Source of the DNA: a virus | Virus record (IMG/VR): IMGVR_UViG_3300032579_000011 | Location: 1 to 64,000 of that record | Direction: 5' to 3' (one strand) | DNA: 64,000 nucleotides | Shown here: in pieces, positions 1 through 64,000 of the stretch | Position numbering within the stretch: the first letter of the stretch is position 1 | Layout: the number at the start of each line of letters is the position of its first letter | Position numbers and translations under genes: made by a program | Notes under the pieces: model-generated | What the model was told of the DNA's origin: nothing | Seen by the model: the letters and a program-made list of their open reading frames with translations, nothing else | Database searches by the model: none

Positions 1-102
1 CTTATTGATCCATTCGCGAATAAAGGCTCTTTCCGAGCGCGTGTATTTGAGAATGTCGGTGGCGAGATCTAGGAACGCGAGTTCCTTTTCGACGTTGATC
101 AT
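1..102 (-). CDS. Hypothetical early protein (runs off window edge)
   Basis: ATG at 102-100 preceded by AAGGGA; open frame MINVEKELAFLDL... to position 1; promoter upstream. Confidence 0.55.
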   Translation of the reverse strand, partial: MINVEKELAFLDLATDILKYTRSERAFIREWINK

Positions 103-130
103 TTCGTTTCCCTTATCAACCTTATAACCA

Positions 131-159
131 ATAATACCCTCATATGGTTTTAAAAACAA
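131..159 (-). promoter_or_regulatory. sigma70-type early promoter (TTGTTT-N17-TATTAT)
   Basis: Same TTG(TT/AC)TTTAAAA -35 block as the other early promoters; divergent from the promoter at 229. Confidence 0.65.
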
Positions 160-163
160 GCGG

Positions 164-219
164 CGTATTTCACTTAATTTTTACGTCAAATACCGTATTT
201 CACTTTTTTCTTCCGTCAA
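164..219. repeat. Two imperfect 26-bp direct repeats (CGTATTTCACTT-N8-CGTCAA), 30-bp period
   Basis: Copies at 164-189 and 194-219, between divergent promoters. Confidence 0.75.
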
Positions 220-228
220 TTGAGGCGC

Positions 229-257
229 TTGTTTTTAAAACTTTTCCGCGTTATAAT
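229..257 (+). promoter_or_regulatory. sigma70-type early promoter (TTGTTT-N17-TATAAT)
   Basis: Canonical spacing upstream of ORF 289. Confidence 0.7.
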
Positions 258-288
258 GATTTATAAGGTTGGTTGAAGGAGAACTAAA

Positions 289-567
289 ATGGCTAATGCG
301 CCTGCCGTCGAAAAGACTCTTGGCTACTTCATAGAGAAAACTTGTGGAAAAGTTTTTGATTACGCTGCTGCCGATGAGATGATTCTTTCTCCGCCTGCTC
401 ATGGCGGACGCAACGTAGTATTCCCACATAAGATTTATGTCGGCCCTCTTGGCGAGACGCGCTTGGCTCTTGTGAAAGGCAACGTTGCTCACGTAATCGT
501 TGATGAGCGTGATGATGGTTCTTGGTCTGTTGTGAAATGGGACATTGTTCGCCATCGCAAATTTTGA
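289..567 (+). CDS. Hypothetical early protein
   Basis: GAAGGAG RBS, own promoter. Confidence 0.75.
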   Translation: MANAPAVEKTLGYFIEKTCGKVFDYAAADEMILSPPAHGGRNVVFPHKIYVGPLGETRLALVKGNVAHVIVDERDDGSWSVVKWDIVRHRKF

Positions 568-569
568 AT

Positions 570-598
570 TTGTTTTTAAAACAAATCAGCGCTATAAT
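570..598 (+). promoter_or_regulatory. sigma70-type early promoter (TTGTTT-N17-TATAAT)
   Basis: Repeat of the motif at 229. Confidence 0.7.
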
Positions 599-629
599 GA
601 GTTATAAGTTGAAATGAAGGAGCAAACAA

Positions 630-923
630 ATGTCTGGTATCGAACTTATCCTCTCTGATAATCGTGGCGTCTATATCCCTCGCGATTTCGCTGAAATTGT
701 TAACGCTGGTAAGTCCTGGGAAGGTTATAATCCCTCGGATATTGAAACTCTTCTAGAGGGACCCGATGCGGAATGGTATTGGGAATCCTGGGATTCGGTG
801 AGGAATTCTATTTACTTTGTCGACAGCAAAGGTAATCGTTGGAACCTTTGGCAGGATGGTGATCTCTGGATGTATTGCGAAAAGCTCATGACCGACGAGG
901 AATATGAGAATTTCTTCGGCTAG
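630..923 (+). CDS. Hypothetical early protein (acidic, Trp-rich)
   Basis: AAGGAG RBS, own promoter. Confidence 0.75.
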   Translation: MSGIELILSDNRGVYIPRDFAEIVNAGKSWEGYNPSDIETLLEGPDAEWYWESWDSVRNSIYFVDSKGNRWNLWQDGDLWMYCEKLMTDEEYENFFG

Positions 924-927
924 CCGC

Positions 928-956
928 TTGACTTTTAAAAATAACTCCGGTATAAT
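928..956 (+). promoter_or_regulatory. sigma70-type promoter (TTGACT-N17-TATAAT)
   Basis: Near-consensus; the same motif recurs at 1876, 2729, 3741, 16020, 28812, 39480 and 43356. Confidence 0.8.
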
Positions 957-990
957 CAATATGTGGTCTGTGAAATAAAGGAAAACATGC

Positions 991-1296
991 ATGTTGGCTG
1001 GTTACGATTTCGTCGAAGCAATAAACGATAAGGTTGAGAGGTACGTTCAAAAGCTTGATCATGTCAAGGCTTCTGATCTTGGATTGGATTCAAGAGCTGG
1101 TTATTGTTTGTACGTTGATGAAGATCGTACAACAATTGTGGTTGACATAAGCAACGATCGTACTCTTCAGTATTACGGTGGTTTTGAGTATATCAATAAG
1201 GAATACCGACAAGAGCTTGGTGATTGGGTGTTCTATTTTGATGGTGATGAGCGAGTTTCTGATTGCTTCGCTCATCTTTCTGTTAACGAACAGTAG
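991..1296 (+). CDS. Hypothetical protein
   Basis: ORF track; AAGGA upstream. Confidence 0.7.
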   Translation: MLAGYDFVEAINDKVERYVQKLDHVKASDLGLDSRAGYCLYVDEDRTTIVVDISNDRTLQYYGGFEYINKEYRQELGDWVFYFDGDERVSDCFAHLSVNEQ

Positions 1297-1323
1297 GTCT
1301 ATAGCTAGGTCAGGAGATAGGTC

Positions 1324-1485
1324 ATGATAAGAACATGGCAAGATTTTGATGATAACAGCCCAAGTACTTGGGGTATGTGGTTTGGTTTGGAGTCTGTTGA
1401 CGGTCATATCGTAATGATAGTAGGACCATTTAAGACTAAACAAGAATGTTTGGATAAACTTCAACATCATGGAAATGAATCATGA
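1324..1485 (+). CDS. Small hypothetical protein (53 aa)
   Basis: AGGAGA RBS; open frame MIRTWQDFDDN... Confidence 0.55.
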   Translation: MIRTWQDFDDNSPSTWGMWFGLESVDGHIVMIVGPFKTKQECLDKLQHHGNES

Positions 1486-1649
1486 TCAATATTCAGCTGC
1501 AGCAAGGTACTGGTAATTGGGTAACCTATCAGACGACGCTGAACAATTCTATGTATATTGTCCAGGCAATGAAGCAATTGTCTTCAAGGTATCCTAATTA
1601 TCGTGTTCGCGCCGTTGATCAGAGCGGTCGAGTGGTTGATATTCTGTAG
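1482..1649 (+). CDS. Small hypothetical protein (55 aa)
   Basis: ATGA overlap with previous ORF; MINIQLQQGTGNW...RAVDQSGRVVDIL. Confidence 0.6.
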   Translation: MINIQLQQGTGNWVTYQTTLNNSMYIVQAMKQLSSRYPNYRVRAVDQSGRVVDIL

Positions 1650-1677
1650 GTAACAACGTAGGTCGGAGAGTAGGTCG

Positions 1678-1800
1678 ATGCATAAACATAATCCTATGGC
1701 CAAAGTTCTTGCTTCTGGCCTATATAAACAAAGGATCGTCAAGAGCAAAAAGGGAAAAGGCTCTTATACTAGAAAAGGTAAGAAGGATGAACAAGGATGA
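1678..1800 (+). CDS. arfA: ArfA-like alternative ribosome rescue factor (40 aa)
   Basis: MHKHNPMAKVLASGLYKQRIVKSKKGKGSYTRKGK resembles the ArfA core LFRQRVEKNKKGKGSYxRKGK; GGAGAG RBS. Confidence 0.7.
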   Translation: MHKHNPMAKVLASGLYKQRIVKSKKGKGSYTRKGKKDEQG

Positions 1801-1926
1801 CGTAAAGGCTCTTTTATATATCTTCTGGTTGCCTATTGTCATTTTTGTTTTTATTTTCTTTAGAGCATTTTTCGATTGACTTTAAAAAATGAATAAGGTA
1901 TCATTATAAAATAAAAGGAGTCTGAC

Positions 1927-2121
1927 ATGAAAGATAAACACAAGGTACTCTATACCGTCAAACATCTTGACGTTAATACACCTTCGCTTTATGGATTGAT
2001 TATCGAGCGTAAGTCTACGTTTGATAGCTTTCTTGAGGCGGTTGAGTTTGCACGTCAGATTCGTGGGACTTCAAAGAATGGCGTAACTGTTGTGGGAACA
2101 CCGACTGTGGTTCGAGCATAG
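1927..2121 (+). CDS. Hypothetical protein
   Basis: AAGGAG RBS; promoter at 1876-1904. Confidence 0.7.
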   Translation: MKDKHKVLYTVKHLDVNTPSLYGLIIERKSTFDSFLEAVEFARQIRGTSKNGVTVVGTPTVVRA

Positions 2122-2223
2122 CAGAAGAATAATGATCAAGCGTTATAATGTTCTGAGCAATCTTTGGGAAGTTGGTTACTGGTTGACCAATACTGAATTT
2201 CGTGTATTCTTGTTTGAGAGGGT

Positions 2224-2454
2224 TTGATAATGGACATTCTTGCGAGAGCTATTGTTGCTTGTGTTCCGTTCTTTGTTTACTATTTTGTTCATAAATTTAT
2301 ATATACTATTTTTTTAGATGAACAAGATAGAAAAGACCCCATGAATAACTTTTTTAGTTATGCTTTTGCGATTCCGGCAACTATGGTGATAATTTTTCTT
2401 ATGTTTCTAGGAATTTCGCTTTTTCACTGGGTTTTGTTCGGGGTCAATAAATGA
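2224..2454 (+). CDS. Small membrane protein (2 TM)
   Basis: Two hydrophobic segments. Confidence 0.6.
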   Translation: MIMDILARAIVACVPFFVYYFVHKFIYTIFLDEQDRKDPMNNFFSYAFAIPATMVIIFLMFLGISLFHWVLFGVNK

Positions 2455-2717
2455 AAAATATTCTTATCGCATCGGCAATTATTTTTGCCACTATTTCGCC
2501 TTCTTATGCTGGTCATCACTTTGGTCCAAGAGTTGGTCATCCGGTTGGTCGCCAATTTGATCGTCATTACGGTCGTAACATTGGTATCGGTGCCGGTCTA
2601 CTTGGCCTTGGTATCGTTGGGGCAATTATTCTTAATAACCAGCGACCGCCAGTCGAATGTCTGATCGGTTATGATCGCTTTGGTCGTCCTGTTTACGATC
2701 AGGAGTGTTTCGAGTGA
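2451..2717 (+). CDS. Secreted/membrane Gly-rich small protein
   Basis: Signal peptide ending SYA, then GIGAGLLGLGIVGAII glycine zipper. Confidence 0.65.
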   Translation: MKNILIASAIIFATISPSYAGHHFGPRVGHPVGRQFDRHYGRNIGIGAGLLGLGIVGAIILNNQRPPVECLIGYDRFGRPVYDQECFE

Positions 2718-2790
2718 TCTAATATCAGTTGACTTTAAAATGAACCCGAGCTATAATCTTATTATTGAAACTGTGAAAGAGAACTAAAAT

Positions 2791-3744
2791 ATGACTGACA
2801 AGATTGAGAAGCTTACGCCTGAGCAGGAAGCCATGATTCCTGTTATTCGTGACGAGTTTATCGCTTACGGATTGTCTACTGAACCCGCCGATTGGAAGAC
2901 TGCTGATGAAGGTCTGAACGACGCTTATGTTGTTGTCGGTCTTGATCCGCCGAAGATCATCTTCCATTTTGCTTCGCCTTACGAGGGCTGTATCGCTGCC
3001 AATGTTCTTAATGACAAGAAGTTCATGAAGAAGTATGGTAACCTTGAGCCCAAGGAATTTACCGAAGCTGTTAACGCCGAAGTTGAAGTTCTTAAAGAGA
3101 AGAAGACTGTTAAGAACTATATCCACGCTTCCGGTTATGGTCAGCATGACGCTGGTTGGATTTCTTTCTACAACTTCTTTGATCGTGTTTGTGGTCTTGA
3201 TTGTACGAAGAAGCTTGAGCCTCTGACTCGTGTTACCAAGTCCGCTGGTTGGTTTTGGGCGTATAAGGACATTGCTATCATCACTGATCGTCCTGAAATT
3301 CTCAAGCGTGACAACGAAAACCGTTTGCATTGTGAAGACGGTCCTTCGATCCGTTATCGTGATGGTTTCTCGGTCTATTGCTGGCATGGCGTTCACGTTC
3401 CTTCTGAATGGATTGAGGATAAGGCTAGCCTTACTCCGACGATTGCCATCAAGTGGGCCAACATCGAGCAGCGTCGTTGTGCGATGGAAATCCTTGGTTG
3501 GGCTAACGTTATTCGTCAGTTGAAGGGTAAGGTTATCGACAAGGACGGCGATCCTGAAATTGGCGAATTGATCGAGGTCAACATTCCGGACATTGGCAAA
3601 GAAAAGTTCCTTCATGTTCTTTGCGGCACCAAGCGTGAGTTTGCTCTTCCGGTTCCTCCGGAAATGAAGACTGCGCTTGAGGCACAAGCTTGGACTTGGG
3701 GAATGGATAAAAAGAGCTTTATTCCTCCGGAAATTCGTACTTGA
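2791..3744 (+). CDS. DUF6745-like protein
   Basis: YGQHDAGW, RLHCEDGPSIRYRDG, WHGV and ALPVPP...AQAWTW motifs. Confidence 0.7.
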   Translation: MTDKIEKLTPEQEAMIPVIRDEFIAYGLSTEPADWKTADEGLNDAYVVVGLDPPKIIFHFASPYEGCIAANVLNDKKFMKKYGNLEPKEFTEAVNAEVEVLKEKKTVKNYIHASGYGQHDAGWISFYNFFDRVCGLDCTKKLEPLTRVTKSAGWFWAYKDIAIITDRPEILKRDNENRLHCEDGPSIRYRDGFSVYCWHGVHVPSEWIEDKASLTPTIAIKWANIEQRRCAMEILGWANVIRQLKGKVIDKDGDPEIGELIEVNIPDIGKEKFLHVLCGTKREFALPVPPEMKTALEAQAWTWGMDKKSFIPPEIRT

Positions 3745-3798
3745 CTTTTAATCAAACTAAGTATATAATGTAAACGTACCTAAAAAGGAGAACTTATA

Positions 3799-4137
3799 AT
3801 GCGTACTTTTAAGAATGTTTGTGCTCAGGGTGATATCTACATTCGTCGTGTCGATTCCCTCCCTGCTGATGTGATCAAGGTTGATCCTGAAAACGGTAAG
3901 AACATTGTCACTCATTCCGAAACCGGCCACCATCACGTAATGGATGCTGATACGGTTACCATGTATCGTCTGCCTGATTCGATCATGGATTGCCTCTTGG
4001 TTGTCAATGAGCCTACTACTCTCGAACATCTTCGTTCGACTGACACTCATGAGCCTATTTTGTTCGATAAGGGAACTTATCATGTTCGTCGCCAGCGCGA
4101 GTATACTCCGGAGGGCTTCCGTCGCGTTGAAGACTAA
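3799..4137 (+). CDS. Conserved partner of DUF6745 protein
   Basis: QGDI...SETGHHH...RRQREY...VED pattern; AAGGAG RBS. Confidence 0.65.
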   Translation: MRTFKNVCAQGDIYIRRVDSLPADVIKVDPENGKNIVTHSETGHHHVMDADTVTMYRLPDSIMDCLLVVNEPTTLEHLRSTDTHEPILFDKGTYHVRRQREYTPEGFRRVED

Positions 4138-4162
4138 TTGATATGATATGAAAGGAAATTAA

Positions 4163-5368
4163 ATGTTTAATCGAGTTTTTGGTTCACTGGTTGTTTTGGC
4201 GTTTTATAGTTTCTTGACGAATCTCTATACTCCAATCGCCACTCTTGTAACTGGTCGAGTTGCTAGCAATCAGTTTGGTAATAGCGATATGGCATATCTA
4301 CAGACAGTTTACACGTTCTCGTTTTTTAGTGGTGTGAATGCATTGTTTAGTATTGCTCTTATTATTGTTTTGGTGGCTATCTGGTTCAAGCCAACAAAGA
4401 ATTTGATTACAGCTGCGATTAGCGCCTCTCTAGCCTTTATGGTGTTTACATATCAGTCTGATCGAGCATGGGCTTACGCTGATACGACTGATAAGACCGA
4501 AGCGTATACAATTCTTCCCAACCAGACAGCGTTTTGGGTTCCTGATGCCGGCGCCAATAAGGACAGTCAGGCTCAGTTTGAAAGTGAAGAGTATTATAAC
4601 GAACGTAAGATTGCTTCAAAGCGTTTCGTAATTCCTCACGCGAAGTTGGCCAACACAGGCGGTTATTATGGATGGGATTATTATGTTCCAACGGGTCGCT
4701 TGTATATTGTTGATCGTACTCCTTATTCTCATGAATGGGTTAAGTCGAGGGAACGTGGCAGCTCAAACACTGATCAGTCTTTTCCTTGTCAGTCCAAGGA
4801 AGGTTTGAATATTACTGCAGGCGTTAGTATTGCCGCCAGTGTTGCCGAGCAGGATGCAGCCAAGTTTCTTTATAACTTCGGTGTTCAGCAGCCAAAGGGC
4901 AATCCAAACGATCCACAGGTTATCTTTCAGAGCGTTTATTATGGTCGTAGCCTTTGGAGTGTAATGGACGATGTTGGTCGTAAGAAGGTTCAGACTCTGG
5001 TTTGTAACGAAATTGGTCGTCGTACTTTCGATAAAGCCAACGAAGATTATGTACCAATGATGGACGATATCGAGAAGAACGTTAGGGCATATTTCAAGAA
5101 CTTTGGTATCACTATCAACTTTATTGGTTGGGCCGATACTTTTGAATTTGACAGTGAAGTTCAGCGTACTGTCAATAACTTCTATGAAGCAGCCAAGCTT
5201 GGTCCGGTCATGGCAACTCTTCAGGCCACTGCACAGCTTGATGTTCAGCGTGGATTGGCAAGCGGTATGGATAAGCACGGTCTTCCTATGTTTGTCTCGC
5301 CGGGAATTATTGAGGGCTTGATTAACCTCGTACCAAAGGCCCCTGCTTCTCCGGTTCCTACAAAATAA
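4163..5368 (+). CDS. Membrane protein with SPFH/band-7-like domain
   Basis: N-terminal TM helices; SKEGLNITAGVSI and FGITINFIG segments. Confidence 0.55.
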   Translation: MFNRVFGSLVVLAFYSFLTNLYTPIATLVTGRVASNQFGNSDMAYLQTVYTFSFFSGVNALFSIALIIVLVAIWFKPTKNLITAAISASLAFMVFTYQSDRAWAYADTTDKTEAYTILPNQTAFWVPDAGANKDSQAQFESEEYYNERKIASKRFVIPHAKLANTGGYYGWDYYVPTGRLYIVDRTPYSHEWVKSRERGSSNTDQSFPCQSKEGLNITAGVSIAASVAEQDAAKFLYNFGVQQPKGNPNDPQVIFQSVYYGRSLWSVMDDVGRKKVQTLVCNEIGRRTFDKANEDYVPMMDDIEKNVRAYFKNFGITINFIGWADTFEFDSEVQRTVNNFYEAAKLGPVMATLQATAQLDVQRGLASGMDKHGLPMFVSPGIIEGLINLVPKAPASPVPTK

Positions 5369-5410
5369 TTTAGAATAAATAGTGGTAGTTCTTTTTAAAG
5401 GAGTACCACT

Positions 5411-6202
5411 ATGGTTACTAGAAATTACGGTTGGAAACAATCTAAACCAGACAGTAGAGACTTTAGACTTAAAACAGTTAATCCTGTTGTCTATAAGTCT
5501 CTACCTTCATCAGTCGATCTAAGACCTATTATTCCGGAAGTTTTGGATCAAGGCGAATTAGGTTCTTGTACTGCTCAGGCTTTAACAATGGCAAACAGAA
5601 TTGCAAGAATTAAACAGGGCTTACCTGATATGGAATTATCAAGGCTCTTTGTTTATTATAATGAAAGATTAATGGAAGGCACTGTTGATGAAGATGCTGG
5701 TGCTGAAATAAGAGACGGTGCTAAAGTATTAGGAACATATGGCGCTCCTATTGAAACTGATTGGCCTTATGTTGAAAGTAAGTTTAAAGATAAACCAACA
5801 GAACAATCTTATAAAGACGCTATACAAGATGAAGCAAGCCAATACATGACTGTTGAACAAACCGAAAATGAAATAAAGATGTGCCTTCATGAAGGTTATC
5901 CAGTTGTATTTGGTGCTAATATCTTTCAGGAATTTGAAGGAGACGAAGTGGCTAGAACGGGTATTGTACCAATGCCAACTCCTAACTCAAGATCGGCTGG
6001 CGGTCATGCTATTCTTATCGTTGGTTATGATGATAATACAAGAAAATTTACAGTTTTAAATAGTTGGTCCAAAGATTGGGGTGATAAAGGTTATTGTTAT
6101 TTTCCTTATGATTATATTACCGATCCAAATCTATGTTCAGACTTCTGGACCATAAGAACAATTGCTCCTGTTAATCCGGATCGTAAAGTTATAATTCCTT
6201 AA
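5411..6202 (+). CDS. Papain-like (C1A) cysteine peptidase
   Basis: DQGELGSCTA, GGHAILIVGYD and LNSWSKDWG catalytic motifs. Confidence 0.9.
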   Translation: MVTRNYGWKQSKPDSRDFRLKTVNPVVYKSLPSSVDLRPIIPEVLDQGELGSCTAQALTMANRIARIKQGLPDMELSRLFVYYNERLMEGTVDEDAGAEIRDGAKVLGTYGAPIETDWPYVESKFKDKPTEQSYKDAIQDEASQYMTVEQTENEIKMCLHEGYPVVFGANIFQEFEGDEVARTGIVPMPTPNSRSAGGHAILIVGYDDNTRKFTVLNSWSKDWGDKGYCYFPYDYITDPNLCSDFWTIRTIAPVNPDRKVIIP

Positions 6203-6216
6203 GAAAGGTTTTTGTT

Positions 6217-6795
6217 ATGAAAGTGAATATTGGTCCTTATAAAAATTTTTGGGGTCCTTATCAGATCGTGGACCTTCTTAAATATGTTGGAGTGTCGGCG
6301 CAGAAATGCGACGATATAGGCGATTGGTTGGCCGAAACTTGGGTTAATAAGTTTTTAAACCAAATTTATTCAAAAAGAAAACGTAAGATCAAGATACGTA
6401 TCGACGATTATGATATTTGGAATGCTGATCATACTATGGCTTTGATCATTCATCCCATTCTTGTTAATATTCGTGATAATAAACATAGTTCTGGATTTGT
6501 TGATGATGAAGATGTTCCGGAGAATCTTCGCTCAACCGCAGCGAAACCACACGTTCCGCTAGCGGAACCAATAGAAAACGAATCGGATTTTGATGATTTA
6601 TATCATCGGCGTTGGGAATGGGTTGTTGATGAAATGATTTATGCATTTTCAACTGTTCTTGATGAAGATTTCTGTGATCAGTATTATGATCACGAAACTA
6701 ATTTCTTTAATAAAGAAAAATACGAAGAGTTAAATAATCGCGCCAACAATGGCTTTAGGCTCTTCGGTAAATATTACGGAGGTCTTTGGACTTGA
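6217..6795 (+). CDS. Conserved hypothetical phage protein
   Basis: ORF track; GFRLFGKYY C-terminus. Confidence 0.7.
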   Translation: MKVNIGPYKNFWGPYQIVDLLKYVGVSAQKCDDIGDWLAETWVNKFLNQIYSKRKRKIKIRIDDYDIWNADHTMALIIHPILVNIRDNKHSSGFVDDEDVPENLRSTAAKPHVPLAEPIENESDFDDLYHRRWEWVVDEMIYAFSTVLDEDFCDQYYDHETNFFNKEKYEELNNRANNGFRLFGKYYGGLWT

Positions 6796-6998
6796 GTGAC
6801 AACAAGTTAATCGAAGTTCCTGAATACGTTGTAACGAAAGCCGCTGAATATTCAGGAGCTAATAGTTCATTTCAAAGAATGTTGGCTACATCTGAAGAGT
6901 ATAGAGCAGCCAATCTTACACCTATGTTCCTTTATGATTATGATAAGATGCTTCTTTATTGTTTTTGTAAGGAAACATATGGAAAAAAGTTGCATTGA
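6786..6998 (+). CDS. Hypothetical protein
   Basis: ORF track, coupled to upstream gene. Confidence 0.55.
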   Translation: MDLSDNKLIEVPEYVVTKAAEYSGANSSFQRMLATSEEYRAANLTPMFLYDYDKMLLYCFCKETYGKKLH

Positions 6999-7002
6999 TG
7001 GG

Positions 7003-7029
7003 TTGAAAATTCATTAATGTAACCTATAT
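7003..7029 (+). promoter_or_regulatory. RpoH (sigma32)-type promoter TTGAA-N15-CCTATAT
   Basis: Matches the rhizobial RpoH consensus, directly upstream of hsp20. Confidence 0.65.
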
Positions 7030-7033
7030 AATA

Positions 7034-7090
7034 TGTGGATGCTGAGAGGGTCCATAAAAATTTAATCTTGCTGAAAAGGAGAAAAATATG
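7034..7090 (+). promoter_or_regulatory. ROSE-like RNA thermometer
   Basis: 5' hairpin 7034-7056, then TCTTGCT-GAAA-AGGAGA hairpin (UUGCU pairing the SD with a bulged G). Confidence 0.65.
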
Positions 7091-7528
7091 ACTAACCCAT
7101 GGACTAATTTTAAATTCGTTGATATGGACAAATATTTTGTAGGTTCTGATCGTCTTTTTGACACACTACAAAAGGTTCATAAGGATATTGCGAATACAAT
7201 ATCAACAAGTTATCCCCCATACAACATTAAGAAACTTTCAGAAAAAAAGTACGAAATTGAAATCGCTGTTGCTGGTTTCCCTGAAAGTGCACTAAGTGTT
7301 ACTCTTGAAGACAATCAGCTTATTGTCAAAGGTAAATTGAACCAAGATGATAAGAAAACCGATGATTATCTTTACAAGGGCATTTCCGAAAAGCCTTTTG
7401 AACGTAAGTTTACGTTGAACGACAACGTTACTGTTAATAATGCAAAGTATATTAACGGTATGCTTCAAATTACATTGGACGCAATGATTGAAGCAAAGAA
7501 ACTTATGAATATTCCAATCGAAAAATGA
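7088..7528 (+). CDS. Small heat shock protein (Hsp20/IbpA family)
   Basis: YPPYNI, IAVAGF, YLYKGIS...FERKFTL and NGMLQI motifs. Confidence 0.92.
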   Translation: MTNPWTNFKFVDMDKYFVGSDRLFDTLQKVHKDIANTISTSYPPYNIKKLSEKKYEIEIAVAGFPESALSVTLEDNQLIVKGKLNQDDKKTDDYLYKGISEKPFERKFTLNDNVTVNNAKYINGMLQITLDAMIEAKKLMNIPIEK

Positions 7529-7550
7529 TTGAATATTACATATTACTTCT

Positions 7551-7577
7551 GGGAGGGTGGCAAACCCTCCCTTTTTT
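7551..7577 (+). terminator. Rho-independent terminator
   Basis: GGGAGGGT-GGCAA-ACCCTCCC followed by T6. Confidence 0.85.
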
Positions 7578-7596
7578 GCGTTTGAAAGGAAAACAA

Positions 7597-7770
7597 ATGT
7601 TCTATAATTATTTTAATTACATAGTAGAAAACTTATTAAAGATAGTAAGATTTAATAGAGCCATATCTGAACTTAATAATCTATCTGATAGAGAATTGGC
7701 TGATATGGGTATCAATAGATACGAAATTTATCATATCGTTCATAAATCAATGATGAAGGAAAGTGAATAA
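7597..7770 (+). CDS. DUF1127 (YjiS-like) small protein
   Basis: ELNNLSDRELADMGINRYEI; AAAGGA RBS before ATG 7597. Confidence 0.8.
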   Translation: MFYNYFNYIVENLLKIVRFNRAISELNNLSDRELADMGINRYEIYHIVHKSMMKESE

Positions 7771-7800
7771 ATACTCTTAGATTTTTACTAGGAGATTGTT

Positions 7801-8304
7801 ATGTCATTTTACACCGATGTTATCAAAAAAGATCCAAGATTTAATTCTACAGCCATAATTAAAGATATTTCTTTACTTGAACCCGGAACTAGAGTTGCTG
7901 TTGCTAAACTTATAGTTTTAGCACACGAAGCCGGTCACGAATTAAGAGTTGGCGAAACGTTTAGATCACAAGCCAGACAGGGAGAATGTTATAGAAATGG
8001 CGCAACACAACTTAAAAAGGTGGGTTGTCACGGATATGGTGTGGCCGTTGATCTACAATTGCTTATTAATGGTAAATTTGATCCTAATGGCGAACATTAT
8101 ACATTTCTTCAACAAATGTGTCGTAAGGTTGGATTAATTTCTGGGTTTGATTGGGGAACACCCGCCGAACATCATTCATTTCATGATTGGGACCACGTAC
8201 AACGTATTCCTGTATTTCGTCAGAATGCATTGTTTGCTGGTACTTGGTATCCTGATAAGAATTACGATCCTTACGCAGATCAAGTTGCTCATGGAATTAA
8301 ATAA
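7801..8304 (+). CDS. M15-family peptidoglycan peptidase
   Basis: ETFRSQARQ, HGYGVAVD and DWDHVQ zinc motifs. Confidence 0.8.
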   Translation: MSFYTDVIKKDPRFNSTAIIKDISLLEPGTRVAVAKLIVLAHEAGHELRVGETFRSQARQGECYRNGATQLKKVGCHGYGVAVDLQLLINGKFDPNGEHYTFLQQMCRKVGLISGFDWGTPAEHHSFHDWDHVQRIPVFRQNALFAGTWYPDKNYDPYADQVAHGIK

Positions 8305-8750
8305 TGTCAAAATATTATTACGATAACGCCAAACAAATATATCAATTCTGGCTTTCAGTTGGTCTAACTAAACCACAAGCTTGTGGAATGTTGGCTCAAG
8401 CTGATGCGGAAAGTTCACTAAATCCATCGGCAGTTGGTGATAAAGGTAAAGCCTTTGGACTTCATCAATTACATGCTGATAGATGCGAATTAATTAAAAA
8501 AGGTTGTGGTATTGATATTACTAAATTGCCTTCTTTGGAAGATCAATTGAATGGTGTCTGGTGGGAATTACAACATTCAGAACATCGCGCGTTGGTAGAA
8601 ATTAAAACAGCAACAACTCCATATGATGCTGGTGCTATTGCATGTAAATATTACGAAAGACCCGCTTCCGCTACACAACAACAGTATAGAGGAAAAAAAG
8701 CGCAAAATTGGTTTTTCTATTTTAATACAGAAGTAAAACAAGAAGCTTGA
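8304..8750 (+). CDS. Phage tail-type lysozyme domain protein
   Basis: AESSLNP, GKAFGLHQ and YYERP motifs. Confidence 0.75.
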   Translation: MSKYYYDNAKQIYQFWLSVGLTKPQACGMLAQADAESSLNPSAVGDKGKAFGLHQLHADRCELIKKGCGIDITKLPSLEDQLNGVWWELQHSEHRALVEIKTATTPYDAGAIACKYYERPASATQQQYRGKKAQNWFFYFNTEVKQEA

Positions 8751-8823
8751 CTAATACATAATCTATAGTATACTATATTATTAGCATCTGTGGGCTAATT
8801 TTGGCCGGATTGCAAAAGGAGAT

Positions 8824-10092
8824 TTGATGTTTTACACTAGTGTTTTTCAGCGTGGTAATAGAATTTATTACCAAGGTTACGATAAAGGTTTGAGAGTTAA
8901 AGAAGTCGTCAACTACAAACCTTATATGTTTATTCAAAAAAGTAATGGTAAATATAAAACTCTTGATGGTAGACCCGTTGAGAAGATGATGTTCGATGAT
9001 ATTTCAGATGCTCGTGATTTCGTTAATCGTTATGAAGATGTAGCGAATATGGAAATATACGGGCTTAATTCATTCGTTTATACTTTCATCTACGACACGT
9101 TCAAAGGTGATATTGATTACGATCCTAATCTGGTTAAGATTGGCATTCTTGATATCGAGTGCGCCGCTGATGAAGGATTTCCTGATATTCAAAAAGCGGA
9201 CAAAGAAATCACAGCCATAACAGTGAGATTTAATAATAAAAACTTTGTCTTTGGCTGTGGTAAGTTTACTCCGAAGGACAATAAAACTTTCTATATTCAA
9301 TGTCAAGACGAACACGAATTACTTCAGAAGTTTTTGTCTTGTTGGATGTCTCTTGACCTAGATATTGTTACTGGTTGGAATATAGAATTTTTCGACATTC
9401 CATATTTGGTTAATCGTATTCGTGTTCTGTTCAATGAAAAGGAAGCAAAGCGTCTTTCGCCTTGGTTTATTCTTGATGAAAAGACCGTCGAATTTCGTGG
9501 TAAGGAAAATCAAAGTTTCACTCCCGCTGGCATAGCTGTTCTTGATTATTATCAATTGTATCGTAAATTTACATTTGGTAATCAGGAATCTTATAAACTC
9601 GATTATATTGCTCAGATTGAATTGGGCGAAAAGAAAATTGATCACTCAGAACATAAAAACTTCCTAACATTCTATAGAGACGACTTTCAAAAGTTTATTG
9701 AATATAATATTCATGACTGCGTTCTGGTTGAACGTCTTGACGATAAAATGAAGTTTCTTGAACAAGTAATGGCTTTGGCATATGACGCCAAGGTAAATTA
9801 CAATGATACAATGACAACTGTGCGTCCTTGGGATGTTATTATTCATAATTATCTACTTGATCAAGGTATTGTTATTCCTCAGTTCAAGAAACAATCTAAT
9901 TTTGATAGTTTGGTTGGTGGATACGTCAAGGAACCAAAGATTGGTTTGAGTAGGTGGGTTGTTTCTTTTGATTTAACATCTCTATACCCAAGTTTAATTC
10001 AACAATATAATATTAGCCCCGAAAAAATGATAAACAAAAAAACATTAAAAGAAATGATTGAAAGAGAGAAGAAAAGACGCGGTTTGACCTAA
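8824..10092 (+). CDS. gp43: Family B DNA polymerase, N-terminal fragment (exonuclease + motif A)
   Basis: DIE, GWNIEFFDIPY, YNIHD, SFDLTSLYPS; ends after YNISPE with a basic tail. Confidence 0.93.
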   Translation: MMFYTSVFQRGNRIYYQGYDKGLRVKEVVNYKPYMFIQKSNGKYKTLDGRPVEKMMFDDISDARDFVNRYEDVANMEIYGLNSFVYTFIYDTFKGDIDYDPNLVKIGILDIECAADEGFPDIQKADKEITAITVRFNNKNFVFGCGKFTPKDNKTFYIQCQDEHELLQKFLSCWMSLDLDIVTGWNIEFFDIPYLVNRIRVLFNEKEAKRLSPWFILDEKTVEFRGKENQSFTPAGIAVLDYYQLYRKFTFGNQESYKLDYIAQIELGEKKIDHSEHKNFLTFYRDDFQKFIEYNIHDCVLVERLDDKMKFLEQVMALAYDAKVNYNDTMTTVRPWDVIIHNYLLDQGIVIPQFKKQSNFDSLVGGYVKEPKIGLSRWVVSFDLTSLYPSLIQQYNISPEKMINKKTLKEMIEREKKRRGLT

Positions 10093-10116
10093 ATACTCTT
10101 TAAATGGAGTAAATTT

Positions 10117-10785
10117 ATGAATTATTTAAAGAAATATATTTTAATTATAAGAAGAGCGAAAAATAGAAAAGAAATAGACAGAAAATTATACGAATATCAT
10201 CATGTTTTTCCCGTGTCAATTTATGGTCCAAATGATTTCGTAGTTCCTTTAACTTTAAGAGAACATTACATTTCTCATAAACTTTTATGGAAAATATTTC
10301 GTAAACGTTATGGATCAGAAGACGAAAAAACTAGGAAAATGGCCATGGCTTTTCATTGGATGATTTATGGAAAAGGTGATACGTATAGACAAAAAATTTT
10401 CAATAATTCTTATCTATATGAATCGGCTAGAACTGCAGTCGTTGAATCTAAAAAAGGTAAAAAACGAGTTGATATGATTGGAAAGGCTTATTTCGGTGCA
10501 GATAGAAAAACTATACTAAAAGGTATAGAAAAAATGAGAGAAAAAAAGACGGGTATGAAAATAAATTATCCCAAAAATAGATTATCTGCACCATGTTCAA
10601 AAGAAAAGTTAGAAAAAATATCTGAACAAAGAAAAAAGACCAAATACAAATATATCAATATGAGCGAAGAAGAATTTAATAATTGGTTATCTAAACAGAA
10701 TTATTACGCTAAAGATGGTCGAATAAATTCTAATGTAACTAGAGCAATTAGGTGGAGAAATGAACATTTTAGAAAATTTAACTGA
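10117..10785 (+). CDS. HNH homing endonuclease (MobE-like) splitting gp43
   Basis: YEYHHVFP...LTLREHYISHKLL; low GC; sits between the polymerase halves. Confidence 0.85.
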   Translation: MNYLKKYILIIRRAKNRKEIDRKLYEYHHVFPVSIYGPNDFVVPLTLREHYISHKLLWKIFRKRYGSEDEKTRKMAMAFHWMIYGKGDTYRQKIFNNSYLYESARTAVVESKKGKKRVDMIGKAYFGADRKTILKGIEKMREKKTGMKINYPKNRLSAPCSKEKLEKISEQRKKTKYKYINMSEEEFNNWLSKQNYYAKDGRINSNVTRAIRWRNEHFRKFN

Positions 10786-12073
10786 TGAAGAATTGTATAC
10801 TCTGGAAAAAATGTTAGATGACATTCGACCTGAATCTTATGATAACTCTTTTATATTTAAAAATAAAACGACGCCAAAAATAGAAGGTTATTCTTTGACT
10901 GCAAACGGTTGTTTATATAAAAATGATTCTCATGGTTTTGCAACGGCGCTTATGCAAAAAATGTTCGATGACAGGTCGAAATATAAAAAATTGATGATTG
11001 AGACTAAAAAAAGATATGAAAAAACCAAAAGCAAGGAAGATGAAAAATTAGTTTCTAGATATAATAATCTCCAAATGGCCAAAAAAATTCAACTCAACAG
11101 CTTTTATGGAGCCTTGTCTAATATGTATTTTCGTTGGTTTAACTTTGATAATGCAGAATCTATTACTTCGTCAGGTCAATTAACAATTAAATTTATTATC
11201 AATAAGATGAATCAGTTTATGAATAAGATTTGTAAGACTGAAAATGTTGATTACGTTATCGCTTCTGATACTGATTCTATCTATGTTACATTTGAACGAC
11301 TGATTCCTGAAGGCAGCGATGAGCTTAAAGCTGTTAAGTTGATCGATCAATTCTGCGAAAAAAAGATTCAACCATATCTTGATATTTGTTATGACGAACT
11401 TGCTGGAATGATGAATGCTTATCAGCAGAAGATGCAGATGAAGCGTGAAACCATTGCCAACAAAGGTATTTGGCGTGGTAAGAAGATGTATATTCTTAAC
11501 GCTTGGAATGTTGAAGGTGTTCAATATGATAAGCCCAAGTTGAAATTGTCTGGTATTGAAGCTGTTCGTTCTTCAACACCACATGCTTGCCGCGAAAATA
11601 TTAAGAAAGCTCTTAGTATAATAATGAACGAGGATCAAGCTTCTCTACAAAAATTCATTGAGGAATTTAGAAATGAATTTGCTTCTTTACCGTTTCAGGA
11701 TGTAGCTTTTCCAAGAGGATTGAAAGGAATAAACAAGTATAAAGATTCCGCTGATATCTACAAGAAAGGAACTCCAATTCAGGTTAAGGGAGCTCTATTA
11801 TTCAATAATATGCTCAAAAAGCATAATATTACGAATATACCTCCTCTTTCTGATGGAGATAAAATTAGATTTGCATATTTGAAGATACCTAATCCCGTTC
11901 AAGACACAGTTATCGCGACTTCTGATCTATTACCCGAACAATTTAACCTTGATAATTATATAGATCGTGATATGCAATTCAATAAATCGTTTTTGGAACC
12001 ATTGAAGTCTATAACCGATGTTATTGGTTGGGAAGCAGAACAAAGATCAACGTTGGAGGATTTTTTTGGATGA
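10760..12073 (+). CDS. gp43: Family B DNA polymerase, C-terminal fragment
   Basis: KIQLNSFYG, SDTDS, KKMY, C-terminal clamp peptide TLEDFFG; GGTGGAG RBS. Confidence 0.93.
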   Translation: MNILENLTDEELYTLEKMLDDIRPESYDNSFIFKNKTTPKIEGYSLTANGCLYKNDSHGFATALMQKMFDDRSKYKKLMIETKKRYEKTKSKEDEKLVSRYNNLQMAKKIQLNSFYGALSNMYFRWFNFDNAESITSSGQLTIKFIINKMNQFMNKICKTENVDYVIASDTDSIYVTFERLIPEGSDELKAVKLIDQFCEKKIQPYLDICYDELAGMMNAYQQKMQMKRETIANKGIWRGKKMYILNAWNVEGVQYDKPKLKLSGIEAVRSSTPHACRENIKKALSIIMNEDQASLQKFIEEFRNEFASLPFQDVAFPRGLKGINKYKDSADIYKKGTPIQVKGALLFNNMLKKHNITNIPPLSDGDKIRFAYLKIPNPVQDTVIATSDLLPEQFNLDNYIDRDMQFNKSFLEPLKSITDVIGWEAEQRSTLEDFFG

Positions 12074-12171
12074 GTCAAGATCGGGGTTGTTTTGTTTGTT
12101 TTGATGATGATAAAAAAGATTGTGGTAAAAGAAATTGCCCATATCAAGACAAACCACTAAAAGGAAAAACT

Positions 12172-12408
12172 ATGATTGAAAATAAAGAAGTTGAAGACGA
12201 TTTCGGGTTTACATTTTCCGATAGTAACGAAATACAAAACCAAATAAAATCAAATGTCGAGGACAAAGCTCAAGGGTTACGCAAAATGATCATGCCTTTG
12301 CTTAATAATTTGATGAAGAATCCTGAAAAGGATACGATTGTTTGGCCTGATAGAGAAAAGAAAATTAAAGACTTCATTAAGAAGATGGATGACTATATTA
12401 ACAGTTGA
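12172..12408 (+). CDS. Conserved hypothetical protein
   Basis: AAAGGA RBS; DDFGFTF...NPEKDTIVWP. Confidence 0.7.
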   Translation: MIENKEVEDDFGFTFSDSNEIQNQIKSNVEDKAQGLRKMIMPLLNNLMKNPEKDTIVWPDREKKIKDFIKKMDDYINS

Positions 12409-12459
12409 TATTTTGCAAAACATAAGTTATACTAATAATACGTAAATAAGAGGTAAACA

Positions 12460-13503
12460 ATGTCACTTAAAGAAAAACTTATTAAAAACAGTACAATAGA
12501 TCTTACAGCGAGTCTAATTGATAGTAAAATTTTCACTAAGAAAGATATGATTCCAACATCAGTTCCAATGATTAACGTTGCGTTGTCTGGTTCTATTGAT
12601 GGCGGTATTACTCCGGGCCTAACAATGCTTGCCGGTCCTTCTAAACATTTCAAGTCCGGCTTTTCGCTTCTACTTGCTTCGGCTTTTCTTAAGAAATATA
12701 AAGATGGTATAATTCTATTTTACGATTCAGAGTTCGGTACGCCTCAGTCTTATTTTGAAACTTTCGGTATTGATCTTAATTCTGTTGTCCATACACCTAT
12801 TACGGATATTGAAGAACTTAAGTTTGATATAATGACTCAATTAAAGAATATCGAACGCGGCGATCATGTAATGATTCTAATTGATTCGATCGGTAATCTA
12901 GCTTCTAAAAAGGAAGTTGAAGATGCGCTGAATGAAAAATCTGTCGCCGATATGACTCGTGCAAAGCAACTTAAATCATTGTTTCGTATGATTACGCCTC
13001 ATCTTTCACTCAAAGATATTCCTATGGTCGCGATCAATCATACTTACATGGAAATTGGTATGTTTCCTAAAGCGATTGTTGGTGGCGGTACTGGCGCTTA
13101 TTACGGCGCTGATAGTATTTGGATTCTCGGCCGCCAGCAGGATAAAGAAGGAAATGAGATTGCAGGATATCATTTTGTTATCAATGTTGAAAAGTCTAGA
13201 TTTGTCAAAGAAAAATCAAAGATACCGATTACCGTTTCTTTTGAAGGTGGTATTAACCGTTGGTCTGGCCTTCTCGATGTGGCCTTAGAAGGTAATTATA
13301 TAACAAAGCCAAAGGTTGGTTGGTATGCGACTGTTGACAGAGTAACAGGCGAAGTTCGCACTCCTTCATTTAGAGCCAGTGAAATTGTTGATAATAAAGA
13401 ATTTTGGACAACTCTTTTTAAGGAAACCGACTTCGCTAATTTTATTGAAAACAAGTATAAGATGGCGACTGGCGCTATAATGGAGAATGAAGATGTCGAA
13501 TAA
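12460..13503 (+). CDS. uvsX: RecA-like recombinase UvsX
   Basis: AGPSKHFKS, YDSEFG and IDSIGNLASKKE motifs. Confidence 0.95.
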   Translation: MSLKEKLIKNSTIDLTASLIDSKIFTKKDMIPTSVPMINVALSGSIDGGITPGLTMLAGPSKHFKSGFSLLLASAFLKKYKDGIILFYDSEFGTPQSYFETFGIDLNSVVHTPITDIEELKFDIMTQLKNIERGDHVMILIDSIGNLASKKEVEDALNEKSVADMTRAKQLKSLFRMITPHLSLKDIPMVAINHTYMEIGMFPKAIVGGGTGAYYGADSIWILGRQQDKEGNEIAGYHFVINVEKSRFVKEKSKIPITVSFEGGINRWSGLLDVALEGNYITKPKVGWYATVDRVTGEVRTPSFRASEIVDNKEFWTTLFKETDFANFIENKYKMATGAIMENEDVE

Positions 13504-13705
13504 AATCATTGACGAGTATTACTCTGACGATAAATTGAAGAAGGCTGTAATTAACCGTATAGACGACGATTATTACGCTATTGACTTTTTTGAAAAAGAA
13601 AAGTATATTCATTCAATAGCTTATCCAAACAATTCTATTCATTACGTGTCTGATGCTGCAGAAAATTATGTATTGGGATATTTCACTAATATCAGGGATC
13701 ATTGA
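13493..13705 (+). CDS. Hypothetical protein
   Basis: GGAG RBS; DAAENYVLG. Confidence 0.65.
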   Translation: MSNKIIDEYYSDDKLKKAVINRIDDDYYAIDFFEKEKYIHSIAYPNNSIHYVSDAAENYVLGYFTNIRDH

Positions 13706-15105
13706 TGATTGAAACAACAATCTTTTCTAATCTAATTTATAACGAACAGTACGCCCGTAAAGTTATTCCTTTTCTTAAGGAAGAATATTTTTCGGATCAA
13801 TCACATAAAATTATTTTTAAACTCGTTCAGGAATACGTTAACAAGTATAACTCGTTTCCATCCAAAGAAGCCTTGGCGATCGACCTGTCTAATAAAGACG
13901 GAATCAATCAAGAAGTTTTCAACCAATCAAAGGAAATTATCAGTGCCTTCGCGGAAGATAAAGAAACAAAACTTGAATGGCTCAGCGACCAGACGGAAAA
14001 GTTCTGTCAAGATAAGGCTATCTACAACGCGATCATGTCATCCATTCGGATATTGGATGACGGTGATGGGAAAACCTCTAAAGGGGCCATACCACAGATC
14101 TTATCAGACGCGCTCGCCGTATCATTTGATACACACGTTGGGCATGATTTCATTGAAGACGCGAATGAACGCTATGAATTCTATCATACGAAAGAAGATA
14201 GAATACCGTTCGATCTAGAATTCTTCAATAAGATCACTCAAGGCGGGTTACCAAAAAAGACTCTTAATATCGCTTTGGCGGGTACAGGTGTTGGTAAATC
14301 TCTTTTCATGTGTCATTGCGCGGCGGGCAATTTGTCAGCTGGTATGAATGTTCTTTATATCACACTAGAAATGGCCGAAGAACGTATTGCTGAACGTATT
14401 GATGCGAACTTGCTTGATGTAACAGTTGACGATCTTAAGCAGTTGTCAAAAGAAATATACGATAAGAAAATTGCTAGAATTAAAAGAAAAACGACAGGTA
14501 AGTTGGTAATTAAAGAATATCCAACAGCTTGTGCTGGTTCGGCCAACTTTCGACATCTGCTAAACGAATTGAAGTTGAAAAAGAAGTTTGTGCCTGATAT
14601 TATCTATATTGATTATCTAAACATTTGTATGTCATCAAGGATTAAACATGGTTCCCTCGTCAATTCTTATACCCTTATCAAGTCAATCGCGGAAGAGCTA
14701 CGAGGGTTGGCAGTTGAATTCAATGTTCCTATCGTCAGTGCAACTCAGACAACTAGAAGCGGATATTCGAACAGCGACGTGGGATTGGAAGATACATCAG
14801 AATCCTTTGGACTCCCAGCCACAGCTGATTTTATGTTTGCACTCATCTCATCAGAAGAACTTCAAGACCTCGGTCAAATTATGGTTAAGCAGCTTAAGAA
14901 TAGATACAATGATCCCAACATTAATCGTAGGTTTGTTCTTGGGGTTGATCGTAGCAAAATGCGTCTCTATGATGTAGAACAATCAGCACAAGAAGATATC
15001 CTTGAAGGTCCCGTAATGGATAATACTAAATTTGGCGAGGAAGATTACGAACGTTCTAAACCAAAAAATAAATTTGATAGATCTAAATTTTCGGGGTTTA
15101 AATGA
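13702..15105 (+). CDS. gp41: Replicative DNA helicase
   Basis: AGTGVGKS Walker A, YITLEMAEE, IDYLNI, TSESFGLPATAD. Confidence 0.95.
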   Translation: MMIETTIFSNLIYNEQYARKVIPFLKEEYFSDQSHKIIFKLVQEYVNKYNSFPSKEALAIDLSNKDGINQEVFNQSKEIISAFAEDKETKLEWLSDQTEKFCQDKAIYNAIMSSIRILDDGDGKTSKGAIPQILSDALAVSFDTHVGHDFIEDANERYEFYHTKEDRIPFDLEFFNKITQGGLPKKTLNIALAGTGVGKSLFMCHCAAGNLSAGMNVLYITLEMAEERIAERIDANLLDVTVDDLKQLSKEIYDKKIARIKRKTTGKLVIKEYPTACAGSANFRHLLNELKLKKKFVPDIIYIDYLNICMSSRIKHGSLVNSYTLIKSIAEELRGLAVEFNVPIVSATQTTRSGYSNSDVGLEDTSESFGLPATADFMFALISSEELQDLGQIMVKQLKNRYNDPNINRRFVLGVDRSKMRLYDVEQSAQEDILEGPVMDNTKFGEEDYERSKPKNKFDRSKFSGFK

Positions 15106-15605
15106 GAGACATTTATATAATAAGTGATACGCACTTTGGTCATGAAAACATTCTTAAATTTACAGGTTTTGATGGCGGACCTGTACGTGAGTTTCATGAT
15201 GTTCATCATATGAATGAGTATATGGTTGAACGTTGGAACAAAACGATTAAGGATAATGATATTGTATATCATCTTGGTGACGTTTATTTTGGTAAAGGTC
15301 ACCAAATGCTTTCTAGATTGCGCGGAAGAAAAAGATTGATCCTTGGCAATCATGACAATGGAAAAAGTGAACATCTTCTAAACAATTTTGAGAAAATACT
15401 CATGTGGAGAGATTTCAAGGAATTTGATTGTATTCTTTCTCACGTTCCTTTGCACGAAAGCGCATTGTATAAACGTAAGTATAATCTTCATGGTCACGTT
15501 CATAAAGGCGCCCACAGAGGACTTATGCAAGATAAACGTTATATAAATTGTTGCGTTGAAGTTCGTGATTACACACCTGTTCATATTGAAGAGTTAGTCA
15601 AGTGA
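15102..15605 (+). CDS. Calcineurin-like metallophosphoesterase
   Basis: SDTHFGH, HLGD, GNHD and HGHVH motifs. Confidence 0.9.
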   Translation: MRDIYIISDTHFGHENILKFTGFDGGPVREFHDVHHMNEYMVERWNKTIKDNDIVYHLGDVYFGKGHQMLSRLRGRKRLILGNHDNGKSEHLLNNFEKILMWRDFKEFDCILSHVPLHESALYKRKYNLHGHVHKGAHRGLMQDKRYINCCVEVRDYTPVHIEELVK

Positions 15606-16012
15606 TACATAAAATAGGCGTAACTGGAACTCGTTCCGGTATGGATGATAAACAATTAAAAGAAGTTAAAAAATATCTTGAAGGTATGATTTATCTTCTT
15701 GGCAACATTGAACTTCATCATGGAGATTGTGTTGGAGTTGATGTTGAAGTTGCTAACATAGCTCAACAATTGGGTTGTAAAATTGTTTGTCATCCGCCCA
15801 TTAAATCTGAACTTAGAGCATTTCACAAATCGGACGAATATCGACCACCATACTCTTATTTTGAAAGAAATAGAAATATTGTTGATAGTTGTGACGTTTT
15901 AATGGTTGTACCATACCAAACAGAACATCAAAAGAATGGCGGAACTTGGTATACTCACGACTATGCCGTTAAAAAGAAAAAGCCTTTGGAAATTTTTTAT
16001 CCGAATCGTTAA
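15602..16012 (+). CDS. SLOG/DprA-like nucleotide-binding protein
   Basis: GVTGTR, HHGDCVGVD, RNRNIV and GGTWYT motifs. Confidence 0.7.
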   Translation: MIHKIGVTGTRSGMDDKQLKEVKKYLEGMIYLLGNIELHHGDCVGVDVEVANIAQQLGCKIVCHPPIKSELRAFHKSDEYRPPYSYFERNRNIVDSCDVLMVVPYQTEHQKNGGTWYTHDYAVKKKKPLEIFYPNR

Positions 16013-16074
16013 AATCCGCTTGACTTTCATAAAAATCTAAAGTATACTATAAACTGAGAAAAAAGGATGAAATC

Positions 16075-16284
16075 ATGAATTATAAGATGAAGGTTGATAA
16101 CGGTGTTCATCAGGTTTTCGAAACAGCAACAGAACAAATTATCAAAACTTTCGACAACAAAGAAGGTTGTCGCAAATTTATGCGTCAGCTCAACCTTGGT
16201 AGCGGATTCGATGGGTTCACTCCAAGTTTTTTTCTGAAAAAAATTGAAATTAAGAAAAATAAAAACAAAAGAAAGACTAAATAA
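16075..16284 (+). CDS. Hypothetical protein
   Basis: Promoter 16020-16048; LNLGSGFDGFTPSFF. Confidence 0.7.
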   Translation: MNYKMKVDNGVHQVFETATEQIIKTFDNKEGCRKFMRQLNLGSGFDGFTPSFFLKKIEIKKNKNKRKTK

Positions 16285-16288
16285 TACA

Positions 16289-16393
16289 AACGAAAATACG
16301 TATTGCGCAACGTCGCAAGAGGCAAGAGTCTATAAAGAGACACGGAATAGTTAAGAAAACATGGGTGGGGTTCCCCTTAACCGTATTTTCGTT
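16289..16393 (+). ncRNA. Candidate ~105-nt structured small RNA
   Basis: 12-bp closing stem AACGAAAATACG/CGTATTTTCGTT with internal hairpins; TAAATA upstream, terminator downstream. Confidence 0.55.
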
Positions 16394-16397
16394 AATT

Positions 16398-16426
16398 AAA
16401 GGCGGGCTGAAAAGCTCGCCTTTTTT
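16398..16426 (+). terminator. Rho-independent terminator
   Basis: AAAGGCGGGCT-GAAA-AGCTCGCCTTTTTT. Confidence 0.85.
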
Positions 16427-16473
16427 ATTATCTAAAAACTATAAATAAACCATAATCTAATATAGGAATTATA

Positions 16474-17121
16474 ATGATAACGTTTAAAGATTTCGCTGAT
16501 TTTATTGTTGAAGAAACCAATAATCCAAAGCATGAAATTCATTATTACGATCTAGACGATACTTTGGTTCATCACGATAACAGCAAGCTTAGAGTTCACG
16601 TCAAAGATTCATCAGGCAAAAGAGTTAGAACCTTGACGAGTTCTGAATTCAATACTCATCAATTGCCTCCTGGACATTCATATGATTTTGGCGAGTTCAA
16701 ATCTTCAGATGTGTTTGGTAAATCAGCGAAACCTATTAAGAAAGTCATAAATAAATTGAAAGGATTGTCTGATAAAGGTCGTAAAGTAGAAATACTAACA
16801 GCGCGCCAAGATTTAGACGATCAGCCTAAATTTGCTCATCATATGATGAAGTTTGGTATCGATATCGGTAAGGTTCACGTTAGAAGATCTGGTAATCCTC
16901 CGAACGAAAAGAAAAAACCCTCAGAGGCAAAGAAAGCAATTATATCGGACGCTATTGATAAACATGGTTATAAAAGAGTTCATTTGTATGATGATTCAGC
17001 GGAGAATTTAGAAGCTATGTTGTCTTTGAAAAAGAAACATAAAGATGTAGAGTTTCACGCGCATCATGTACAACATAACCCAGAAACTGGGGAAACAACT
17101 ATTACTACGAGGAAAGTTTGA
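16474..17121 (+). CDS. HAD-superfamily phosphatase with capsid-targeting-like N-terminus
   Basis: YDLDDTL, LTAR, LYDDS; TATAAATA late promoter at 16440. Confidence 0.75.
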   Translation: MITFKDFADFIVEETNNPKHEIHYYDLDDTLVHHDNSKLRVHVKDSSGKRVRTLTSSEFNTHQLPPGHSYDFGEFKSSDVFGKSAKPIKKVINKLKGLSDKGRKVEILTARQDLDDQPKFAHHMMKFGIDIGKVHVRRSGNPPNEKKKPSEAKKAIISDAIDKHGYKRVHLYDDSAENLEAMLSLKKKHKDVEFHAHHVQHNPETGETTITTRKV

Positions 17122-18551
17122 TGATTAATTTTAAGGATTTTTTAATTGAATCTAAAGGAGCTGACACTGCTTTTTCTGGCCATGCTAACGAACATCTTAC
17201 TCATCATTTATTGCAAAAATATATTAATCATTTAAAAAATTCATTACAAAATGGTTCTAATTTAGAAAGTTCTCATTCTGCTGCTATGCAGCATATGTTA
17301 AATCAAAAATATGATCCGAATAAATTTTCGCAAATTCCTGAATTGGGAAATGCGAGAGCTCATTTCGGCGACGAAGAAATGGGAAACATGCATGAAGATT
17401 CTAAAAAAACTGCTTCTGCTATTATAAATCATCTTAGAAATAATTATAATTTGGGCGTTTCAGATTCTAGACATATTGGTAAAGAAAATGTTGGTAGGTC
17501 TGGAGGAGCTGATTTAGAAATTAGTACGCAAAATGATAGAGGAGAACCTGATAAATCTAAAGTTTATTTAGAACATTTGGGAGCTTCTTTAAAATATGCT
17601 AAATCTCCTTCTTCTACAATAAAAATACATTCTCCTAGTGTAAAAACTATGTCTGGTATAATTGATAAACATCATCAATTAATGCATGGAGAAAAAAGCG
17701 GTTTACAAGAAACTTTAAATAATATAGGAAAAGAAGGAGTTCTTTCTCAACAAACTGCTTTGGCAAAACATCATGATGTTTTATCTAAATATTTTAATGA
17801 ATTAGGCGATAAAAAATTAACTTATAAACCTATGATGAATTCGAATGGTCAGGTTATTGGTGGAAATTTGAGTAAACACGCTGTGAGTCATTTAAGAGAC
17901 AGTAAAGATCCTAAGTTAAGAGCAGCTTATAATGATATGGCAAATGAAAATTTAAAAATGAAAACTAGAATGGCTGCAGCTTTACATGATTCTATTTCTA
18001 AAATTTTAGATCATCCTTCAACTTCTCCAGAACACGATCAAATTAAAGAATCTTTAATTAGAGATATGGCTAATATTCATAAAGATCAAGCTCCATCTAT
18101 ACTTGTTTCTACAGAAAGAAATAAACCTGAAGCTTCAGTTTATGATACTAGTGATTATCTTACTAAATCAATTACAAGAAATGGTTTAAACGGTCACAGT
18201 TATTCTGGAAAATCAACTTTTAAAGTTGGCCCCATGGATTTAGCGTTAGATACTAGACCTACTACTTCTAGAAACCCTGTCAGCTCTTATCCAGTAAATG
18301 CCAGCATAAAAACTTCTGATGTTAAACAAAATGGAAGTTATCCGAAAACTGTAGAAACACCTCCAACAACAAAAAAAGTAAAGAATAGTAAATCACCTAC
18401 TAAACCAACACCACAACAAGTAGCGGCTTTAAAACATCAACAGACTCATCCTATATTTGGTAATAGTACTGGAGAACATAGCGGTACAAGTTTCTATAGT
18501 CCGGCTGACACCGAACACGCTCAAAATATGCAAGCACAAGGAGCGCAATAA
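17118..18551 (+). CDS. Probable head-internal protein, possible PD-(D/E)xK-like domain
   Basis: MINFKDFLIE N-terminus; GADLEI...GASLK. Confidence 0.5.
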   Translation: MMINFKDFLIESKGADTAFSGHANEHLTHHLLQKYINHLKNSLQNGSNLESSHSAAMQHMLNQKYDPNKFSQIPELGNARAHFGDEEMGNMHEDSKKTASAIINHLRNNYNLGVSDSRHIGKENVGRSGGADLEISTQNDRGEPDKSKVYLEHLGASLKYAKSPSSTIKIHSPSVKTMSGIIDKHHQLMHGEKSGLQETLNNIGKEGVLSQQTALAKHHDVLSKYFNELGDKKLTYKPMMNSNGQVIGGNLSKHAVSHLRDSKDPKLRAAYNDMANENLKMKTRMAAALHDSISKILDHPSTSPEHDQIKESLIRDMANIHKDQAPSILVSTERNKPEASVYDTSDYLTKSITRNGLNGHSYSGKSTFKVGPMDLALDTRPTTSRNPVSSYPVNASIKTSDVKQNGSYPKTVETPPTTKKVKNSKSPTKPTPQQVAALKHQQTHPIFGNSTGEHSGTSFYSPADTEHAQNMQAQGAQ

Positions 18552-19789
18552 TGCTTAATTTTAAAACTTATTTAATAGAAGCTCCTGTTAAACAAACTGA
18601 AGGTAAACCATTAACTCATCTTCGTCACTTAGAAGATAACGCGATTTACGACGGTCATGAAGGTGTTGCTAGAGCTGCTGATTTTCTAGACGACGCTCAT
18701 AAAAAACTATTGGGTAAAAATTCGGCGACTCATTTTTCCACAAAGTTTGATGGTGCGCCCTCTATAGTATTTGGTCATCATCCACAAACAGGTCAGTTTT
18801 TTGTTGCAACAAAAGGCGCTTTTAATAAAACTCCAAAACTTGCATTTAGTCACGAAGATATCGATAAACACTATGGGCATGCTCCAGGATTGGCTAAAAA
18901 AATGCATGCTGCTTTTGAACATCTTCCTAAAATTATGCCACAAAACGCAAAGGCCGTAGATGTATATCAAGGCGATATGAAGTATACTAAGCCTGATATT
19001 ACAACCTCTGGTGGTCGTCATAGTTTTACGCCAAACACTATTACGTATTCAACACCTACTGATTCAGCCGATGCAGCAAAAATTAAGGCGGCAAAAATGG
19101 GCGTTGTAATTCATACAAAATACAAAGGACCAAAAGGAGCTGGACTCGAAGGTATGTCAGCTGGCCCATTAGATGATAAAGAAAGAGCTAGATTAAGTAA
19201 TCATCCGGATGTTCATAATATTGATCCAACAATAACAATAAATCCGGCTAATTATACGCCCGCTGAACAACAGGAATTTCTTAGTCATAGAGAAGCAGCA
19301 ACAAGAACTTATCGCAGTATGAAACCAGAAGCTTTTGATGTTGTTTCTAAACATGGTCAAAATATTGAAACTCATGTAAACGATATGGTTAGACAAGGCG
19401 GAGAGCCTTCTGTTGAAGGTTATTTGGCTCATCTTCAAGCAAGACATCAAAAAGATTTAGATTCTGTAAAAACTGAAGCAGCAAAAAATAAAAAACGTCA
19501 AGCTCACGCTGCGATGATGCAAGAAATATATGACAATAAAGATCATTTTAAGAAAGCTTTGGAGCTTCATAATCATCTTCAAAAGGCCAAAGATGTATTG
19601 ACTGGCGTAATGGCCAAAAACAATCAATGGGGTCATTCAATTGGTGGTGAAGGAACAAATCCGGAAGGCGTTGTTGCTGCCAATAAAAAAGGTGAAATGA
19701 CTAAATTTGTCAACAGAAAAGAATTTGCCCGTCAAAATTTCTTGAAGGGCGCTTTCCAAAAACAACAGGCGGCTGCTAATGCTACGTAG
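18551..19789 (+). CDS. DUF6267-like protein with ligase-type KxDG motif
   Basis: THLRHLED, TKFDGAPS, YQGD, EGVV and KFVNRKEF motifs. Confidence 0.7.
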   Translation: MLNFKTYLIEAPVKQTEGKPLTHLRHLEDNAIYDGHEGVARAADFLDDAHKKLLGKNSATHFSTKFDGAPSIVFGHHPQTGQFFVATKGAFNKTPKLAFSHEDIDKHYGHAPGLAKKMHAAFEHLPKIMPQNAKAVDVYQGDMKYTKPDITTSGGRHSFTPNTITYSTPTDSADAAKIKAAKMGVVIHTKYKGPKGAGLEGMSAGPLDDKERARLSNHPDVHNIDPTITINPANYTPAEQQEFLSHREAATRTYRSMKPEAFDVVSKHGQNIETHVNDMVRQGGEPSVEGYLAHLQARHQKDLDSVKTEAAKNKKRQAHAAMMQEIYDNKDHFKKALELHNHLQKAKDVLTGVMAKNNQWGHSIGGEGTNPEGVVAANKKGEMTKFVNRKEFARQNFLKGAFQKQQAAANAT

Positions 19790-20402
19790 TTTTCTTCAAT
19801 ACTTAAGAGAGTCAAATAAAGATACAAGACCAGTAGTATTGACTTACGGAAGAATGAATCCGGGTCCTACAATTGGTCATCAAAAAGTTATTGAAAAGGT
19901 TCATGATTTGGCCAACAAACAAGGTGCTCATCATGAAATTATTCTTTCTCACTCTCAAGATTCAAATAAGAATCCATTAAGTATTGATCAAAAGTTAGAG
20001 CATGCAAGAAAGTTTTTTCCACAAACCAATTTTGTTGGTTCTTCCAAAGAAACGCCAACAATTTTACATCATCTAAGTAGATTACATGCAGCTGGACACC
20101 CGGAAGCAACTGTCGTAGTTGGTTCTGATAGAGTTCCTGAATTTACTAAAATGTTAAAACAATATAACGGTGTTCCTGGTAAACATGGTTATTACAATTT
20201 CAATAAATTAAAAGTTGTGTCGGCTGGCGATAGAGATCCTGACGCCGAAGGAGTTGAGGGTATGTCTTCAAGTAAAATGAGAATGGCCGCGCAAGCAGGC
20301 GATTTTGATAGTTTCAGACATGGCGTTCCTTCTCACGTTCCAGATGAAGATGCAAAAAAACTATTCAACGATACCCAAGCAGGTATGAACGCGGGAAAAT
20401 AA
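19779..20402 (+). CDS. Cytidylyltransferase-like nucleotidyltransferase
   Basis: YGRMNP-PTIGH, VVGSDR, SAGDRDPDA, MSSSKMR. Confidence 0.85.
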   Translation: MLRSFLQYLRESNKDTRPVVLTYGRMNPGPTIGHQKVIEKVHDLANKQGAHHEIILSHSQDSNKNPLSIDQKLEHARKFFPQTNFVGSSKETPTILHHLSRLHAAGHPEATVVVGSDRVPEFTKMLKQYNGVPGKHGYYNFNKLKVVSAGDRDPDAEGVEGMSSSKMRMAAQAGDFDSFRHGVPSHVPDEDAKKLFNDTQAGMNAGK

Positions 20403-20403
20403 T

Positions 20404-21660
20404 ATGGCCGACGAAAAACTTCTTTTGGAAAAATTTGCCAAAGCTTTTGGCGTTGAAAACGTATTGGAAGATCTTAAGATAAAGAAAGCAAAAGAAACTG
20501 CCATATTAGAAAGTATGCAAAAAGCTGTAGGTAAAATTAATACCGTTCAAGAAATAGAAATAGAAACCATTGTTGAAGAAAAATCAATAACAGAATCTGA
20601 AGTTATTGTTGAAATGGGTAGACAGCCGGAACCAGTTCTTGATAAAGAACCTATTGTTAATAAGTATGTAAAAGCTTTGTCCAAAATAACAGACCAAAAG
20701 GGTTCGGCAGAACAAAATAGTATACCCGACATTTATCGTCGAGAATTAGATATTATTAAAAAATCAATTGCTGATTTTCATCGTTTTGCTCAAAGACATT
20801 CGCAACTTGGTGGCGGTGGTGAAGTCAACCTTCGCCATTTAGATGACGTCAATAGATCATCTATCGCTGACGGTCTCTATCTTCGTTACGACGCAGCCAC
20901 AAAGAAGTTTGTGTTTGACGATCCAGTCTCTAGTCCAAACTTACTTAATGTAGCTTCTGATATTATACCATCAACGACTCTAACATATACTATTGGTAAT
21001 ACAACAAATCGCTGGGCGCAAGCATATATTGATGAAGTTATTGTTGGTGCAAATTCTATTACATTCCAAGACGTGATAGGTGGAAATCCTGATCAAACGC
21101 TTTCTCTCGCTAATCAAGTGTTTTATATCACTCAGGGCGCAGGAACTAATACACAGTTCAATGCTAACGCTGGATTCAATGCTGGCGGTATCGTTTTGCA
21201 AAACTATACTGTTCAGTTAGCAAATGCATCGCAAAACTTGATAATCGGTTCTACTTCCGTAAACACAAGCGTTATCTTTAACCAAAACATCCAAGCAAAT
21301 ACAACTATTACTTTTACTGATAATACCGTACAAACTACAGCTTATAAGCCTCCGAATGTAAGAATAGCAAATGTCATTTCAAACACAGTATTGATTGACT
21401 TTTCGACTGACAACTTTGTTCATATTCATACCAATCAAGGAACTGTTACAGCTAACATACAAAATTTGACAGCTGGTAAAGTTGTTGAGCTATTCATCTT
21501 TAACAATGTCGGCGGTACTCAGCAGTTCAACCATGGCGTTTCCTCAACACAGGCTACAGGCGGTTCATCTTTTTATCTCAGCTCTCACAATACGATGTAT
21601 GTTAAGTATTTCTGTTTAGATGGAACTTCAAACAATACGTTCGTAGCTGCTATAACATAA
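20404..21660 (+). CDS. Virion structural/fibre-like protein
   Basis: GGGGEVNLRHLDDV motif and N/T-rich beta C-terminus. Confidence 0.6.
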   Translation: MADEKLLLEKFAKAFGVENVLEDLKIKKAKETAILESMQKAVGKINTVQEIEIETIVEEKSITESEVIVEMGRQPEPVLDKEPIVNKYVKALSKITDQKGSAEQNSIPDIYRRELDIIKKSIADFHRFAQRHSQLGGGGEVNLRHLDDVNRSSIADGLYLRYDAATKKFVFDDPVSSPNLLNVASDIIPSTTLTYTIGNTTNRWAQAYIDEVIVGANSITFQDVIGGNPDQTLSLANQVFYITQGAGTNTQFNANAGFNAGGIVLQNYTVQLANASQNLIIGSTSVNTSVIFNQNIQANTTITFTDNTVQTTAYKPPNVRIANVISNTVLIDFSTDNFVHIHTNQGTVTANIQNLTAGKVVELFIFNNVGGTQQFNHGVSSTQATGGSSFYLSSHNTMYVKYFCLDGTSNNTFVAAIT

Positions 21661-21765
21661 GTTAATTTTTCTGAACAATTATAATTTATAAATAAGAATG
21701 TTAGTGCAGTAAAAGGCCACGGCAGACCTGCAAGAAGTTCTTGGATAAGTCTTAGGAAAACTCCA

Positions 21766-22848
21766 ATGGTTAAAAAATTTAGTACATTTGATCCTCAGCT
21801 AGTTGTTGTAGAGCAACTTGCAGGTTCTGTTGTGAATCTCACTAACTCGGCGAAATTATCGCTTTATAAAAAATCCCAAAAAACAAGCATACCCGTTGAT
21901 ATACTTGAAGAAGTATATCGTAGAGGTTATTCAATCTGGAACGATTCCTTCGAAGGAACTCCGGAACAATTTGCATTTGATCGCGTCAATTCATTTATTG
22001 CGGGCGGATTTGCGCTGCAATTAGACGAAGATTTATTGGAAAATTGGCAAGATTCAAAATATAAAAACCCAGAAGGCGGTTTAACAAAAGCTGGTGTAAT
22101 GGCCTATCGTAGAGAACATCCGGGAAGTCATCTTAAAACAGCAGTAACAACGGAACCTTCAAAATTAAAGCCAGGATCAAAATCAGCAAATAGACGTAAA
22201 AGCTTTTGCGCCCGTATGAGCGGTATGAAGAAACGTTTGACTTCGGCTAAAACTGCTCATGATCCGGATTCACGTATCAATAAGTCATTACGTAAATGGC
22301 ATTGTGAAGAAAACGACCTTGAAGAAAAGAAGATGATGGATAATCCTTGTTGGAAAGGTTATCAAGCTTACGGAACAAAGAAAAAGAACGGCAAAACCGT
22401 TCCTAATTGTGTTCCTGTTAAAGAAGATTCATTAAATGAATTATCACCCGAATTAGTTGGTAAAGTTAATAAAGCTAGAATAGTTAACAATAAACCAAGT
22501 AAAACCGAAGTCGGTAGTGACACTTTATTAAAAGCGGTTCAAAAAGCCAGAGAAAAAACTAAGGTCGGTGCAGCTGAATCTTATACGGGTGCTGAAAAAA
22601 CTTCCGATGATTTTACGAAACCAAACAGTAGATTTATTGGAACTGATAATTTAGATAAAGTATATAAAGAAGAAACTCCGGGTCAGTCAACAAAAACTAT
22701 TAAACGTGTAGTAAAAGAAATCGCGATAAGAGACGCTGCTGGACACGTTAAACAATTAAAGAACGTTAAAATTAGAATGGCCGATGGGTCAATAAAAAGC
22801 TTACCTCCAGGTAAAAGCGGAAGCTCTGGTGGCGGAGGAAAGGAATAA
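21766..22848 (+). CDS. Modular head-internal protein (DUF6321-like)
   Basis: KNPEGGL...RRKSFCARM and PCWKGY...VPNCVP modules; late promoter at 21688. Confidence 0.65.
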   Translation: MVKKFSTFDPQLVVVEQLAGSVVNLTNSAKLSLYKKSQKTSIPVDILEEVYRRGYSIWNDSFEGTPEQFAFDRVNSFIAGGFALQLDEDLLENWQDSKYKNPEGGLTKAGVMAYRREHPGSHLKTAVTTEPSKLKPGSKSANRRKSFCARMSGMKKRLTSAKTAHDPDSRINKSLRKWHCEENDLEEKKMMDNPCWKGYQAYGTKKKNGKTVPNCVPVKEDSLNELSPELVGKVNKARIVNNKPSKTEVGSDTLLKAVQKAREKTKVGAAESYTGAEKTSDDFTKPNSRFIGTDNLDKVYKEETPGQSTKTIKRVVKEIAIRDAAGHVKQLKNVKIRMADGSIKSLPPGKSGSSGGGGKE

Positions 22849-22849
22849 A

Positions 22850-23299
22850 ATGCAAAATAAAGAATTAGTTGATCAATTAAAAGTGTGTTTGGCAAGTACG
22901 TTCAGTTATTACTTGAAAGCTCATTACTTTCATTGGAACGTTGAAGGTTCAAACTTTCCTCAATATCACGAGTTCCTTAAAACAATTTATGAAGATTCTT
23001 TCGAGGCTGTTGACGATATTGCAGAAAGAATTCGTACATTAGAAGCATATGCTCCTGGTAGCCTTTATCGTTTTCAAGAATTAACTAAGATAGAAGATCA
23101 ATTAAATATTCCTTCTCCAATAGATATGTTGAGAGAAATTGAAAGAGACAATAAAGCTATTATTGGTTTGTTAACAAAAGCGGCAGATACTTCAGAACAA
23201 TTAAAGAAATACGGTATAACTAATTATCTCCAAGGCCGTATAGAAGCTTTGGAAAAACTTGGTTGGATGATTAGAGCAACTATAAAGGCAGCAAAATAA
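22850..23299 (+). CDS. dps: Dps/ferritin-like protein
   Basis: KAHYFHWNVEG, HEFL, DDIAERIR and WMI motifs. Confidence 0.88.
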   Translation: MQNKELVDQLKVCLASTFSYYLKAHYFHWNVEGSNFPQYHEFLKTIYEDSFEAVDDIAERIRTLEAYAPGSLYRFQELTKIEDQLNIPSPIDMLREIERDNKAIIGLLTKAADTSEQLKKYGITNYLQGRIEALEKLGWMIRATIKAAK

Positions 23300-24486
23300 T
23301 GGCATACGTTAGTTTAGGTCACGCTATTAGAAATATACTTCTTAGAGAAGAAAAAGAACAAAACGTTAATCCAGCCAAGAAAAAAGGGCCTCCTGGTGGA
23401 GACTGGGAAGAAGCCAGTGAAGAAGATAGAAAAAGCAAGAGTAAAGAAATTGTCAAATCAGTAAAAACTCCTGGTCAAAAAGAAGTTAAAGAACAGTTGA
23501 GATTAAATCCAAATCAAAAAAGTAAAGTTCTAACGCCTTCTCATGAATTTTCCGGTAATCAATTTATTACACCACCAGTTCATATTAAACCTCCTGGAGA
23601 TACAAGATCTCACGAGAACGATCACGCTCAACGTACAACTAATAAAACTGTGCAAATAAAGAACAAAATCGGTAGCAAAACCCATAATATTGCAGAAAAA
23701 GAAATTAAAGAAATTTCTGATTTAGGTGGTGTTACTTCTAGTCAGAGCAATCCGGAACCAGAAGATGGTGGTAAAAAGAAAATCAAAGAACAATGGGATG
23801 ATGACGCTTATGATGTTATTGCCAATCATAAAAAATCTGAAGCGGGTTATTCAGTTCGTGGCACAGTAAGAGCCAAAAATCATGAAGATGCTATGAAACA
23901 ATGGCATGGAATGTTACAAAGCAGACATATGAGACATAAAGATGATCCGGCAGGCGATGAGTTTTCTTATGCCGTAACTCATAATAATTCAGGCAAGAAA
24001 CAAACATTTAATGAGGCTTTTGGCGACGCTGGTTTAACTTCATTGAAAGATGAAGATGGCGGAAAGAAAAAAGTAAAAAAAGAAAGCGCATTTGATACTG
24101 CTGGAGGAGATACTCCAATTGGTTCTATGGGCGGTAAAAGTAATCCAGGGCCGTCTGCTCGTATGAATACAGAAGATGGCGGTAAAAAGAAAATCAAAGA
24201 AGAAGCTGAAGGCACAAAAGATCGTAAGACAATTGAAAACGTTGCTAGACAAAATTCAGCAACAAGTCCTTTTGATAGAAAATCAAAACTGGCTAAAAAC
24301 GCCGAGATCAAGACTAAAATTATTGATGAGGGTAAAAAACGCGCAAACACTATTAAAAAAATTGTTAAGGGTGATAAGGGTTCGTCTCCAAGCGAAGATA
24401 GCGGTAATGGGCCAACCAAAGTAATCGGTGATGTTGTTTGGAATCCGAATTTACAGAAACCAGATAAAGACACAGTTTCAAATTAA
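23299..24486 (+). CDS. Low-complexity probable head-internal protein
   Basis: Three EDGGKKK(I/V)K(E/K) repeats; charged and likely disordered. Confidence 0.6.
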   Translation: MAYVSLGHAIRNILLREEKEQNVNPAKKKGPPGGDWEEASEEDRKSKSKEIVKSVKTPGQKEVKEQLRLNPNQKSKVLTPSHEFSGNQFITPPVHIKPPGDTRSHENDHAQRTTNKTVQIKNKIGSKTHNIAEKEIKEISDLGGVTSSQSNPEPEDGGKKKIKEQWDDDAYDVIANHKKSEAGYSVRGTVRAKNHEDAMKQWHGMLQSRHMRHKDDPAGDEFSYAVTHNNSGKKQTFNEAFGDAGLTSLKDEDGGKKKVKKESAFDTAGGDTPIGSMGGKSNPGPSARMNTEDGGKKKIKEEAEGTKDRKTIENVARQNSATSPFDRKSKLAKNAEIKTKIIDEGKKRANTIKKIVKGDKGSSPSEDSGNGPTKVIGDVVWNPNLQKPDKDTVSN

Positions 24487-24537
24487 AATTTAAAAAATAT
24501 TAAATAGTAAAAAGAATTTTAAAAAAGGATTTAATAG

Positions 24538-25872
24538 ATGACTGATAAAACAAAATCAATTTCTGAAGCTCTTGCTGAAGTACAACGCAAAGTTAATGAA
24601 CAGCGTATGAAGAACGCTGAGAGTAATTGGAATGCAGTTAAAAATGAAAGTTTGTGGGACGACGCTAGAAAATGGGTTGGAGATAGAATGGGGTTGAGAA
24701 AACCCGCTGCTAATACAGCAACATCTCAAAATACTACTCCGGCCTCTTCTACTTCTACAACCACGAAGGCTACTTCTAATACACCAAAAATGAGTTACTC
24801 AGACTATAGTCAAACCGGCGTTGGCACAGTAGAGCCAACAAATAGACCGCCAGAACCGGCTCCTGGATCGAACGGCAAAGTTCCGGATATACTAGCTCCC
24901 ACAGTTTCGAAAACTACTGCTGTTACTTCATCCCCCGCTTCTACCATAAAACCAGCACCCGCTGCAGCACCTAAACCAGCCGCTGCAACTCCAACTCCTT
25001 CGCCAAGACCAAATGGCGCTCCTTTACCAACTCCCGCCGCTCCTGCTCCACAAAAAAGCCAAATAGCTCAAAACGCAGACGCGGCTATCAACCGTATAGG
25101 AAACACAAGCGAATTTGAAGACGGCGGTCCATCAAAATCAAAAGGAAAGAAATCAATGAAAGAAGAAATGTCTCCATTAGTAGCAGCATTCCTGAAGCTA
25201 CAGGAATCAAAGCCAGCTAATATGTTTGAAGCTGCTAAGAAAATGAAAGCTGTTTGCCCAAATTGTGGCAAATCACCTTGTGTTTGTGAATCAATGGAAG
25301 AAGAAAAAGAACTTTCTCCAAAACAAAAGAAAATTGCTGCTCTTGGTGGAGATAAAAAGAAGCTAGACGCTGCTGATTTCAAGGCTCTTCGTTCTGGTAA
25401 GAAGCCAATGGAAGAAGAAGTCGAAAAATTATTCAGCGAAGAAGAACTAGCACATTTCGCTTCGGTTATTGAAGGAGACGCGCCTTCTGTTGCTCCTGCT
25501 AGAGATGATATTGCAAATCGTTCTGATAAACATGATACAAATTCGGATTACGGTATGGACGAAGAAGCAAAGAAGCGTGGTGTTAAAGCTGGAACAAAGC
25601 GTGGGCCTTACAAGCAAAAAGGTTTATCTTCAGGCGAAAAGGACGAAGCTCAAGCAGAAACAAAGAATGTTCCCGCTCAAGTAAGAACAGCGCGTTCTCA
25701 TTTCTCTGGCGGCAAAGAAGTTGTTACACTTAAGCATCCACAGACTGATAAACAATATCACGTTCCGGTCAAGCACGTTAACGATTTCAACAAAGAATAC
25801 GCAGCTGCTGAAAAACCTCATGAAAAAAGTGCTGTTGAACGTAAGTTTATGCAAACTCATATGAGCAACTAA
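24538..25872 (+). CDS. Low-complexity probable head-internal protein
   Basis: P/A/T-rich linker, CPNCGKSPCVC, LSPKQKKIA...DFKALR; TAAATA upstream. Confidence 0.6.
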   Translation: MTDKTKSISEALAEVQRKVNEQRMKNAESNWNAVKNESLWDDARKWVGDRMGLRKPAANTATSQNTTPASSTSTTTKATSNTPKMSYSDYSQTGVGTVEPTNRPPEPAPGSNGKVPDILAPTVSKTTAVTSSPASTIKPAPAAAPKPAAATPTPSPRPNGAPLPTPAAPAPQKSQIAQNADAAINRIGNTSEFEDGGPSKSKGKKSMKEEMSPLVAAFLKLQESKPANMFEAAKKMKAVCPNCGKSPCVCESMEEEKELSPKQKKIAALGGDKKKLDAADFKALRSGKKPMEEEVEKLFSEEELAHFASVIEGDAPSVAPARDDIANRSDKHDTNSDYGMDEEAKKRGVKAGTKRGPYKQKGLSSGEKDEAQAETKNVPAQVRTARSHFSGGKEVVTLKHPQTDKQYHVPVKHVNDFNKEYAAAEKPHEKSAVERKFMQTHMSN

Positions 25873-25881
25873 GGATATAAA

Positions 25882-26148
25882 ATGCCGCTTATAGCGAATA
25901 ACATCATTATTAACGGGCAAGATTTCAGTCTTGCCCCTAACAATCAAAGTGTTGACGCCAATGGAGAAATAGACATCGGCGGCGAAAAATATGATCCTGT
26001 TGTAAATAACAATCCGGCTGTGGTTAGTTCTACTCGAGGAAATCCTTCAATTGAAGATCATCATATTTTAATAGTTGATGGTAAAGAAAAAATGGTCAGT
26101 AGACATTCTTCGTATCTTTTAGATATGTTGACCATAGATAAACAATAA
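25882..26148 (+). CDS. Hypothetical protein
   Basis: AAGGA RBS. Confidence 0.65.
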   Translation: MPLIANNIIINGQDFSLAPNNQSVDANGEIDIGGEKYDPVVNNNPAVVSSTRGNPSIEDHHILIVDGKEKMVSRHSSYLLDMLTIDKQ

Positions 26149-26189
26149 TTATAAATACAATTAAATAATTCTTTAAAGGAGAAAAAATA

Positions 26190-27179
26190 ATGGCACAATG
26201 GGGTAGAAACGATCAAGGCGTAACTGCTAACAGCACTACTACAAAAGAAACTTCAAATGGCGCGCCAATCGGAACTTATGCGTTAGTTAGAGGCGGTCAA
26301 ACAGGAACTGCTAACGTTTCTTTTGATTCTAATGCACATTTCGGTAATACATCATCGGGTTCAAGAGCATCTGTCGACGCCGCTATGTACGGTAACGTTA
26401 CTATAGGAGCTTTTGTTGCAAACAAAGCTGTCGGCGTTTTCGCGGTAAATGCAGCTATGATGTCTACTGTTGGCGGTAACGTTGTATTATCTTACGTAAC
26501 TTCTGGTGGTTCTGGTTATCAAGCTAACACAGCTAATTTTACTCCGGTAGTAACCAACGGTGGTTCCGGAGCTTCAATTAATGCTGTTGCTAACACAACA
26601 ACCAACGCTGGTAAAATTACAAGTCTCAATATCGTAACGGCCGGATCTGGTTATATTACCGCTCCTTCGCTTTCTAATTTACCTGCGCCGGCAGCTATTA
26701 ACATTACAGCGAATACGGTTGGTGTAGTTAATAGTACTTTATTGTTCTCAACAGCAAATTCATACTGGCAAGTTGGCGATAAGTTAACTTACGGAGTTCC
26801 TACAGGTAACACTGCTATTCCTGGTTTAACAGGTAATTCAGTTTATTACGTTGCTTTGGCGAATACAACAGGTGTTCAGTTGGCTGCAACTCCTGGCGGT
26901 AGCGTAATCACTCTTACCCCTGCAACAACAACTCCGGGTCAAGTTCATACTATTCAAGGTACAACAGCAACTGGTTATGTAGACGTTAATACTGATAATC
27001 CAGCCGTTGCGCACACTGGATGGGTTCTAAGAACAGAAGGTACAGGCGGACGCGCTGGTCGTGTATTCTACGAAACTCTTGTTGCTATGGGTTCTATTGG
27101 AATGAATACTACTTCTTCTACAGGCGTTACGGGTGTAGCAAACACTGTAACTTCTAACACAGTTGATCAATACGTTTAA
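26190..27179 (+). CDS. Virion structural protein
   Basis: TATAAATA promoter; MAQWG, GSGY repeats, HTGWV...GRAGRV.YETLVAM. Confidence 0.7.
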   Translation: MAQWGRNDQGVTANSTTTKETSNGAPIGTYALVRGGQTGTANVSFDSNAHFGNTSSGSRASVDAAMYGNVTIGAFVANKAVGVFAVNAAMMSTVGGNVVLSYVTSGGSGYQANTANFTPVVTNGGSGASINAVANTTTNAGKITSLNIVTAGSGYITAPSLSNLPAPAAINITANTVGVVNSTLLFSTANSYWQVGDKLTYGVPTGNTAIPGLTGNSVYYVALANTTGVQLAATPGGSVITLTPATTTPGQVHTIQGTTATGYVDVNTDNPAVAHTGWVLRTEGTGGRAGRVFYETLVAMGSIGMNTTSSTGVTGVANTVTSNTVDQYV

Positions 27180-27193
27180 TAGGTAAATAAATT

Positions 27194-27487
27194 ATGTCTA
27201 ACAATTCAGTAGCAGTATCACAACTTCCAAACGCTTCAAACGTTGTTGCTACTGATAAAATACTTATATTATACAACGCCATTAGCAATTCTTCAGTTGC
27301 TAATGGTTCTCCTTCGGTTAGAACAATTCCTTTAAGTAATTTTTCAAATTGTTTTATTTTATCTAACATTGCACCGGCAAATTCTTCTTCTTATGGAATT
27401 GCCGGAAGTATTGCTTATGATAATACACATTTTTACGTTTGTATTTCTAGTAACAATTGGGTGAGAACTACATTAAGTTCTTTTTAA
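27194..27487 (+). CDS. Small virion protein
   Basis: GSIAYDNTHFYVC...WVR tail-type motif. Confidence 0.6.
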   Translation: MSNNSVAVSQLPNASNVVATDKILILYNAISNSSVANGSPSVRTIPLSNFSNCFILSNIAPANSSSYGIAGSIAYDNTHFYVCISSNNWVRTTLSSF

Positions 27488-27489
27488 AA

Positions 27490-27879
27490 ATGAATGATAA
27501 ATTGACTGAAGAAAATTTTTTATTATATTGTGCTCAACATTATGATAACGCAAAATACACGTCCACCGAAGACTTTATGGAAGATCTTAACAGAATTAAA
27601 TATATTAAAAAACTGATAACTCGTTATATAGAAAATGATGACCTCAAAGAAAGATTGATACTTAATCATATTATTATTTTGAATAATTGTTTTGGACCAG
27701 AGGCTTTATGTAAAATTTTATATCTGAAACTTAAACCTCAGATTAAATACATAAAGCCTTTTTTAATTCTTATTAATGTTTTACCTGATAAAATATATAA
27801 CGTTGGCGAAGAATCTATAATTGATACTGATACTATACCAATGGATAATAAAATAATTGATAAGTTAAGGAAAGTTTAA
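27490..27879 (+). CDS. Conserved T4-like hypothetical protein
   Basis: LTEENFLLY...LKERLILNHII. Confidence 0.75.
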   Translation: MNDKLTEENFLLYCAQHYDNAKYTSTEDFMEDLNRIKYIKKLITRYIENDDLKERLILNHIIILNNCFGPEALCKILYLKLKPQIKYIKPFLILINVLPDKIYNVGEESIIDTDTIPMDNKIIDKLRKV

Positions 27880-28418
27880 TGAATACCTCAGTAAAAGACG
27901 TTAAAAATTTTATTTCCTTTGCAGCCAAACATTTGGGTCTATCTTCGTTGCCTAGAATAAGCCTAGTTGGTAAAGAAGAAAATACAAAAAACGCTTTCGG
28001 CCATTTTCTCGGCGATAGAAAAGGCACATCAATAACAGTAAGAATTACAGGACGTCATCCAATAGACGTAATGAGAACTATTGCTCATGAATTAATTCAT
28101 TATAAGCAGAGAATCAACGGAAATAGAGCTTCAGAACAAATGAAAGAAGATGAAGCCAATGCGCTAGCCGGAAGAATAATGAGAGATTACGACACTACTT
28201 ATCCAAAAGCATTTAGAGATAACCCCATCAACGAAGATGGTATGGCAGCAGCCAACGCAATTGGAGCTTCTGCAGCGGATCCTAACGCCGGAAACATTCA
28301 AGGCTTTAGCCCTATGCTTTTAAAAAATAGAAAACATTCAATTCTGCCTAGACAAAAAACTCTCCGTGACATTTTAGGTAAAGATTCAAAAAACGAAACA
28401 TCACAGGATAGAAAATAA
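27879..28418 (+). CDS. Zinc metallopeptidase-motif protein
   Basis: RTIAHELIH...EDEANALAG. Confidence 0.7.
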   Translation: MNTSVKDVKNFISFAAKHLGLSSLPRISLVGKEENTKNAFGHFLGDRKGTSITVRITGRHPIDVMRTIAHELIHYKQRINGNRASEQMKEDEANALAGRIMRDYDTTYPKAFRDNPINEDGMAAANAIGASAADPNAGNIQGFSPMLLKNRKHSILPRQKTLRDILGKDSKNETSQDRK

Positions 28419-28807
28419 TGGTTGAAAGATCCGCTGCAGAAAGAATAGAAGACGCTATCGAAAAATTAACTGAAATTTCAATAGACCTTAGTAAAATGTT
28501 AGCTGTTCACGAACAACGTTTAAATCAACAAGAAAAACAAATTGATAATTTAGGTGGCGCTCTACAAGATTTTAGAGGAACGTCCGAATTAAAATTAAAA
28601 GATGTTTATGACACTATTCGTTCAGAAGATAAAAATATTTTAGAAGAAATTACTAAAATAAGAGTCGAAGCGAACGAACAACATGAAAAGATGACAGATA
28701 GAATTAGTGAAATGGAAAAAACTATTTGGGTGTATATGGGCGGTTTCACTGCAATTTTCTTTCTACTTTCTTATGGTCAAAATATTCTAAAACTAATCAT
28801 TAAATAA
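28418..28807 (+). CDS. Coiled-coil protein with C-terminal TM helix
   Basis: MLAVHEQRL coiled coil; hydrophobic C-terminus. Confidence 0.65.
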   Translation: MVERSAAERIEDAIEKLTEISIDLSKMLAVHEQRLNQQEKQIDNLGGALQDFRGTSELKLKDVYDTIRSEDKNILEEITKIRVEANEQHEKMTDRISEMEKTIWVYMGGFTAIFFLLSYGQNILKLIIK

Positions 28808-28874
28808 TCCTTTGACTTTTATCAAAAACGCGGTATAATCACTTTGTGGTTGATGATAATGATAGGATTATATT

Positions 28875-29897
28875 ATGGATTGGTTACAACAAAAATATAT
28901 CGGAATCATTTCAACCAGACTGGACAAGTTTAAACGGAAAAGCGCAAGCCTTTATAATTTCCGTTGTCCAGTTTGTGGTGACTCCGATTCAAATAAGAAT
29001 AAAGCTAGAGGATACATTTACGAAAAGAGCGGTAAAATGCTATTTCATTGTCATAACTGTGGTGCTACCGCTTCTGTTCCTAATTTCATTAAAATGATTG
29101 ATCAAGCGGTTTATAATGAATATTTGCTTGAAAGAATTCAAGACAATAAATCGCCAGAACAAAAAGATCTAGAAGCTTTCGTTGAAAAAATGAAGCCTCC
29201 TCTTTTTATGAAGAGCGGACCATTAAAGGGACTGAAGAAAGTTAGTCAGTTATCCCCAGAACATAAAGTGAAGAAATTTGTAGATGCCAGACGTATCCCA
29301 ACACCTTATCACGCAACTTTATTTTCCTGCCCTAACTTTAAGCATTATACTAATAACCTTGTACCTAATAAGTTTGATGTTGATTCTCTTGAACGCGATG
29401 AAACTCGCCTTCTTATACCCTTTATTGACTCTCGTAAAATTATGCACGCCTATCAAGGTAGAGCGTTGGTTAATTCGTCAGTCAAATATATTACAATCGT
29501 TCTTAATGATTCAATTCCTAAAGTTTATGGACTTGATAGAGTTGATTTTGGTAGGACTGTTTATGTGTTTGAAGGCCCAATTGATAGTATGTTTGTTCCT
29601 AACAGTATCGCTACTGCAGGCGGCGATTTGGTGTCTGCGATCAACACCTTTACGAAAGATCGTCTTGTCGTTGTTTACGACAACGAGCCAAGAAATAAAG
29701 AAACCGTAAAGAAAATTGACAAGGCTATCATGCAAGGATATAAAGTTTGTATATGGCCCGAAAACTTCGAACATAAAGATATCAACGACGCGATTTTAGC
29801 GGGCTTGACTTCTGAGTTCATTTCATATATAATTAATCAAAACACTTACCGTGATCTTTCGGCCAAACTGGCTCTTACAAAATGGAGAAAATCTTGA
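28875..29897 (+). CDS. gp61: DNA primase
   Basis: CPVCGDS...CHNC zinc finger, EGPIDS, YDNEPRN, KDIND. Confidence 0.95.
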   Translation: MDWLQQKYIGIISTRLDKFKRKSASLYNFRCPVCGDSDSNKNKARGYIYEKSGKMLFHCHNCGATASVPNFIKMIDQAVYNEYLLERIQDNKSPEQKDLEAFVEKMKPPLFMKSGPLKGLKKVSQLSPEHKVKKFVDARRIPTPYHATLFSCPNFKHYTNNLVPNKFDVDSLERDETRLLIPFIDSRKIMHAYQGRALVNSSVKYITIVLNDSIPKVYGLDRVDFGRTVYVFEGPIDSMFVPNSIATAGGDLVSAINTFTKDRLVVVYDNEPRNKETVKKIDKAIMQGYKVCIWPENFEHKDINDAILAGLTSEFISYIINQNTYRDLSAKLALTKWRKS

Positions 29898-30994
29898 TTA
29901 AGTATGACACACTCTACCACATCGACGAGAACGGTAATACTCGTACTTGGATGATGGAGCGCTTGGGAAACAAGTATCGTACTGTCTCTGGTATTGAAGG
30001 TGGTAAGCTTGTAATTTCAGAATGGAAAGAAGTTTACGGTAAGAATGCCGGCAAAGCCAACGCGACTACCGATGATCAACAGGCCGATCTAGAAGTTAAG
30101 GCTCTTTACAAAAAGAAACTCGATCGTAAATATCATACTTCGAAAGAAACGATCGAAGAAGGTTCTAAGATTATTGAACCTATGCTTGCTGATAAGTATA
30201 AAGGTTGGGATTCAAAGTGGAAGCACGTATTCACTCAGCCGAAGCTTGATGGAATGCGTTGTATAGCGACCAAGAACGGATTGTTTTCAAGACAGGGTAA
30301 GCCCATAGTTTCGGCCCCTCACATCATTCAAGAGTTAGCTCCTTTATTCGAGCTTAGTCCAAACTTGATCCTTGATGGTGAACTATATAATCATGAGCTA
30401 CGAGACAATTTTAATGAGTTGATTTCTATCGCCCGTCAAACCAAACCAACTCAAGACGACTTGAACAAATCTGCTTCAATGATTCAATATCATGTTTATG
30501 ATATGGTTTGGAAAGAACATTTTTATAATCGTCTGACTTATCTAGAAAGTATTATTGGTTCACTTAAGAGTAATGTGATCAAGCTGGTAGACACTTTCAG
30601 CGCTGAAAATTCAGAAAAACTTGATCAGCAATATGCTAACTTTCTTGAGAACGGCTATGAAGGTCAAATGATTCGTATTGATGCTCCTTACGAAAATAAA
30701 CGTTCAAAGAGTTTGTTGAAGCGTAAGGAATTTATTGACGAAGAATTTGAAGTCATTGAAATACTTGAAGGTCAGGGTAATTGGTCTGGATACGCCAAAA
30801 GCGTTCAGTGCAAGACCAAAGAAGGAGTTGTATTCAATGCTGGTATTAAGGGAACACAGGAGTTCACCAAGGAGTTGTTGAATCGTAAACCAATTCCTAA
30901 GACGGCAACGGTTCGTTACCAGAATATTACGCCAGACGGTAGCTTGCGTTTTCCAATCGCGGTTGCTTTTTATGAAAATGAAAGAGATATTTAA
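29882..30994 (+). CDS. gp30: ATP-dependent DNA ligase
   Basis: QPKLDGMRC, LDGELY, YEGQMIR, LLKRK and LRFP motifs. Confidence 0.92.
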   Translation: MEKILIKYDTLYHIDENGNTRTWMMERLGNKYRTVSGIEGGKLVISEWKEVYGKNAGKANATTDDQQADLEVKALYKKKLDRKYHTSKETIEEGSKIIEPMLADKYKGWDSKWKHVFTQPKLDGMRCIATKNGLFSRQGKPIVSAPHIIQELAPLFELSPNLILDGELYNHELRDNFNELISIARQTKPTQDDLNKSASMIQYHVYDMVWKEHFYNRLTYLESIIGSLKSNVIKLVDTFSAENSEKLDQQYANFLENGYEGQMIRIDAPYENKRSKSLLKRKEFIDEEFEVIEILEGQGNWSGYAKSVQCKTKEGVVFNAGIKGTQEFTKELLNRKPIPKTATVRYQNITPDGSLRFPIAVAFYENERDI

Positions 30995-30995
30995 A

Positions 30996-31673
30996 ATGAA
31001 TAACGCAAAAATTATAGCGGTAACACAACCAATAATTGATAATGAAAAAGGTGTTAAAATGACACCAGATGAGTTTATTGCATATTGTGCAAGGGTTTCG
31101 AACCCATCTAATCAAATGAATAGTTTAACTGCTCCTAAATTACTCAGATACTGCATAAAACATAAGCACTGGAGCGTTTTTGAAACAGTTAGTATTACTA
31201 TGTCTATAGAAACTACTAGAGATATCGCCCGACAAATTCTCAGACATAGATCATTTTCGTTTCAGGAATTTTCTCAGCGTTATGCTGATCCAACACAAGA
31301 TTTAGGTTTCGTTACTCGTGAAGCTCGTCTTCAAGATCAGAAAAATCGTCAGAACAGTATTGAGATTGATGATGAATCTCTCCAAGGTACTTGGGAACAA
31401 CTTCAAAATAACTTGACTACTTCTGTGCAAAAAACATACAAATGGGCTATTAAAAACGGTATCGCGAAGGAACAAGCACGTGCTGTTCTTCCGGAAGGGT
31501 TAACAGTTTCTCGCCTATATATGAATGGAACGTTGAGAAGTTATATTCATTGGTGTCAACTTCGTATGGGACCAGAAACCCAGAAGGAACATAGAGAAAT
31601 CGCAACTGACGCTTGGTACGAGATTACCAACGTATTTCCTTCGTTAAAAGATAGTTTGGATATAGAAAATTAA
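30996..31673 (+). CDS. thyX: Flavin-dependent thymidylate synthase
   Basis: HWSVFE, RHRSFSFQEFSQRY, EQARAVLP. Confidence 0.95.
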   Translation: MNNAKIIAVTQPIIDNEKGVKMTPDEFIAYCARVSNPSNQMNSLTAPKLLRYCIKHKHWSVFETVSITMSIETTRDIARQILRHRSFSFQEFSQRYADPTQDLGFVTREARLQDQKNRQNSIEIDDESLQGTWEQLQNNLTTSVQKTYKWAIKNGIAKEQARAVLPEGLTVSRLYMNGTLRSYIHWCQLRMGPETQKEHREIATDAWYEITNVFPSLKDSLDIEN

Positions 31674-31685
31674 TAAGGGGTATAG

Positions 31686-33305
31686 ATGATTGATAATTCA
31701 ATTCTAGTAACAAAAAGAGACGGATCGACTCAGCCGTTAGATCTAAATCGTTTTCATAAAGTGGTTAGTTGGGCTTGTGAAGGAATCAACAACGTTTCCG
31801 AATCAGAGATAGAACTTAAGTCTCATATTCAATTTTATAATAAGATTAAGTCATCAGATATTCAAGAAACTTTGATCAAGGCTGCCGCCGATCTTATTTC
31901 AGAAGAAAATCCCGGTTATCAGTACGTTGCTGGTCGTCTGATCAACTATCATCTAAGAAAACAAGTATACGAAAGTCACCTACCATGGAAATTGAAAGAT
32001 CATGTTAAACACGTTATTTCTCTTGGTTACTACGATCCTGAAATTTCTTCTTTTTATGATGATTTTGAACTGGATGTTTTGGATACTTATATTAATCACG
32101 ATAGGGATTATTCTATCTCTTATGTGGGCATGGAACAATTAAGAGGAAAATACTTAATCAGAAACAGAGTTACTGGACAGATTTATGAAACTCCTCAAAT
32201 GGCTTATATGTTGATTGCCATGATACTGTTTCGTAACTATCCTAAAGAAACCAGACTTAAATGGGTAAAGGATTTATACGATGCGACAAGCACTTTTGAA
32301 ATATCGCTGCCGACTCCTATTATGGCAGGTCTCCGTTCGCCTCAAAAGCAATTCTCTTCGTGCGTTCTTATCGAGACAGATGACAGTCTTGATTCAATCA
32401 ATGCTTCAGCTTCCGCAATTGTTAAATATGTGTCTCAAAAAGCTGGCATTGGTATTAATGCTGGTCGTATTCGTGCTCTCGGCTCTCCCATTCGCGCTGG
32501 TGATACTACTCACACTGGTGTTATCCCATTTTACAAGCACTTCCAATCAGCAGTTAAGAGCTGCAGCCAAGGCGGTGTTCGAGGCGGCGCAGCGACTCTT
32601 TACTACCCTATCTGGCATTTGGAAGTTGAGGACCTACTAGTTCTCAAGAATAATAAAGGCACAGAAGATAATCGTATTCGTGGTTTGGACTATGGTGTCC
32701 AGTTTAATAAGGTGATGTATGAACGACTTCTTGTTGGTGGGAATATTACTCTATTCAGCCCTAGCGACGTCCCTGGTCTTTATGATAGCTTTTTTATTGA
32801 TCTTGATAAATTCAGATCGCTATATCAAAAATACGAGGCGGATCCGGCGATCAGAAAGAAATCAATACCTGCTGTGGACCTATTCTCATCGTTCATGGAA
32901 GAGCGCAAGAACACTGGTCGTATCTATTTGCAGAACGTCGACCATGCGAATGATCATGGTTCGTTCATTAAAGAACTTGCACCAATTCGCCAGTCAAATC
33001 TCTGCTGTGTGACTGGAGAAACTTATGTAACTGTTGAAATGATTGACGGTTCAATTCAAGATATAATGATCAAGGATGTTACAATTCAAATGAAAGTTCT
33101 TAGTAGAAACAATAATACTGGTAAAGATGAATTTAGACAAATTAAAGCTGCTGCTATGACTAGAAAGAATGCATCATTGATGAAAATAACTGATGAAAAT
33201 GGCAACTCTATTGTTTGCACACCAGATCATCGCATCTATACAAAAAACAGAGGATATGTAGAGGCGCAAAATATTTTAGAAAATGATGAGTTGTTGGTAA
33301 TATAA
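31686..33305 (+). CDS. nrdA: Class Ia RNR large subunit, N-part fused to split-intein N-half
   Basis: ATP cone, SSCVLI, SQGGVRGG, RQSNLC then CVTGET...CTPDHRI. Confidence 0.95.
   Translation: MIDNSILVTKRDGSTQPLDLNRFHKVVSWACEGINNVSESEIELKSHIQFYNKIKSSDIQETLIKAAADLISEENPGYQYVAGRLINYHLRKQVYESHLPWKLKDHVKHVISLGYYDPEISSFYDDFELDVLDTYINHDRDYSISYVGMEQLRGKYLIRNRVTGQIYETPQMAYMLIAMILFRNYPKETRLKWVKDLYDATSTFEISLPTPIMAGLRSPQKQFSSCVLIETDDSLDSINASASAIVKYVSQKAGIGINAGRIRALGSPIRAGDTTHTGVIPFYKHFQSAVKSCSQGGVRGGAATLYYPIWHLEVEDLLVLKNNKGTEDNRIRGLDYGVQFNKVMYERLLVGGNITLFSPSDVPGLYDSFFIDLDKFRSLYQKYEADPAIRKKSIPAVDLFSSFMEERKNTGRIYLQNVDHANDHGSFIKELAPIRQSNLCCVTGETYVTVEMIDGSIQDIMIKDVTIQMKVLSRNNNTGKDEFRQIKAAAMTRKNASLMKITDENGNSIVCTPDHRIYTKNRGYVEAQNILENDELLVI
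33006..33302 (+). mobile_element. Split intein N-half (99 aa)
   Basis: Block A CVTGETYV, block B VCTPDHRIY; followed by a stop codon. Confidence 0.92.
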
Positions 33306-33361
33306 TTTATAAATTATTATAAATAGTTCTGAGATAACACTTCTATCAAGGAATCATTTAT

Positions 33362-34066
33362 ATGGCTATAGTTTACAAAATAACGAACAGAGTGAACGGT
33401 AAAAGTTATATTGGTCACTCTGTTCGAACATTAGAACAAAGATGGAAATCTCATCTATCATCTGTTAGGCAGGGAAGTAAATTTAGATTTCATTCTGCTA
33501 TTCGAAAATATGGTGTAGATCAATGGGATCATGAAATTATTTTTGAACATAATAATGTTGATATTTGTAAGAAAAAAGAAGAAGAGATGATTGTTGGATT
33601 TGATCTCATGAATAATAAAAAAGGATATAATGCTAAACCAGGAGGATGCGGTGGTTGGATTGTTCCTGATAAAAAATATGAATTATGGGTAAAAAAACAA
33701 TCTGAAAATAATATAGGATTAAAAAATAATAATAGTACGGGATACACAAACGAAGAATTGATTGAAATTGGTAAAAAGGTGTGTTATGATCTTGGAAGAA
33801 TTGTAGGTCAAAAGACAATGGTCAAAGAATGTAAAAAGATAGGGATAAGATTTCCTAAATCATTCAGACCAATGAGATTTGATGGAAGTTATAAAAAATA
33901 TGCTGCTATTCTTGAAAAAGAGTTAGATATGAAATTCAATCCATATTTTCGTTCTGAAGAACAGAGACAAATATACAGAGAAAAATATACTGGCACTGTT
34001 GGACCCAACGTTGGAACTAAAGTTATCATAGATTCAGAAGGAAAAAGAAAACATGTTAAAAATTGA
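33362..34066 (+). CDS. GIY-YIG homing endonuclease between the intein halves
   Basis: IVYKITNRVNGKSYIG, QRWKSH, GYN; TATAAATA at 33318. Confidence 0.88.
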   Translation: MAIVYKITNRVNGKSYIGHSVRTLEQRWKSHLSSVRQGSKFRFHSAIRKYGVDQWDHEIIFEHNNVDICKKKEEEMIVGFDLMNNKKGYNAKPGGCGGWIVPDKKYELWVKKQSENNIGLKNNNSTGYTNEELIEIGKKVCYDLGRIVGQKTMVKECKKIGIRFPKSFRPMRFDGSYKKYAAILEKELDMKFNPYFRSEEQRQIYREKYTGTVGPNVGTKVIIDSEGKRKHVKN

Positions 34067-34151
34067 ACATTTAAATTATACAGAAGATGTCTATGATATT
34101 ACTGTAGATAAAAATGAAAACTTTTATGCTAATGGTATTTTAGTTCATAAC
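34053..34151 (+). mobile_element. Split intein C-half (33 aa)
   Basis: DVYDITV...FYANGILVHN followed by Cys+1. Confidence 0.92.
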
Positions 34152-35126
34152 TGCGAAATTGACTTGCCTACAAAGCCATTGAAAGATATTAACGATGAAA
34201 ATGGAGAGATTAGTCTGTGTACTTTGAGTGCGATAAACTGGGGCAAAATTCGTGATCCTGCAGATTTCGAACGTCCTTGTACTCTCGCTGTTCGTGCTTT
34301 GGACGAGTTACTTGACTATCAAGATTATCCAGTTCTTGCTGCCAAAAACTCCACTATGGCCAGACGACCTCTTGGTGTCGGTATTATTAACCTCGCTTAT
34401 TGGTTGGCTCGTAATGATCTTAGCTATCAGTCAATTGATCATGATGGATTGAGTAAGCTTCATTCATTCGCAGAAGCTTGGTCATATTATTTAATTAAAG
34501 CGTCCATTGATCTAGCGGAGGAAAAAGGTGCGTGTCCAAAAAGTAATGAAACAAAGTACAGCCAAGGTGTGTTCCCCATAAACACCTATAAAAGAGAATT
34601 GGACGAAATCGTATCGCCTGCGTATAGGATGGATTGGGTTTCGTTGGGCGCTAAAGCATTACGAGTTGGCATCAGAAACTCAACGCTTATGGCTCTCATG
34701 CCATCAGAGACATCAGCACAGATTAGCAACGCAACGAATGGTATTGAGCCGCCAAGATCGCTTGTCTCTGTTAAACAGTCTAAAGATGGCGTCCTTAAAC
34801 AAGTTGTACCAGAAGTTCGTAAACTTAAGAAGAAATACGACCTACTTTGGGACCAACAGTCACCCGAAGGATATCTTAAGATTTGCGGGGTATTGCAAAA
34901 GTTCATTGATCAAGGAATATCCGTTAATACCTCGTACAACCCAAAGTTCTATGAAGAAGAACAAATCCCTATGTCGGAAATGTTAAAGCACTTGCTGATG
35001 TTTTATAAGTATGGTGGCAAACAATTATACTATCTGAACACTGCAGATGGCGCTGGTGAATACGAAGAAGCACCTTTGGCTGCTGGTGTTGTTGAAGATG
35101 AATCCTGCGAGTCTTGTAAAATATAG
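34053..35126 (+). CDS. nrdA: Split-intein C-half fused to RNR large subunit C-part
   Basis: HN/CEIDLPT, LCTLSA, MPSETS, LYY, C-terminal CESC. Confidence 0.95.
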   Translation: MLKIEHLNYTEDVYDITVDKNENFYANGILVHNCEIDLPTKPLKDINDENGEISLCTLSAINWGKIRDPADFERPCTLAVRALDELLDYQDYPVLAAKNSTMARRPLGVGIINLAYWLARNDLSYQSIDHDGLSKLHSFAEAWSYYLIKASIDLAEEKGACPKSNETKYSQGVFPINTYKRELDEIVSPAYRMDWVSLGAKALRVGIRNSTLMALMPSETSAQISNATNGIEPPRSLVSVKQSKDGVLKQVVPEVRKLKKKYDLLWDQQSPEGYLKICGVLQKFIDQGISVNTSYNPKFYEEEQIPMSEMLKHLLMFYKYGGKQLYYLNTADGAGEYEEAPLAAGVVEDESCESCKI

Positions 35127-35169
35127 TAAAGACTTGTAAAATATAAATAGTCCATAGGAGGAAACAATT

Positions 35170-35841
35170 ATGGACTATAAAAAAATATATGATAATCTGA
35201 TAATCAGAGCACAAAATAGAGTAACAAATGGACAAATATATTACGAACTTCACCATATCATCCCAAGATGTATGAATGGTTCTGATGATTGGAGTAATCT
35301 TGTCTATTTGTTACCAGAAGAACATTATCTAGCGCATCAACTATTAGTAAAAATATATCCTGAAATATTTGAATTAGCTTTTGCTGCAAATATGATGTGT
35401 ACAAATAGACCAAGCAATAAGTTGTACGGATGGATTAGAAGAAGAATTTCAGATAATATGAAACGAAATAATCCAAATGCTGTCGGTAAATCTAGAAGAG
35501 AATATATACAAAAGAATGGTCCTGTTGAAGTTGATAGAAGTTATATTACAGATGAATATAGAAAAAAATGTAGTGAAGGTAAAATAGGTTCTAAAAATCC
35601 GATGCATGGAAAATTGCCATGGGAACATTCAAGAGCAACGAATGAAACAAAAAAAGAATGGGCAAAGGCTGATGAGTATTATAATTGGTGGAAAGAAACA
35701 AAAAAATCATACCACGCAATGGCTATAAATTTTGGGTTCGATAAACCAATGATGACACATCATAATATGATTAATAAATTTAGAGAAGGTTGGGTTCCAA
35801 ATGAAGATAACAACTGGAAGGATTTTAAATGCAAGATTTGA
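35170..35841 (+). CDS. HNH homing endonuclease (MobE-like)
   Basis: YELHHIIPRCMNGSDD..NLV.L.PEEHYLAHQLL. Confidence 0.88.
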   Translation: MDYKKIYDNLIIRAQNRVTNGQIYYELHHIIPRCMNGSDDWSNLVYLLPEEHYLAHQLLVKIYPEIFELAFAANMMCTNRPSNKLYGWIRRRISDNMKRNNPNAVGKSRREYIQKNGPVEVDRSYITDEYRKKCSEGKIGSKNPMHGKLPWEHSRATNETKKEWAKADEYYNWWKETKKSYHAMAINFGFDKPMMTHHNMINKFREGWVPNEDNNWKDFKCKI

Positions 35842-36065
35842 GAGATACAATCAGTAGTCAATACAAAGTAGAACTTATATATCGTGATACTTGGTCAACA
35901 GAGAAACCTACAGGTCAACAAGTAGGTATTCCACCTCATGATATTCGTGTTACGCATAAAGATTCTGGTATTATTGCTCAGTGTGGTGCTTATGGTTCAG
36001 ATCATAAGAATAGAGAAGTTGCAATGAGAATGGTTTCATTAGGTGTTGAAGTTTGGGCGGAATAA
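35829..36065 (+). CDS. Stand-alone release-factor (RF-1/GGQ-domain)-like protein
   Basis: TGQQV...IRVTHKDSGIIAQC...SDHKNREVAM parallels GGQHV...VRITHLPTGIVV.C...SQHKNK..AM. Confidence 0.6.
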   Translation: MQDLRDTISSQYKVELIYRDTWSTEKPTGQQVGIPPHDIRVTHKDSGIIAQCGAYGSDHKNREVAMRMVSLGVEVWAE

Positions 36066-36069
36066 TGCA

Positions 36070-36258
36070 ATGAAAGCTAAGAAAACAAAATTGACTTTTG
36101 AAGAAATCTATAGTAAGCTTCATATGCGTGAGTATGTTGTGGTGCATACAAAGGAGGAGATGAAACCATATCTTCTCAATGCCAATGATAACACTCTTTA
36201 TACGATACCAGAAGGATACCTTGAATATGACAAACGATTCTACTACCGAAAGTATTAA
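36070..36258 (+). CDS. Small hypothetical protein
   Basis: ORF track; has a paralog at 36372. Confidence 0.6.
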   Translation: MKAKKTKLTFEEIYSKLHMREYVVVHTKEEMKPYLLNANDNTLYTIPEGYLEYDKRFYYRKY

Positions 36259-36371
36259 TGGTCTTCAAATAGTTGTTCACGAAACAGACCCAACAGCAAA
36301 AATCTATATGGTTGGGAGATTGGAAGATTGAAGAAAAATAGAAGCGAATCCTACGAGAGTTGTAAAATTTA

Positions 36372-36563
36372 ATGATTGAGATAGAGTTAAATAAGTTGAC
36401 ATATAAATAAATATTTGATAAGCTAGAATCAAGAACTTACGTTCTAGTACATATTAAAGATACTATGCAGCCTTGTTTACTTGAACCAGAAAGTGGAAAA
36501 TTGTTTGAAGTACCTGATGGTTATCTTGAATATGATAAAAAATATTTTAGGAGAAATATATGA
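36372..36563 (+). pseudogene. Paralog of 36070 ORF with an in-frame TAA
   Basis: KLTYK*IFDKL...VPDGYLEYDKKYF versus KLTFEEIYSKL...IPEGYLEYDKRFY. Confidence 0.65.
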
Positions 36564-36811
36564 AAGACATTATTAAAATGGCTGACGAAAAAGACGAGTT
36601 TGTAACATCAGACGACGGATTCGTTTATTGGTGGCCAAAGGGTCTTGATGGATATGTTTCGGCTCAAAATCTCCGTGATTTGGCGACAGAATTAGATGCC
36701 AGAAACGAAAAGTGGGAAAAGACCATCAACGAATGTTTTGATGGTTTTAAATGTCCTATCAATTTTGATGGTTGTAAAGAAAATTGTGGTAATTACGGGT
36801 GTAATAATTAA
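36560..36811 (+). CDS. Hypothetical protein
   Basis: AGGAG RBS; Cys-rich C-terminus. Confidence 0.65.
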   Translation: MKDIIKMADEKDEFVTSDDGFVYWWPKGLDGYVSAQNLRDLATELDARNEKWEKTINECFDGFKCPINFDGCKENCGNYGCNN

Positions 36812-37927
36812 ATGAGTGTATTTGATATTAATAACAAAAAAAATTCTATCAAAGCAAATTTGTTTTTTGACGATCCGGTAACTATTGCTAGATATGATAA
36901 GCAGAAGTATCCATGGATCGAAAAATTAACAAATCAACAACTTGGTTTCTTTTGGAGACCCGAAGAAGTAGATATTTCAAGAGACTCTAAAGACTTCAAG
37001 GGTCTAAATTCTCATGAGCAACACATTTTCACAAGCAATCTTAAGCGACAAATCCTTCTTGATTCCGTACAGGGTCGAGCGCCGACAGCCGCTTTTAGTC
37101 CAATATGTTCGCTGCCAGAGTTAGAAACTTGGATAACTACATGGACTTTTAGTGAAACAATCCATAGTAGATCTTATACTCATATTATCAGAAACATATA
37201 CCCAAATCCTTCTAAGGTTTTTGATGAATTAATGGATATCAAAGAAATCGTAGATTGTGCCAATGATATCAGCAAGTATTATGATAATTTAATTTCATTT
37301 AATGAAATATCTTCTTGCAATGAGATTCCTGAGTATGGATTGACAGATTGGTGTCCGTCGAAATATGAACATAAGAAAGCTCTTTGGCTTGCATTGATGT
37401 CTGTTAATGTTCTCGAAGGCATTCGCTTCTATGTTTCGTTTGCTTGTTCATGGGCGTTTGCCGAAGTTAAGAAGATGGAAGGTAATGCCAAGATTATTAA
37501 ATTAATCGCTCGTGATGAAAATCTTCATCTTGCTGGTACTCAGCAATTACTTAAGGCTTTGGTCAAAGAAGATGAAGATTTTGCCAAGATTGCAGAAGAA
37601 ACAAAACAAGAATGTATTAAGTTGTTTGTTGACGCGGTTGAACAAGAAAAGACATGGGCTAGTTATCTATTCAAAGATGGTTCTATGATAGGTCTTAACG
37701 AAAAACTATTAAACGAATATATAGAATGGATCGCTAACAAGAGAATGACAGCGATAGGACTAAATACAACCTATAAGGGCGGTAGTAATCCTTTGCCATG
37801 GACTCAGAAATGGATTTCTGGTTCTGAAGTACAAGTTGCTCCACAAGAAACAGAAATAACTTCTTACGTCATTGGTGGCGTTAAGAAGGACGTAACGAAT
37901 GACACGTTTAAAGGATTTAGTCTATGA
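36812..37927 (+). CDS. nrdB: Class Ia RNR small subunit
   Basis: FFWRPEEV, ETIHSRSY, EGIRFYVSF, RDENLH, VAPQETE. Confidence 0.96.
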   Translation: MSVFDINNKKNSIKANLFFDDPVTIARYDKQKYPWIEKLTNQQLGFFWRPEEVDISRDSKDFKGLNSHEQHIFTSNLKRQILLDSVQGRAPTAAFSPICSLPELETWITTWTFSETIHSRSYTHIIRNIYPNPSKVFDELMDIKEIVDCANDISKYYDNLISFNEISSCNEIPEYGLTDWCPSKYEHKKALWLALMSVNVLEGIRFYVSFACSWAFAEVKKMEGNAKIIKLIARDENLHLAGTQQLLKALVKEDEDFAKIAEETKQECIKLFVDAVEQEKTWASYLFKDGSMIGLNEKLLNEYIEWIANKRMTAIGLNTTYKGGSNPLPWTQKWISGSEVQVAPQETEITSYVIGGVKKDVTNDTFKGFSL

Positions 37928-38376
37928 TTTTAGAAGTATTATTTTCATTATTAATTAGTTCGGCATCAGCGAAGGAATTTCCAATTCTACCTGATCCTGC
38001 TTTGACGCCCGGTGTAGTTGATCAGGAAGCAACAATGGAAAAGATTTGTCTTTCTGGATACACAGGAACTGTTCGTAATGTTTCTTCGGCCACAAAGAAA
38101 AAGGTTTTCAAGGAATATGGTATTGATCCCAAAGCAGACAAGTTCGAAATTGATCATTTGATTTCTTTAGAACTCGGTGGTTCTAATGATATTAAGAACC
38201 TGTGGCCTCAAAGCTACACTACAATGCCTTGGAACGCTCATGTCAAAGATAGACTAGAAAATAAGTTGCATAGAATGATTTGTGATGGTATAATCACAAT
38301 GGAAGATGCTCAACAACAAATTTCAACAGACTGGATTAAAACATATAAGAAATACATAGGAGAACCAAAAAATTGA
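37924..38376 (+). CDS. Secreted HNH-like nuclease-domain protein
   Basis: Signal peptide; EIDHLISLELGGSNDIKNLWPQ. Confidence 0.7.
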   Translation: MILEVLFSLLISSASAKEFPILPDPALTPGVVDQEATMEKICLSGYTGTVRNVSSATKKKVFKEYGIDPKADKFEIDHLISLELGGSNDIKNLWPQSYTTMPWNAHVKDRLENKLHRMICDGIITMEDAQQQISTDWIKTYKKYIGEPKN

Positions 38377-38519
38377 TTACTTGTCAAGATTGTGAGGCAG
38401 AATTTACAATTGAACACGACGAATTAGATGAACCAGAATTTTGTCCTTTTTGTGCGAATAAGTTAGTTTATGATGATACATCCGATGAATGGGAAGCACA
38501 AGACGACGAAGGTTGTTGA
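38373..38519 (+). CDS. Small zinc-ribbon protein
   Basis: CQDC...CPFC with acidic tail; AGGAG RBS, TTG start. Confidence 0.6.
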   Translation: MITCQDCEAEFTIEHDELDEPEFCPFCANKLVYDDTSDEWEAQDDEGC

Positions 38520-38552
38520 CATTACTAAATATCCCAAACAATGGAGTTTGGG

Positions 38553-38960
38553 ATGTGGATTTACGAAAATAAAGAATATGAATTTAATAATGAATATACT
38601 TCGTTTGTGTATATAATAACTAATACTGCAAACAATAGAAAATATATCGGAAAGAAAACTTTCTTTTTTCTGAAAACTAAACAAGTTAAGGGAAAGAAAA
38701 AAAGAACCAAAGTTGAATCGGATTGGAAATCATATTTTGGTTCTTCCGAAGATCTTCAGGAAGACGTTAAAAAATACGGCGAAAATAGTTTTACTCGTGA
38801 AATAATTCGTCTCTGTAAATCCAAAGGAGAAGCGACATATTACGAGGCAAAATATCAGTTTGAAAATGCTGTGCTTTTTTCGGACGAATGGTACAACTCT
38901 CATATAATGTGTCGTGTTCACAAAAAACATCTTACTTTTTTGAAGCAAAAGCAGCTTTAA
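38553..38960 (+). CDS. GIY-YIG nuclease (EndoII/DenA-like)
   Basis: FVYIITN...KYIGKK...ESDWKSYFGSS. Confidence 0.8.
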   Translation: MWIYENKEYEFNNEYTSFVYIITNTANNRKYIGKKTFFFLKTKQVKGKKKRTKVESDWKSYFGSSEDLQEDVKKYGENSFTREIIRLCKSKGEATYYEAKYQFENAVLFSDEWYNSHIMCRVHKKHLTFLKQKQL

Positions 38961-39402
38961 TTTTGGCTTTATGTTCTTCGCTTAAAGTTCTTCCTTTTCG
39001 AACTTTACTGAGATTTTCTTTATGTTTTTCTGATTGTTTTTTGCCTAATTTTGCTAATCGCATTTTTAATCGAGTTTCTTCAGAAAACGGTTTCTTAGGA
39101 ATCCCTTTACGCATTTTACTCATACGTTGACGAGATTCTAAAGAAAATGTAGCTCCTGTGGTTCCATCACCACCATCTGTTTTATTGAGAAGGTTTGAAC
39201 GGTCATACCAAGCGATGTATTTTCTCTCTAAAGCAAAAGCTCCGATTTCAGATAAATTACGTTCTAAGAAAACGATTTTAGATTTATCTGATGGAATTTC
39301 GCAACTATGATCTTTAGAGAAAGCTCTTTTATTTTTGCCCTTGCCAATATAATATGGCGTACCATCTTCTCGAAGATATGCGTATACGTAATAAATAAAC
39401 AT
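38932..39402 (-). CDS. GIY-YIG-like homing endonuclease with NUMOD3 repeats
   Basis: YVYAYLREDGTPYYIGKG, NKTDGGDG, SEETRLKM/SEEHKAKI; GGAGG RBS. Confidence 0.85.
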   Translation of the reverse strand: MFIYYVYAYLREDGTPYYIGKGKNKRAFSKDHSCEIPSDKSKIVFLERNLSEIGAFALERKYIAWYDRSNLLNKTDGGDGTTGATFSLESRQRMSKMRKGIPKKPFSEETRLKMRLAKLGKKQSEKHKENLSKVRKGRTLSEEHKAKIKAAFASKK

Positions 39403-39520
39403 TGCTGGACCTCCTATCAGGTTTAGAGTAGGTGGAGACGGCAATCTCGCGACCTACATTATTTAGCGAAAAAAAGAGTTTGACTTTCCTGAAGAAATAG
39501 GGTAGTATATAAAAATAGAC

Positions 39521-39536
39521 GCCCCCTTGGCGGAAT
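39521..39536 (+). pseudogene. 5' stub of a tRNA-Leu-type gene fused to HNH start codon
   Basis: GCCCCCT-TG-GCGGAAT immediately after promoter 39480-39508. Confidence 0.55.
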
Positions 39537-40161
39537 GATAAAATTGAAAAGAATAGCAGAAAATATAGAAACAACAGAATTATGTTCTTACGGATGTGGT
39601 AATATTGCTAGATTCAGAAATGGGTCTAATAAATTGATGTGCGAAATTAGAGCAACAAAATGTCCAGAAATTAGAAGAAAAAATAGTGAAGGTTCTATAA
39701 AAGCGTATCAAAAATATAAAAACATTAACAGATATTTAAATACGTCAGAAGAATCTAAAAGAAAAATGAATTGGAACAAAGAAAAATATAATGCTGATTT
39801 TTCTTATAATGGTAAAGGATCACACAAAAAAGTCTTAATAAAGGAACGAGGTTATAAATGTGAATCTTGTAATTTGTCAGAATGGTTAAACGAACCTATA
39901 CCTCTAGAATTGGAACATTGTGACGGTGATAATCTAAATAATATAAAAAATAATTTATTGTTATTATGTCCAAATTGTCATGCTAAAACAAAGTTTTATA
40001 GAGGTAAAAACATAAATAATGGTAAAATGAAAGTTTCTGATGAAAAATTATTGACTTCTCTTAAAAAACATAGTAATATAAGACAAGCTTTACTCGAAGT
40101 TGGGTTAACACCCAAAGGTAAAAATTACGATAGAGCTTATAAATTATTAACGCCCGTGTAG
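39535..40161 (+). CDS. HNH endonuclease
   Basis: CESC...LELEHCDGD..NN...LLCPNCH; stop lies within tRNA-Leu. Confidence 0.85.
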   Translation: MIKLKRIAENIETTELCSYGCGNIARFRNGSNKLMCEIRATKCPEIRRKNSEGSIKAYQKYKNINRYLNTSEESKRKMNWNKEKYNADFSYNGKGSHKKVLIKERGYKCESCNLSEWLNEPIPLELEHCDGDNLNNIKNNLLLLCPNCHAKTKFYRGKNINNGKMKVSDEKLLTSLKKHSNIRQALLEVGLTPKGKNYDRAYKLLTPV

Positions 40162-40230
40162 CCCAACAGGTTAGTAGGCAATTGACTTAAAATCAATACA
40201 GTGTGGGTTCGAATCCCACCACGGGCACCA
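40152..40230 (+). tRNA. tRNA-Leu(TAA), short variable loop
   Basis: GCCCGTG/CACGGGC-ACCA; ATTGA-CTTAAAA-TCAAT. Confidence 0.88.
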
Positions 40231-40248
40231 ATTTCTGATCGGAGATAT

Positions 40249-40521
40249 ATGATGAAAGTTATGTTGGAATTGACACCCGAAGCCTTTAGTTCGCTTGAGG
40301 AAACTGTGCTAATCCAAAGTCTAGCAGATTCGGCAAGAACTCTTATCGAAGAGATAGATAGGTTCTTATCTAAGGAGTCGATTCGTCAACATGAAGTAAG
40401 AGACTTACAAGACGATATGATATATCTTGAATGTTTTAAGCGCGTTCTAGAGTATTATACAAGTGACGAACAACGTAAAACTGAGTTTGTTGATATTTTC
40501 GAAGGAGGTAATGATGAATAA
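40249..40521 (+). CDS. Hypothetical protein
   Basis: GGAG RBS. Confidence 0.65.
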   Translation: MMKVMLELTPEAFSSLEETVLIQSLADSARTLIEEIDRFLSKESIRQHEVRDLQDDMIYLECFKRVLEYYTSDEQRKTEFVDIFEGGNDE

Positions 40522-40619
40522 GAAGGCACATAAGAAGTTGATTAAGATGCAGAATAAGTTTGGTAAAGATGCTGGTAAGGCTCTTTGGATTCTAATGAAG
40601 AAGAATGGAGAACTGTAAC

Positions 40620-40709
40620 ATGAGTCATCCGCATAAGAATCGCCCGCGTAAGGGTCGCCGTAAGGTTGGTTCTAAGAAGCGCAGGGCACGACGTAATCGT
40701 AAGAGGTAG
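40620..40709 (+). CDS. 29-aa highly basic peptide
   Basis: MSHPHKNRPRKGRRKVGSKKRRARRNRKR; GGAG RBS. Confidence 0.55.
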   Translation: MSHPHKNRPRKGRRKVGSKKRRARRNRKR

Positions 40710-40733
40710 TCTCTAATTTTTTAAAGGTGTAAA

Positions 40734-41222
40734 ATGAAAGAGTTTGATCTTAAGGAAGTAATTGATTTCATCAAGAATTCTTCTAACGAGACAAAGATTT
40801 ATATCGGCGCTGATTCCGAACGTTATCGTAAGAATGAGGTTTGGTATGCTGATTATACTGTGGCTGTTGTTGTTCATATTGATGGCAACAAGGGTTGTAA
40901 GGTATTTGGTAAGTCAGATGTAGAACGTGATTTTGATCAGAAGAAAGAAAAGCCAGCTTTTCGTCTGATGAACGAAGTTTATCGTGCTGCTCAGATGTAT
41001 ATCGACCTTGCCGAAGCCATTGGTGATCGTCATTTCGAGTTGCACCTTGATATCAATCCAAACGAAATGCATGGTTCGTCTTGTGTTATCACACAGGCAA
41101 CTGGTTATATTCGTGGTATGTGTGGTGTTACTCCAAAGGTTAAGCCAGAGGCACCAGCAGCTTCATTTTGTGCTGATCGTTTGAAGGAAATTCTAACGAA
41201 CAACGAAAGTATTGCTGCTTAA
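40734..41222 (+). CDS. RNase H-like (YkuK/DUF458) protein
   Basis: YIGADS, RLMNEV, HLDIN, VKPEA.AAS..AD. Confidence 0.8.
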   Translation: MKEFDLKEVIDFIKNSSNETKIYIGADSERYRKNEVWYADYTVAVVVHIDGNKGCKVFGKSDVERDFDQKKEKPAFRLMNEVYRAAQMYIDLAEAIGDRHFELHLDINPNEMHGSSCVITQATGYIRGMCGVTPKVKPEAPAASFCADRLKEILTNNESIAA

Positions 41223-41229
41223 ATAATAC

Positions 41230-41262
41230 AGGCGCGTAGCTTAAAGGTGAAGCCGGTCGCTC
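41230..41262 (+). pseudogene. 5' half of a tRNA truncated in the anticodon loop (CT-C.., probably CAT)
   Basis: AGGCGCG-TA-GCTT-AAAGGTG-AAGC-C-GGTCG-CTC then AT-rich insert. Confidence 0.7.
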
Positions 41263-41313
41263 TTTAAAATTTAATTTTTATAAATACTTCTATAATTAAT
41301 AGGAGTATTTTAT

Positions 41314-42000
41314 ATGAAATGTAAATTCTGCAATCAATTAAAGAAAAATTTGAATTCTTTAAGAAATCATGAGAGACTATGTAAAGAAAATACAAATAAA
41401 GAAAAAACTTGGATTCAAAAACGAAAAGAAGCGGGAATAGAAATTAAATTTGATTTTCATCAATCGCCTGAATATAAAGAAAAACAAAGACAAAAAAGAT
41501 TATTGTGTCCTCCCGCTTCTTTAGAACAAAGACAAAAAGCTTCTATAAAAACAAAAGAATACTATTCTAATCCTGAAAATAGAAAAAAACATTCAAAAAT
41601 AATGAAAAAGGCGGTATTAGAACACCCAGAATCTTATTCTGATAAAAACATAGTTGGAAGATCAAAACATTTTACAATCGATGGTGTTAGATTTAATAGC
41701 ACTTGGGAATATGAAGTTGCAAAATTTTTAGATAAAAATAATATTAAATGGATCAGAAGTAATATAAAACCAATTTCTTATTTTTGGAATGATGATTGGC
41801 ATTTATATTTTCCAGATTTTTTAATTGAAGAATATAATTGTTATATTGAAGTAAAGGGATATGAAACAGATCGTGATAGGGCTAAATGGAGCCAATTAGA
41901 TAAAAAAATATTAGTAATCAAACAAAAAGAAATTGACTTAATAAAAAAACAGAATTATGATATAATTAGTAAATTATCGTCCTATAGCTCAATCGGTTAG
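41314..42000 (+). CDS. Zn-finger + PD-(D/E)xK endonuclease
   Basis: CKFC...H...C; STWE...YFPDF...IEVKG; stop lies within tRNA-Ile. Confidence 0.8.
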   Translation: MKCKFCNQLKKNLNSLRNHERLCKENTNKEKTWIQKRKEAGIEIKFDFHQSPEYKEKQRQKRLLCPPASLEQRQKASIKTKEYYSNPENRKKHSKIMKKAVLEHPESYSDKNIVGRSKHFTIDGVRFNSTWEYEVAKFLDKNNIKWIRSNIKPISYFWNDDWHLYFPDFLIEEYNCYIEVKGYETDRDRAKWSQLDKKILVIKQKEIDLIKKQNYDIISKLSSYSSIG

Positions 42001-42053
42001 AGCAGGCGCCTTATAAGCGTCAGATCTGGGTTCAATTCCCGGTAGGACAACCA
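41978..42053 (+). tRNA. tRNA-Ile(TAT)
   Basis: GGCGC-CTTATAA-GCGTC; CCA end; C1:A72 mismatch. Confidence 0.8.
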
Positions 42054-42073
42054 CTATTTTGAAAGTCTACATC

Positions 42074-42442
42074 ATGAAATATTTGTATCTTTTGCCGATT
42101 TTCTTTTTCCTTGGCGGCTGTCAAACTACAAATTCTTATCCTATAAATAAAATTACCGCTCAAAAAAGCGGTATTGTTGCCTCCTGGTATTCTTCTGGTC
42201 GAAGAACTGCCAGCGGTCAACATTTCGATCCAAATGGATATTCTGTCGCTCATCGTACCCTACCATTTGGAACTCAACTCAAACTGACTAATCCGAATAA
42301 TGGAAAGTCCATAGTTGCTATTGTCAATGACAGGGGTCCATTCGTAAGAGGGACGGGGTTGGACGTTACAAGAGGCGGTGCTCAAAAACTTGGTTTTATT
42401 AGTCAAGGTAAAACTAGATTGATAATGGAAGTTTTGAGATAA
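42074..42442 (+). CDS. RlpA-like lytic transglycosylase lipoprotein
   Basis: Lipobox LGGC; ASWY, AHRTLPFGT, VNDRGPF. Confidence 0.9.
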   Translation: MKYLYLLPIFFFLGGCQTTNSYPINKITAQKSGIVASWYSSGRRTASGQHFDPNGYSVAHRTLPFGTQLKLTNPNNGKSIVAIVNDRGPFVRGTGLDVTRGGAQKLGFISQGKTRLIMEVLR

Positions 42443-42482
42443 TATATTTCTCTTAATAGCGACGTAAACAAAAGGAAAAGTA

Positions 42483-43124
42483 ATGAAAAAGCTTATATTT
42501 TCACTAGTAGCAATGCTAGTTAGTATTGGCGTAGTTTCTACAGCTAATGCTAGACCAAGACATAAGAGACATCATTATCATCATGTTGTAGTATACAAGC
42601 ATAAAAACAAAAAAGTGAATATGGTGATTGGTCAAAAACAAGAACCGCAAATATATTATTCGAATGATGACAATAGTCCAGCCGCATTTTTTGCGAAAGA
42701 TAGAGCAAGAAATGTAGTTGAAACTCTTGATAATAACAAAAGAAAGACCCAAGAACATTTTGGGTTTATCGAACAGTCGATCAGACAAGGAAACGGTTTG
42801 GCTAATAAAGCATTAAGATATGTTGGTGCAACAGCTAGACAACTAGGACTTCCTCGTAGCCTTTGGTGTGCTGATTTCATGAATATGATCACACATTCTG
42901 GTAATGATCGAACTGCTATGTCATATAAACACAGGGGACAACCAGCATCTTATGGTTGTGTTAACTGTGTTGCCGTAACAACTCGTCGAGGCGGTGGTCA
43001 CGTCGGGGTTGTTTCTGGTTATGATAAACATGGTAATCCTATTTTGATTTCGGGAAACCATGGCAGAAAAGTCGGTGTTGGTACTTATGCTAGAAGCAGA
43101 GTAGTAGCATACAGATATATATAA
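42483..43124 (+). CDS. Secreted CHAP/NlpC-like (TIGR02594-like) protein
   Basis: Signal peptide; LWCADFMN...GGHVGVV...ISGN. Confidence 0.75.
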   Translation: MKKLIFSLVAMLVSIGVVSTANARPRHKRHHYHHVVVYKHKNKKVNMVIGQKQEPQIYYSNDDNSPAAFFAKDRARNVVETLDNNKRKTQEHFGFIEQSIRQGNGLANKALRYVGATARQLGLPRSLWCADFMNMITHSGNDRTAMSYKHRGQPASYGCVNCVAVTTRRGGGHVGVVSGYDKHGNPILISGNHGRKVGVGTYARSRVVAYRYI

Positions 43125-43125
43125 T

Positions 43126-43150
43126 GGGGTGGGAGAAATCCCACCCTTTT
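43126..43150 (+). terminator. Rho-independent terminator
   Basis: GGGTGGGA-GAAA-TCCCACCC-TTTT. Confidence 0.8.
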
Positions 43151-43165
43151 AATTTGGAGTTTGTT

Positions 43166-43354
43166 ATGACAACAGAAGAATTAGTTAAATCAGCTGACCT
43201 TAATTGGTGCGTAGACATTCTTAAAAGAATAGAAAGTATAACTAACCGTTTTCCGAGCACTCAGAATGGTTATGCAGTCATAGATTATTCGGATATTGAC
43301 CAAATTAAATACCTTGTAAAAATGGGGCTAAAGGTGGTTAAAGAAGATGAATGA
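43166..43354 (+). CDS. Hypothetical protein
   Basis: GGAG RBS. Confidence 0.55.
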   Translation: MTTEELVKSADLNWCVDILKRIESITNRFPSTQNGYAVIDYSDIDQIKYLVKMGLKVVKEDE

Positions 43355-43514
43355 CTTGACTTTTGAACCGTATCAGGTTATACTAAGTAAGGTTATGAAG
43401 GAGATATAATATGAAAAGCGATCTAGAACTGCTTGTTGAATATGATATGTTTATTTTGGGATTTGATTCCTCAAATTCTGAGGATATTAAGAAATATTGG
43501 GAGATTATGCTAGG

Positions 43515-43778
43515 ATGAACGTTACAATATATACTAAATCGAATTGTAAATTCTGCGTTAATTCTAAGATGCTACTTAGCTCTAAAGGAATTAATTATAC
43601 AGAACTAAAGTTAGACGAAGATTTTTCTAGAGAAAGCCTTTTGGAAATTTTTCCGAACGCGAAATCTTTTCCTGTTGTTGTTATAGATGGTTTCAACATT
43701 GGCGGGTTTGAAAATCTTAAAAAGTATCTAACTGAAGAAACACAGGATAATCGTAAACTTTTGAATGAGGGAATTTAA
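43515..43778 (+). CDS. Glutaredoxin
   Basis: CKFC, SFPVV, IGGF. Confidence 0.9.
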   Translation: MNVTIYTKSNCKFCVNSKMLLSSKGINYTELKLDEDFSRESLLEIFPNAKSFPVVVIDGFNIGGFENLKKYLTEETQDNRKLLNEGI

Positions 43779-43779
43779 T

Positions 43780-44043
43780 ATGATTAATCGCGACGATCTT
43801 TTGAACGATCTACGTATGTACGTGATTGAAGTTCAGTTTAATAAAGTTAACGGCGAACAGCGCACAATGCGTTGTACTCTAAGGCCTGATCTTTTGCCTC
43901 CAAAGTATAATATCAATGAAGATCATAAATTTCATAGGGAAAATACCGACGTTATTGCTGTTTGGGATATCCTTAACAACGGTTGGCGTTCTTTCCGTGT
44001 AGATTCCGTAACTTACGTTCAGAACGTGAGCCACAATTACTGA
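43780..44043 (+). CDS. WYL-like/DUF2693 protein
   Basis: FNKVNGEQRTMRCTL...WRSFRVD. Confidence 0.75.
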   Translation: MINRDDLLNDLRMYVIEVQFNKVNGEQRTMRCTLRPDLLPPKYNINEDHKFHRENTDVIAVWDILNNGWRSFRVDSVTYVQNVSHNY

Positions 44044-44050
44044 GGATAAA

Positions 44051-44335
44051 ATGAAAAAGTTGGTTATAGTCGAATGCATATCTCAACACCGTATTCGTTA
44101 TTGTGTTGAGGTTGAAGATAATATTGATCCTGCTCTTGATGAAGTCGTTAGAGAAAGTGACGCTGAAAATTTTCATGAGTTTAGTCAGCAACATCTCGGC
44201 CAAGTGATCTTTTCTCATAGAGAAATAAATAAAGAAGAATACCTTCGTATGTTCGATGAAGATAGTCCTTATCTAAAGGGATGGCCTGAAGAACAAAAAC
44301 TTAAATACATCAACAGGATTAATTATGATGCATGA
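44051..44335 (+). CDS. Hypothetical protein
   Basis: GAGG RBS; EFSQQHLG. Confidence 0.7.
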   Translation: MKKLVIVECISQHRIRYCVEVEDNIDPALDEVVRESDAENFHEFSQQHLGQVIFSHREINKEEYLRMFDEDSPYLKGWPEEQKLKYINRINYDA

Positions 44336-44771
44336 TGTTATTGTTGATATCGACGGCACCATAGCCGACAATTCCCATAGAGTTCACCATATCCGTAAGT
44401 CTCCCAAAGATTGGAAGTCTTATGAAAAGGGTGTCATGGAAGACGAGCCGCATTTTGACATCATCTATATTCTAGAATCACTTAAAGCTTCTGGTTCGAA
44501 GCTGGTACTCTGTACAGGAAGAATGGAAAACGAGCGAGACGACACCATTAATTGGTTGAGAATGCATTATCTAGACTTTCTTTTTGACAAGCTTTATATG
44601 CGACCACTCAATGATTATAGATCGGATGATGTTGTTAAGAAAGAACTTCTTGACCAGATTCGTAAAGACGGTTATAATCCGACAATAGTATTTGAAGATC
44701 GTCAACGTGTTGTTGATATGTGGAGAACAGAAGGTCTTCGTTGTTTGCAAGTCCAGCCGGGCGATTTTTAA
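44325..44771 (+). CDS. PseT-type HAD 3'-phosphatase
   Basis: DIDGT, CTGR, LYMR...DYRSD..VK, FEDR. Confidence 0.85.
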   Translation: MMHDVIVDIDGTIADNSHRVHHIRKSPKDWKSYEKGVMEDEPHFDIIYILESLKASGSKLVLCTGRMENERDDTINWLRMHYLDFLFDKLYMRPLNDYRSDDVVKKELLDQIRKDGYNPTIVFEDRQRVVDMWRTEGLRCLQVQPGDF

Positions 44772-44836
44772 TAAATAGTTGTGTCAGTCGCGGAGTACCA
44801 GTCCCACTGACTCTATGTCAAACGAAGGACACAGCT

Positions 44837-45444
44837 ATGAATATTTATCACGTTTATGCGTATCTTAGAGAAGAAAACAATACACCATATTATATTGGTA
44901 AAGGTAAGGGTAGAAGAGCTTATAAAAACATACAATAAGCGTTCCAAAAAATAAATCAAAAATTATATTTTATCATAAAAATATAACTAATGAAACCGCT
45001 TGTTTTTTGGAAAAATCTTACATAAAATTATTTGGTAGAAAAGATATTGGAAATGGTATATTATACAATCAAACGGATGGCGGCGATGGCGGCGACACTT
45101 CTAAGAGCGAAAATTATATAAAAGCTAAGACGGAAGGTAAATTTAATGGTCATCGTCATAAAACTTCAGAACAATTAGAAAAAGCTAACATAAAACGTTC
45201 TGTTTCATTATTAGGACATGAAGTATCTTTAGAAACTAAAAAGAAAATTTCAGAAACTAGAAAAAATAAAAAGATACCTAGTCCAAATAAAGGAAAAACA
45301 TTCTCCGAAAACATAAAAGAAAAACTTCGTATTCCTAAAAAGAAATATATTTGTTTTGTTTGTTCAAAAAACATCGGAGGAAAAACAAATCTAATTAGAT
45401 GGCATAATGAAAACTGTAAAATGAAAGGAAATATAAATGAATGA
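44837..45444 (+). pseudogene. Frameshifted GIY-YIG-like/NUMOD3 endonuclease
   Basis: YHVYAYLRE..TPYYIGKG frame stops at 44938; restoring one A in the A5 run 44924-44928 joins it to ...NQTDGGDGG. Confidence 0.75.
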
Positions 45445-45811
45445 TAAATCTTATTGGGGCTATAGCTTACTTTTGGATTGTGCCGAACTCGATCACGGCG
45501 CGATCACGAGTTATGAAAATATTTACAATTTCACTAAGAGACTAGTCAAGGATATCGATATGGTCGCTTACGGCGAGCCGCAGATCGTTGAATTTGGTTC
45601 TGGTAATAAGGCTGGCTATACTTTGGTCCAGCTTATTGAAACATCGAATATTTGTGCTCATTTTGTTCCTGATGACGGAAATGGTGGTAACGCACTTTAC
45701 CTCGATGTTTTTTCATGTAAGGAATATGATGATCAAGTGGTAATCAATTTGGTTAAGGAATTCTTTGGTGCTAAGTATATTAGACCAAACTATTTGACGA
45801 GACAGGCGTGA
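45437..45811 (+). CDS. speD: S-adenosylmethionine decarboxylase-like proenzyme
   Basis: GYTLVQLIETSNICAHF...LDVFSCK. Confidence 0.75.
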   Translation: MNDKSYWGYSLLLDCAELDHGAITSYENIYNFTKRLVKDIDMVAYGEPQIVEFGSGNKAGYTLVQLIETSNICAHFVPDDGNGGNALYLDVFSCKEYDDQVVINLVKEFFGAKYIRPNYLTRQA

Positions 45812-46218
45812 TTACTGGATTTACGTGTGGTACATTTGATATTCTTCATGCTGGTCATTGCGCTATGCTTGAAGAATGTCGTAGTCAATGTGACAGGCTG
45901 ATCGTCGGTCTACAAACCGATCCGACTATCGACAGACCAAAATTAAAAAATAACCCCGTTCAAAGTTTGCTCGAAAGGTTTATACAACTCAAATCTATTC
46001 GTTACGTAGACGAGATATATCCCTACGAGACTGAAGGTGATCTAGAAAATTTACTAAGTATCATAGACATTCAAAAAAGATTTATAGGTTATGATCATTA
46101 CGGGGAAGTACATACTGGTCAAGCTCTTTGTATTCATAGAAATATTGAAATAATTTACAATAAGAGATTCCACCGGTGGAGCTCTTCTAGATTGAGGAAT
46201 AAGTTGAATGAGTTTTAG
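45808..46218 (+). CDS. Cytidylyltransferase-family sugar-phosphate nucleotidyltransferase
   Basis: GTFDILHAGH, LIVGL, ER..L, SSS. Confidence 0.85.
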   Translation: MITGFTCGTFDILHAGHCAMLEECRSQCDRLIVGLQTDPTIDRPKLKNNPVQSLLERFIQLKSIRYVDEIYPYETEGDLENLLSIIDIQKRFIGYDHYGEVHTGQALCIHRNIEIIYNKRFHRWSSSRLRNKLNEF

Positions 46219-46792
46219 TGATAAATACTTTGAAGAAGTAGTTTCTATTGCCGAAGCTATAGATAAAAATATGGTGGAGAAGTTAGTTGCCGCTCTCAAA
46301 AGAGTCAGAGAATCAAACGGGAGGGTTTTCGTTCTCGGTGTTGGAGGATCAGCAGGAAACGCTTCTCACCTGGTCAACGACCTACGTAAGCTTTGTGGTA
46401 TCGAGTCTTATTGCCCCACAGATAACGTTCCAGAGCTTACTGCTAGAACAAATGACGAAGGGTTTGACACCGTATTTGATGAATATCTTAAAATCAGTAA
46501 GTTAAGTTCAAAAGATGCTCTTTTTATTTTATCTGTTGGTGGTGGCGATAAGAATAAAAACGTTTCTGTAGGATTAATTAAGGCCATCGATCAAGCAAAA
46601 TCAAAAAACGCCGTCGTATTGGGTATAGTCGGTAAGAAAGACGGATACACCGCTTACAACGCTGATTATTGTGTAGTAGTTCCTCCTATTCAACCTTCCA
46701 GAATCACGCCACATAGCGAAGCTTTTCAAGCTGTTATTTGGCATGCTATAGTTTCCAATCCTTCTTTACAGGTTAATAAAACAAAGTGGTGA
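46208..46792 (+). CDS. gmhA: Sedoheptulose-7-phosphate isomerase (SIS)
   Basis: GVGGSAGNASH, TARTND.G, E..Q...H. Confidence 0.85.
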   Translation: MSFSDKYFEEVVSIAEAIDKNMVEKLVAALKRVRESNGRVFVLGVGGSAGNASHLVNDLRKLCGIESYCPTDNVPELTARTNDEGFDTVFDEYLKISKLSSKDALFILSVGGGDKNKNVSVGLIKAIDQAKSKNAVVLGIVGKKDGYTAYNADYCVVVPPIQPSRITPHSEAFQAVIWHAIVSNPSLQVNKTKW

Positions 46793-46793
46793 A

Positions 46794-47324
46794 ATGAATC
46801 GAGCAATTTTTTTTGATCGTGATGGTGTAATTAATAAACTCGTCGAAAGACCAGATGGTTCTAAAACAGCCCCTTGGTTTCTCGACGAGTTTCAATTTAT
46901 TGATAATGTTAAAGTAGCGGTGAATATCGTCAGAAATATGGACTATAAAACTTTTGTTGTAACAAATCAACCTGACGTCAAAGGTCCATTGTCTTACAAA
47001 GATTTAGATAATATGCATAGAATGATTTCTAATTGGTTGAGAATAGATGATATATACTACGCTGACGATAGAAATTCCAATATGTATAAACCCAACAACG
47101 GTATGATTGAAGATATAATTAAAAAATACTTGATCGATCGTAGTAAATCCTATATAATAGGTGATCGTTGGAAAGATATAGTTGCTGGTAATAGAAGCAA
47201 ACTAAAAACTATTTTCGTTGGTGAAGAATACACATACCCTTACGAATATAGAAATATACAACCTGATTATATTGTTTCTAATGTTTTAGAAGCTTGTACC
47301 TTGATTGAGGAGATTAATAAATGA
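46794..47324 (+). CDS. gmhB: Heptose-1,7-bisphosphate phosphatase
   Basis: FFDRDGVIN, VTNQ, KPNNGM, IGDRWKD. Confidence 0.88.
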   Translation: MNRAIFFDRDGVINKLVERPDGSKTAPWFLDEFQFIDNVKVAVNIVRNMDYKTFVVTNQPDVKGPLSYKDLDNMHRMISNWLRIDDIYYADDRNSNMYKPNNGMIEDIIKKYLIDRSKSYIIGDRWKDIVAGNRSKLKTIFVGEEYTYPYEYRNIQPDYIVSNVLEACTLIEEINK

Positions 47325-48052
47325 TTAAATTATACGCCGATGGCGCCGATATGGTGGGAATAATCGATGCGGCTGGAGATAAAACAATAACGGGGTTTAC
47401 AACTAATCCAACTTTGATGCGTCAAGCTGGCGTTATGAATTATGAAGAATTTGCCAAAAACGTTATTAAATTTTTGGCAAGGAATAGGCCCGAAACAACT
47501 CTAAGTTTAGAAGTGTTCGCCGATGAACCTGACGAAATTCGTCGACAAGCTAGAATTATCAGTGATTGGGGTAACGAAAAGAATTATCAAGTATATGTAA
47601 AAATTCCTGTCATGTATACTTCGGGCGAAGATACTTATGATTTGATTCAAAGTTTAAGTTATGAAGGAATTAATCTTAACGTTACTGCGGTTTTTACCGA
47701 ATATCAAGTAAGCAATATAATCGATAGATTTTGCCCAGAAGTTCCTAGTATAATTTCAATTTTCGCTGGTCGTATTGCGGACGCTGGTGAAGATCCGGAA
47801 TCAATTGTTTCTCGTTGTGTTGGTTTGTATGATGATATTAGAAACGAAGGCGGTAAAGCAGAATTTCTATGGGCTTCTTCTAGAGAAGCTTATAACATTA
47901 AACACGCCGAATGGTCCGGTTGTGATATTATAACCATGACTCCTGATCTCATCAAAAAGGTTAAGGGTTTCGGTAAAGATTTAACACAATTTTCTAAAGA
48001 AACTTGCCAAATGTTCTATAATGATGCTATTAAATCGGGGTACACAATATGA
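47321..48052 (+). CDS. tal: Transaldolase
   Basis: GFTTNPTL, VKIP, NVTAVF, SIFAGRI, LWASSRE. Confidence 0.9.
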   Translation: MIKLYADGADMVGIIDAAGDKTITGFTTNPTLMRQAGVMNYEEFAKNVIKFLARNRPETTLSLEVFADEPDEIRRQARIISDWGNEKNYQVYVKIPVMYTSGEDTYDLIQSLSYEGINLNVTAVFTEYQVSNIIDRFCPEVPSIISIFAGRIADAGEDPESIVSRCVGLYDDIRNEGGKAEFLWASSREAYNIKHAEWSGCDIITMTPDLIKKVKGFGKDLTQFSKETCQMFYNDAIKSGYTI

Positions 48053-49053
48053 TTGGATTTGAAGAAAACGAAATTTCTATAAAGGCTAACGGCGGAACTG
48101 AGCTTGCTAAACGTAAGCTAGCTTCTCTAATTAATCCAAAAGATTTGGAAGAATTTCAAATTGTATGTTCAAGGGAACGCGAACTAAATTGGGAAAAAAT
48201 TAGAGTTTTCTGGTGTCATGATCTACCAGAAGATCCTGAATCGGCGAAGTTCAGGGATCAATCTTTTAGGGATAACTATCATAAGTTTGTTTTTATTTCT
48301 AACTGGCAGATGCAAAGGTATCAGCTAATTCATGGATTGGCTCACGATCCTAAGTCAATCGTAATTGAATCCGGTATTGAACCAGCGCCACAATCAGCTT
48401 TGGTTAAACCAAAAGACAAGATTCGATTGGTGTACACTTCAACCCCGCAAAGAGGATTGGAAATTCTTTTGCCGGTGTTTGATTCATTGGCGAAGATGCA
48501 TCCAGAAATTCATCTAGATGTATATTCAAGTTTTAAGATTTACGGTTGGGAAGATGCTGATAAGTCGTTTGAGCCTATGTATGATCAAATCAGAAATCAT
48601 CCTCAAATGACTTATCATGGATACGTTCCTAATGAAGAATTGAAGGAAGCGTTGAACAAGGCTCATATTTTTGCTTATCCAAGTATTTGGTACGAAACCA
48701 GCTGTAGAGCTATGTTAGAAGCTATGTCAGCTGGATTGGTCTGTGTTCATTCTGATGTTGGTGCATTACCAGAAACTTCTGGCGGATTGAATCTTATGTA
48801 TCATGCCGATCTTATGGACAAAAATCATCACGCGAATATTTTCATCAATCATCTGAATAATGCAATTAATTTTGTGAAAAGCAATCAGGAACAAAATATG
48901 ATTATGTTCAATAAGGTTTTTGTTGATACTCGTTACAACATCAATCTAATCAAACATAAGTGGGATGTGATGATTGAGGATCAACTCGGTAAATATAAGA
49001 CTGTTGAGTCTCGTGGCAAGCCACAACAAAAATTTATTTACAGGACAATTTAA
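48049..49053 (+). CDS. GT-B glycosyltransferase
   Basis: GGTE, YTSTPQRGL, YPSIWYETSC..MLEAM...GALPE. Confidence 0.88.
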   Translation: MIGFEENEISIKANGGTELAKRKLASLINPKDLEEFQIVCSRERELNWEKIRVFWCHDLPEDPESAKFRDQSFRDNYHKFVFISNWQMQRYQLIHGLAHDPKSIVIESGIEPAPQSALVKPKDKIRLVYTSTPQRGLEILLPVFDSLAKMHPEIHLDVYSSFKIYGWEDADKSFEPMYDQIRNHPQMTYHGYVPNEELKEALNKAHIFAYPSIWYETSCRAMLEAMSAGLVCVHSDVGALPETSGGLNLMYHADLMDKNHHANIFINHLNNAINFVKSNQEQNMIMFNKVFVDTRYNINLIKHKWDVMIEDQLGKYKTVESRGKPQQKFIYRTI

Positions 49054-50051
49054 TGATTCTTTCTAAAACGCCTTTGCGTATTAGTTTCTTTTCCGGCGGC
49101 AGCGACATGCCTTCTTTCTTTGAAAAGGAAAGCGGCGCTGCTTTGTCTGTTACGATTGATAAGTACATCTACGTGATGCTTCATAAGACTCCTCATTTGG
49201 GAATTAAGATCATGTACGACACGATCGAAGAATTCCCCGACGTCGAACAGATGCAACACGCTATTACTAGAGAAAGTTTGAAACACTACGACGTGATTAA
49301 AGAGTATACGATCGCTTCGATCGCCGATATTTTAGCTAAAGGATCTGGACTTGGATCTTCTTCGGCCTTCACTATCGGTCTGGTTAATTGTCTGGCGCAT
49401 AGAGACGAACAGAGCCGTTACTCGTTGTTGACGCGCGAGTATCTAGCTCAAAAGGCATATTATATCGAACGAGAACTATGTAAGTATCCAGTCGGTAAGC
49501 AAGATCAATACGCCTCGGCTTATGGCGGTATGAACCTATTTGAGTTTCATGGTGACGGTTCTGTTGATATTAAACCTTTAACTTACGATCGAAATCTTTG
49601 GAGTAATCTAGAAAGGAGATTGTTACTTGTTTATTCTGGTCGCGGACGTAATGCAAATTCTATTTTACAGAAACAAGCGGCTGCAATGAACGAAAAAGAT
49701 AAGTTTGACTTAGTCAGAAGGTCTAGAGATAAAGCTTTTATTGGTGCAAAATTGCTGAGCGAAAATAAACTCGACGATTTCGGTAGTTTGCTCCATGAAG
49801 CGTGGATGGATAAAAAGGGTGTCGCCGCCGACATCACTAACGACTACTTCGACCAGATATATGATAGAGCTCTAAAGGCTGGCGCTCTAGGCGGAAAACT
49901 TCTCGGTGCAGGCGGTGGTGGTTTCTTCTTATTTTACGTCGATCCCAATAATCGCGATAAAGTGATACAATCAGTAACTAGAGACACCAACTGTAAAATT
50001 TACGATTTCGGTTTCACGGATTACGGTTCAAGAATAACAAGCAGCTGCTAA
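49053..50051 (+). CDS. hddA: GHMP kinase, D-glycero-alpha-D-manno-heptose-7-P kinase type
   Basis: PLRISF..GGSD, GSGLGSSS, GKQDQY, GKLLGAGGGG. Confidence 0.85.
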   Translation: MILSKTPLRISFFSGGSDMPSFFEKESGAALSVTIDKYIYVMLHKTPHLGIKIMYDTIEEFPDVEQMQHAITRESLKHYDVIKEYTIASIADILAKGSGLGSSSAFTIGLVNCLAHRDEQSRYSLLTREYLAQKAYYIERELCKYPVGKQDQYASAYGGMNLFEFHGDGSVDIKPLTYDRNLWSNLERRLLLVYSGRGRNANSILQKQAAAMNEKDKFDLVRRSRDKAFIGAKLLSENKLDDFGSLLHEAWMDKKGVAADITNDYFDQIYDRALKAGALGGKLLGAGGGGFFLFYVDPNNRDKVIQSVTRDTNCKIYDFGFTDYGSRITSSC

Positions 50052-50123
50052 ACCTAAATAATAGTGCTTGACGAAAAATAAATTATAAGGTATAATATAT
50101 TATGAAACCCAAAGAGAAATTAA

Positions 50124-50507
50124 ATGGATAGTAACAACGTCGTAATTTTTCCAAAACAAAATTTAAATGTTAAGATTCCTGAATTTTCTATGGAAGAAAT
50201 AAATCGTAACGTCGAAATGATGAAACACTATCATATTCAAGAAACTCTATCCAATTTAGCCCCAATCATTTTCAATCAATTAGAAATTGCTGGATTTAAT
50301 ATTTCTGACGAAGAAGATGAAGATATTAAAGATGGCGCTTTTGTCGTAGAATCGTTAAGATCTATAATGTGTAAATATTACGGTATATATCATCCATTTC
50401 AAAAAATTGCCGATAGCGTGTTTGTTCCGGATAAAGAAGAAACTGGTGCTCTAAAAATAACTGACTCTCTTAATATAGAATTGAAAAATATCTCAAACAA
50501 AAGGTGA
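50124..50507 (+). CDS. Hypothetical protein
   Basis: Promoter 50068-50096; NVVIFPK...HPFQ. Confidence 0.7.
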   Translation: MDSNNVVIFPKQNLNVKIPEFSMEEINRNVEMMKHYHIQETLSNLAPIIFNQLEIAGFNISDEEDEDIKDGAFVVESLRSIMCKYYGIYHPFQKIADSVFVPDKEETGALKITDSLNIELKNISNKR

Positions 50508-50511
50508 AATT

Positions 50512-51351
50512 TTGATTATCGTTGATCTGTCTCAGGTGATGTTGTCTAATCTTATGATGCAACTAGGCAACCATACAAACGCTCAAGTTGAAGAAAATAT
50601 GATTAGACATATGGTCCTCAACTCGCTTCGTTCTTATAAGTCAAAGTTTGGTGATGAATATGGAGAAATGATTATTGCTTGCGACAATACAAACTATTGG
50701 CGTAAACAAGCTTTTCCTTATTATAAAGCCAACCGTAAAAAGAATCGTCTTGCTTCAGAGTTAGATTGGAAATCTATTTTCGAATGTATGAATAAGATTA
50801 GGGCAGAGCTCAAAGAATTTTTCCCGTATAGAGTTATTGATGTTGAATCTGCTGAGGCTGACGATATTATAGGAACTCTGGTTAGAGAATTTGACGATAA
50901 AATTCTTATACTTTCTGGGGATAAAGATTTCGTTCAACTTCATAATCGCAACAACATTAAACAATATGACCCCACTAGAAAAAAGTGGTTGTCTCATAAC
51001 GATCCCCAAAAATTCCTTAAAGAACATATTTTAAAAGGTGACTCTGGCGATGGCGTACCTAACGTACTTTCTGCTGATAATTGCTTTGTTGTTGGGGACC
51101 GTCAGAAACCGTTGACTTCTAAAAAATTCGATCATTATATGAATTTAGACCCGTCTAAATACGATAGTATGGTAGCTAGAAACTATCAACGTAATAAAGA
51201 GCTTATTGATCTTAACTTTACTCCAGAAGAAATTAGAAGTAAGGTTATAGAGCAATATAATAATCAAAACAATAAAGATAAATCTAAGTTGATGAATTAT
51301 TTCATCAGCAACAAACTTAAAAATTTAATGGAAAATATTGGAGATTTCTAA
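50512..51351 (+). CDS. rnh: T4-type RNase H / 5'-3' exonuclease
   Basis: YWR...YYKANR, EADDII, SGDKDFVQL, GDSGDGVPN. Confidence 0.93.
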   Translation: MIIVDLSQVMLSNLMMQLGNHTNAQVEENMIRHMVLNSLRSYKSKFGDEYGEMIIACDNTNYWRKQAFPYYKANRKKNRLASELDWKSIFECMNKIRAELKEFFPYRVIDVESAEADDIIGTLVREFDDKILILSGDKDFVQLHNRNNIKQYDPTRKKWLSHNDPQKFLKEHILKGDSGDGVPNVLSADNCFVVGDRQKPLTSKKFDHYMNLDPSKYDSMVARNYQRNKELIDLNFTPEEIRSKVIEQYNNQNNKDKSKLMNYFISNKLKNLMENIGDF

Positions 51352-51762
51352 ATGCAGGTTGGTGTAGCTGAGTTCCTAGAAAAGGTTGGGAAACTCAAGA
51401 AAACTGAAGAAAAAGTAGCCGCAATAAAAGCCAACGATAGTTTGGTTTTACGTGTGGTTCTTCAAGGATGTTACGATCCCTCTATTGTTTGGTTGTTACC
51501 AGAAGGTGCACCTCCATATAAGCCGAACGATCTTAACGACCAGGAAGGTGTTCTAATTAGAGAATGTACGAAACTTAGATATTTCATCAAAGGGTTTCAC
51601 GATAATCTAAATCAAAACAAAAGAGAAACGATGTTCGTTCAACTACTTGAAAATTTAGCTCCCAAGGACGCTGAGCTTCTTTGTCATATTAAAGATAAGA
51701 AACCCCTTAAAGGAATTACCCTTCAACACGTAGTAGAGGCATTACCCGGACTTATTCGATGA
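51352..51762 (+). CDS. Conserved T4-like hypothetical protein
   Basis: LPEGAPPY...KRETMFVQLLE. Confidence 0.75.
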   Translation: MQVGVAEFLEKVGKLKKTEEKVAAIKANDSLVLRVVLQGCYDPSIVWLLPEGAPPYKPNDLNDQEGVLIRECTKLRYFIKGFHDNLNQNKRETMFVQLLENLAPKDAELLCHIKDKKPLKGITLQHVVEALPGLIR

Positions 51763-51950
51763 GCAAACAGAACGTTAAAAAGTTCAAAAAGAACGATTTT
51801 TCTTACGAAGAAGAAGATAACTATGACAACCGTAGTTATTACCTAGAAAAAAAGAAACAAAAGCGAATAGAAAAAGCCCTTAAAACTAAGGATATTTCCG
51901 GGTTGCTCGAAGAAGATGAAGACGACTATCACGAAGATGATTGGAAATAG
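51759..51950 (+). CDS. Small charged hypothetical protein
   Basis: ATGA coupling. Confidence 0.6.
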   Translation: MSKQNVKKFKKNDFSYEEEDNYDNRSYYLEKKKQKRIEKALKTKDISGLLEEDEDDYHEDDWK

Positions 51951-51952
51951 AT

Positions 51953-52195
51953 ATGCCAACTTATTTGTTTATTAACAATGAAACCGGCGAAGAGTATGAA
52001 AATTTCATGAGCATTTCAGCTCTTGAAATCTATTTGAAAGAAAATCCCCAAGTAACTCAACTCGTTAACGGAGCTCCGTTAATCCATTCCGGTAGAGGTC
52101 TAAAAAAACCAGACTCTGGATTTAGGGATGTCCTTAAAAAGGTGAAAAGAGAAGCCCAGAGAGGAATAAGTAGAAGCACCGTTAATACTTTTTAA
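51953..52195 (+). CDS. Conserved hypothetical (FmdB-like, Cys-less)
   Basis: MPTYLF.N.ETGE...GFRDVL. Confidence 0.65.
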   Translation: MPTYLFINNETGEEYENFMSISALEIYLKENPQVTQLVNGAPLIHSGRGLKKPDSGFRDVLKKVKREAQRGISRSTVNTF

Positions 52196-52206
52196 TCAGG
52201 ATAAAA

Positions 52207-52953
52207 ATGGAACATAGTAAGCGTCTAACAAGAAAAGAAAAAAGAATCCTTCGTCAGCAAAACGGAAAAGAAAATACAAATCAAGAAAAATTAAATTTTA
52301 ATCTTAAACACGTAGAACCATTAACCGAAAATCAAAAACGTTCTTTTGAAGCCTATCAACAAGGCAAAAATTTAATGCTTCACGGGATTGCTGGAACGGG
52401 TAAGAGCTTCATATCTTTATATCTAAGTTTGAACCAGATATTATCCGAAAACAGCGTTTACAAAAAGCTTGTTATTGTTAGAAGCGTTGTTCCAACAAGA
52501 GATATGGGATTCCTACCCGGAAGTCCTAAAGAAAAGGCCAAAGTTTATGAATCTCCTTATTATGCGATATGTTCTGAATTATTTGGAAGAGGAGATGCCT
52601 ATGATTACCTCAAAAACAAGAACCTTGTTGAGTTTATATCAACTTCTTTCATACGCGGTGTTACTCTTAATGATTGTATTATTGTCGTTGATGAAATAGC
52701 TAATCTAACTCTCCACGAGCTTGATTCTGTAATTACTCGTGTTGGTAAAAATTGTAAAATTATATTCTCTGGAGACTTTAGACAATCTGATTTCACTAAA
52801 GATCAAGAAAAGAATGGTCTCAACGATTTCATGCGTATTATTAAAAGAATGAAATCTTTTGAATTCATAGATTTTCAACGCGAGGATATTGTTAGATCAA
52901 AAATGGTAAAAGATTATATTATATCAAAAGAAGAATTAAGAATTGTCACGTAA
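52207..52953 (+). CDS. phoH: PhoH-family ATPase
   Basis: GIAGTGKS, GFLPG, SFIRG.T, VDE, GDFRQSD, DIVRS. Confidence 0.93.
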   Translation: MEHSKRLTRKEKRILRQQNGKENTNQEKLNFNLKHVEPLTENQKRSFEAYQQGKNLMLHGIAGTGKSFISLYLSLNQILSENSVYKKLVIVRSVVPTRDMGFLPGSPKEKAKVYESPYYAICSELFGRGDAYDYLKNKNLVEFISTSFIRGVTLNDCIIVVDEIANLTLHELDSVITRVGKNCKIIFSGDFRQSDFTKDQEKNGLNDFMRIIKRMKSFEFIDFQREDIVRSKMVKDYIISKEELRIVT

Positions 52954-53605
52954 AATATTCAAACATAATTTTGTACCATTCGTCGAATTAAAAACCGAAA
53001 ATATTAACGGGCGGCGCCACTACGTGCTGCCCGATGGCGTCACTAAACTTAAATCAGTAACAACTATACTAGGCGAAAAATTAGACAAAACTGCATTGAT
53101 TGAGTGGAAGAAAAGAGTCGGTGAAGCTGAAGCTCAAAGAATTTCAACTCAAGCCGCTCGAAGAGGCACAGCCATACATAAAATGGCTGAGAAATATGTT
53201 CTAAACGAAAACAACATATTTGAAAATCAAATGCCTGTTAATATAGAATCATTTGATCCTATTAAACAAATACTAGATAAACATGTTGATAATTTATTCG
53301 GCGTTGAGTTACCTCTTTATTCTAAATCTCTTAAGTGTGCCGGTCGAACAGACTTGGTTGGTGAATATGATGGCGTTTTGTCTATCATAGATTTCAAAAC
53401 TTCAAGGAAACCTAAGAAATTAGAATGGATCGAAAACTATTTACTTCAATCCACAGTTTATTCCATGATGTTTGAATGGACGTATAAAATAGCAGTTCCA
53501 CAAATCGTTATTATTATCACAGTTGATAATGAAAAAACGCCCCAAGTATTTAAACTGGAGCGTTCTCAATATGTTAAAAGAGTGTTGGAAGTGTTTACTT
53601 CATAA
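52943..53605 (+). CDS. PD-(D/E)xK exonuclease
   Basis: SVTTIL, RGTAIH, AGRTD, IIDFKTS. Confidence 0.85.
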   Translation: MSRKIFKHNFVPFVELKTENINGRRHYVLPDGVTKLKSVTTILGEKLDKTALIEWKKRVGEAEAQRISTQAARRGTAIHKMAEKYVLNENNIFENQMPVNIESFDPIKQILDKHVDNLFGVELPLYSKSLKCAGRTDLVGEYDGVLSIIDFKTSRKPKKLEWIENYLLQSTVYSMMFEWTYKIAVPQIVIIITVDNEKTPQVFKLERSQYVKRVLEVFTS

Positions 53606-53948
53606 ACATAAAAATTAATAACACGAAAATTAAAACTCCCCAAAAATATTTCGATGAGATCAAAGAATTCAAAGCTTCTGTTTCGGCTTTGGATAATTTC
53701 TTTGATCTCATTTTTTTGTATTTAATTTTCTTAGGACCAGAAGAAAAAATAGTTTTTCTCATAGTCATACCACCAGCGTGATATGTTTGTGTTAGTTTAG
53801 TTTTTCCGTTTGGAGATTGAGAAATCGTAGTTCTACCATTTTTATTACCAATAGATTGTGAATGGGTAAATCCTTTACCATAATTCGTTGTTGTGGTAAA
53901 TCTAACTCCGCCAGGACCTTTTATTGTTCTTTTAACCCAGTTTGCCAT
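53595..53948 (-). CDS. Basic protein with C-terminal TM helix
   Basis: Late promoter plus GGAG RBS hairpin. Confidence 0.65.
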   Translation of the reverse strand: MANWVKRTIKGPGGVRFTTTTNYGKGFTHSQSIGNKNGRTTISQSPNGKTKLTQTYHAGGMTMRKTIFSSGPKKIKYKKMRSKKLSKAETEALNSLISSKYFWGVLIFVLLIFMFMK

Positions 53949-54022
53949 AAAAAATACTCCGGAATGCGCTCCCGGAGTATTTATCTTCGTATTTTAAATG
54001 ATGTATTAAAGTAACAATTTCA

Positions 54023-54379
54023 TTACTGAACAAACACACCAGTAACTTTAACAACCTGACCGTTAGGCAGTACTACGTTAGCGACAACAGGTGCATTAGA
54101 TTTACGTACAGCGCCTGCCTTAACAGGAGCGGCTGGTGTTACTGAAGCATTCTTAACAGCAGCACAAATAGCGTTAGCAATAGAATTTGCATCAGTGGTT
54201 ACGTTAGATGATACATTAGGAATCATTCCAGCAAGTTCAACAGCGGTTGGAATGAATTGACAAGCCTGAAGAGTTGCCGCTTGAATCTGTGCAGCAGTGA
54301 TAGTTGTTCCCGCAACATTACAACCAGCCAAAGCTAATCCTGATACTAATACTGTTCCAATTAAAATATTCTTGTTCAT
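54023..54379 (-). CDS. Lipoprotein
   Basis: Lipobox LALAGC; GGAG RBS. Confidence 0.7.
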   Translation of the reverse strand: MNKNILIGTVLVSGLALAGCNVAGTTITAAQIQAATLQACQFIPTAVELAGMIPNVSSNVTTDANSIANAICAAVKNASVTPAAPVKAGAVRKSNAPVVANVVLPNGQVVKVTGVFVQ

Positions 54380-54939
54380 TTAGATTCTCCTATATATTGT
54401 TGATAAATTTTTTGTTCTGTTGGGTCTAATTCTTGACCATCTTTTAATTTTTGAATAATCACCATCATTTCAGCGTCCATCGGCGTTGTGTTTTTACCTA
54501 AAAACACCAAAATATCCAATATTTTTAAAACTGGTGCTGATAGAGGAACAAATGGCGAAATAAGTTTAGCTATATCGTCTATTAATGAACTACCAGCAAG
54601 AAATGGGTTGTTTCCCATTAATGCATCTTTTATGCCTTTCCAATCTATTCCTTCTGCTATTAGAATAGACTGAATAATTTTCTTAATATCTAATTTTTCA
54701 GAATTTGATTTTGGATAACTGTCGGCAAATCCAGCCAACATTTTAATTACTGCCTCGGCAACATTTGCTTGAGGAACAAAAGGTTTTGCAATTTCAAAAG
54801 CATCTTCCAAAGAAACAACACCTAATCCTAACCAATCTGAATTTTGAAATTTTTGACGTAATTCAAACCAATTAAGATTAGATGCAATTTGAATAGCGTT
54901 TTTTAAATTCGCTATTGTTTGATCGTCTATATTAATCAT
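54376..54939 (-). CDS. Hypothetical protein with internal duplication
   Basis: Two similar halves (..IAKPFVP.. / ..LISPFVP..); ATGA coupling. Confidence 0.6.
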   Translation of the reverse strand: MINIDDQTIANLKNAIQIASNLNWFELRQKFQNSDWLGLGVVSLEDAFEIAKPFVPQANVAEAVIKMLAGFADSYPKSNSEKLDIKKIIQSILIAEGIDWKGIKDALMGNNPFLAGSSLIDDIAKLISPFVPLSAPVLKILDILVFLGKNTTPMDAEMMVIIQKLKDGQELDPTEQKIYQQYIGESK

Positions 54940-55133
54940 TTACTTGCTGGAGTTTCAGGCATAACAATAGCTAGAAGTCCGCCAACAGCAACACCAACAG
55001 CAATTATACTATCTCCCAAAGCACCGGGGAATAATGTATGTATTGATACTGCCACTAGTCCGCCGCCAGCCCATGTGCTAGGCTCTTTAACTCTATCTGC
55101 TACCCATACAAGTGCTTTAATAACTTTATCCAT
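54936..55133 (-). CDS. Small 2-TM holin-like protein
   Basis: RVKEPSTWAG plus two TM helices; GGAGG RBS; late promoter upstream. Confidence 0.55.
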   Translation of the reverse strand: MDKVIKALVWVADRVKEPSTWAGGGLVAVSIHTLFPGALGDSIIAVGVAVGGLLAIVMPETPASK

Positions 55134-55192
55134 TATAACCTCCATATTTTTATTACCCAAAGGGCCATTCTTATTTATAAAATATGGATATT

Positions 55193-55220
55193 AAAAAAGG
55201 GCGGGGATGAACCCACCCTT
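55193..55220 (-). terminator. Rho-independent terminator after DUF2828 gene
   Basis: AAGGGTGGG-TTCATC-CCCGCCCTTTTTT on - strand. Confidence 0.8.
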
Positions 55221-55230
55221 AATTAGAAAT

Positions 55231-56664
55231 TTAGAAGTCGTAGCGATCAGACATTAATGTCTTAAGCATGATCGCCTCCGGAGTAAAGTCCTCCAAATCA
55301 GCAGCCAACACCGACTTAACGATAGTTGGAGAGAAACCAGAAACAAGAGCAACGCCTCGTTCATCGAACTTAACAGGCACATTTTCATGTGCATTCAAGT
55401 TCCAGAAAACGATGTTAGGCATATTGTAAGCATGATAGATATACTTACGAGCAATCATTTCCATAGCAGAGTCATCGTGAGTAGTGCACTGATCAAACTG
55501 CATGTCCGAAAGAATCAGCAGCATTGCAGGCATTTCTGACTGAGGAACATTACCTTCAATTGCAGTGAGAAGGATTTTATCCAGCGCGAGATGCAGGTTA
55601 GTGTTCATGTCCCACTTCGAAGTTACCATCTGCTTAACCTTATCGAGGATGTTACCACGAAGATGAAGCAGCTCAGGCTTGCCAGAGAAAGTCAAGAACG
55701 TATCCTTAAACTTACCAGTGTTCTTTTCAGCAAGGTAAAGACCAAGAGAAACAGAAACGTCAAGGCAAGTTACCTTCGACTTGGAGTTATAGCCACCAGC
55801 AGGTGAAGTCATTGAACCAGAAACGTCAACGAGCGGAAGGATGTTTGCATCACCAACAAAGTTAGGAAGATCATCCCACTGAGCACGAATGTGATCGAGG
55901 TTCGACTGATTATATGACGCATTGTAACCGTAAGGAGAAACACCCTTCAGCACATCATACGGATAAACCGCACCAGCATTGACCTTGACAGTCTTTGCTA
56001 CTTCAGGATCCTTCGAAACAAGAGCAGTAGTCCACTCCTTATACTTCTCAGTGTGACGTGAGAAAGCCTTCTTATATCTAGAAGAAGCAAGCGAAGGAAC
56101 ATGGTTGAAATTAATTTCATCCCAATTCTTAGCGCACATGTCCTGCTCAACAACCTTGGTCAAGCTAACCAGTGTCTTACGATACTGCTTAGGTGACATT
56201 CCAAGGAACGAACGAAGTTCAGCGGCTTCCTTACCCTTACGTGGCATCCACTTAGCAGCAAGACCATTCTTGGCTTCAAGAGCATCACGAACCATCGCAA
56301 ATGCGATCTGACGCAAATCACCCTTGGTAACAAAGATATCGTCCCAACGTCCAAGCTCGGGAACACGCTTCAAAAGACGCTCCGCATATGCAGGATCATG
56401 ATCACAAGCATATTCTAGAATATCCCGGAAAATCTTACGCTCACCAGCGCCTCCGCGAATATCACGCGCCCAAAGAACAACACGGCCAGCCAATTCCTTA
56501 TCTTGAACATAAGCTGCCGTAAAGTCAGGAATTACGTTCTTACCGCGAGATGCACCAATCTTATAGAAAAGATCAGTAACTGAATTGGCAGTAGACTTAC
56601 GAGCCTTCATACCATTAGTAGTACGAGCAGTCTGGTTCTTAACGGCATTAACAAATGTTGACAT
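55231..56664 (-). CDS. DUF2828-type protein (TROVE/Ro60-like helical domain + vWA)
   Basis: RDIRGGAGER, GRWDD, AAKWMPR, MIDAS DVSGSM, SDMQFD, VFWNL. Confidence 0.8.
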   Translation of the reverse strand: MSTFVNAVKNQTARTTNGMKARKSTANSVTDLFYKIGASRGKNVIPDFTAAYVQDKELAGRVVLWARDIRGGAGERKIFRDILEYACDHDPAYAERLLKRVPELGRWDDIFVTKGDLRQIAFAMVRDALEAKNGLAAKWMPRKGKEAAELRSFLGMSPKQYRKTLVSLTKVVEQDMCAKNWDEINFNHVPSLASSRYKKAFSRHTEKYKEWTTALVSKDPEVAKTVKVNAGAVYPYDVLKGVSPYGYNASYNQSNLDHIRAQWDDLPNFVGDANILPLVDVSGSMTSPAGGYNSKSKVTCLDVSVSLGLYLAEKNTGKFKDTFLTFSGKPELLHLRGNILDKVKQMVTSKWDMNTNLHLALDKILLTAIEGNVPQSEMPAMLLILSDMQFDQCTTHDDSAMEMIARKYIYHAYNMPNIVFWNLNAHENVPVKFDERGVALVSGFSPTIVKSVLAADLEDFTPEAIMLKTLMSDRYDF

Positions 56665-56686
56665 TTCACTTCTCCTTTGTTATCAA

Positions 56687-56742
56687 CAGATTGAACTTTT
56701 TTCTATTTTGCATATAGATTTTATTATTGCTGAACTCAATCT
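56687..56742 (-). ncRNA. CAGCA tRNA-like RNA unit 3 (56 nt)
   Basis: AGATTGA/TCAATCT-G stem, GTTCAGCA, TCTAT-ATGCAAA-ATAGA stem-loop. Confidence 0.7.
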
Positions 56743-56750
56743 TAATTAAA

Positions 56751-56814
56751 CAGTATCACTTTTTGCTTTTTTTGATTACAAGTCAAATGCATTTTGGATT
56801 GCTGAAATGATACT
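56751..56814 (-). ncRNA. CAGCA tRNA-like RNA unit 2 (64 nt)
   Basis: AGTATCA/TGATACT-G stem, TTTCAGCA, TTTGA-CTTGTAA-TCAAA stem-loop. Confidence 0.7.
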
Positions 56815-56823
56815 TAAACTTAT

Positions 56824-57042
56824 CAGGTTAGTCGCGGTATTGTGGTCCACCATCCTCCGAAGAGGTTCAGGTTATTACGAGTAACCCCGAAGGATTCTCG
56901 ACCACCCAGTGTTCATCAAAGTTCCCCCATCTTTCGATGGCTAAATCTCAGAAGGAAAGTCAAGCTTTCCAGAAGATGCCTCTAATCACTGCCTTCGCTG
57001 TTATCGCGATTTCAAACATAGGTTGTGTGCTGTATCTAACCT
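56824..57042 (-). ncRNA. CAGCA RNA unit 1 (219 nt, multi-hairpin)
   Basis: AGGTTAG/CTAACCT-G stem, ATACAGCA, GAAA and TTCG tetraloop hairpins. Confidence 0.7.
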
Positions 57043-57057
57043 TAATTCTTATCATTT

Positions 57058-57086
57058 ATAATACCGCGACTTAAGTTAAAAGTCAA
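57058..57086 (-). promoter_or_regulatory. sigma70-type promoter of the CAGCA-RNA/DUF2828 operon
   Basis: TTGACT-N17-TATTAT. Confidence 0.75.
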
Positions 57087-57096
57087 GTAGTATTTT

Positions 57097-57170
57097 TGGT
57101 GCTTCTGCGTGGAATCAAACCACGGTAGATCGATTATCAGTCGATTATTCTATCATTGAATTACAGAAGC
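57097..57170 (-). tRNA. tRNA-Ile(GAT)
   Basis: ATCGA-CTGATAA-TCGAT; CCA. Confidence 0.85.
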
Positions 57171-57176
57171 ATTAAA

Positions 57177-57201
57177 TGGTGCCGGATGAGAGATTCGAAC
57201 C
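57177..57201 (-). pseudogene. 3' fragment of a disrupted tRNA
   Basis: GTTCGAATCTCTC-ATCCGGC-ACCA; acceptor complementary to the fragment at 57440-57465. Confidence 0.7.
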
Positions 57202-57204
57202 GCC

Positions 57205-57350
57205 TAAAATCTCATTTATTATATTTAGACCCTAAAAACGAATATCTTATAAAGACAGATATTAATAAAATTATAAATGCATCAAACCAAAACAATATAT
57301 ATGTAATTGTTATTGGCAAAAAACACATTAATTTAGAGTCAATTAAAGAA
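57205..57350 (+). pseudogene. C-terminal remnant of a PD-(D/E)xK endonuclease
   Basis: YLDPKNEYLI...KI...NNIYVIVI resembles YLDPKNDYLI...KI...NKIKVLIL of ORF 60290-60925. Confidence 0.6.
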
Positions 57351-57351
57351 A

Positions 57352-57425
57352 TGGTAGGGGATAGAGGTAACGCTCCTCTTCTTCCTGCTTGTAAAACAGG
57401 CACTCTACTTTTAAGTTAATCCCCC
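57352..57425 (-). tRNA. tRNA-Val(TAC), atypical T-loop AGCGTTA
   Basis: CCTGT-TTTACAA-GCAGG; CCA. Confidence 0.75.
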
Positions 57426-57439
57426 AAAATTATTTTAGG

Positions 57440-57465
57440 TTGCTCTACCTCTGTGCTAATCCGGC
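57440..57465 (-). pseudogene. 5' fragment of a disrupted tRNA
   Basis: GCCGGAT-TA-GCAC-AGAGGTA-GAGC-A. Confidence 0.7.
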
Positions 57466-57469
57466 GTAT

Positions 57470-57546
57470 TGGCGCGACGGAAGGGAGTCGAACCCTCATT
57501 GCCCTGATTGAAAGTCAGGTTTCCTAGGCCGTTAGAAGACCGTCGC
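57470..57546 (-). tRNA. tRNA-Glu(TTC)
   Basis: CCTGA-CTTTCAA-TCAGG; CCA. Confidence 0.9.
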
Positions 57547-57550
57547 ATAA

Positions 57551-57640
57551 TGGCGGAAAGGGTGAGATTCGAACTCACGGAACCCTTTCAGGTTCGCTAG
57601 TTTTCAAGACTAGAGCCATCAACCACTCGGCCACCTTTCC
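57551..57640 (-). tRNA. tRNA-Ser(TGA)
   Basis: CTAGT-CTTGAAA-ACTAG; long variable arm. Confidence 0.92.
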
Positions 57641-57692
57641 ATTATTCTTTATATAGTATATTCTAAGACTTGTTTAAAGTCAAGCATTATTT

Positions 57693-57768
57693 TGGCACCC
57701 CGTCAAGGACTCGAACCCTGCTCTTCGGTTTTGGAGACCGAAACATCGCCCCTAAATGCTTACGAGGT
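57693..57768 (-). tRNA. tRNA-Trp(CCA)
   Basis: TCGGT-CTCCAAA-ACCGA. Confidence 0.85.
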
Positions 57769-57785
57769 ATTGTTTCTATTTATAA

Positions 57786-57875
57786 TGGCGGAGAGTGAGA
57801 GATTCGAACTCTCGGTAGAGTTTCCCCTACGTCTCGTTAGCAGTGAGGTGCCTTAGACCGCTCGGCCAACTCTCC
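57786..57875 (-). tRNA. tRNA-Ser(GCT)
   Basis: CTGCTAA loop; long variable arm. Confidence 0.88.
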
Positions 57876-57880
57876 ATTAA

Positions 57881-57956
57881 TGGAGCTTCCCCACGGAATC
57901 AAACCGTATCCTCACGTTCTTCAGACGCACGTGCACATCAGTTACACCAGAGAAGC
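57881..57956 (-). tRNA. tRNA-Phe(GAA)
   Basis: TGCGT-CTGAAGA-ACGTG. Confidence 0.8.
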
Positions 57957-57964
57957 ATTAAATT

Positions 57965-58040
57965 TGGATCGGGGAGCAGGGGTCGAACCTGCAGTCTTAC
58001 GGAGTCAAAGGCCGAGATGTTACCATTACACCATCCCCGA
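57965..58040 (-). tRNA. tRNA-Gln(TTG)
   Basis: CTTTGAC loop; CCA. Confidence 0.8.
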
Positions 58041-58053
58041 ACAATTCTTAATT

Positions 58054-58131
58054 TGGTGCCGAGTGGTGGGCGTCGAACCCACTTTAATCAGGATATGAAT
58101 CTGATGCGATAGCCAATACCGCCCCATCGGC
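58054..58131 (-). tRNA. tRNA-Met/Ile2(CAT), bulged acceptor stem
   Basis: TCAGA-TTCATAT-CCTGA. Confidence 0.7.
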
Positions 58132-58146
58132 ATTATTTGTATTTAG

Positions 58147-58222
58147 TGGTACCCGCTCTTGGATTCGAACCAAGTCTACCTGATCCACAATCAAGTGTGC
58201 TGACCAACAACACTAAGCGAGC
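58147..58222 (-). tRNA. tRNA-His(GTG), alphaproteobacterial type
   Basis: CTTGA-TTGTGGA-TCAGG; G1:U72, A73, no G-1. Confidence 0.88.
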
Positions 58223-58227
58223 ATAAT

Positions 58228-58304
58228 TGGTGCCCATGGTAGGACTCGAACCTACAAAACTCGGAGTTTGAAGCCGATACGTATACCAATTCCGTCACAA
58301 GGGC
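58228..58304 (-). tRNA. tRNA-Leu(CAA), short variable loop
   Basis: TCGGC-TTCAAAC-TCCGA; Leu-type D-arm. Confidence 0.8.
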
Positions 58305-58305
58305 T

Positions 58306-58381
58306 TGGCGCTGTTTGAGAGGATCGAACTCCCGACATCCTGATTACTAAACAGGTGCTCTACCAACTGAGCTAAAACAGC
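58306..58381 (-). tRNA. tRNA-Thr(AGT)
   Basis: CCTGT-TTAGTAA-TCAGG; canonical D and T arms. Confidence 0.78.
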
Positions 58382-58388
58382 ATTATAA

Positions 58389-58469
58389 TGGTGCGCCTGG
58401 CAAGACTTGAACTTGCACCCGAAGACCAGTTTCTAAGACTGGCGTGTCTACCTATTCCACCACAAGCGC
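58389..58469 (-). tRNA. tRNA-Leu(TAG)
   Basis: CCAGT-CTTAGAA-ACTGG. Confidence 0.88.
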
Positions 58470-58964
58470 AGATTTTCTTTTTCTCCATGTCATTGTAAAT
58501 GAATGGCAATTTGGGCAAAGACCTTCTAAATTATTTCTATCGTTATTATTCGTATTGCCATCTTTATGTTCTAATTCAAGTTTTATGGGTTGACCTAACC
58601 ACTCAAATATTCCACAGTTATTACATTTAAAGTTTTGTTCTTCAAAAACTCTTCTTCTTTTTTGACCAGAACTAAGATCTTCAAACATTTTTGACAAATA
58701 CAAATTTTCTCTTTTCTTTTTTACTTTTTCTGATATACGGTTTCTAGTTTCTTCATTTATTGCGGAAAGGCGTTTTTCAATATGTTCTTGACTTTGTTTC
58801 TTTCCTTTATTGGATGGAGATCTTCCAATTAATTTTTCACTAACTTTTAAATTAATTTCTTTTCTTTTTGAGAAAGTAGAAAAAGCCGAAGCACATTTTT
58901 TACAACAAAATCTTCCAGAACCATATTCACCTGAATGAGTTTCTTTACAATATTCACATAACAT
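58452..58964 (-). CDS. HNH endonuclease (paralog of 39535)
   Basis: CNNC...LELEHKDG..NN...LCPNCH; stop inside tRNA-Leu(TAG). Confidence 0.85.
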   Translation of the reverse strand: MLCEYCKETHSGEYGSGRFCCKKCASAFSTFSKRKEINLKVSEKLIGRSPSNKGKKQSQEHIEKRLSAINEETRNRISEKVKKKRENLYLSKMFEDLSSGQKRRRVFEEQNFKCNNCGIFEWLGQPIKLELEHKDGNTNNNDRNNLEGLCPNCHSFTMTWRKRKSALVVE

Positions 58965-59021
58965 TTTTGAACCTCCAAAGTAACTTTTATATAAAGTTAT
59001 TTATAAAAGTTCGTTTTTCAG

Positions 59022-59096
59022 TGGAGCGTCGAGCGGGAATCGAACCCGCATCTCTTGGTTGGAAGCCAAGAATAATAACCACTATACTACCGACGC
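59022..59096 (-). tRNA. tRNA-Gly(TCC)
   Basis: CTTGG-CTTCCAA-CCAAG. Confidence 0.9.
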
Positions 59097-59168
59097 GAGC
59101 GGGGAACGAGAATCGAACTCGTACGATTACCTTGGCAAGGTAACAGGCTACCACTACATCACCCCCGC
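59097..59168 (-). tRNA. tRNA-Gly(GCC), no encoded CCA, abuts next tRNA
   Basis: TTACC-TTGCCAA-GGTAA. Confidence 0.85.
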
Positions 59169-59171
59169 ATA

Positions 59172-59238
59172 CTGCTGCTCCGATTCGAACGGCGTTATTC
59201 TCTTGTCGAAATAGTGTTTCCCATCAACACCGACAGCA
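59172..59238 (-). pseudogene. Degenerate tRNA-like element (possibly Val-GAC)
   Basis: TGCTG/CAGCA acceptor, CCG-TTCGAAT-CGG T-arm; poor anticodon stem. Confidence 0.45.
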
Positions 59239-59245
59239 ATTTAAA

Positions 59246-59322
59246 TGGAGGTCAGTGAAGGACTCAAACCCTCAACCTTCGCGTTCGTAGCGCGATGCTC
59301 TATTCAGTTGAGCTAACTGACC
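59246..59322 (-). tRNA. tRNA-Arg(ACG)
   Basis: TCGCG-CTACGAA-CGCGA. Confidence 0.88.
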
Positions 59323-59623
59323 TTTTTCTTTTATTTTTTATTTTTTTCGTAGCTTTCCAAAGCTGTACCCCACTTTTTTCAAGTTTATGAATTTCATTAT
59401 GACAATTTCTACAGACAGGAACTAAATCTATACCTATATGTTCATTTCCAAGACGTTTATATGTTCTATGATGTAAATCTAATGGGACGTTAGACGCTTG
59501 GCAACAATAACAATTCCATTTTCCTTCGCCTTTTATTTGTTTATATAAATTTGAAGAGTAGAAATCTTTTCTCTTTTTTTGCCATTCTTTTGAATTGATA
59601 TAATCATAATATTTCATATACAA
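59300..59623 (-). CDS. Small HNH endonuclease
   Basis: CYCC...LDLHHRTY..LG.E...LVPVCRNCH; stop inside tRNA-Arg. Confidence 0.85.
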   Translation of the reverse strand: MYMKYYDYINSKEWQKKRKDFYSSNLYKQIKGEGKWNCYCCQASNVPLDLHHRTYKRLGNEHIGIDLVPVCRNCHNEIHKLEKSGVQLWKATKKIKNKRKRSVSSTE

Positions 59624-59632
59624 GACTTTCTA

Positions 59633-59707
59633 TGGAGGTGCCTCCCAGAATCGAACTGGGTTCTCAAGGTTTTGCAGACCTGTGCATTGCCATCCTACTC
59701 AGGCACC
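59633..59707 (-). tRNA. tRNA-Cys(GCA)
   Basis: AGGT-CTGCAAA-ACCT; U73. Confidence 0.82.
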
Positions 59708-59905
59708 AATATATTCTATTCTTGGATCACTAGGAGTTGGTTGACCATACCATATGGTTGTATCCATTTCCATAATACGATAGATGCGATATTCTGGATA
59801 ATTTTGTTCAAATAAATTGAAGACATCATTAACAATTTCGACATTACGAACAACACGAGTATGTTGTTTCATATCATAATTATATTGAACGATTACGTCA
59901 GTCAT
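59699..59905 (-). CDS. Hypothetical protein (68 aa) ending inside tRNA-Cys
   Basis: AAAGGA RBS, MTDVIVQY...; TGA at tRNA positions 7-9. Confidence 0.6.
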   Translation of the reverse strand: MTDVIVQYNYDMKQHTRVVRNVEIVNDVFNLFEQNYPEYRIYRIMEMDTTIWYGQPTPSDPRIEYIGA

Positions 59906-59921
59906 ATCAAAATCCTTTAAT

Positions 59922-59997
59922 TGGCTGGGGATCAAGGACTCGAACCTCGGACATCCAGATTCAGAGTCTGGCGTTCTACCAACTGAACTAATCCCCA
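59922..59997 (-). tRNA. tRNA-Gln(CTG)
   Basis: CCAGA-CTCTGAA-TCTGG. Confidence 0.9.
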
Positions 59998-60003
59998 ATA
60001 TAA

Positions 60004-60077
60004 TGGCGATCCTAAAGGGACTCGAACCCTCCTTTACCCGTAGACAGCGGGTAGCCTTCCCTGACGGCAATAGGACC
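60004..60077 (-). tRNA. tRNA-Asp(GTC)
   Basis: ACCCG-CTGTCTA-CGGGT. Confidence 0.82.
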
Positions 60078-60084
60078 ATTAATT

Positions 60085-60157
60085 TGGTTGCGGTCGCTGG
60101 TGACGCTCCAGTTCTCTAGCTTATGAGGCTAGCATGGCACTTTTCCACTACCCCGCA
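60085..60157 (-). tRNA. tRNA-Met(CAT), atypical T-loop AGCGTCA
   Basis: CTAGC-CTCATAA-GCTAG; CCA. Confidence 0.7.
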
Positions 60158-60222
60158 ATAAAATTTATCTAGCAAACAACAAAATCCATTGTACTCGCAT
60201 CATTTTTTGTTTCCTTTTAATA

Positions 60223-60299
60223 TGGTGCTGAAGAAAGGACTCGAACCCTCAACCTTCGCATTACAAGTGCGCTGCTCTACCAATTAAAGCTACTTCAGC
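60223..60299 (-). tRNA. tRNA-Thr(TGT)
   Basis: CGCA-CTTGTAA-TGCG. Confidence 0.9.
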
Positions 60300-60925
60300 A
60301 ATTTAATTATTTCATTCCAACATAGTTGGTTCTTATTCAAGATTAACACTTTAATCTTATTTTGATCACAAACTTTATTTATTTTTTCTTCATCAGAAAA
60401 TCCTAAACTGGGATTATTGTTATTGATCAAATAATCGTTTTTTGGGTCCAAATATATATTATAATCAATCAAATACATATCTGGAGTATATGTTCTATGC
60501 TTACCATTTCTATCAACATAATTAAATTTTTTACAAGTATCCCATCTTATATTATTCTCGTCTAATGATTGTGCAACAATCAATTCATATGTTGAACCAA
60601 GAATTTTATCTTTATATCTTATTCTTCTAGATTGTGAAACGCCACCCAATCCTCTTTCTTTAGCAAGCTTACTCATCTTTATTTTTACAGATTCTGTTTG
60701 ACCTCTTTTTCGATTTGTATCAGCTATTCTTTCTAAAGCTTCTTTGGATATTTTAGGTTTTTGTAAACCTAATTCTTTAGCCTTTTTATATTGATTAGAA
60801 TGTTTTCTGATGCTAAAATCATAAATTCTAATTTTACGATCGGGATTTAATTTACACATTCTTTGATGATTTCTCAAAGAATTATTATTTTTACATTCTT
60901 TATTACAAAAAGTACAAAGTAGCAT
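60290..60925 (-). CDS. Zn-finger + PD-(D/E)xK endonuclease (paralog of 41314)
   Basis: CTFC...NSLRNHQRMC; STYE...YTPDMY...LDPK; stop inside tRNA-Thr. Confidence 0.8.
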   Translation of the reverse strand: MLLCTFCNKECKNNNSLRNHQRMCKLNPDRKIRIYDFSIRKHSNQYKKAKELGLQKPKISKEALERIADTNRKRGQTESVKIKMSKLAKERGLGGVSQSRRIRYKDKILGSTYELIVAQSLDENNIRWDTCKKFNYVDRNGKHRTYTPDMYLIDYNIYLDPKNDYLINNNNPSLGFSDEEKINKVCDQNKIKVLILNKNQLCWNEIIKLLK

Positions 60926-60960
60926 TTTTATCTTTAATATTACGTTGATTTATATTTATA

Positions 60961-61238
60961 ATTATCGTATCAGTTCTCCAGCCCTTTGGGAGCGCGACTT
61001 CCCTATTCACCTTCACAGAATTTTCGCACGTCTGCTAGACACGATAATTATAATTCGCTGTGGTTTTAGAACATTAGGACCACCATCCTAGACTCGGAAC
61101 TTTTCAGCCCGGAATTACCGACTAACCGTGGGTCGGCGCGTGTCTATTAAGCGACAAACCTTAATTATCATATGGTAGAGATTCTAGATTTCTCCTTTAC
61201 CAAGCTACGAGCTTCCTAGCAACTGAGCGACCATATGA
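60961..61238 (-). ncRNA. Three tandem structured non-tRNA elements within the tRNA array
   Basis: Closing stems at 60961-61048, 61055-61154 and 61168-61238; GC-rich; no ORF. Confidence 0.55.
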
Positions 61239-61240
61239 AT

Positions 61241-61372
61241 TTAAATTCCCAAAGACTCGTTTATATATGAAATAGCCTCTTCAATACAAGTTATGGTTTT
61301 TTCATCTTCTATATGTTTATTCTTAAGCATTATTAAAACAAACAAAACTTTTTTAAGCTTCTCATAATCCAT
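61241..61372 (-). CDS. Small hypothetical protein (43 aa)
   Basis: AAAGGA RBS; MDYEKLKKVLF... Confidence 0.5.
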   Translation of the reverse strand: MDYEKLKKVLFVLIMLKNKHIEDEKTITCIEEAISYINESLGI

Positions 61373-61396
61373 AATATATCCTTTATGTTTTTAGAT

Positions 61397-61470
61397 TGGT
61401 GGAGACGGAGAGAATCGAACTCTCAAGTACGCCGTGCAAAAGCGTCAGTTTACCGTTAGCTTACGCCCCC
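61397..61470 (-). tRNA. tRNA-Ala(TGC)
   Basis: TTTGCAC loop; G3:U70. Confidence 0.9.
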
Positions 61471-61475
61471 ATTAT

Positions 61476-61554
61476 TGGCTCCTGTCGTAGGGATCGAACC
61501 TACCTAATCAGTGGTTAACAGCCACGTCCATGCACCAAGCTCGGATTGACAGGA
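61476..61554 (-). tRNA. tRNA-Asn(GTT)
   Basis: GTGG-CTGTTAA-CCAC. Confidence 0.82.
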
Positions 61555-61566
61555 ATAAAACTTTAT

Positions 61567-62151
61567 TTATACGTTAGCGAGAACCTTTTGCGTCTTGAAG
61601 CAAAACCAACAAGTAGAAGGTGTTACTCCGACTTTCTCGTTAACGAGATGGTCTCTAACAGCCTTCATAATTCCTTGATAAGGATCTGCGAAATCGTGTC
61701 CAGCCAACAAACCACCAACTTTAACTTTTGGAAACCAAGCCAAAAGGTCTTTACGAAAAGATTCATAATCGTGAGAAGCGTCAATAAAGACAAAATCCAA
61801 AGACTCATCTTCGTAAAGACTAGCCGATTCTGTGCTATCTCCCTTAATTGCTTCGTAATGACCAACAACAGGCCTCATATTATCCTTAAAAACACCCAAC
61901 AAACGACCCGCCTTATTGTCCGGATCAAACATCTGACCAGGTTCGATAACAGATCCGGTAAAATTATCGATACAATCTAACTTAATATCTTTACCGCTAT
62001 TGATAATTTCTACAGCCAAAAAAGCAGAGCTCTGACCTTTCCAAGTACCTATTTCAACGAAATGAGCCTTGTCGGGCGCAGTATCAACTGCATACTTAAA
62101 CATATCCGGATAATTAAACCAACCTTCAACGTTCTGATAAAAATGTTCCAT
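61567..62151 (-). CDS. Class I SAM-dependent methyltransferase (Methyltransf_24-like)
   Basis: VEIGTWKGQS, DFVFIDASHDY, GGLLAGHD. Confidence 0.88.
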   Translation of the reverse strand: MEHFYQNVEGWFNYPDMFKYAVDTAPDKAHFVEIGTWKGQSSAFLAVEIINSGKDIKLDCIDNFTGSVIEPGQMFDPDNKAGRLLGVFKDNMRPVVGHYEAIKGDSTESASLYEDESLDFVFIDASHDYESFRKDLLAWFPKVKVGGLLAGHDFADPYQGIMKAVRDHLVNEKVGVTPSTCWFCFKTQKVLANV

Positions 62152-62163
62152 ATATAACTCCTA

Positions 62164-62835
62164 TTAATCCGTATCCATAACGATATCGCCCGATACCGCA
62201 ATTCTATAATCATCTGAAGTGTAGAAAGGGTTAACTGAATGACCTAATCCTTTGGGGAACAGACAAATTATACCTTCATAAGGATGATCGACCGGAATAG
62301 GATGACTTCTAACTTGACCAAGAATATCTGTGTAATAAAAGACAAACATTGAAGCACACTTAAGAGTGGCCTTTGGAAAAACCGCTATTTCATCTTGAAT
62401 ATTATAAGGTATCTTCGTCCAGATAACGAAAGAATAAACACCACCATGAATATGATGAGGATGAAATTCGTGCTTCTTTTGGAAGTTAGCCCAAACGTCT
62501 TTAAACTTAAACCGTCTTGGATGCGAAGCAACGTTAACTACTTCGTTGATAAAATGCGGTTGCGATCTATGATTGTGTAAATCTATCAAGCTATTAATAT
62601 AATCCAACAAAACTGGAGAAAGTTCTTTTGTAAAGTCATATTCTCTTGAAATGTTTGCAGTAAGTTTATAACCAGCTTCTACAGAACCTTCAAACTCTTT
62701 CTCAACAGCGCCGTCGGTTACTTCACGAACCTTAGACATTATATCTTCAGGAACTCTATGAAATACAACACCGTTATTAGGGAAAGTATAGAATAAGGCT
62801 TGATCGCCTTGTAAATTAGAAATTTGATCTGCCAT
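62164..62835 (-). CDS. 2OG-Fe(II) oxygenase-like protein
   Basis: WANFQKKHEFHPHHIH...SFVIW...FP..LGHSV.P...RIAVSG. Confidence 0.8.
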   Translation of the reverse strand: MADQISNLQGDQALFYTFPNNGVVFHRVPEDIMSKVREVTDGAVEKEFEGSVEAGYKLTANISREYDFTKELSPVLLDYINSLIDLHNHRSQPHFINEVVNVASHPRRFKFKDVWANFQKKHEFHPHHIHGGVYSFVIWTKIPYNIQDEIAVFPKATLKCASMFVFYYTDILGQVRSHPIPVDHPYEGIICLFPKGLGHSVNPFYTSDDYRIAVSGDIVMDTD

Positions 62836-62883
62836 AATTTGTTCACCTTTAAGTATATTGATCAATATTATTATTTATACGAT

Positions 62884-62962
62884 TGGTAGACCATATCAGA
62901 TTCGAACTGATGTATGACAGAGATTAAGAGTCTCCCGCTAAAACCAACTCAGCTAATGGTCC
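62884..62962 (-). tRNA. tRNA-Lys(CTT)
   Basis: GGAGA-CTCTTAA-TCTCT. Confidence 0.82.
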
Positions 62963-62968
62963 ATAAAC

Positions 62969-63052
62969 TGGTGCCGAGAGTAGGATTCGAACCTACCGTG
63001 TTATAAACGTCCGATTTACAGTCGGGTGCCCGGCCACTTAGGCGGTCTCGGC
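62969..63052 (-). tRNA. tRNA-Tyr(GTA)
   Basis: CCGA-CTGTAAA-TCGG; long variable arm. Confidence 0.85.
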
Positions 63053-63057
63053 ATTAA

Positions 63058-63134
63058 TGGTCGGGGATGCAGGATTCGAACCTGCGACCTCTCGGTCCCA
63101 AACCGAGCGCACTATCAAGCTGTGCTAATCCCCG
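63058..63134 (-). tRNA. tRNA-Pro(TGG)
   Basis: CTCGG-TTTGGGA-CCGAG. Confidence 0.92.
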
Positions 63135-63155
63135 TAAATTTTCTTACGTAGTAAT

Positions 63156-63231
63156 TGGAGGACCCACTCGGATTCGAACCGAGAACCTAGAGATTAAAAG
63201 TCACTTGCACCACCAATTGTGCTATGGGTCC
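63156..63231 (-). tRNA. tRNA-Lys(TTT)
   Basis: CTTTTAA loop; CCA. Confidence 0.88.
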
Positions 63232-63292
63232 AACACATTAAGCTCTGACGACTCTTTTTGTTCAGATCAAGGACATCTGTCCAGCTTAATAA

Positions 63293-63399
63293 TTGTTTCT
63301 TCGTCAGCGTCACGAATACGCTTGTTTCGAGCAAGCCCTTCGGATTCAAGGTCACGACGTTCTAAAGAACTAATACTCGTGACGCTGACGAAGAAACAA
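63293..63399. repeat. Perfect 23-bp inverted repeat in tRNA-array leader
   Basis: TTGTTTCTTCGTCAGCGTCACGA (63293-63315) and its reverse complement (63377-63399). Confidence 0.9.
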
Positions 63400-63425
63400 C
63401 CGAAGTTGTTTCAACGTAATTCCTA

Positions 63426-63479
63426 ACAATGTCAAACAGCCTATAAACTTATATTATCTTAGGAGCGATTTAAAGTCAA
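63426..63479 (-). promoter_or_regulatory. tRNA-array promoter followed by boxA-like element
   Basis: TTGACT-N17-TAATAT, then GCTGTTTGACATTGT. Confidence 0.65.
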
Positions 63480-63497
63480 CCCCTAATTTTACTCATT

Positions 63498-63525
63498 AAA
63501 AAAGGCGGGGATTTCGCCCCGCCTT
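63498..63525 (-). terminator. Rho-independent terminator
   Basis: AAGGCGGGG-CGAAAT-CCCCGCCTTTTTT. Confidence 0.85.
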
Positions 63526-63549
63526 AAGAAGTTCTATTTCTAGAACCTT

Positions 63550-63807
63550 TTAGACGAGACCAGCCGCAATAGCCTTGTATCCTGCGGCGATAACTTGGCG
63601 TGACGGTGTACCGAAACGGTACTTGTTTTTTACCACGCCTTTAGAATTCGTATGCTTATTACAGTAAATCGGATACCCTTCCATACGAAGAGAGTATACA
63701 ACATCATGTGGATTAGCGACGTTATAACGAGCAGAAATCTGCTTAGCAGTAAGCTCTTCGCCGTTAAGGACCAACGCTGTATATACCTTATCAATCTTTG
63801 AATTCAT
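63550..63807 (-). CDS. Winged helix-turn-helix protein
   Basis: GEELTAKQISARYNVANP...LRMEGYPIY; promoter 63835-63863. Confidence 0.7.
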   Translation of the reverse strand: MNSKIDKVYTALVLNGEELTAKQISARYNVANPHDVVYSLRMEGYPIYCNKHTNSKGVVKNKYRFGTPSRQVIAAGYKAIAAGLV

Positions 63808-64000
63808 TCTTTTCTCCTGTTTCATTATTTAGTCATTATAACTCGAGATTTATTAAAAGTCAAATATTTTTTTGACTTTCATCAGCCCCTTCTTGATTTA
63901 GAGCCGACTGTTGTCAAATCAGTTTCCGGCGTCGCGTATTGCAATCCACCTTTATTAAAGAGGGGCATAACCCGACTCGCCTTATCAAGAATCTGTTTCT

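Follow-up and report, generated by a model that had tools for sequence, protein, structure and literature searches.

Six ORFs of the window (the whole 64,000-nt stretch of DNA analysed here) have their stop codon inside the tRNA gene that follows. On the plus strand, a 208-aa HNH endonuclease ORF (39535..40161, GC 27%) has its final 10 nt within tRNA-Leu(UAA) (40152..40230), whose nucleotides T8-A9-G10 form its TAG stop. Further along, a 228-aa PD-(D/E)xK ORF, T7 endonuclease I-like and with an N-terminal zinc finger (41314..42000, GC 25.5%), has its final 23 nt within tRNA-Ile(UAU) (41978..42053) and stops at the D-loop TAG of positions 21-23. The other four are on the minus strand: a 170-aa HNH ORF (58452..58964, GC 29%), with its final 18 nt in tRNA-Leu(UAG) (58389..58469) and a stop at the D-loop TAG of positions 16-18; a small HNH ORF (59300..59623, 107 aa from a TTG, the likely start being the ATG at 59617), with its final 23 nt in tRNA-Arg(ACG) (59246..59322) and a stop at the D-loop TAG of positions 21-23; a 68-aa ORF of no known family (59699..59905), which shares its final 9 nt with tRNA-Cys(GCA) (59633..59707), T7-G8-A9 being its TGA stop; and a second T7 endonuclease I-like PD-(D/E)xK ORF (60290..60925, 211 aa, GC 26%), with its final 10 nt in tRNA-Thr(UGU) (60223..60299) and T8-A9-G10 as its stop. 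The small HNH ORF is squeezed between tRNA-Cys and tRNA-Arg. The 68-aa ORF is missing in L167, where tRNA-Gln(CUG) and tRNA-Cys lie 7 nt apart.

The overlaps are genuine: ARAGORN and the ORF listing reproduced every coordinate of the sequence-only reading, and all six stops sit at tRNA positions 7-23, past the point where RNase P cuts. It is extremely improbable that the tRNA 5' ends are misplaced or that the ORFs are not genes. Although the 68-aa ORF matched no family and tRNA-Ile(UAU) has a C1-A72 mismatch, two independent programs, ARAGORN and Rfam RF00005 (44-65 bits), placed the six 5' ends identically, and nuclease homology is clear along the length of five ORFs.

Profile matches agreed with the initial assignment of these five ORFs as nucleases, three HNH and two T7-endonuclease-I-like PD-(D/E)xK. 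The former match HNH PHROGs (E down to 1.7e-28) and the latter phrog_15137 endonuclease (E=1.4e-28 and 1.1e-9), a family whose profile matches the T7 endonuclease I structure 1m0d (E=2e-9). An alignment of 8 members of the PD-(D/E)xK family has invariant E, D and D residues and the PD...(E/D)xK pattern; 3 of the 8 carry NUMOD3, and one member has Pfam Phage_endo_I. The five probably belong to the free-standing seg/mob type of homing endonucleases of T4-like phages, and their GC content is 25-29%, against 36% for the genome. The window probably comes from a T4-like phage of fresh water, and such genes would have colonised its tRNA array.

Three of the five nucleases have the T4-type late-promoter motif TATAAATA ahead of their start, at a distance of 28-34 nt: at 41279..41286 (plus strand), 28 nt before the ATG of ORF 41314..42000; at 58998..59005 (minus strand), 34 nt before that of the 58452..58964 HNH ORF; and at 60953..60960 (minus strand), 28 nt before that of ORF 60290..60925. 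With such motifs upstream and no space for a terminator at the ORF-tRNA junctions, nuclease and tRNA may be co-transcribed. A contig of 175 nt in an RNA library covers 60191-60365, though a contig cannot prove transcription.

Block replacement and tRNA fossils

Near-identical relatives differ by entire blocks made of a late promoter, a nuclease and a complete tRNA. One such block, absent from L006, spans 41263..42049 (plus strand) and consists of the late-promoter motif, the nuclease ORF and the complete tRNA-Ile(UAU). It takes the place of 38 nt of a tRNA(CAU) that is intact in L006, between flanks 99.4% and 98.2% identical. The first 33 nt of this resident tRNA, up to its anticodon, persist as a fossil at 41230..41262 (plus strand); L006, where the tRNA is intact, is 99% identical.

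Besides this fossil-bearing Ile-UAU junction, a block swap was found at one further junction of the window, Leu-UAG. In place of 58397..59021 (minus strand: promoter motif, HNH ORF and tRNA-Leu(UAG)), L166, which is 98.5-99.4% identical to the window, has a different HNH ORF and a different tRNA-Leu(UAG) with 63% identity to that of the window; behind it lies an 8-nt 3' remnant of the window-type tRNA-Leu(UAG). Elsewhere in the aligned segments, the tRNAs of window and L166 share 93-100% identity; tRNA-Pro(UGG) and tRNA-Lys(UUU), 78% and 62% identical, both lie beyond the end of the aligned stretch. Both Leu-UAG alleles are present in a single lake metagenome. Replacement polymorphism between near-identical genomes is thus observed twice (window versus L006, window versus L166). 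Flanking DNA is co-converted with the nuclease gene: every exchanged block takes in the entire tRNA that follows.

Eight independent architectures have the same order: a 5' tRNA fossil, a TATAAATA-like motif, a nuclease ORF and an intact tRNA. In seven of them fossil and intact tRNA have the same anticodon, the eighth being a change from CAU to UAU, and in 7/8 the stop falls within the tRNA. The cassettes of L072 and L113 have one half of the old tRNA on either side. Identity between the fossils and their intact tRNA is just 50-73%, and the fossils end at tRNA positions 24-36, mostly 33-36. Within the window, a fossil was found at only 1 of the 6 junctions (Ile-UAU), with none upstream of the Thr nuclease (ORF 60290..60925).

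These allele comparisons and fossils strongly support the proposal that nuclease and tRNA travel together as a single cassette. We give a probability of roughly 0.6 to the following explanation as a whole. A compact mobile cassette would consist of a T4-type late-promoter motif, the nuclease ORF as its front half, and a complete tRNA as a replacement, and this cassette would insert into, or overwrite, a resident tRNA gene with the same (or an equivalent) anticodon, leaving pieces of the old tRNA beside it. From the fossil end points and the divergence of the cassette tRNAs, we infer that the nuclease would cleave the nuclease-less allele site-specifically, near the anticodon of the resident gene, and that the cassette tRNA, such as tRNA-Ile(UAU) at 41978..42053, would be a cleavage-resistant allele making its carrier immune. 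The ORF, lacking a stop of its own, would run to the +1 of the tRNA and terminate at U8-A9-G10 or at a D-loop UAG, conserved tRNA nucleotides thereby furnishing its stop. As nuclease and tRNA have bases in common, recombination cannot split them; zero-spacer linkage of this kind, together with general genome compaction, is the probable cause of its existence.

Such cassettes would provide a concrete mechanism for the rapid turnover of tRNA alleles in large phages, in which a selfish nuclease attacks a useful gene while its carrier pays no cost. The cassette explanation also predicts where cuts should be found, in the anticodon region, and which alleles should be immune.

Stop codons inside tRNAs and the frequency of overlaps

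A TAG at positions 8-10 is present in 50% of 1519 distinct tRNAs. Among 56 distinct crossings of an ORF into a tRNA, the stop was reached within 25 nt in 51 and read-through was seen in 0, for a random-frame expectation of 29/14/13 (p=3e-8). Such a bias (51/56) shows that ribosomes do terminate at in-tRNA stops, the entering frames being selected to reach an early one.

Could the overlaps result from plain compaction, the ORFs of a dense genome simply running into the next gene, with neither cassette linkage nor regulation involved? Within the genome, overlaps occur at 6/7 ORF-to-tRNA junctions and at 38/75 of those between ORFs (Fisher p=0.12); taken by itself, the window does not exceed compaction. 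Depending on which of the three frames is entered, a stop is met within 25 nt in 75%, 47% or 23% of tRNAs, and such early stops would make the loss of an ORF's own stop nearly neutral. Moreover, in the clade the stop ends of every kind of ORF cluster between -12 and +23, and whether the stop lies inside or outside the tRNA is labile in families. We nevertheless hold compaction by itself to be quite improbable. When the survey was extended to about 160 related loci, nucleases were found to stop inside the tRNA in 54% of cases in related tRNA arrays, versus 26% for non-nuclease ORFs (nuclease-like 14/26, others 14/54 and 18/66, window excluded; OR about 3.3, p=0.01-0.02). Compaction leaves this twofold enrichment unaccounted for, as it does the whole-block swaps and same-anticodon fossils flanking nuclease + tRNA units. 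It also leaves unexplained that, in relatives, the protein homology of the PD-(D/E)xK family, with the conserved C-terminus of ORF 60290..60925, stops 0-2 codons from the +1 of five different tRNAs. The suggestion that overlaps exceed what compact arrays produce thus fails on the window alone and holds clade-wide, where the overlap pattern is non-random and nucleases are enriched. Cassette linkage is not the sole cause, since tRNAs are overlapped by about one in four non-nuclease ORFs of related arrays too, including those of a phosphoesterase, 2OG oxygenases, epimerases and a dCMP deaminase.

The sequence-only reading had proposed that tRNA maturation makes nuclease expression self-limiting. 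In-tRNA stops would serve ribosomes on unprocessed transcripts, and RNase P, cutting at +1, must remove the stop from every transcript that yields a mature tRNA. As RNase P strips the stop, one RNA would give either a terminated protein, or a tRNA and a nonstop mRNA. Selection might then have placed the stop past the RNase P site as an expression governor, the nonstop message being cleared by tmRNA/ArfA and the toxic nuclease kept scarce. The idea is not new: tRNA maturation was proposed in 2008 to curb the expression of segB and of the T5 F-Tfl nucleases (PMC2330249). It is favoured by the unavoidable loss of the stop from processed transcripts and by the roughly twofold excess of overlaps among nuclease-like ORFs (14/26 versus 14/54 and 18/66), and two of the T5 enzymes, F-TflII and F-TflI, do end 23 and 14 nt inside tRNAs. 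But the same overlap in ~26% of non-nuclease ORFs, the varying place of the stop within nuclease families C6 and C26, in some members inside the tRNA and in others a little outside it, and the selection for early-stop frames, by which the in-tRNA stop is reached and of consequence, weaken it as a nuclease-specific adaptation, and the stop of T4 segB itself lies 5 nt upstream of tRNA-Arg. We therefore regard a selected governor as unlikely. Competition between processing and termination may still lower the nuclease dose, which we count as a consequence of the arrangement rather than as its demonstrated reason. For the question raised in 2008, RNase P processing versus translation termination at in-tRNA stops, dozens of natural constructs are now at hand.

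Comparison with known homing systems

Like intron- and intein-borne homing endonucleases, the putative cassette would be a selfish nuclease that invades an important gene whose function is kept; here, however, function would be retained by a whole spare gene and not by splicing. Group I intron or intein association was considered and set aside: the tRNAs are continuous (44-65 bits), and no intron or ribozyme family was found in Rfam at these sites. In animal mitochondria, ORFs abut tRNAs, excision of the tRNA fixes where the mRNA ends, either at its stop codon or ahead of it, and polyadenylation completes the stop. The window resembles this tRNA punctuation in its workings without belonging to it, as its stops would be lost.

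T4 SegB, like the nucleases of the window, is free-standing and belongs to a tRNA cluster of the T4 type. The enzyme cuts within tRNA genes and causes the tRNA region to be inherited preferentially; impairment of segB mRNA by tRNA-Arg maturation was proposed by the authors of that work (PMC2330249). Yet segB does not overlap the tRNA, its stop being 5 nt upstream of the tRNA-Arg +1 in the T4 record. SegB recognises a T-loop motif, whereas the fossils seen here mostly end at the anticodon, and no replacement tRNA inserted in an older tRNA is described there.

Neither hidden in an intron or intein nor harmless between genes, the elements seen here might represent a third kind of homing element: a nuclease carrying a complete, cleavage-immune copy of its target tRNA, joined to it by a shared stop codon, that inserts near the anticodon of the resident isoacceptor gene and turns over phage tRNA arrays, an arrangement on which HNH, GIY-YIG and PD-(D/E)xK folds would have converged. 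For this broader proposal we consider the odds about even. The overwriting nuclease + tRNA cassette seems undescribed so far.

The overlap itself is already known from phage T5. In the T5 record (GenBank AY543070), the F-TflI (hegC) CDS ends 14 nt inside tRNA-Ser2 and the F-TflII (hegD) CDS 23 nt inside tRNA-Gln2. As in the window, these are free-standing HNH genes of a phage tRNA array that end in the downstream tRNA, and reduced expression of the F-Tfl enzymes via transcript processing has been suggested (PMC2330249). T5 differs in belonging to another phage family (Demerecviridae) and in having a third enzyme, F-TflIV, without a following tRNA. Annotators should treat an ORF that ends inside a tRNA, or a half-tRNA next to a nuclease, as a real feature rather than an error; T5 hypothetical ORFs also end inside tRNAs, T5.069 by 24 nt and T5.057 by 6 nt (AY543070).

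ORF stops within tRNA genes

Among the 26 tRNAs detected by ARAGORN in the window, exactly six are entered by an ORF, with overlaps in the ORF list of 10, 23, 18, 23, 10 and 9 nt for tRNA-Leu(UAA), Ile(UAU), Leu(UAG), Arg(ACG), Thr(UGU) and Cys, respectively. The Rfam tRNA model and ARAGORN place the 5' ends of these six tRNAs identically. Inspection of the sequence showed that all six stop codons consist of tRNA nucleotides. T8-A9-G10 forms the stop in tRNA-Leu(UAA) and tRNA-Thr(UGU), and T7-G8-A9 in tRNA-Cys; in the remaining three it is a TAG of the D-loop, at positions 16-18 of tRNA-Leu(UAG) and 21-23 of both tRNA-Arg and tRNA-Ile(UAU). The sequence-only reading, which had six ORFs ending inside the next tRNA, is confirmed by the agreement of ARAGORN, the ORF list and Rfam. 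The only other ORF of the window directly before a tRNA encodes a methyltransferase, and its stop lies 12 nt upstream of tRNA-Asn.

The PHROG matches of three ORFs are to HNH endonucleases, those of two others to phrog_15137 endonuclease or resolvase-like families. An 8-member alignment of this second type revealed an invariant E/D/D and PD...(E/D)xK pattern, its profile matched T7 endonuclease I among structures (E=2e-9), and members of this PD-(D/E)xK family carry NUMOD3 and C2H2-like zinc fingers. Pfam searches with single proteins gave almost no matches, so that the nuclease assignment rests on PHROGs and the family profile. The sixth ORF, of 68 aa, had no family match. The GC content of the nuclease ORFs is 25-29%, compared to 36% for the 78.9-kb contig, whose clade consists of T4-like phages from freshwater, roughly 160-170 kb in size. 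Megablast of both array regions against 50,697 phage records returned no close relatives.

In the window's own genome, overlaps affect 6/7 ORF-to-tRNA and 38/75 ORF-to-ORF junctions (p=0.12, simple gene model). Only the overlap length differs, as a result of where stops lie within tRNAs: TAG occupies positions 8-10 in 50% of 1519 distinct tRNAs, and for the three entering frames the share that meets a stop within 25 nt is 75%, 47% and 23%. Over 2250 tRNAs from 153 related loci, the stop ends of upstream ORFs cluster from -12 to +23, most densely at +10, +15 and +23. Counting each combination of protein cluster and anticodon as one independent junction, and excluding the window and its near-identical contigs, overlaps were found at 14 of 26 junctions for nuclease-like ORFs, versus 14 of 54 for known non-nuclease ORFs and 18 of 66 for unknown ones (p=0.02 and 0.01 for nuclease enrichment; classes assigned partly via PHROG, partly by eye). 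In the related loci, nuclease ORFs are thus enriched among overlaps; in the window alone, the ORF-to-tRNA rate is not significantly above the ORF-to-ORF rate. Phosphoesterase, 2OG-Fe(II) oxygenases, epimerases and dCMP deaminase, among others, also have in-tRNA stops, and within single ORF families the stop falls either in the tRNA or just outside.

Block replacement of nuclease and tRNA

That nuclease and tRNA form one cassette, as had been proposed, holds: it is borne out by block swaps relative to two near-identical loci, L006 and L166, and by tRNA fossils, i.e. leftover pieces of overwritten resident tRNAs. At the Ile junction, whose flanks are 99.4% and 98.2% identical between the window and L006, L006 has an intact tRNA(CAU). 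The window retains the first 33 nt of this type of tRNA, ending at the anticodon, followed by 787 bp in which the T4-type late-promoter motif TATAAATA and the nuclease ORF precede a whole tRNA-Ile(UAU) that is unrelated to the old one; homology restarts at the terminal ACCA. Alignment of the overwritten tRNA(CAU) with the Ile2, Met and fMet tRNAs of T4 and T5 did not discriminate AUA reading. L166 is 98.5-99.4% identical to the main array of the window except at 58397-59021, where it has a different HNH ORF and a different tRNA-Leu(UAG), then the 3'-terminal 8 nt of the window-type tRNA. Both alleles of this site were found in one lake metagenome. In the window, the promoter motif lies 28-34 nt upstream of 3 of the 5 nuclease starts.

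A search of all loci for tRNA pieces not covered by a tRNA call gave eight independent cases in which a 5' fossil is followed by a motif resembling TATAAATA, then by a nuclease ORF (HNH, GIY-YIG or PD-(D/E)xK) and an intact tRNA. The fossil and the intact tRNA share their anticodon in 7 of the 8 cases, and the stop is within the tRNA in 7 of 8. They are only 50-73% identical, indicating that the intact tRNA arrived with the nuclease. Fossils end at positions 33-36 in five of the eight, and in two loci, L072 and L113, the cassette is flanked by both halves of the old tRNA. A cassette bringing only the front end of the tRNA was ruled out by comparison of acceptor stems and by the 3' fossils: the whole tRNA comes in. 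Protein conservation in the PD-(D/E)xK family breaks off within 0-2 codons of +1 at five different tRNAs, the last 2-6 residues being set by whichever tRNA follows.

In a comparison of the window with a 90% relative, L167, ORF-linked and unlinked tRNAs could not be told apart by their identities, as almost every tRNA differs between the two. L167 carries four other nuclease ORFs at 7224-10650 (HNH, GIY-YIG-type, HNH, and one possibly decayed), each ending 8-30 nt inside tRNA-Ala, tRNA-Gly(UCC), tRNA-Leu(UAG) or tRNA-Arg; same-anticodon 5' fossils lie upstream of two of them.

No tRNA-Thr fossil was found upstream of the Thr nuclease. Between tRNA-Ala and the promoter motif of the Thr cassette lies a 435-nt ORF-free, GC-richer spacer (60961-61396, minus strand), which is 69% conserved over part of its length in L167, looks structured and may be a structured RNA.

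Entering frames, a possible mechanism and precedents

We examined 56 distinct ORFs, none shorter than 100 codons, that run into a tRNA. Of these, 51 end within 25 nt, 5 end later and none reads through, against a random-frame expectation of 29, 14 and 13 (p=3e-8). This frame bias places the in-tRNA stops under selection, and hence ribosomes must reach them; it also shows the productive route to be termination on unprocessed RNA.

From sequence comparison, we propose that the nucleases are homing endonucleases whose targets would be the resident tRNA genes, with cleavage probably near the anticodon, and that each would be copied in along with a divergent tRNA, presumably immune, that serves the same decoding function. 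With no spacer between them, nuclease and immunity allele would be held together, at no cost because the tRNA provides the stop. Transcription, whether it starts at the promoter of the cassette or further upstream, would have to run through the ORF into the tRNA. RNase P is well established to cleave at tRNA +1, and such a cut would strip the stop codon from the ORF, the step through which expression had been suggested to limit itself. Of 20 runs examined for RNA evidence, all as contigs, 19 are recorded as DNA; the sole RNA-library run gave one 175-nt contig, which spans the Thr junction.

SegB of T4 cuts inside tRNA genes, and tRNA-Arg maturation was proposed to impair segB mRNA, as is also thought to apply to the T5 F-Tfl enzymes (Brok-Volchanskaya et al. 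2008, PMC2330249). Similarly to the window, F-TflII and F-TflI end 23 and 14 nt inside tRNAs in the T5 record (AY543070), and two further ORFs end 24 and 6 nt inside tRNAs. Neither the overlap nor the regulatory idea is therefore new. A literature search found no description of fossil-flanked cassettes of nuclease plus replacement tRNA in phages. An overlap of segB itself with tRNA-Arg, which we expected, is excluded by the T4 record, where its stop lies 5 nt upstream. The tRNA-Gln2(CUG) of T5 (29344-29419), which F-TflII overlaps by 23 nt, carries a pseudogene flag in the record and could be a partner tRNA that was overwritten or is decaying.

Other elements and allele differences in the array

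Two tRNAs missed by ARAGORN were detected by Rfam on the minus strand, at 57355-57425 (50.2 bits) and 62972-63052 (41 bits), the latter 94% identical to a relative's tRNA-Tyr(GUA). The former lies 12 nt downstream of a fossil (57438-57465, minus strand) that preserves 28 nt from the 5' part of a gene like tRNA-Thr(UGU) and has no adjoining nuclease now. Between tRNA-Thr and tRNA-Asp lies a sub-threshold tRNA-like element (60089-60156, minus strand, 21 bits), whose anticodon-like loop reads CAT. The spacer between tRNA-Gly(GCC) and tRNA-Arg (59169-59245, minus strand), which has a T-loop-like motif, GTTCGAATC, and complementary ends, received no tRNA call from ARAGORN or Rfam.

Relatives 96-99% identical to the window also differ by indels. 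A 675-bp segment (44776-45450) with an ORF at 45007-45444 is missing in L004 and L006, L004 and L005 have a stretch of ~980 bp, holding two ORFs, that the window lacks (site between 40708 and 40723), and 69 bp at 43355-43423 are replaced in L006 by a 266-bp insert of 22% GC. Near-identity with L166 stops at 62994 (region 62994-63300); beyond this point, tRNA-Pro(UGG) and tRNA-Lys(UUU) are only 78% and 62% identical, which points to another allele swap, with no nuclease there now.

What the first reader, a model, noticed from the sequence alone, without database searches (positions are those of the whole stretch)
56824..57042. The 219-nt CAGCA RNA carries a large folded domain where the short units have an anticodon arm
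Seen: GC-rich and ORF-free, with hairpins CCATC-GAAA-GATGG, CCTC-TTCG-GAGG, ATCC-TTCG-GGGT and GGAAAG-CTTGA-CTTTCC, plus a TCGCG/CGCGA inner stem. GNRA and UUCG tetraloops read on the - strand. Inference: a constant protein-binding handle with a swappable effector domain, as in Y RNAs.
Basis: partly seen in the sequence, partly recalled or inferred. Interest (0 to 1): 0.7.

Follow-up and report, generated by a model that had tools for sequence, protein, structure and literature searches.

The report
Large-cargo Y-like RNA beside Ro60-like gene
The 219-base element is a real, structurally conserved non-coding RNA of a lake phage that carries a large folded domain inside the short "handle" shared by its two small neighbours, and all three most likely serve as partner RNAs of the Ro60-shaped protein encoded just downstream.

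Summary
Observation confirmed. On the minus strand, 57042-56824 is a 219-nt unit closed by a 7-bp stem (AGGUUAG/CUAACCU), then AUA-CAGCA, ending in G. Units B (56814-56751) and C (56742-56687) share this handle. A promoter precedes the three units. A 477-aa DUF2828/DUF7788 gene and a terminator follow.

I found five further distinct versions of the cargo in other phage contigs, one again upstream of a DUF2828 gene. Eight helices are kept: 97% of cells pair, 16 of 38 pairs change on both sides, and 0 of 500 shuffles reach this. The TCGCG/CGCGA stem is not supported; a local hairpin is.

Short contigs in four metatranscriptome studies match the unit.

The protein model (pLDDT 92.7) matches only Ro60 structures over its whole length. 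In 80 related loci the handle occurs 259 times on the gene strand and 11 on the other, with many cargo types. Some cargoes are tRNA-like and score weakly to YrlA.

Reading: a Y-RNA-like RNA with a new large cargo. Binding and cargo function are untested. This scan has noted the handle family before on other DNA. The cargo class, its covariation and the RNA-library evidence are specific to this report.

The parts
57058..57086 (-). sigma-70-like promoter TTGACT-17-TATTAT; the expected start lies a few bases 5' of the unit
   Evidence: 10 of 12 matches. A variant RNA-library contig reaches 57048.
56824..57042 (-). Unit A: the 219-nt CAGCA-handle RNA with large cargo (the finding)
57036..57042 (-). 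P1 5' strand AGGUUAG (handle)
   Evidence: G-C to A-U changes at two positions in L275
57028..57032 (-). CAGCA motif, three bases after P1
   Evidence: C, G, C invariant and A 89-96% in 265 unique units (C, G, C fixed by the pattern used to collect the units)
56995..57009 (-). P2 hairpin UCGC-GAUAACA-GCGA (4 bp, 7-nt loop)
   Evidence: helix 2: 100% paired, 2 covarying pairs
56907..56991 (-). P3 domain: closing stem CAGUG (56987-56991) with CACUG (56907-56911)
   Evidence: helix 3: pair types A-U, G-C and U-A at one position
56974..56983 (-). P3b: small hairpin with conserved GGCA loop (AGA-GGCA-UCU here; 5 bp in relatives)
   Evidence: helix 4
56912..56973 (-). 62-nt insertion absent from the five other distinct versions; holds hairpins GGAAAG-CUUGA-CUUUCC (56954-56970) and CCAUC-GAAA-GAUGG (56927-56940)
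   Evidence: absent from L087, L253, L084, L273, L275. It lies within the spans of the RNA-library contigs, with no deletion reported there.
56842..56905 (-). P4 domain: GUGGUC (56900-56905) with GGACCAC (56842-56848), enclosing P5, the conserved joiner and P6
   Evidence: helix 5 (G-C in 3, A-U in 3 at the outer pair)
56879..56899 (-). P5 hairpin with UUCG loop; a site of insertions in relatives
   Evidence: helices 6-7
56867..56878 (-). Joiner GUAAUAACCUGA; the last 11 bases (UAAUAACCUGA) are invariant in all six versions; drawn unpaired in my model (RNAalifold pairs its ACC)
56854..56865 (-). P6 hairpin CCUC-UUCG-GAGG; a different hairpin occupies this place in L087, L084 and L273
   Evidence: helix 8
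56824..56831 (-). P1 3' strand CUAACCU plus the final G
   Evidence: An RNA-library contig from run X15 stops at 56824.
56751..56814 (-). Unit B: 64-nt handle RNA; hairpin UUUGA-CUUGUAA-UCAAA with the anticodon loop of the phage tRNA-Thr(UGU)
56687..56742 (-). Unit C: 56-nt handle RNA; hairpin loop AUGCAAA (tRNA-Cys loop is CUGCAAA)
55231..56664 (-). 477-aa DUF2828 + DUF7788 protein with a Ro60-like fold (helical ring plus vWA domain with MIDAS motif DxSxS)
55197..55220 (-). Intrinsic-terminator-like hairpin closing the operon

Best explanation
Unit A is the first of three small RNAs made from one promoter together with the messenger of a Ro60-shaped protein.

Shown: it has a conserved eight-helix fold. 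It sits inside the same terminal handle as its neighbours (a 7-bp end-to-end stem, three bases, CAGCA, and a G after the 3' strand). Short contigs matching it occur in RNA libraries.

Inferred: the handle is the docking site for the DUF2828 ring protein, as the terminal stem of Y RNAs is for Ro60. The protein stabilises the RNA. The cargo of about 200 nt projects from the particle. In relatives this cargo is a core of about 145-175 nt; here it is enlarged by a 62-nt two-hairpin insertion.

Most likely the cargo gives the particle its specificity by binding a host or phage factor, for example an exoribonuclease or an RNA-processing or repair enzyme. The tRNA-mimic cargoes of units B and C would give the same protein other specificities.
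For: Anatomy and operon.

Conserved structure: five other distinct versions were found (L087, L253, L084, L273 = L279 = L282, L275; L177 is identical to the window). They give 97.4% paired cells, 16 of 38 pairs with changes on both sides, 0 of 500 shuffles as good, and slid controls of 0-4 such pairs. Hairpins P5 and P6 are replaced by unrelated hairpins at the same places.

Linkage: in L275 the same cargo again lies upstream of a DUF2828 gene, with a different handle stem.

RNA libraries: contigs of 170-264 nt from four metatranscriptome studies lie on the unit. X15 covers 56824-56999 at 99%. X18 covers 56901-57032, flanked by Illumina adapters. X16 and X17 are variants with 13-14 nt put in at P5.

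Family: 259 units on the gene strand against 11 on the other strand in 80 loci. Pairing is enriched only at the true offset (28.6% against about 10%). The handle logo comes from 265 unique units.

Protein: the model has pLDDT 92.7. The 12 Foldseek matches with E at or below 1e-3 that are listed (13 by the tool's count) are all Ro60 or TROVE structures, E 2e-8 to 1e-4, TM up to 0.63. The MIDAS DxSxS motif is invariant. The best profile matches in the PDB are weak (E about 0.1-0.2) but four of the six are Ro60 or TROVE chains, aligned at the MIDAS region.

Sibling units: they score to YrlA at E 8e-8 to 1e-3.

Portability of the handle: in Cronobacter phage S13 it is a closed hairpin inside tRNA-shaped RNAs that lie downstream of the gene. 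Three units lie upstream of the gene in Synechococcus phage BUCT-ZZ01.
Against: No binding has been shown. The link between protein and handle rests on gene neighbourhood and on analogy with Ro60.

The handle does not resemble the Ro60-binding helix of known Y RNAs. Neither Rfam Y_RNA nor YrlA matches unit A.

Nothing identifies a partner for the cargo. It has no Rfam match, no match in cultured phages and no match in E. coli genomes.

Only six distinct sequences support the fold, and several are close kin, so shuffle counts overstate independence.

Contigs in RNA libraries can stem from contaminating DNA. They cannot give ends or strand.
Confidence: 0.6

Rival explanations
1. The cargo is a decoy or sponge rather than a tether. 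It would mimic a host RNA or the target of a host nuclease or defence sensor and soak it up. The Ro60-like protein would merely stabilise the RNA. The tRNA-mimic siblings would be decoys for anticodon nucleases.
For: Units B and C display loops like the anticodon loops of the phage's tRNA-Thr(UGU) and tRNA-Cys. Relatives carry whole rearranged tRNA bodies. The locus abuts a 25-gene tRNA array. The phiLo study reports that its Ro60 with Yrl RNAs dampens host PNPase (PMC12135203).
Against: Unit A's cargo resembles no known RNA. Anticodon-arm-like hairpins were no more frequent in cargo bodies than in their reverse complements (54 against 78).
Confidence: 0.2
2. Unit A is a cis-acting leader. The three handles would be binding sites in the 5' untranslated region through which the DUF2828 protein controls its own synthesis, and would not be separate stable RNAs.
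For: The units and the gene share one promoter and one terminator, and no terminator lies between them. Unit C ends 9 nt before the ribosome-binding site. A variant RNA-library contig runs from unit A into the next unit, as a precursor would.
Against: In Cronobacter phage S13 the handle RNAs lie downstream of the gene and have tRNA-like CCA ends. A cargo of about 145-175 nt with eight covarying helices is far more than a binding site needs. Short RNA-library contigs match unit A alone. Autoregulation through unit C could coexist with the main reading.
Confidence: 0.12
3. The handles are processing or stability signals for host RNases and are unrelated to the neighbouring protein. The cargo would be an independent RNA of unknown activity, for example a ribozyme or a ligand-binding RNA.
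For: The units are separated by spacers of only 8-9 nt, like tRNAs in an array. The core has invariant stretches drawn unpaired in my model and peripheral expansions, as catalytic and ligand-binding RNAs do.
Against: The handle travels with the DUF2828 gene in all 80 viral loci, where nearly all units lie just upstream of the gene, in L275 and in three cultured phages whose proteins are only 44-48% identical to this one. No ribozyme or riboswitch family matched at E up to 10.
Confidence: 0.06

Closest known systems
Ro60 (Rsr) with Y RNAs, especially bacterial and phage YrlA (Rfam RF02553; Chen et al. 2014, PMC4201824)
   Same: The RNAs are encoded beside a ring-shaped Ro60-fold protein with a vWA/MIDAS domain. 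The 5' and 3' ends pair in a terminal stem. Each RNA has a constant protein-side module and a variable module. Several different RNAs accompany one protein gene. Sibling units carry a T arm, a closed acceptor stem and a D arm in the YrlA order, and they score to RF02553.
   Different: The protein belongs to Pfam DUF2828/DUF7788, not TROVE, and has no sequence-level match to solved Ro60. The handle (7-bp stem plus NUW-CAGCA) is unlike the Ro60-binding helix, and that part of the YrlA model does not align to it. Unit A's cargo is not tRNA-like and is much larger than known Y-RNA modules.
Thermus phage phiLo Ro60 with Yrl1 and Yrl2 (PMC12135203; PDB 9KOP, 9L5Y)
   Same: It is a phage-encoded Ro60-fold protein with candidate partner RNAs directly upstream of its gene. 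It is among the top structural matches.
   Different: phiLo Ro60 is a TROVE protein. Its Yrl RNAs were picked by a CGAA bulge motif, not by a CAGCA handle. No large structured cargo is described.
Class I RNAs of dictyostelid social amoebae (Rfam RF01414; Kjellin et al. 2021, PMC7919456)
   Same: Both have a short terminal stem whose sequence varies with compensatory changes, a conserved motif ..UUACAGCAA directly after the 5' strand, a variable rest and a 3' end CUGU. Units B and C score 23.0 and 20.9 bits to RF01414.
   Different: All scores lie far below the gathering score of 41.5. Only 4 of about 13 short units examined match at all. The spacing between stem and motif differs by one base. 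Unit A is 219 nt against 42-65 nt. Class I RNAs are reported as unique to Dictyostelia, with the RRM protein Rnp1A as binder.
Stable RNAs of unknown function in the T4 tRNA gene cluster (species 1 and 2, RNA C and D); from my own knowledge, not tested
   Same: They are phage-encoded non-tRNA stable RNAs placed beside a tRNA array.
   Different: No sequence or structure comparison was made here. I do not know of a Ro60-like gene in T4.

Membership tests
CAGCA-handle RNAs beside DUF2828 genes (provisional family of this scan) | Terminal stem of about 7 bp starting (A/G)G and pairing the first and last bases of the unit | tested here: met
   AGGUUAG/CUAACCU; covaries in L275
CAGCA-handle RNAs beside DUF2828 genes (provisional family of this scan) | N-U-W-CAGCA starting three bases after the 5' strand, and G after the 3' strand | tested here: met
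   AUA-CAGCA at 57035-57028 and G at 56824
CAGCA-handle RNAs beside DUF2828 genes (provisional family of this scan) | Lies in tandem with other units, on the same strand as an adjacent DUF2828 gene | tested here: met
Y RNA in the functional sense (Ro60-bound non-coding RNA) | Physically bound by the Ro60-family protein | not testable with these tools
   Needs immunoprecipitation or gel-shift. Complex prediction takes no RNA.
Y RNA in the functional sense (Ro60-bound non-coding RNA) | Encoded next to a Ro60-family gene | tested here: met
   The neighbour has a Ro60 fold by structure prediction, though it is Pfam DUF2828 and not TROVE.
Y RNA in the functional sense (Ro60-bound non-coding RNA) | The conserved Ro60-binding helix of known Y RNAs | tested here: not met
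   No Y_RNA or YrlA match to unit A at E up to 10. The stem part of YrlA does not align to the handle in siblings.
YrlA (Rfam RF02553) | tRNA-like domain (T arm, closed acceptor stem, D arm) and a score at or above the gathering score of 69 bits | tested here: not met
   Unit A has no match. Sibling units in relatives reach 29-42 bits only.
Dictyostelium Class I RNA (Rfam RF01414) | 42-65 nt, 6-bp terminal stem, 11-nt motif CCUUACAGCAA, and a score at or above 41.5 bits | tested here: not met
   Unit A is 219 nt and has no match. Units B and C reach 23.0 and 20.9 bits.
Ro60 / TROVE protein family (for the neighbouring gene) | Helical-repeat ring plus C-terminal vWA domain with a MIDAS motif | tested here: met
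   Full-length Foldseek matches to 2I91, 1YVR, 9KOP, 9L5Y, 9NEN and 2NVO. DxSxS is invariant.
Ro60 / TROVE protein family (for the neighbouring gene) | Match to Pfam TROVE (PF05731) | tested here: not met
   Pfam gives only DUF2828 and DUF7788.

The most novel reading that the evidence does not exclude
The CAGCA handle with a DUF2828 ring protein would be one ancient ribonucleoprotein system shared by phages and eukaryotes. The orphan Class I RNAs of Dictyostelium would be its eukaryotic members. DUF2828 proteins also occur in plants, fungi and protists. One uncharacterised protein pulled down with a Class I RNA, DDB_G0281243, could be the Ro60-like partner. Within that system, unit A's core of about 150 nt would be an autonomous functional RNA of a new class, carried by the particle, with its own ligand, target or activity.
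Probability: 0.12. Interest if true: 0.9.

Novelty: new variant of a known kind. Interest (0 to 1): 0.66.

Why it matters
Ro60 and its Y RNAs are a classic but poorly understood RNA-surveillance system. Known Y RNAs are small, and their variable modules are few.

Here a distant Ro60-shaped protein, present in 710 cultured-phage records and thousands of protein clusters, comes with RNAs that put very different bodies into one handle. One of those bodies is a conserved multi-helix domain of about 150-200 nt that matches short contigs in lake metatranscriptomes.

If the handle is the protein's docking site, phages use one protein as a chassis for many RNA-specified functions. The large cargo would then be a new structured RNA class whose partner can be fished out.

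Cultured phage-host pairs with the system exist, so the idea is testable: Synechococcus elongatus PCC 7942 with BUCT-ZZ01, Cronobacter with S13, and Stenotrophomonas with DLP_6.

Tried and rejected
Searches that gave nothing for unit A:
- Rfam at gathering score and at E up to 10.
- blastn against cultured phages and against E. coli genomes.

Tool and scan problems:
- The metagenome scan gave nothing closer than 74%.
- The pattern GATAACAGCGNAGGCA gave mostly chance matches; 2 of 111 were real.

Structures rejected:
- The 11-bp stem GUCGCGGUAUU (57070-57060) with AAUACCGCGAC (56842-56832) that dominates the minimum-energy fold with flanks. Its 5' arm lies in the promoter spacer and -10 box, and relatives lack it.
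- The CAGC/GCUG hairpin predicted in relatives, which is absent from the window.
- Pairing of GCA of the motif with UGC near the 3' end. It never varies and is mismatched in the window.

Other negatives:
- Canonical anticodon-arm hairpins in cargo bodies are not above the reverse-complement control (54 against 78).
- RNA libraries: the ORF side (56300-56586) and the tRNA side (57079-57500) had no cover in the four runs laid.
- Units B and C were not covered by the near-identical contigs (X15, X18). Only short pieces of a relative's contig in X16 and a loose end in X17 touch that stretch. They may be too short to assemble.
- The identity of DDB_G0281243 could not be checked. Only one held paper names it, its supplements have no hit, and Avesson 2011 is not held.
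- The 'longer' protein search found eukaryotic DUF2828 proteins but no Dictyostelium entry and no telling domain fusion.
- The protein atlas gave only viral DUF2828 clusters.
- ARAGORN with introns allowed found no tRNA in 57150-57500.
- Papers: DUF2828, PF11443 and related terms returned nothing on function.

Full report
**Where it lies.** The window is part of a 78.9-kb virus record from lake water. It carries 24 minus-strand tRNA genes by ARAGORN, and 26 counting two more that only Rfam calls, at 57097-63231. The order on the minus strand after the last tRNA (Ile, 57170-57097) is:
- a promoter-like site, TTGACT-17-TATTAT (57086-57058);
- the 219-nt element (57042-56824);
- two short elements (56814-56751 and 56742-56687);
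- a ribosome-binding site;
- a 477-aa ORF (56664-55231);
- a terminator-like hairpin (55220-55197).

**The observation.** The unit is richer in G+C than its surroundings, 47% against 36.6%.

A mechanical scan was run for a 7-nt segment, three bases, C[AC]GCA, and the reverse complement of that segment followed by G. Across the whole window it returns a chance-level number of hits. But the hits include three adjacent, same-strand units that all start with AG and have offset 3. The first is exactly 57042-56824. Folding energies are modestly better than shuffles, z from -2.5 to -3.3.

**Is the cargo conserved?** The 80 viral and 80 metagenome loci fetched through the neighbouring protein are 61-74% identical to it. 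At first they showed DNA similarity only to the short-unit and leader part. nhmmer then found cargo homologues in L087 and L084. Two pattern scans of IMG/VR added four more:
- L253;
- L177, which is identical to the window;
- L273, which is identical to L279 and L282;
- L275, which is more distant.

In L275 the unit has a different handle stem (AGAUUAA/UUAAUCU). It again lies upstream of a short handle unit and a DUF2828 gene.

The six distinct sequences share a core with these parts:
- P1, the handle stem;
- a joiner that holds AUACAGCA and UUUGRAA;
- P2, with 4 bp and a 7-nt loop;
- P3, with an inner hairpin capped by GGCA;
- P4, which encloses P5, the invariant joiner UAAUAACCUGA, and P6.

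On the alignment my structure pairs 97.4% of cells. Sixteen of 38 pairs change on both sides. No shuffle of 500 reaches the observed pairing or covariation. Partners slid by 1-3 columns give 0-4 such pairs. With six related sequences these figures overstate independence, but every helix except P1 carries compensatory changes among the AGGUUAG-handle members themselves, and P1 covaries in L275.

P5 and P6 are sites of replacement and insertion. The window's lineage has a 62-nt insertion in the P3 loop that holds the GAAA and CUUGA hairpins.

It competes with P2, never covaries, and fails in L275. The 11-bp stem that dominates the fold with flanks uses promoter DNA and is absent from relatives.

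**RNA libraries.** Fourteen lake and freshwater DNA runs hold the whole stretch, and six metatranscriptome runs hold part of it. Four RNA runs from four studies were laid on 56300-57500. They gave short contigs on unit A:
- X15: 56824-56999 at 99% identity.
- X18: 56901-57032, with Illumina adapters on both sides, which indicates a short insert.
- X16: 56834-57021, with 13 nt put in at P5.
- X17: 56815-57048, with 14 nt put in at P5, running into the next unit of a relative.

This fits an abundant small RNA, and it adds two expressed variants. By the tool's own caveats it does not prove transcription, strand or ends.

**The neighbours.** Units B and C have the same handle around hairpins with 7-nt loops. 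B's loop CUUGUAA is identical to the anticodon loop of the phage's tRNA-Thr(UGU). C's loop AUGCAAA is one base from that of tRNA-Cys(GCA).

In the 80 viral loci the handle pattern occurs 259 times on the gene strand and 11 times on the other strand, almost always in tandem just upstream of the gene. Pairing is enriched only at the true offset.

A logo from 265 unique units (C, G, C of the motif and the final G were fixed by the search pattern) reads UUUU|AG(G/A)(A/U)UNN|NUW|CAGCAA ... A-rich ... |NNA(U/A)(C/U)CU|GUU.

Cargo sizes fall into four bins: up to 75 nt (106 units), 76-140 nt (68), 141-200 nt (49) and over 200 nt (42). Many of the mid-sized units are rearranged tRNAs with an anticodon arm, T arm, closed acceptor stem and D arm. 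These score to Rfam YrlA at E 8e-8 to 1e-3 through the tRNA-like part, below the gathering score.

Cultured phages carry the handle too:
- Synechococcus phage BUCT-ZZ01 has three units upstream of the gene.
- Stenotrophomonas phage DLP_6 has one minimal unit just upstream of the start codon.
- Cronobacter phage S13 has the handle as a closed hairpin in place of the anticodon arm of tRNA-shaped RNAs. These lie downstream of the gene and are annotated as 121-nt and 113-nt 'tRNAs'.

The handle is therefore a portable module.

**The protein.** Pfam gives DUF2828 and DUF7788, and PHROGs calls it an 'RNA-binding protein'. It has no sequence-level match in the PDB. A profile gives weak matches (E about 0.1-0.2), four of the six to Ro60 or TROVE chains, at the MIDAS motif. 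An AlphaFold model from 114 sequences has pLDDT 92.7. Its 12 significant Foldseek matches listed (13 by the tool's count) are all Ro60 or TROVE structures aligned over the whole length: Xenopus, human, D. radiodurans and Thermus phage phiLo. Homologues occur in 710 cultured-phage records and 5,974 clusters at 50% identity, and in plants, fungi and protists.

**How it most likely works.** Shown: the operon layout, the shared handle, a conserved cargo fold, presence in RNA libraries, and a Ro60-fold neighbour. Inferred: the ring protein docks on the handle, as Ro60 docks on the Y-RNA stem. The cargo gives each particle its specificity. For unit A that would be binding of a still unknown factor; for B and C it would be tRNA mimicry.

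I put 0.9 on a genuine structured RNA of this family, about 0.65 on handle-protein binding, and about 0.35 on a tether role for the cargo. Rivals are a decoy role, a cis-acting autoregulatory leader, and processing signals unrelated to the protein. The S13 layout and the size of the conserved fold argue against a purely cis role.

**What is known.** Three papers bear on this:
- Chen et al. 2014 (PMC4201824) described YrlA RNAs beside TROVE-type Ro60 genes in bacteria and phages.
- A 2025 paper characterised phiLo Ro60 with two upstream Yrl RNAs (PMC12135203).
- A Listeria phage paper speculated that abundant transcripts near an Rsr-like gene are Y RNAs (PMC12282133).

I found nothing on DUF2828 function or on a CAGCA handle.

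The handle also resembles Dictyostelium Class I RNAs (RF01414). These have a terminal stem with compensatory changes, the motif UUACAGCAA after the 5' strand, and a CUGU end. The scores are weak and patchy, so I treat this as a lead. One uncharacterised protein from a Class I pull-down, DDB_G0281243, could not be checked.

**Earlier notes of this scan.** Other windows have been reported with the same handle-plus-Ro60-like pairing, and some with the Class I resemblance. I reached both points from my own calls before reading those notes. They are not independent evidence. Specific to this report are the large-cargo class, its covariation, its lineage-specific insertion and the RNA-library contigs.

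**Verdict.** This is a real, conserved and probably expressed structured RNA. It is a new large-cargo variant of a Y-RNA-like family attached to a divergent Ro60-like protein. Its function is untested.

Noticed in passing
window 57172-57200 and 57459-57465, minus strand: A tRNA 3'-half look-alike (GGUUCGAAUC T-loop, then AUCCGGC-A-CCA) lies at 57200-57172. Its exact 7-nt acceptor partner GCCGGAU lies at 57465-57459, followed by a D-arm-like stretch. Between the two halves are tRNA-Val (57425-57355, called by Rfam only) and about 150 AT-rich bases. It could be an interrupted or split tRNA, or another tRNA-derived RNA. ARAGORN with introns allowed found nothing.
   Followed up: partly
window 57060-57070 and 56832-56842: A perfect 11-bp inverted repeat (GTCGCGGTATT / AATACCGCGAC on the minus strand) links the promoter spacer and -10 box to the 3' tail of unit A. 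It is present only in this lineage (also in L177). It would pair only in read-through transcripts from the tRNA array. Unexplained.
   Followed up: partly
L290 (Cronobacter phage S13, NC_028773.1) 4396-4789: The annotated 'tRNA-Ser' (121 nt) and 'tRNA-OTHER' (113 nt) are tRNA-shaped RNAs whose anticodon arm is replaced by a closed CAGCA-handle hairpin (GCAAACU-GACA-AGUUUGU-AUUCAGCA). A third handle unit with a tRNA-like body follows at 4654-4789. All lie downstream of the DUF2828 gene.
   Followed up: partly
L289 (Synechococcus phage BUCT-ZZ01, ON615601.1) 2151-2479: Three unannotated handle units (about 178, 62 and 69 nt) lie directly upstream of the DUF2828 gene of a cultured cyanophage of S. 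elongatus PCC 7942, a tractable test system.
   Followed up: partly
L036-L042 and others, for example L037:1632-1888: A separate large-cargo class of 227-258 nt, present in many relatives, ends in a likely H-type pseudoknot: GGGUCA..GUAACUG..UGACC, an A-rich stretch, then CAGUUAC just before the handle 3' strand. Compensatory changes are seen between variants (GUAAC/GUUAC against GAAAC/GUUUC). It is not related in sequence to unit A.
   Followed up: no
window 56751-56814 and 56687-56742; L003:1230-1319; L014:2925-2983: These short handle units give weak Rfam matches to Dictyostelium Class I RNA (RF01414; 16.9-25.4 bits against a gathering score of 41.5). Other short units do not match.
   Followed up: partly
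window 58452-58964 and 60290-60925, minus strand: ORFs matching HNH endonuclease and endonuclease families are interspersed in the tRNA array (PHROGs).
   Followed up: no
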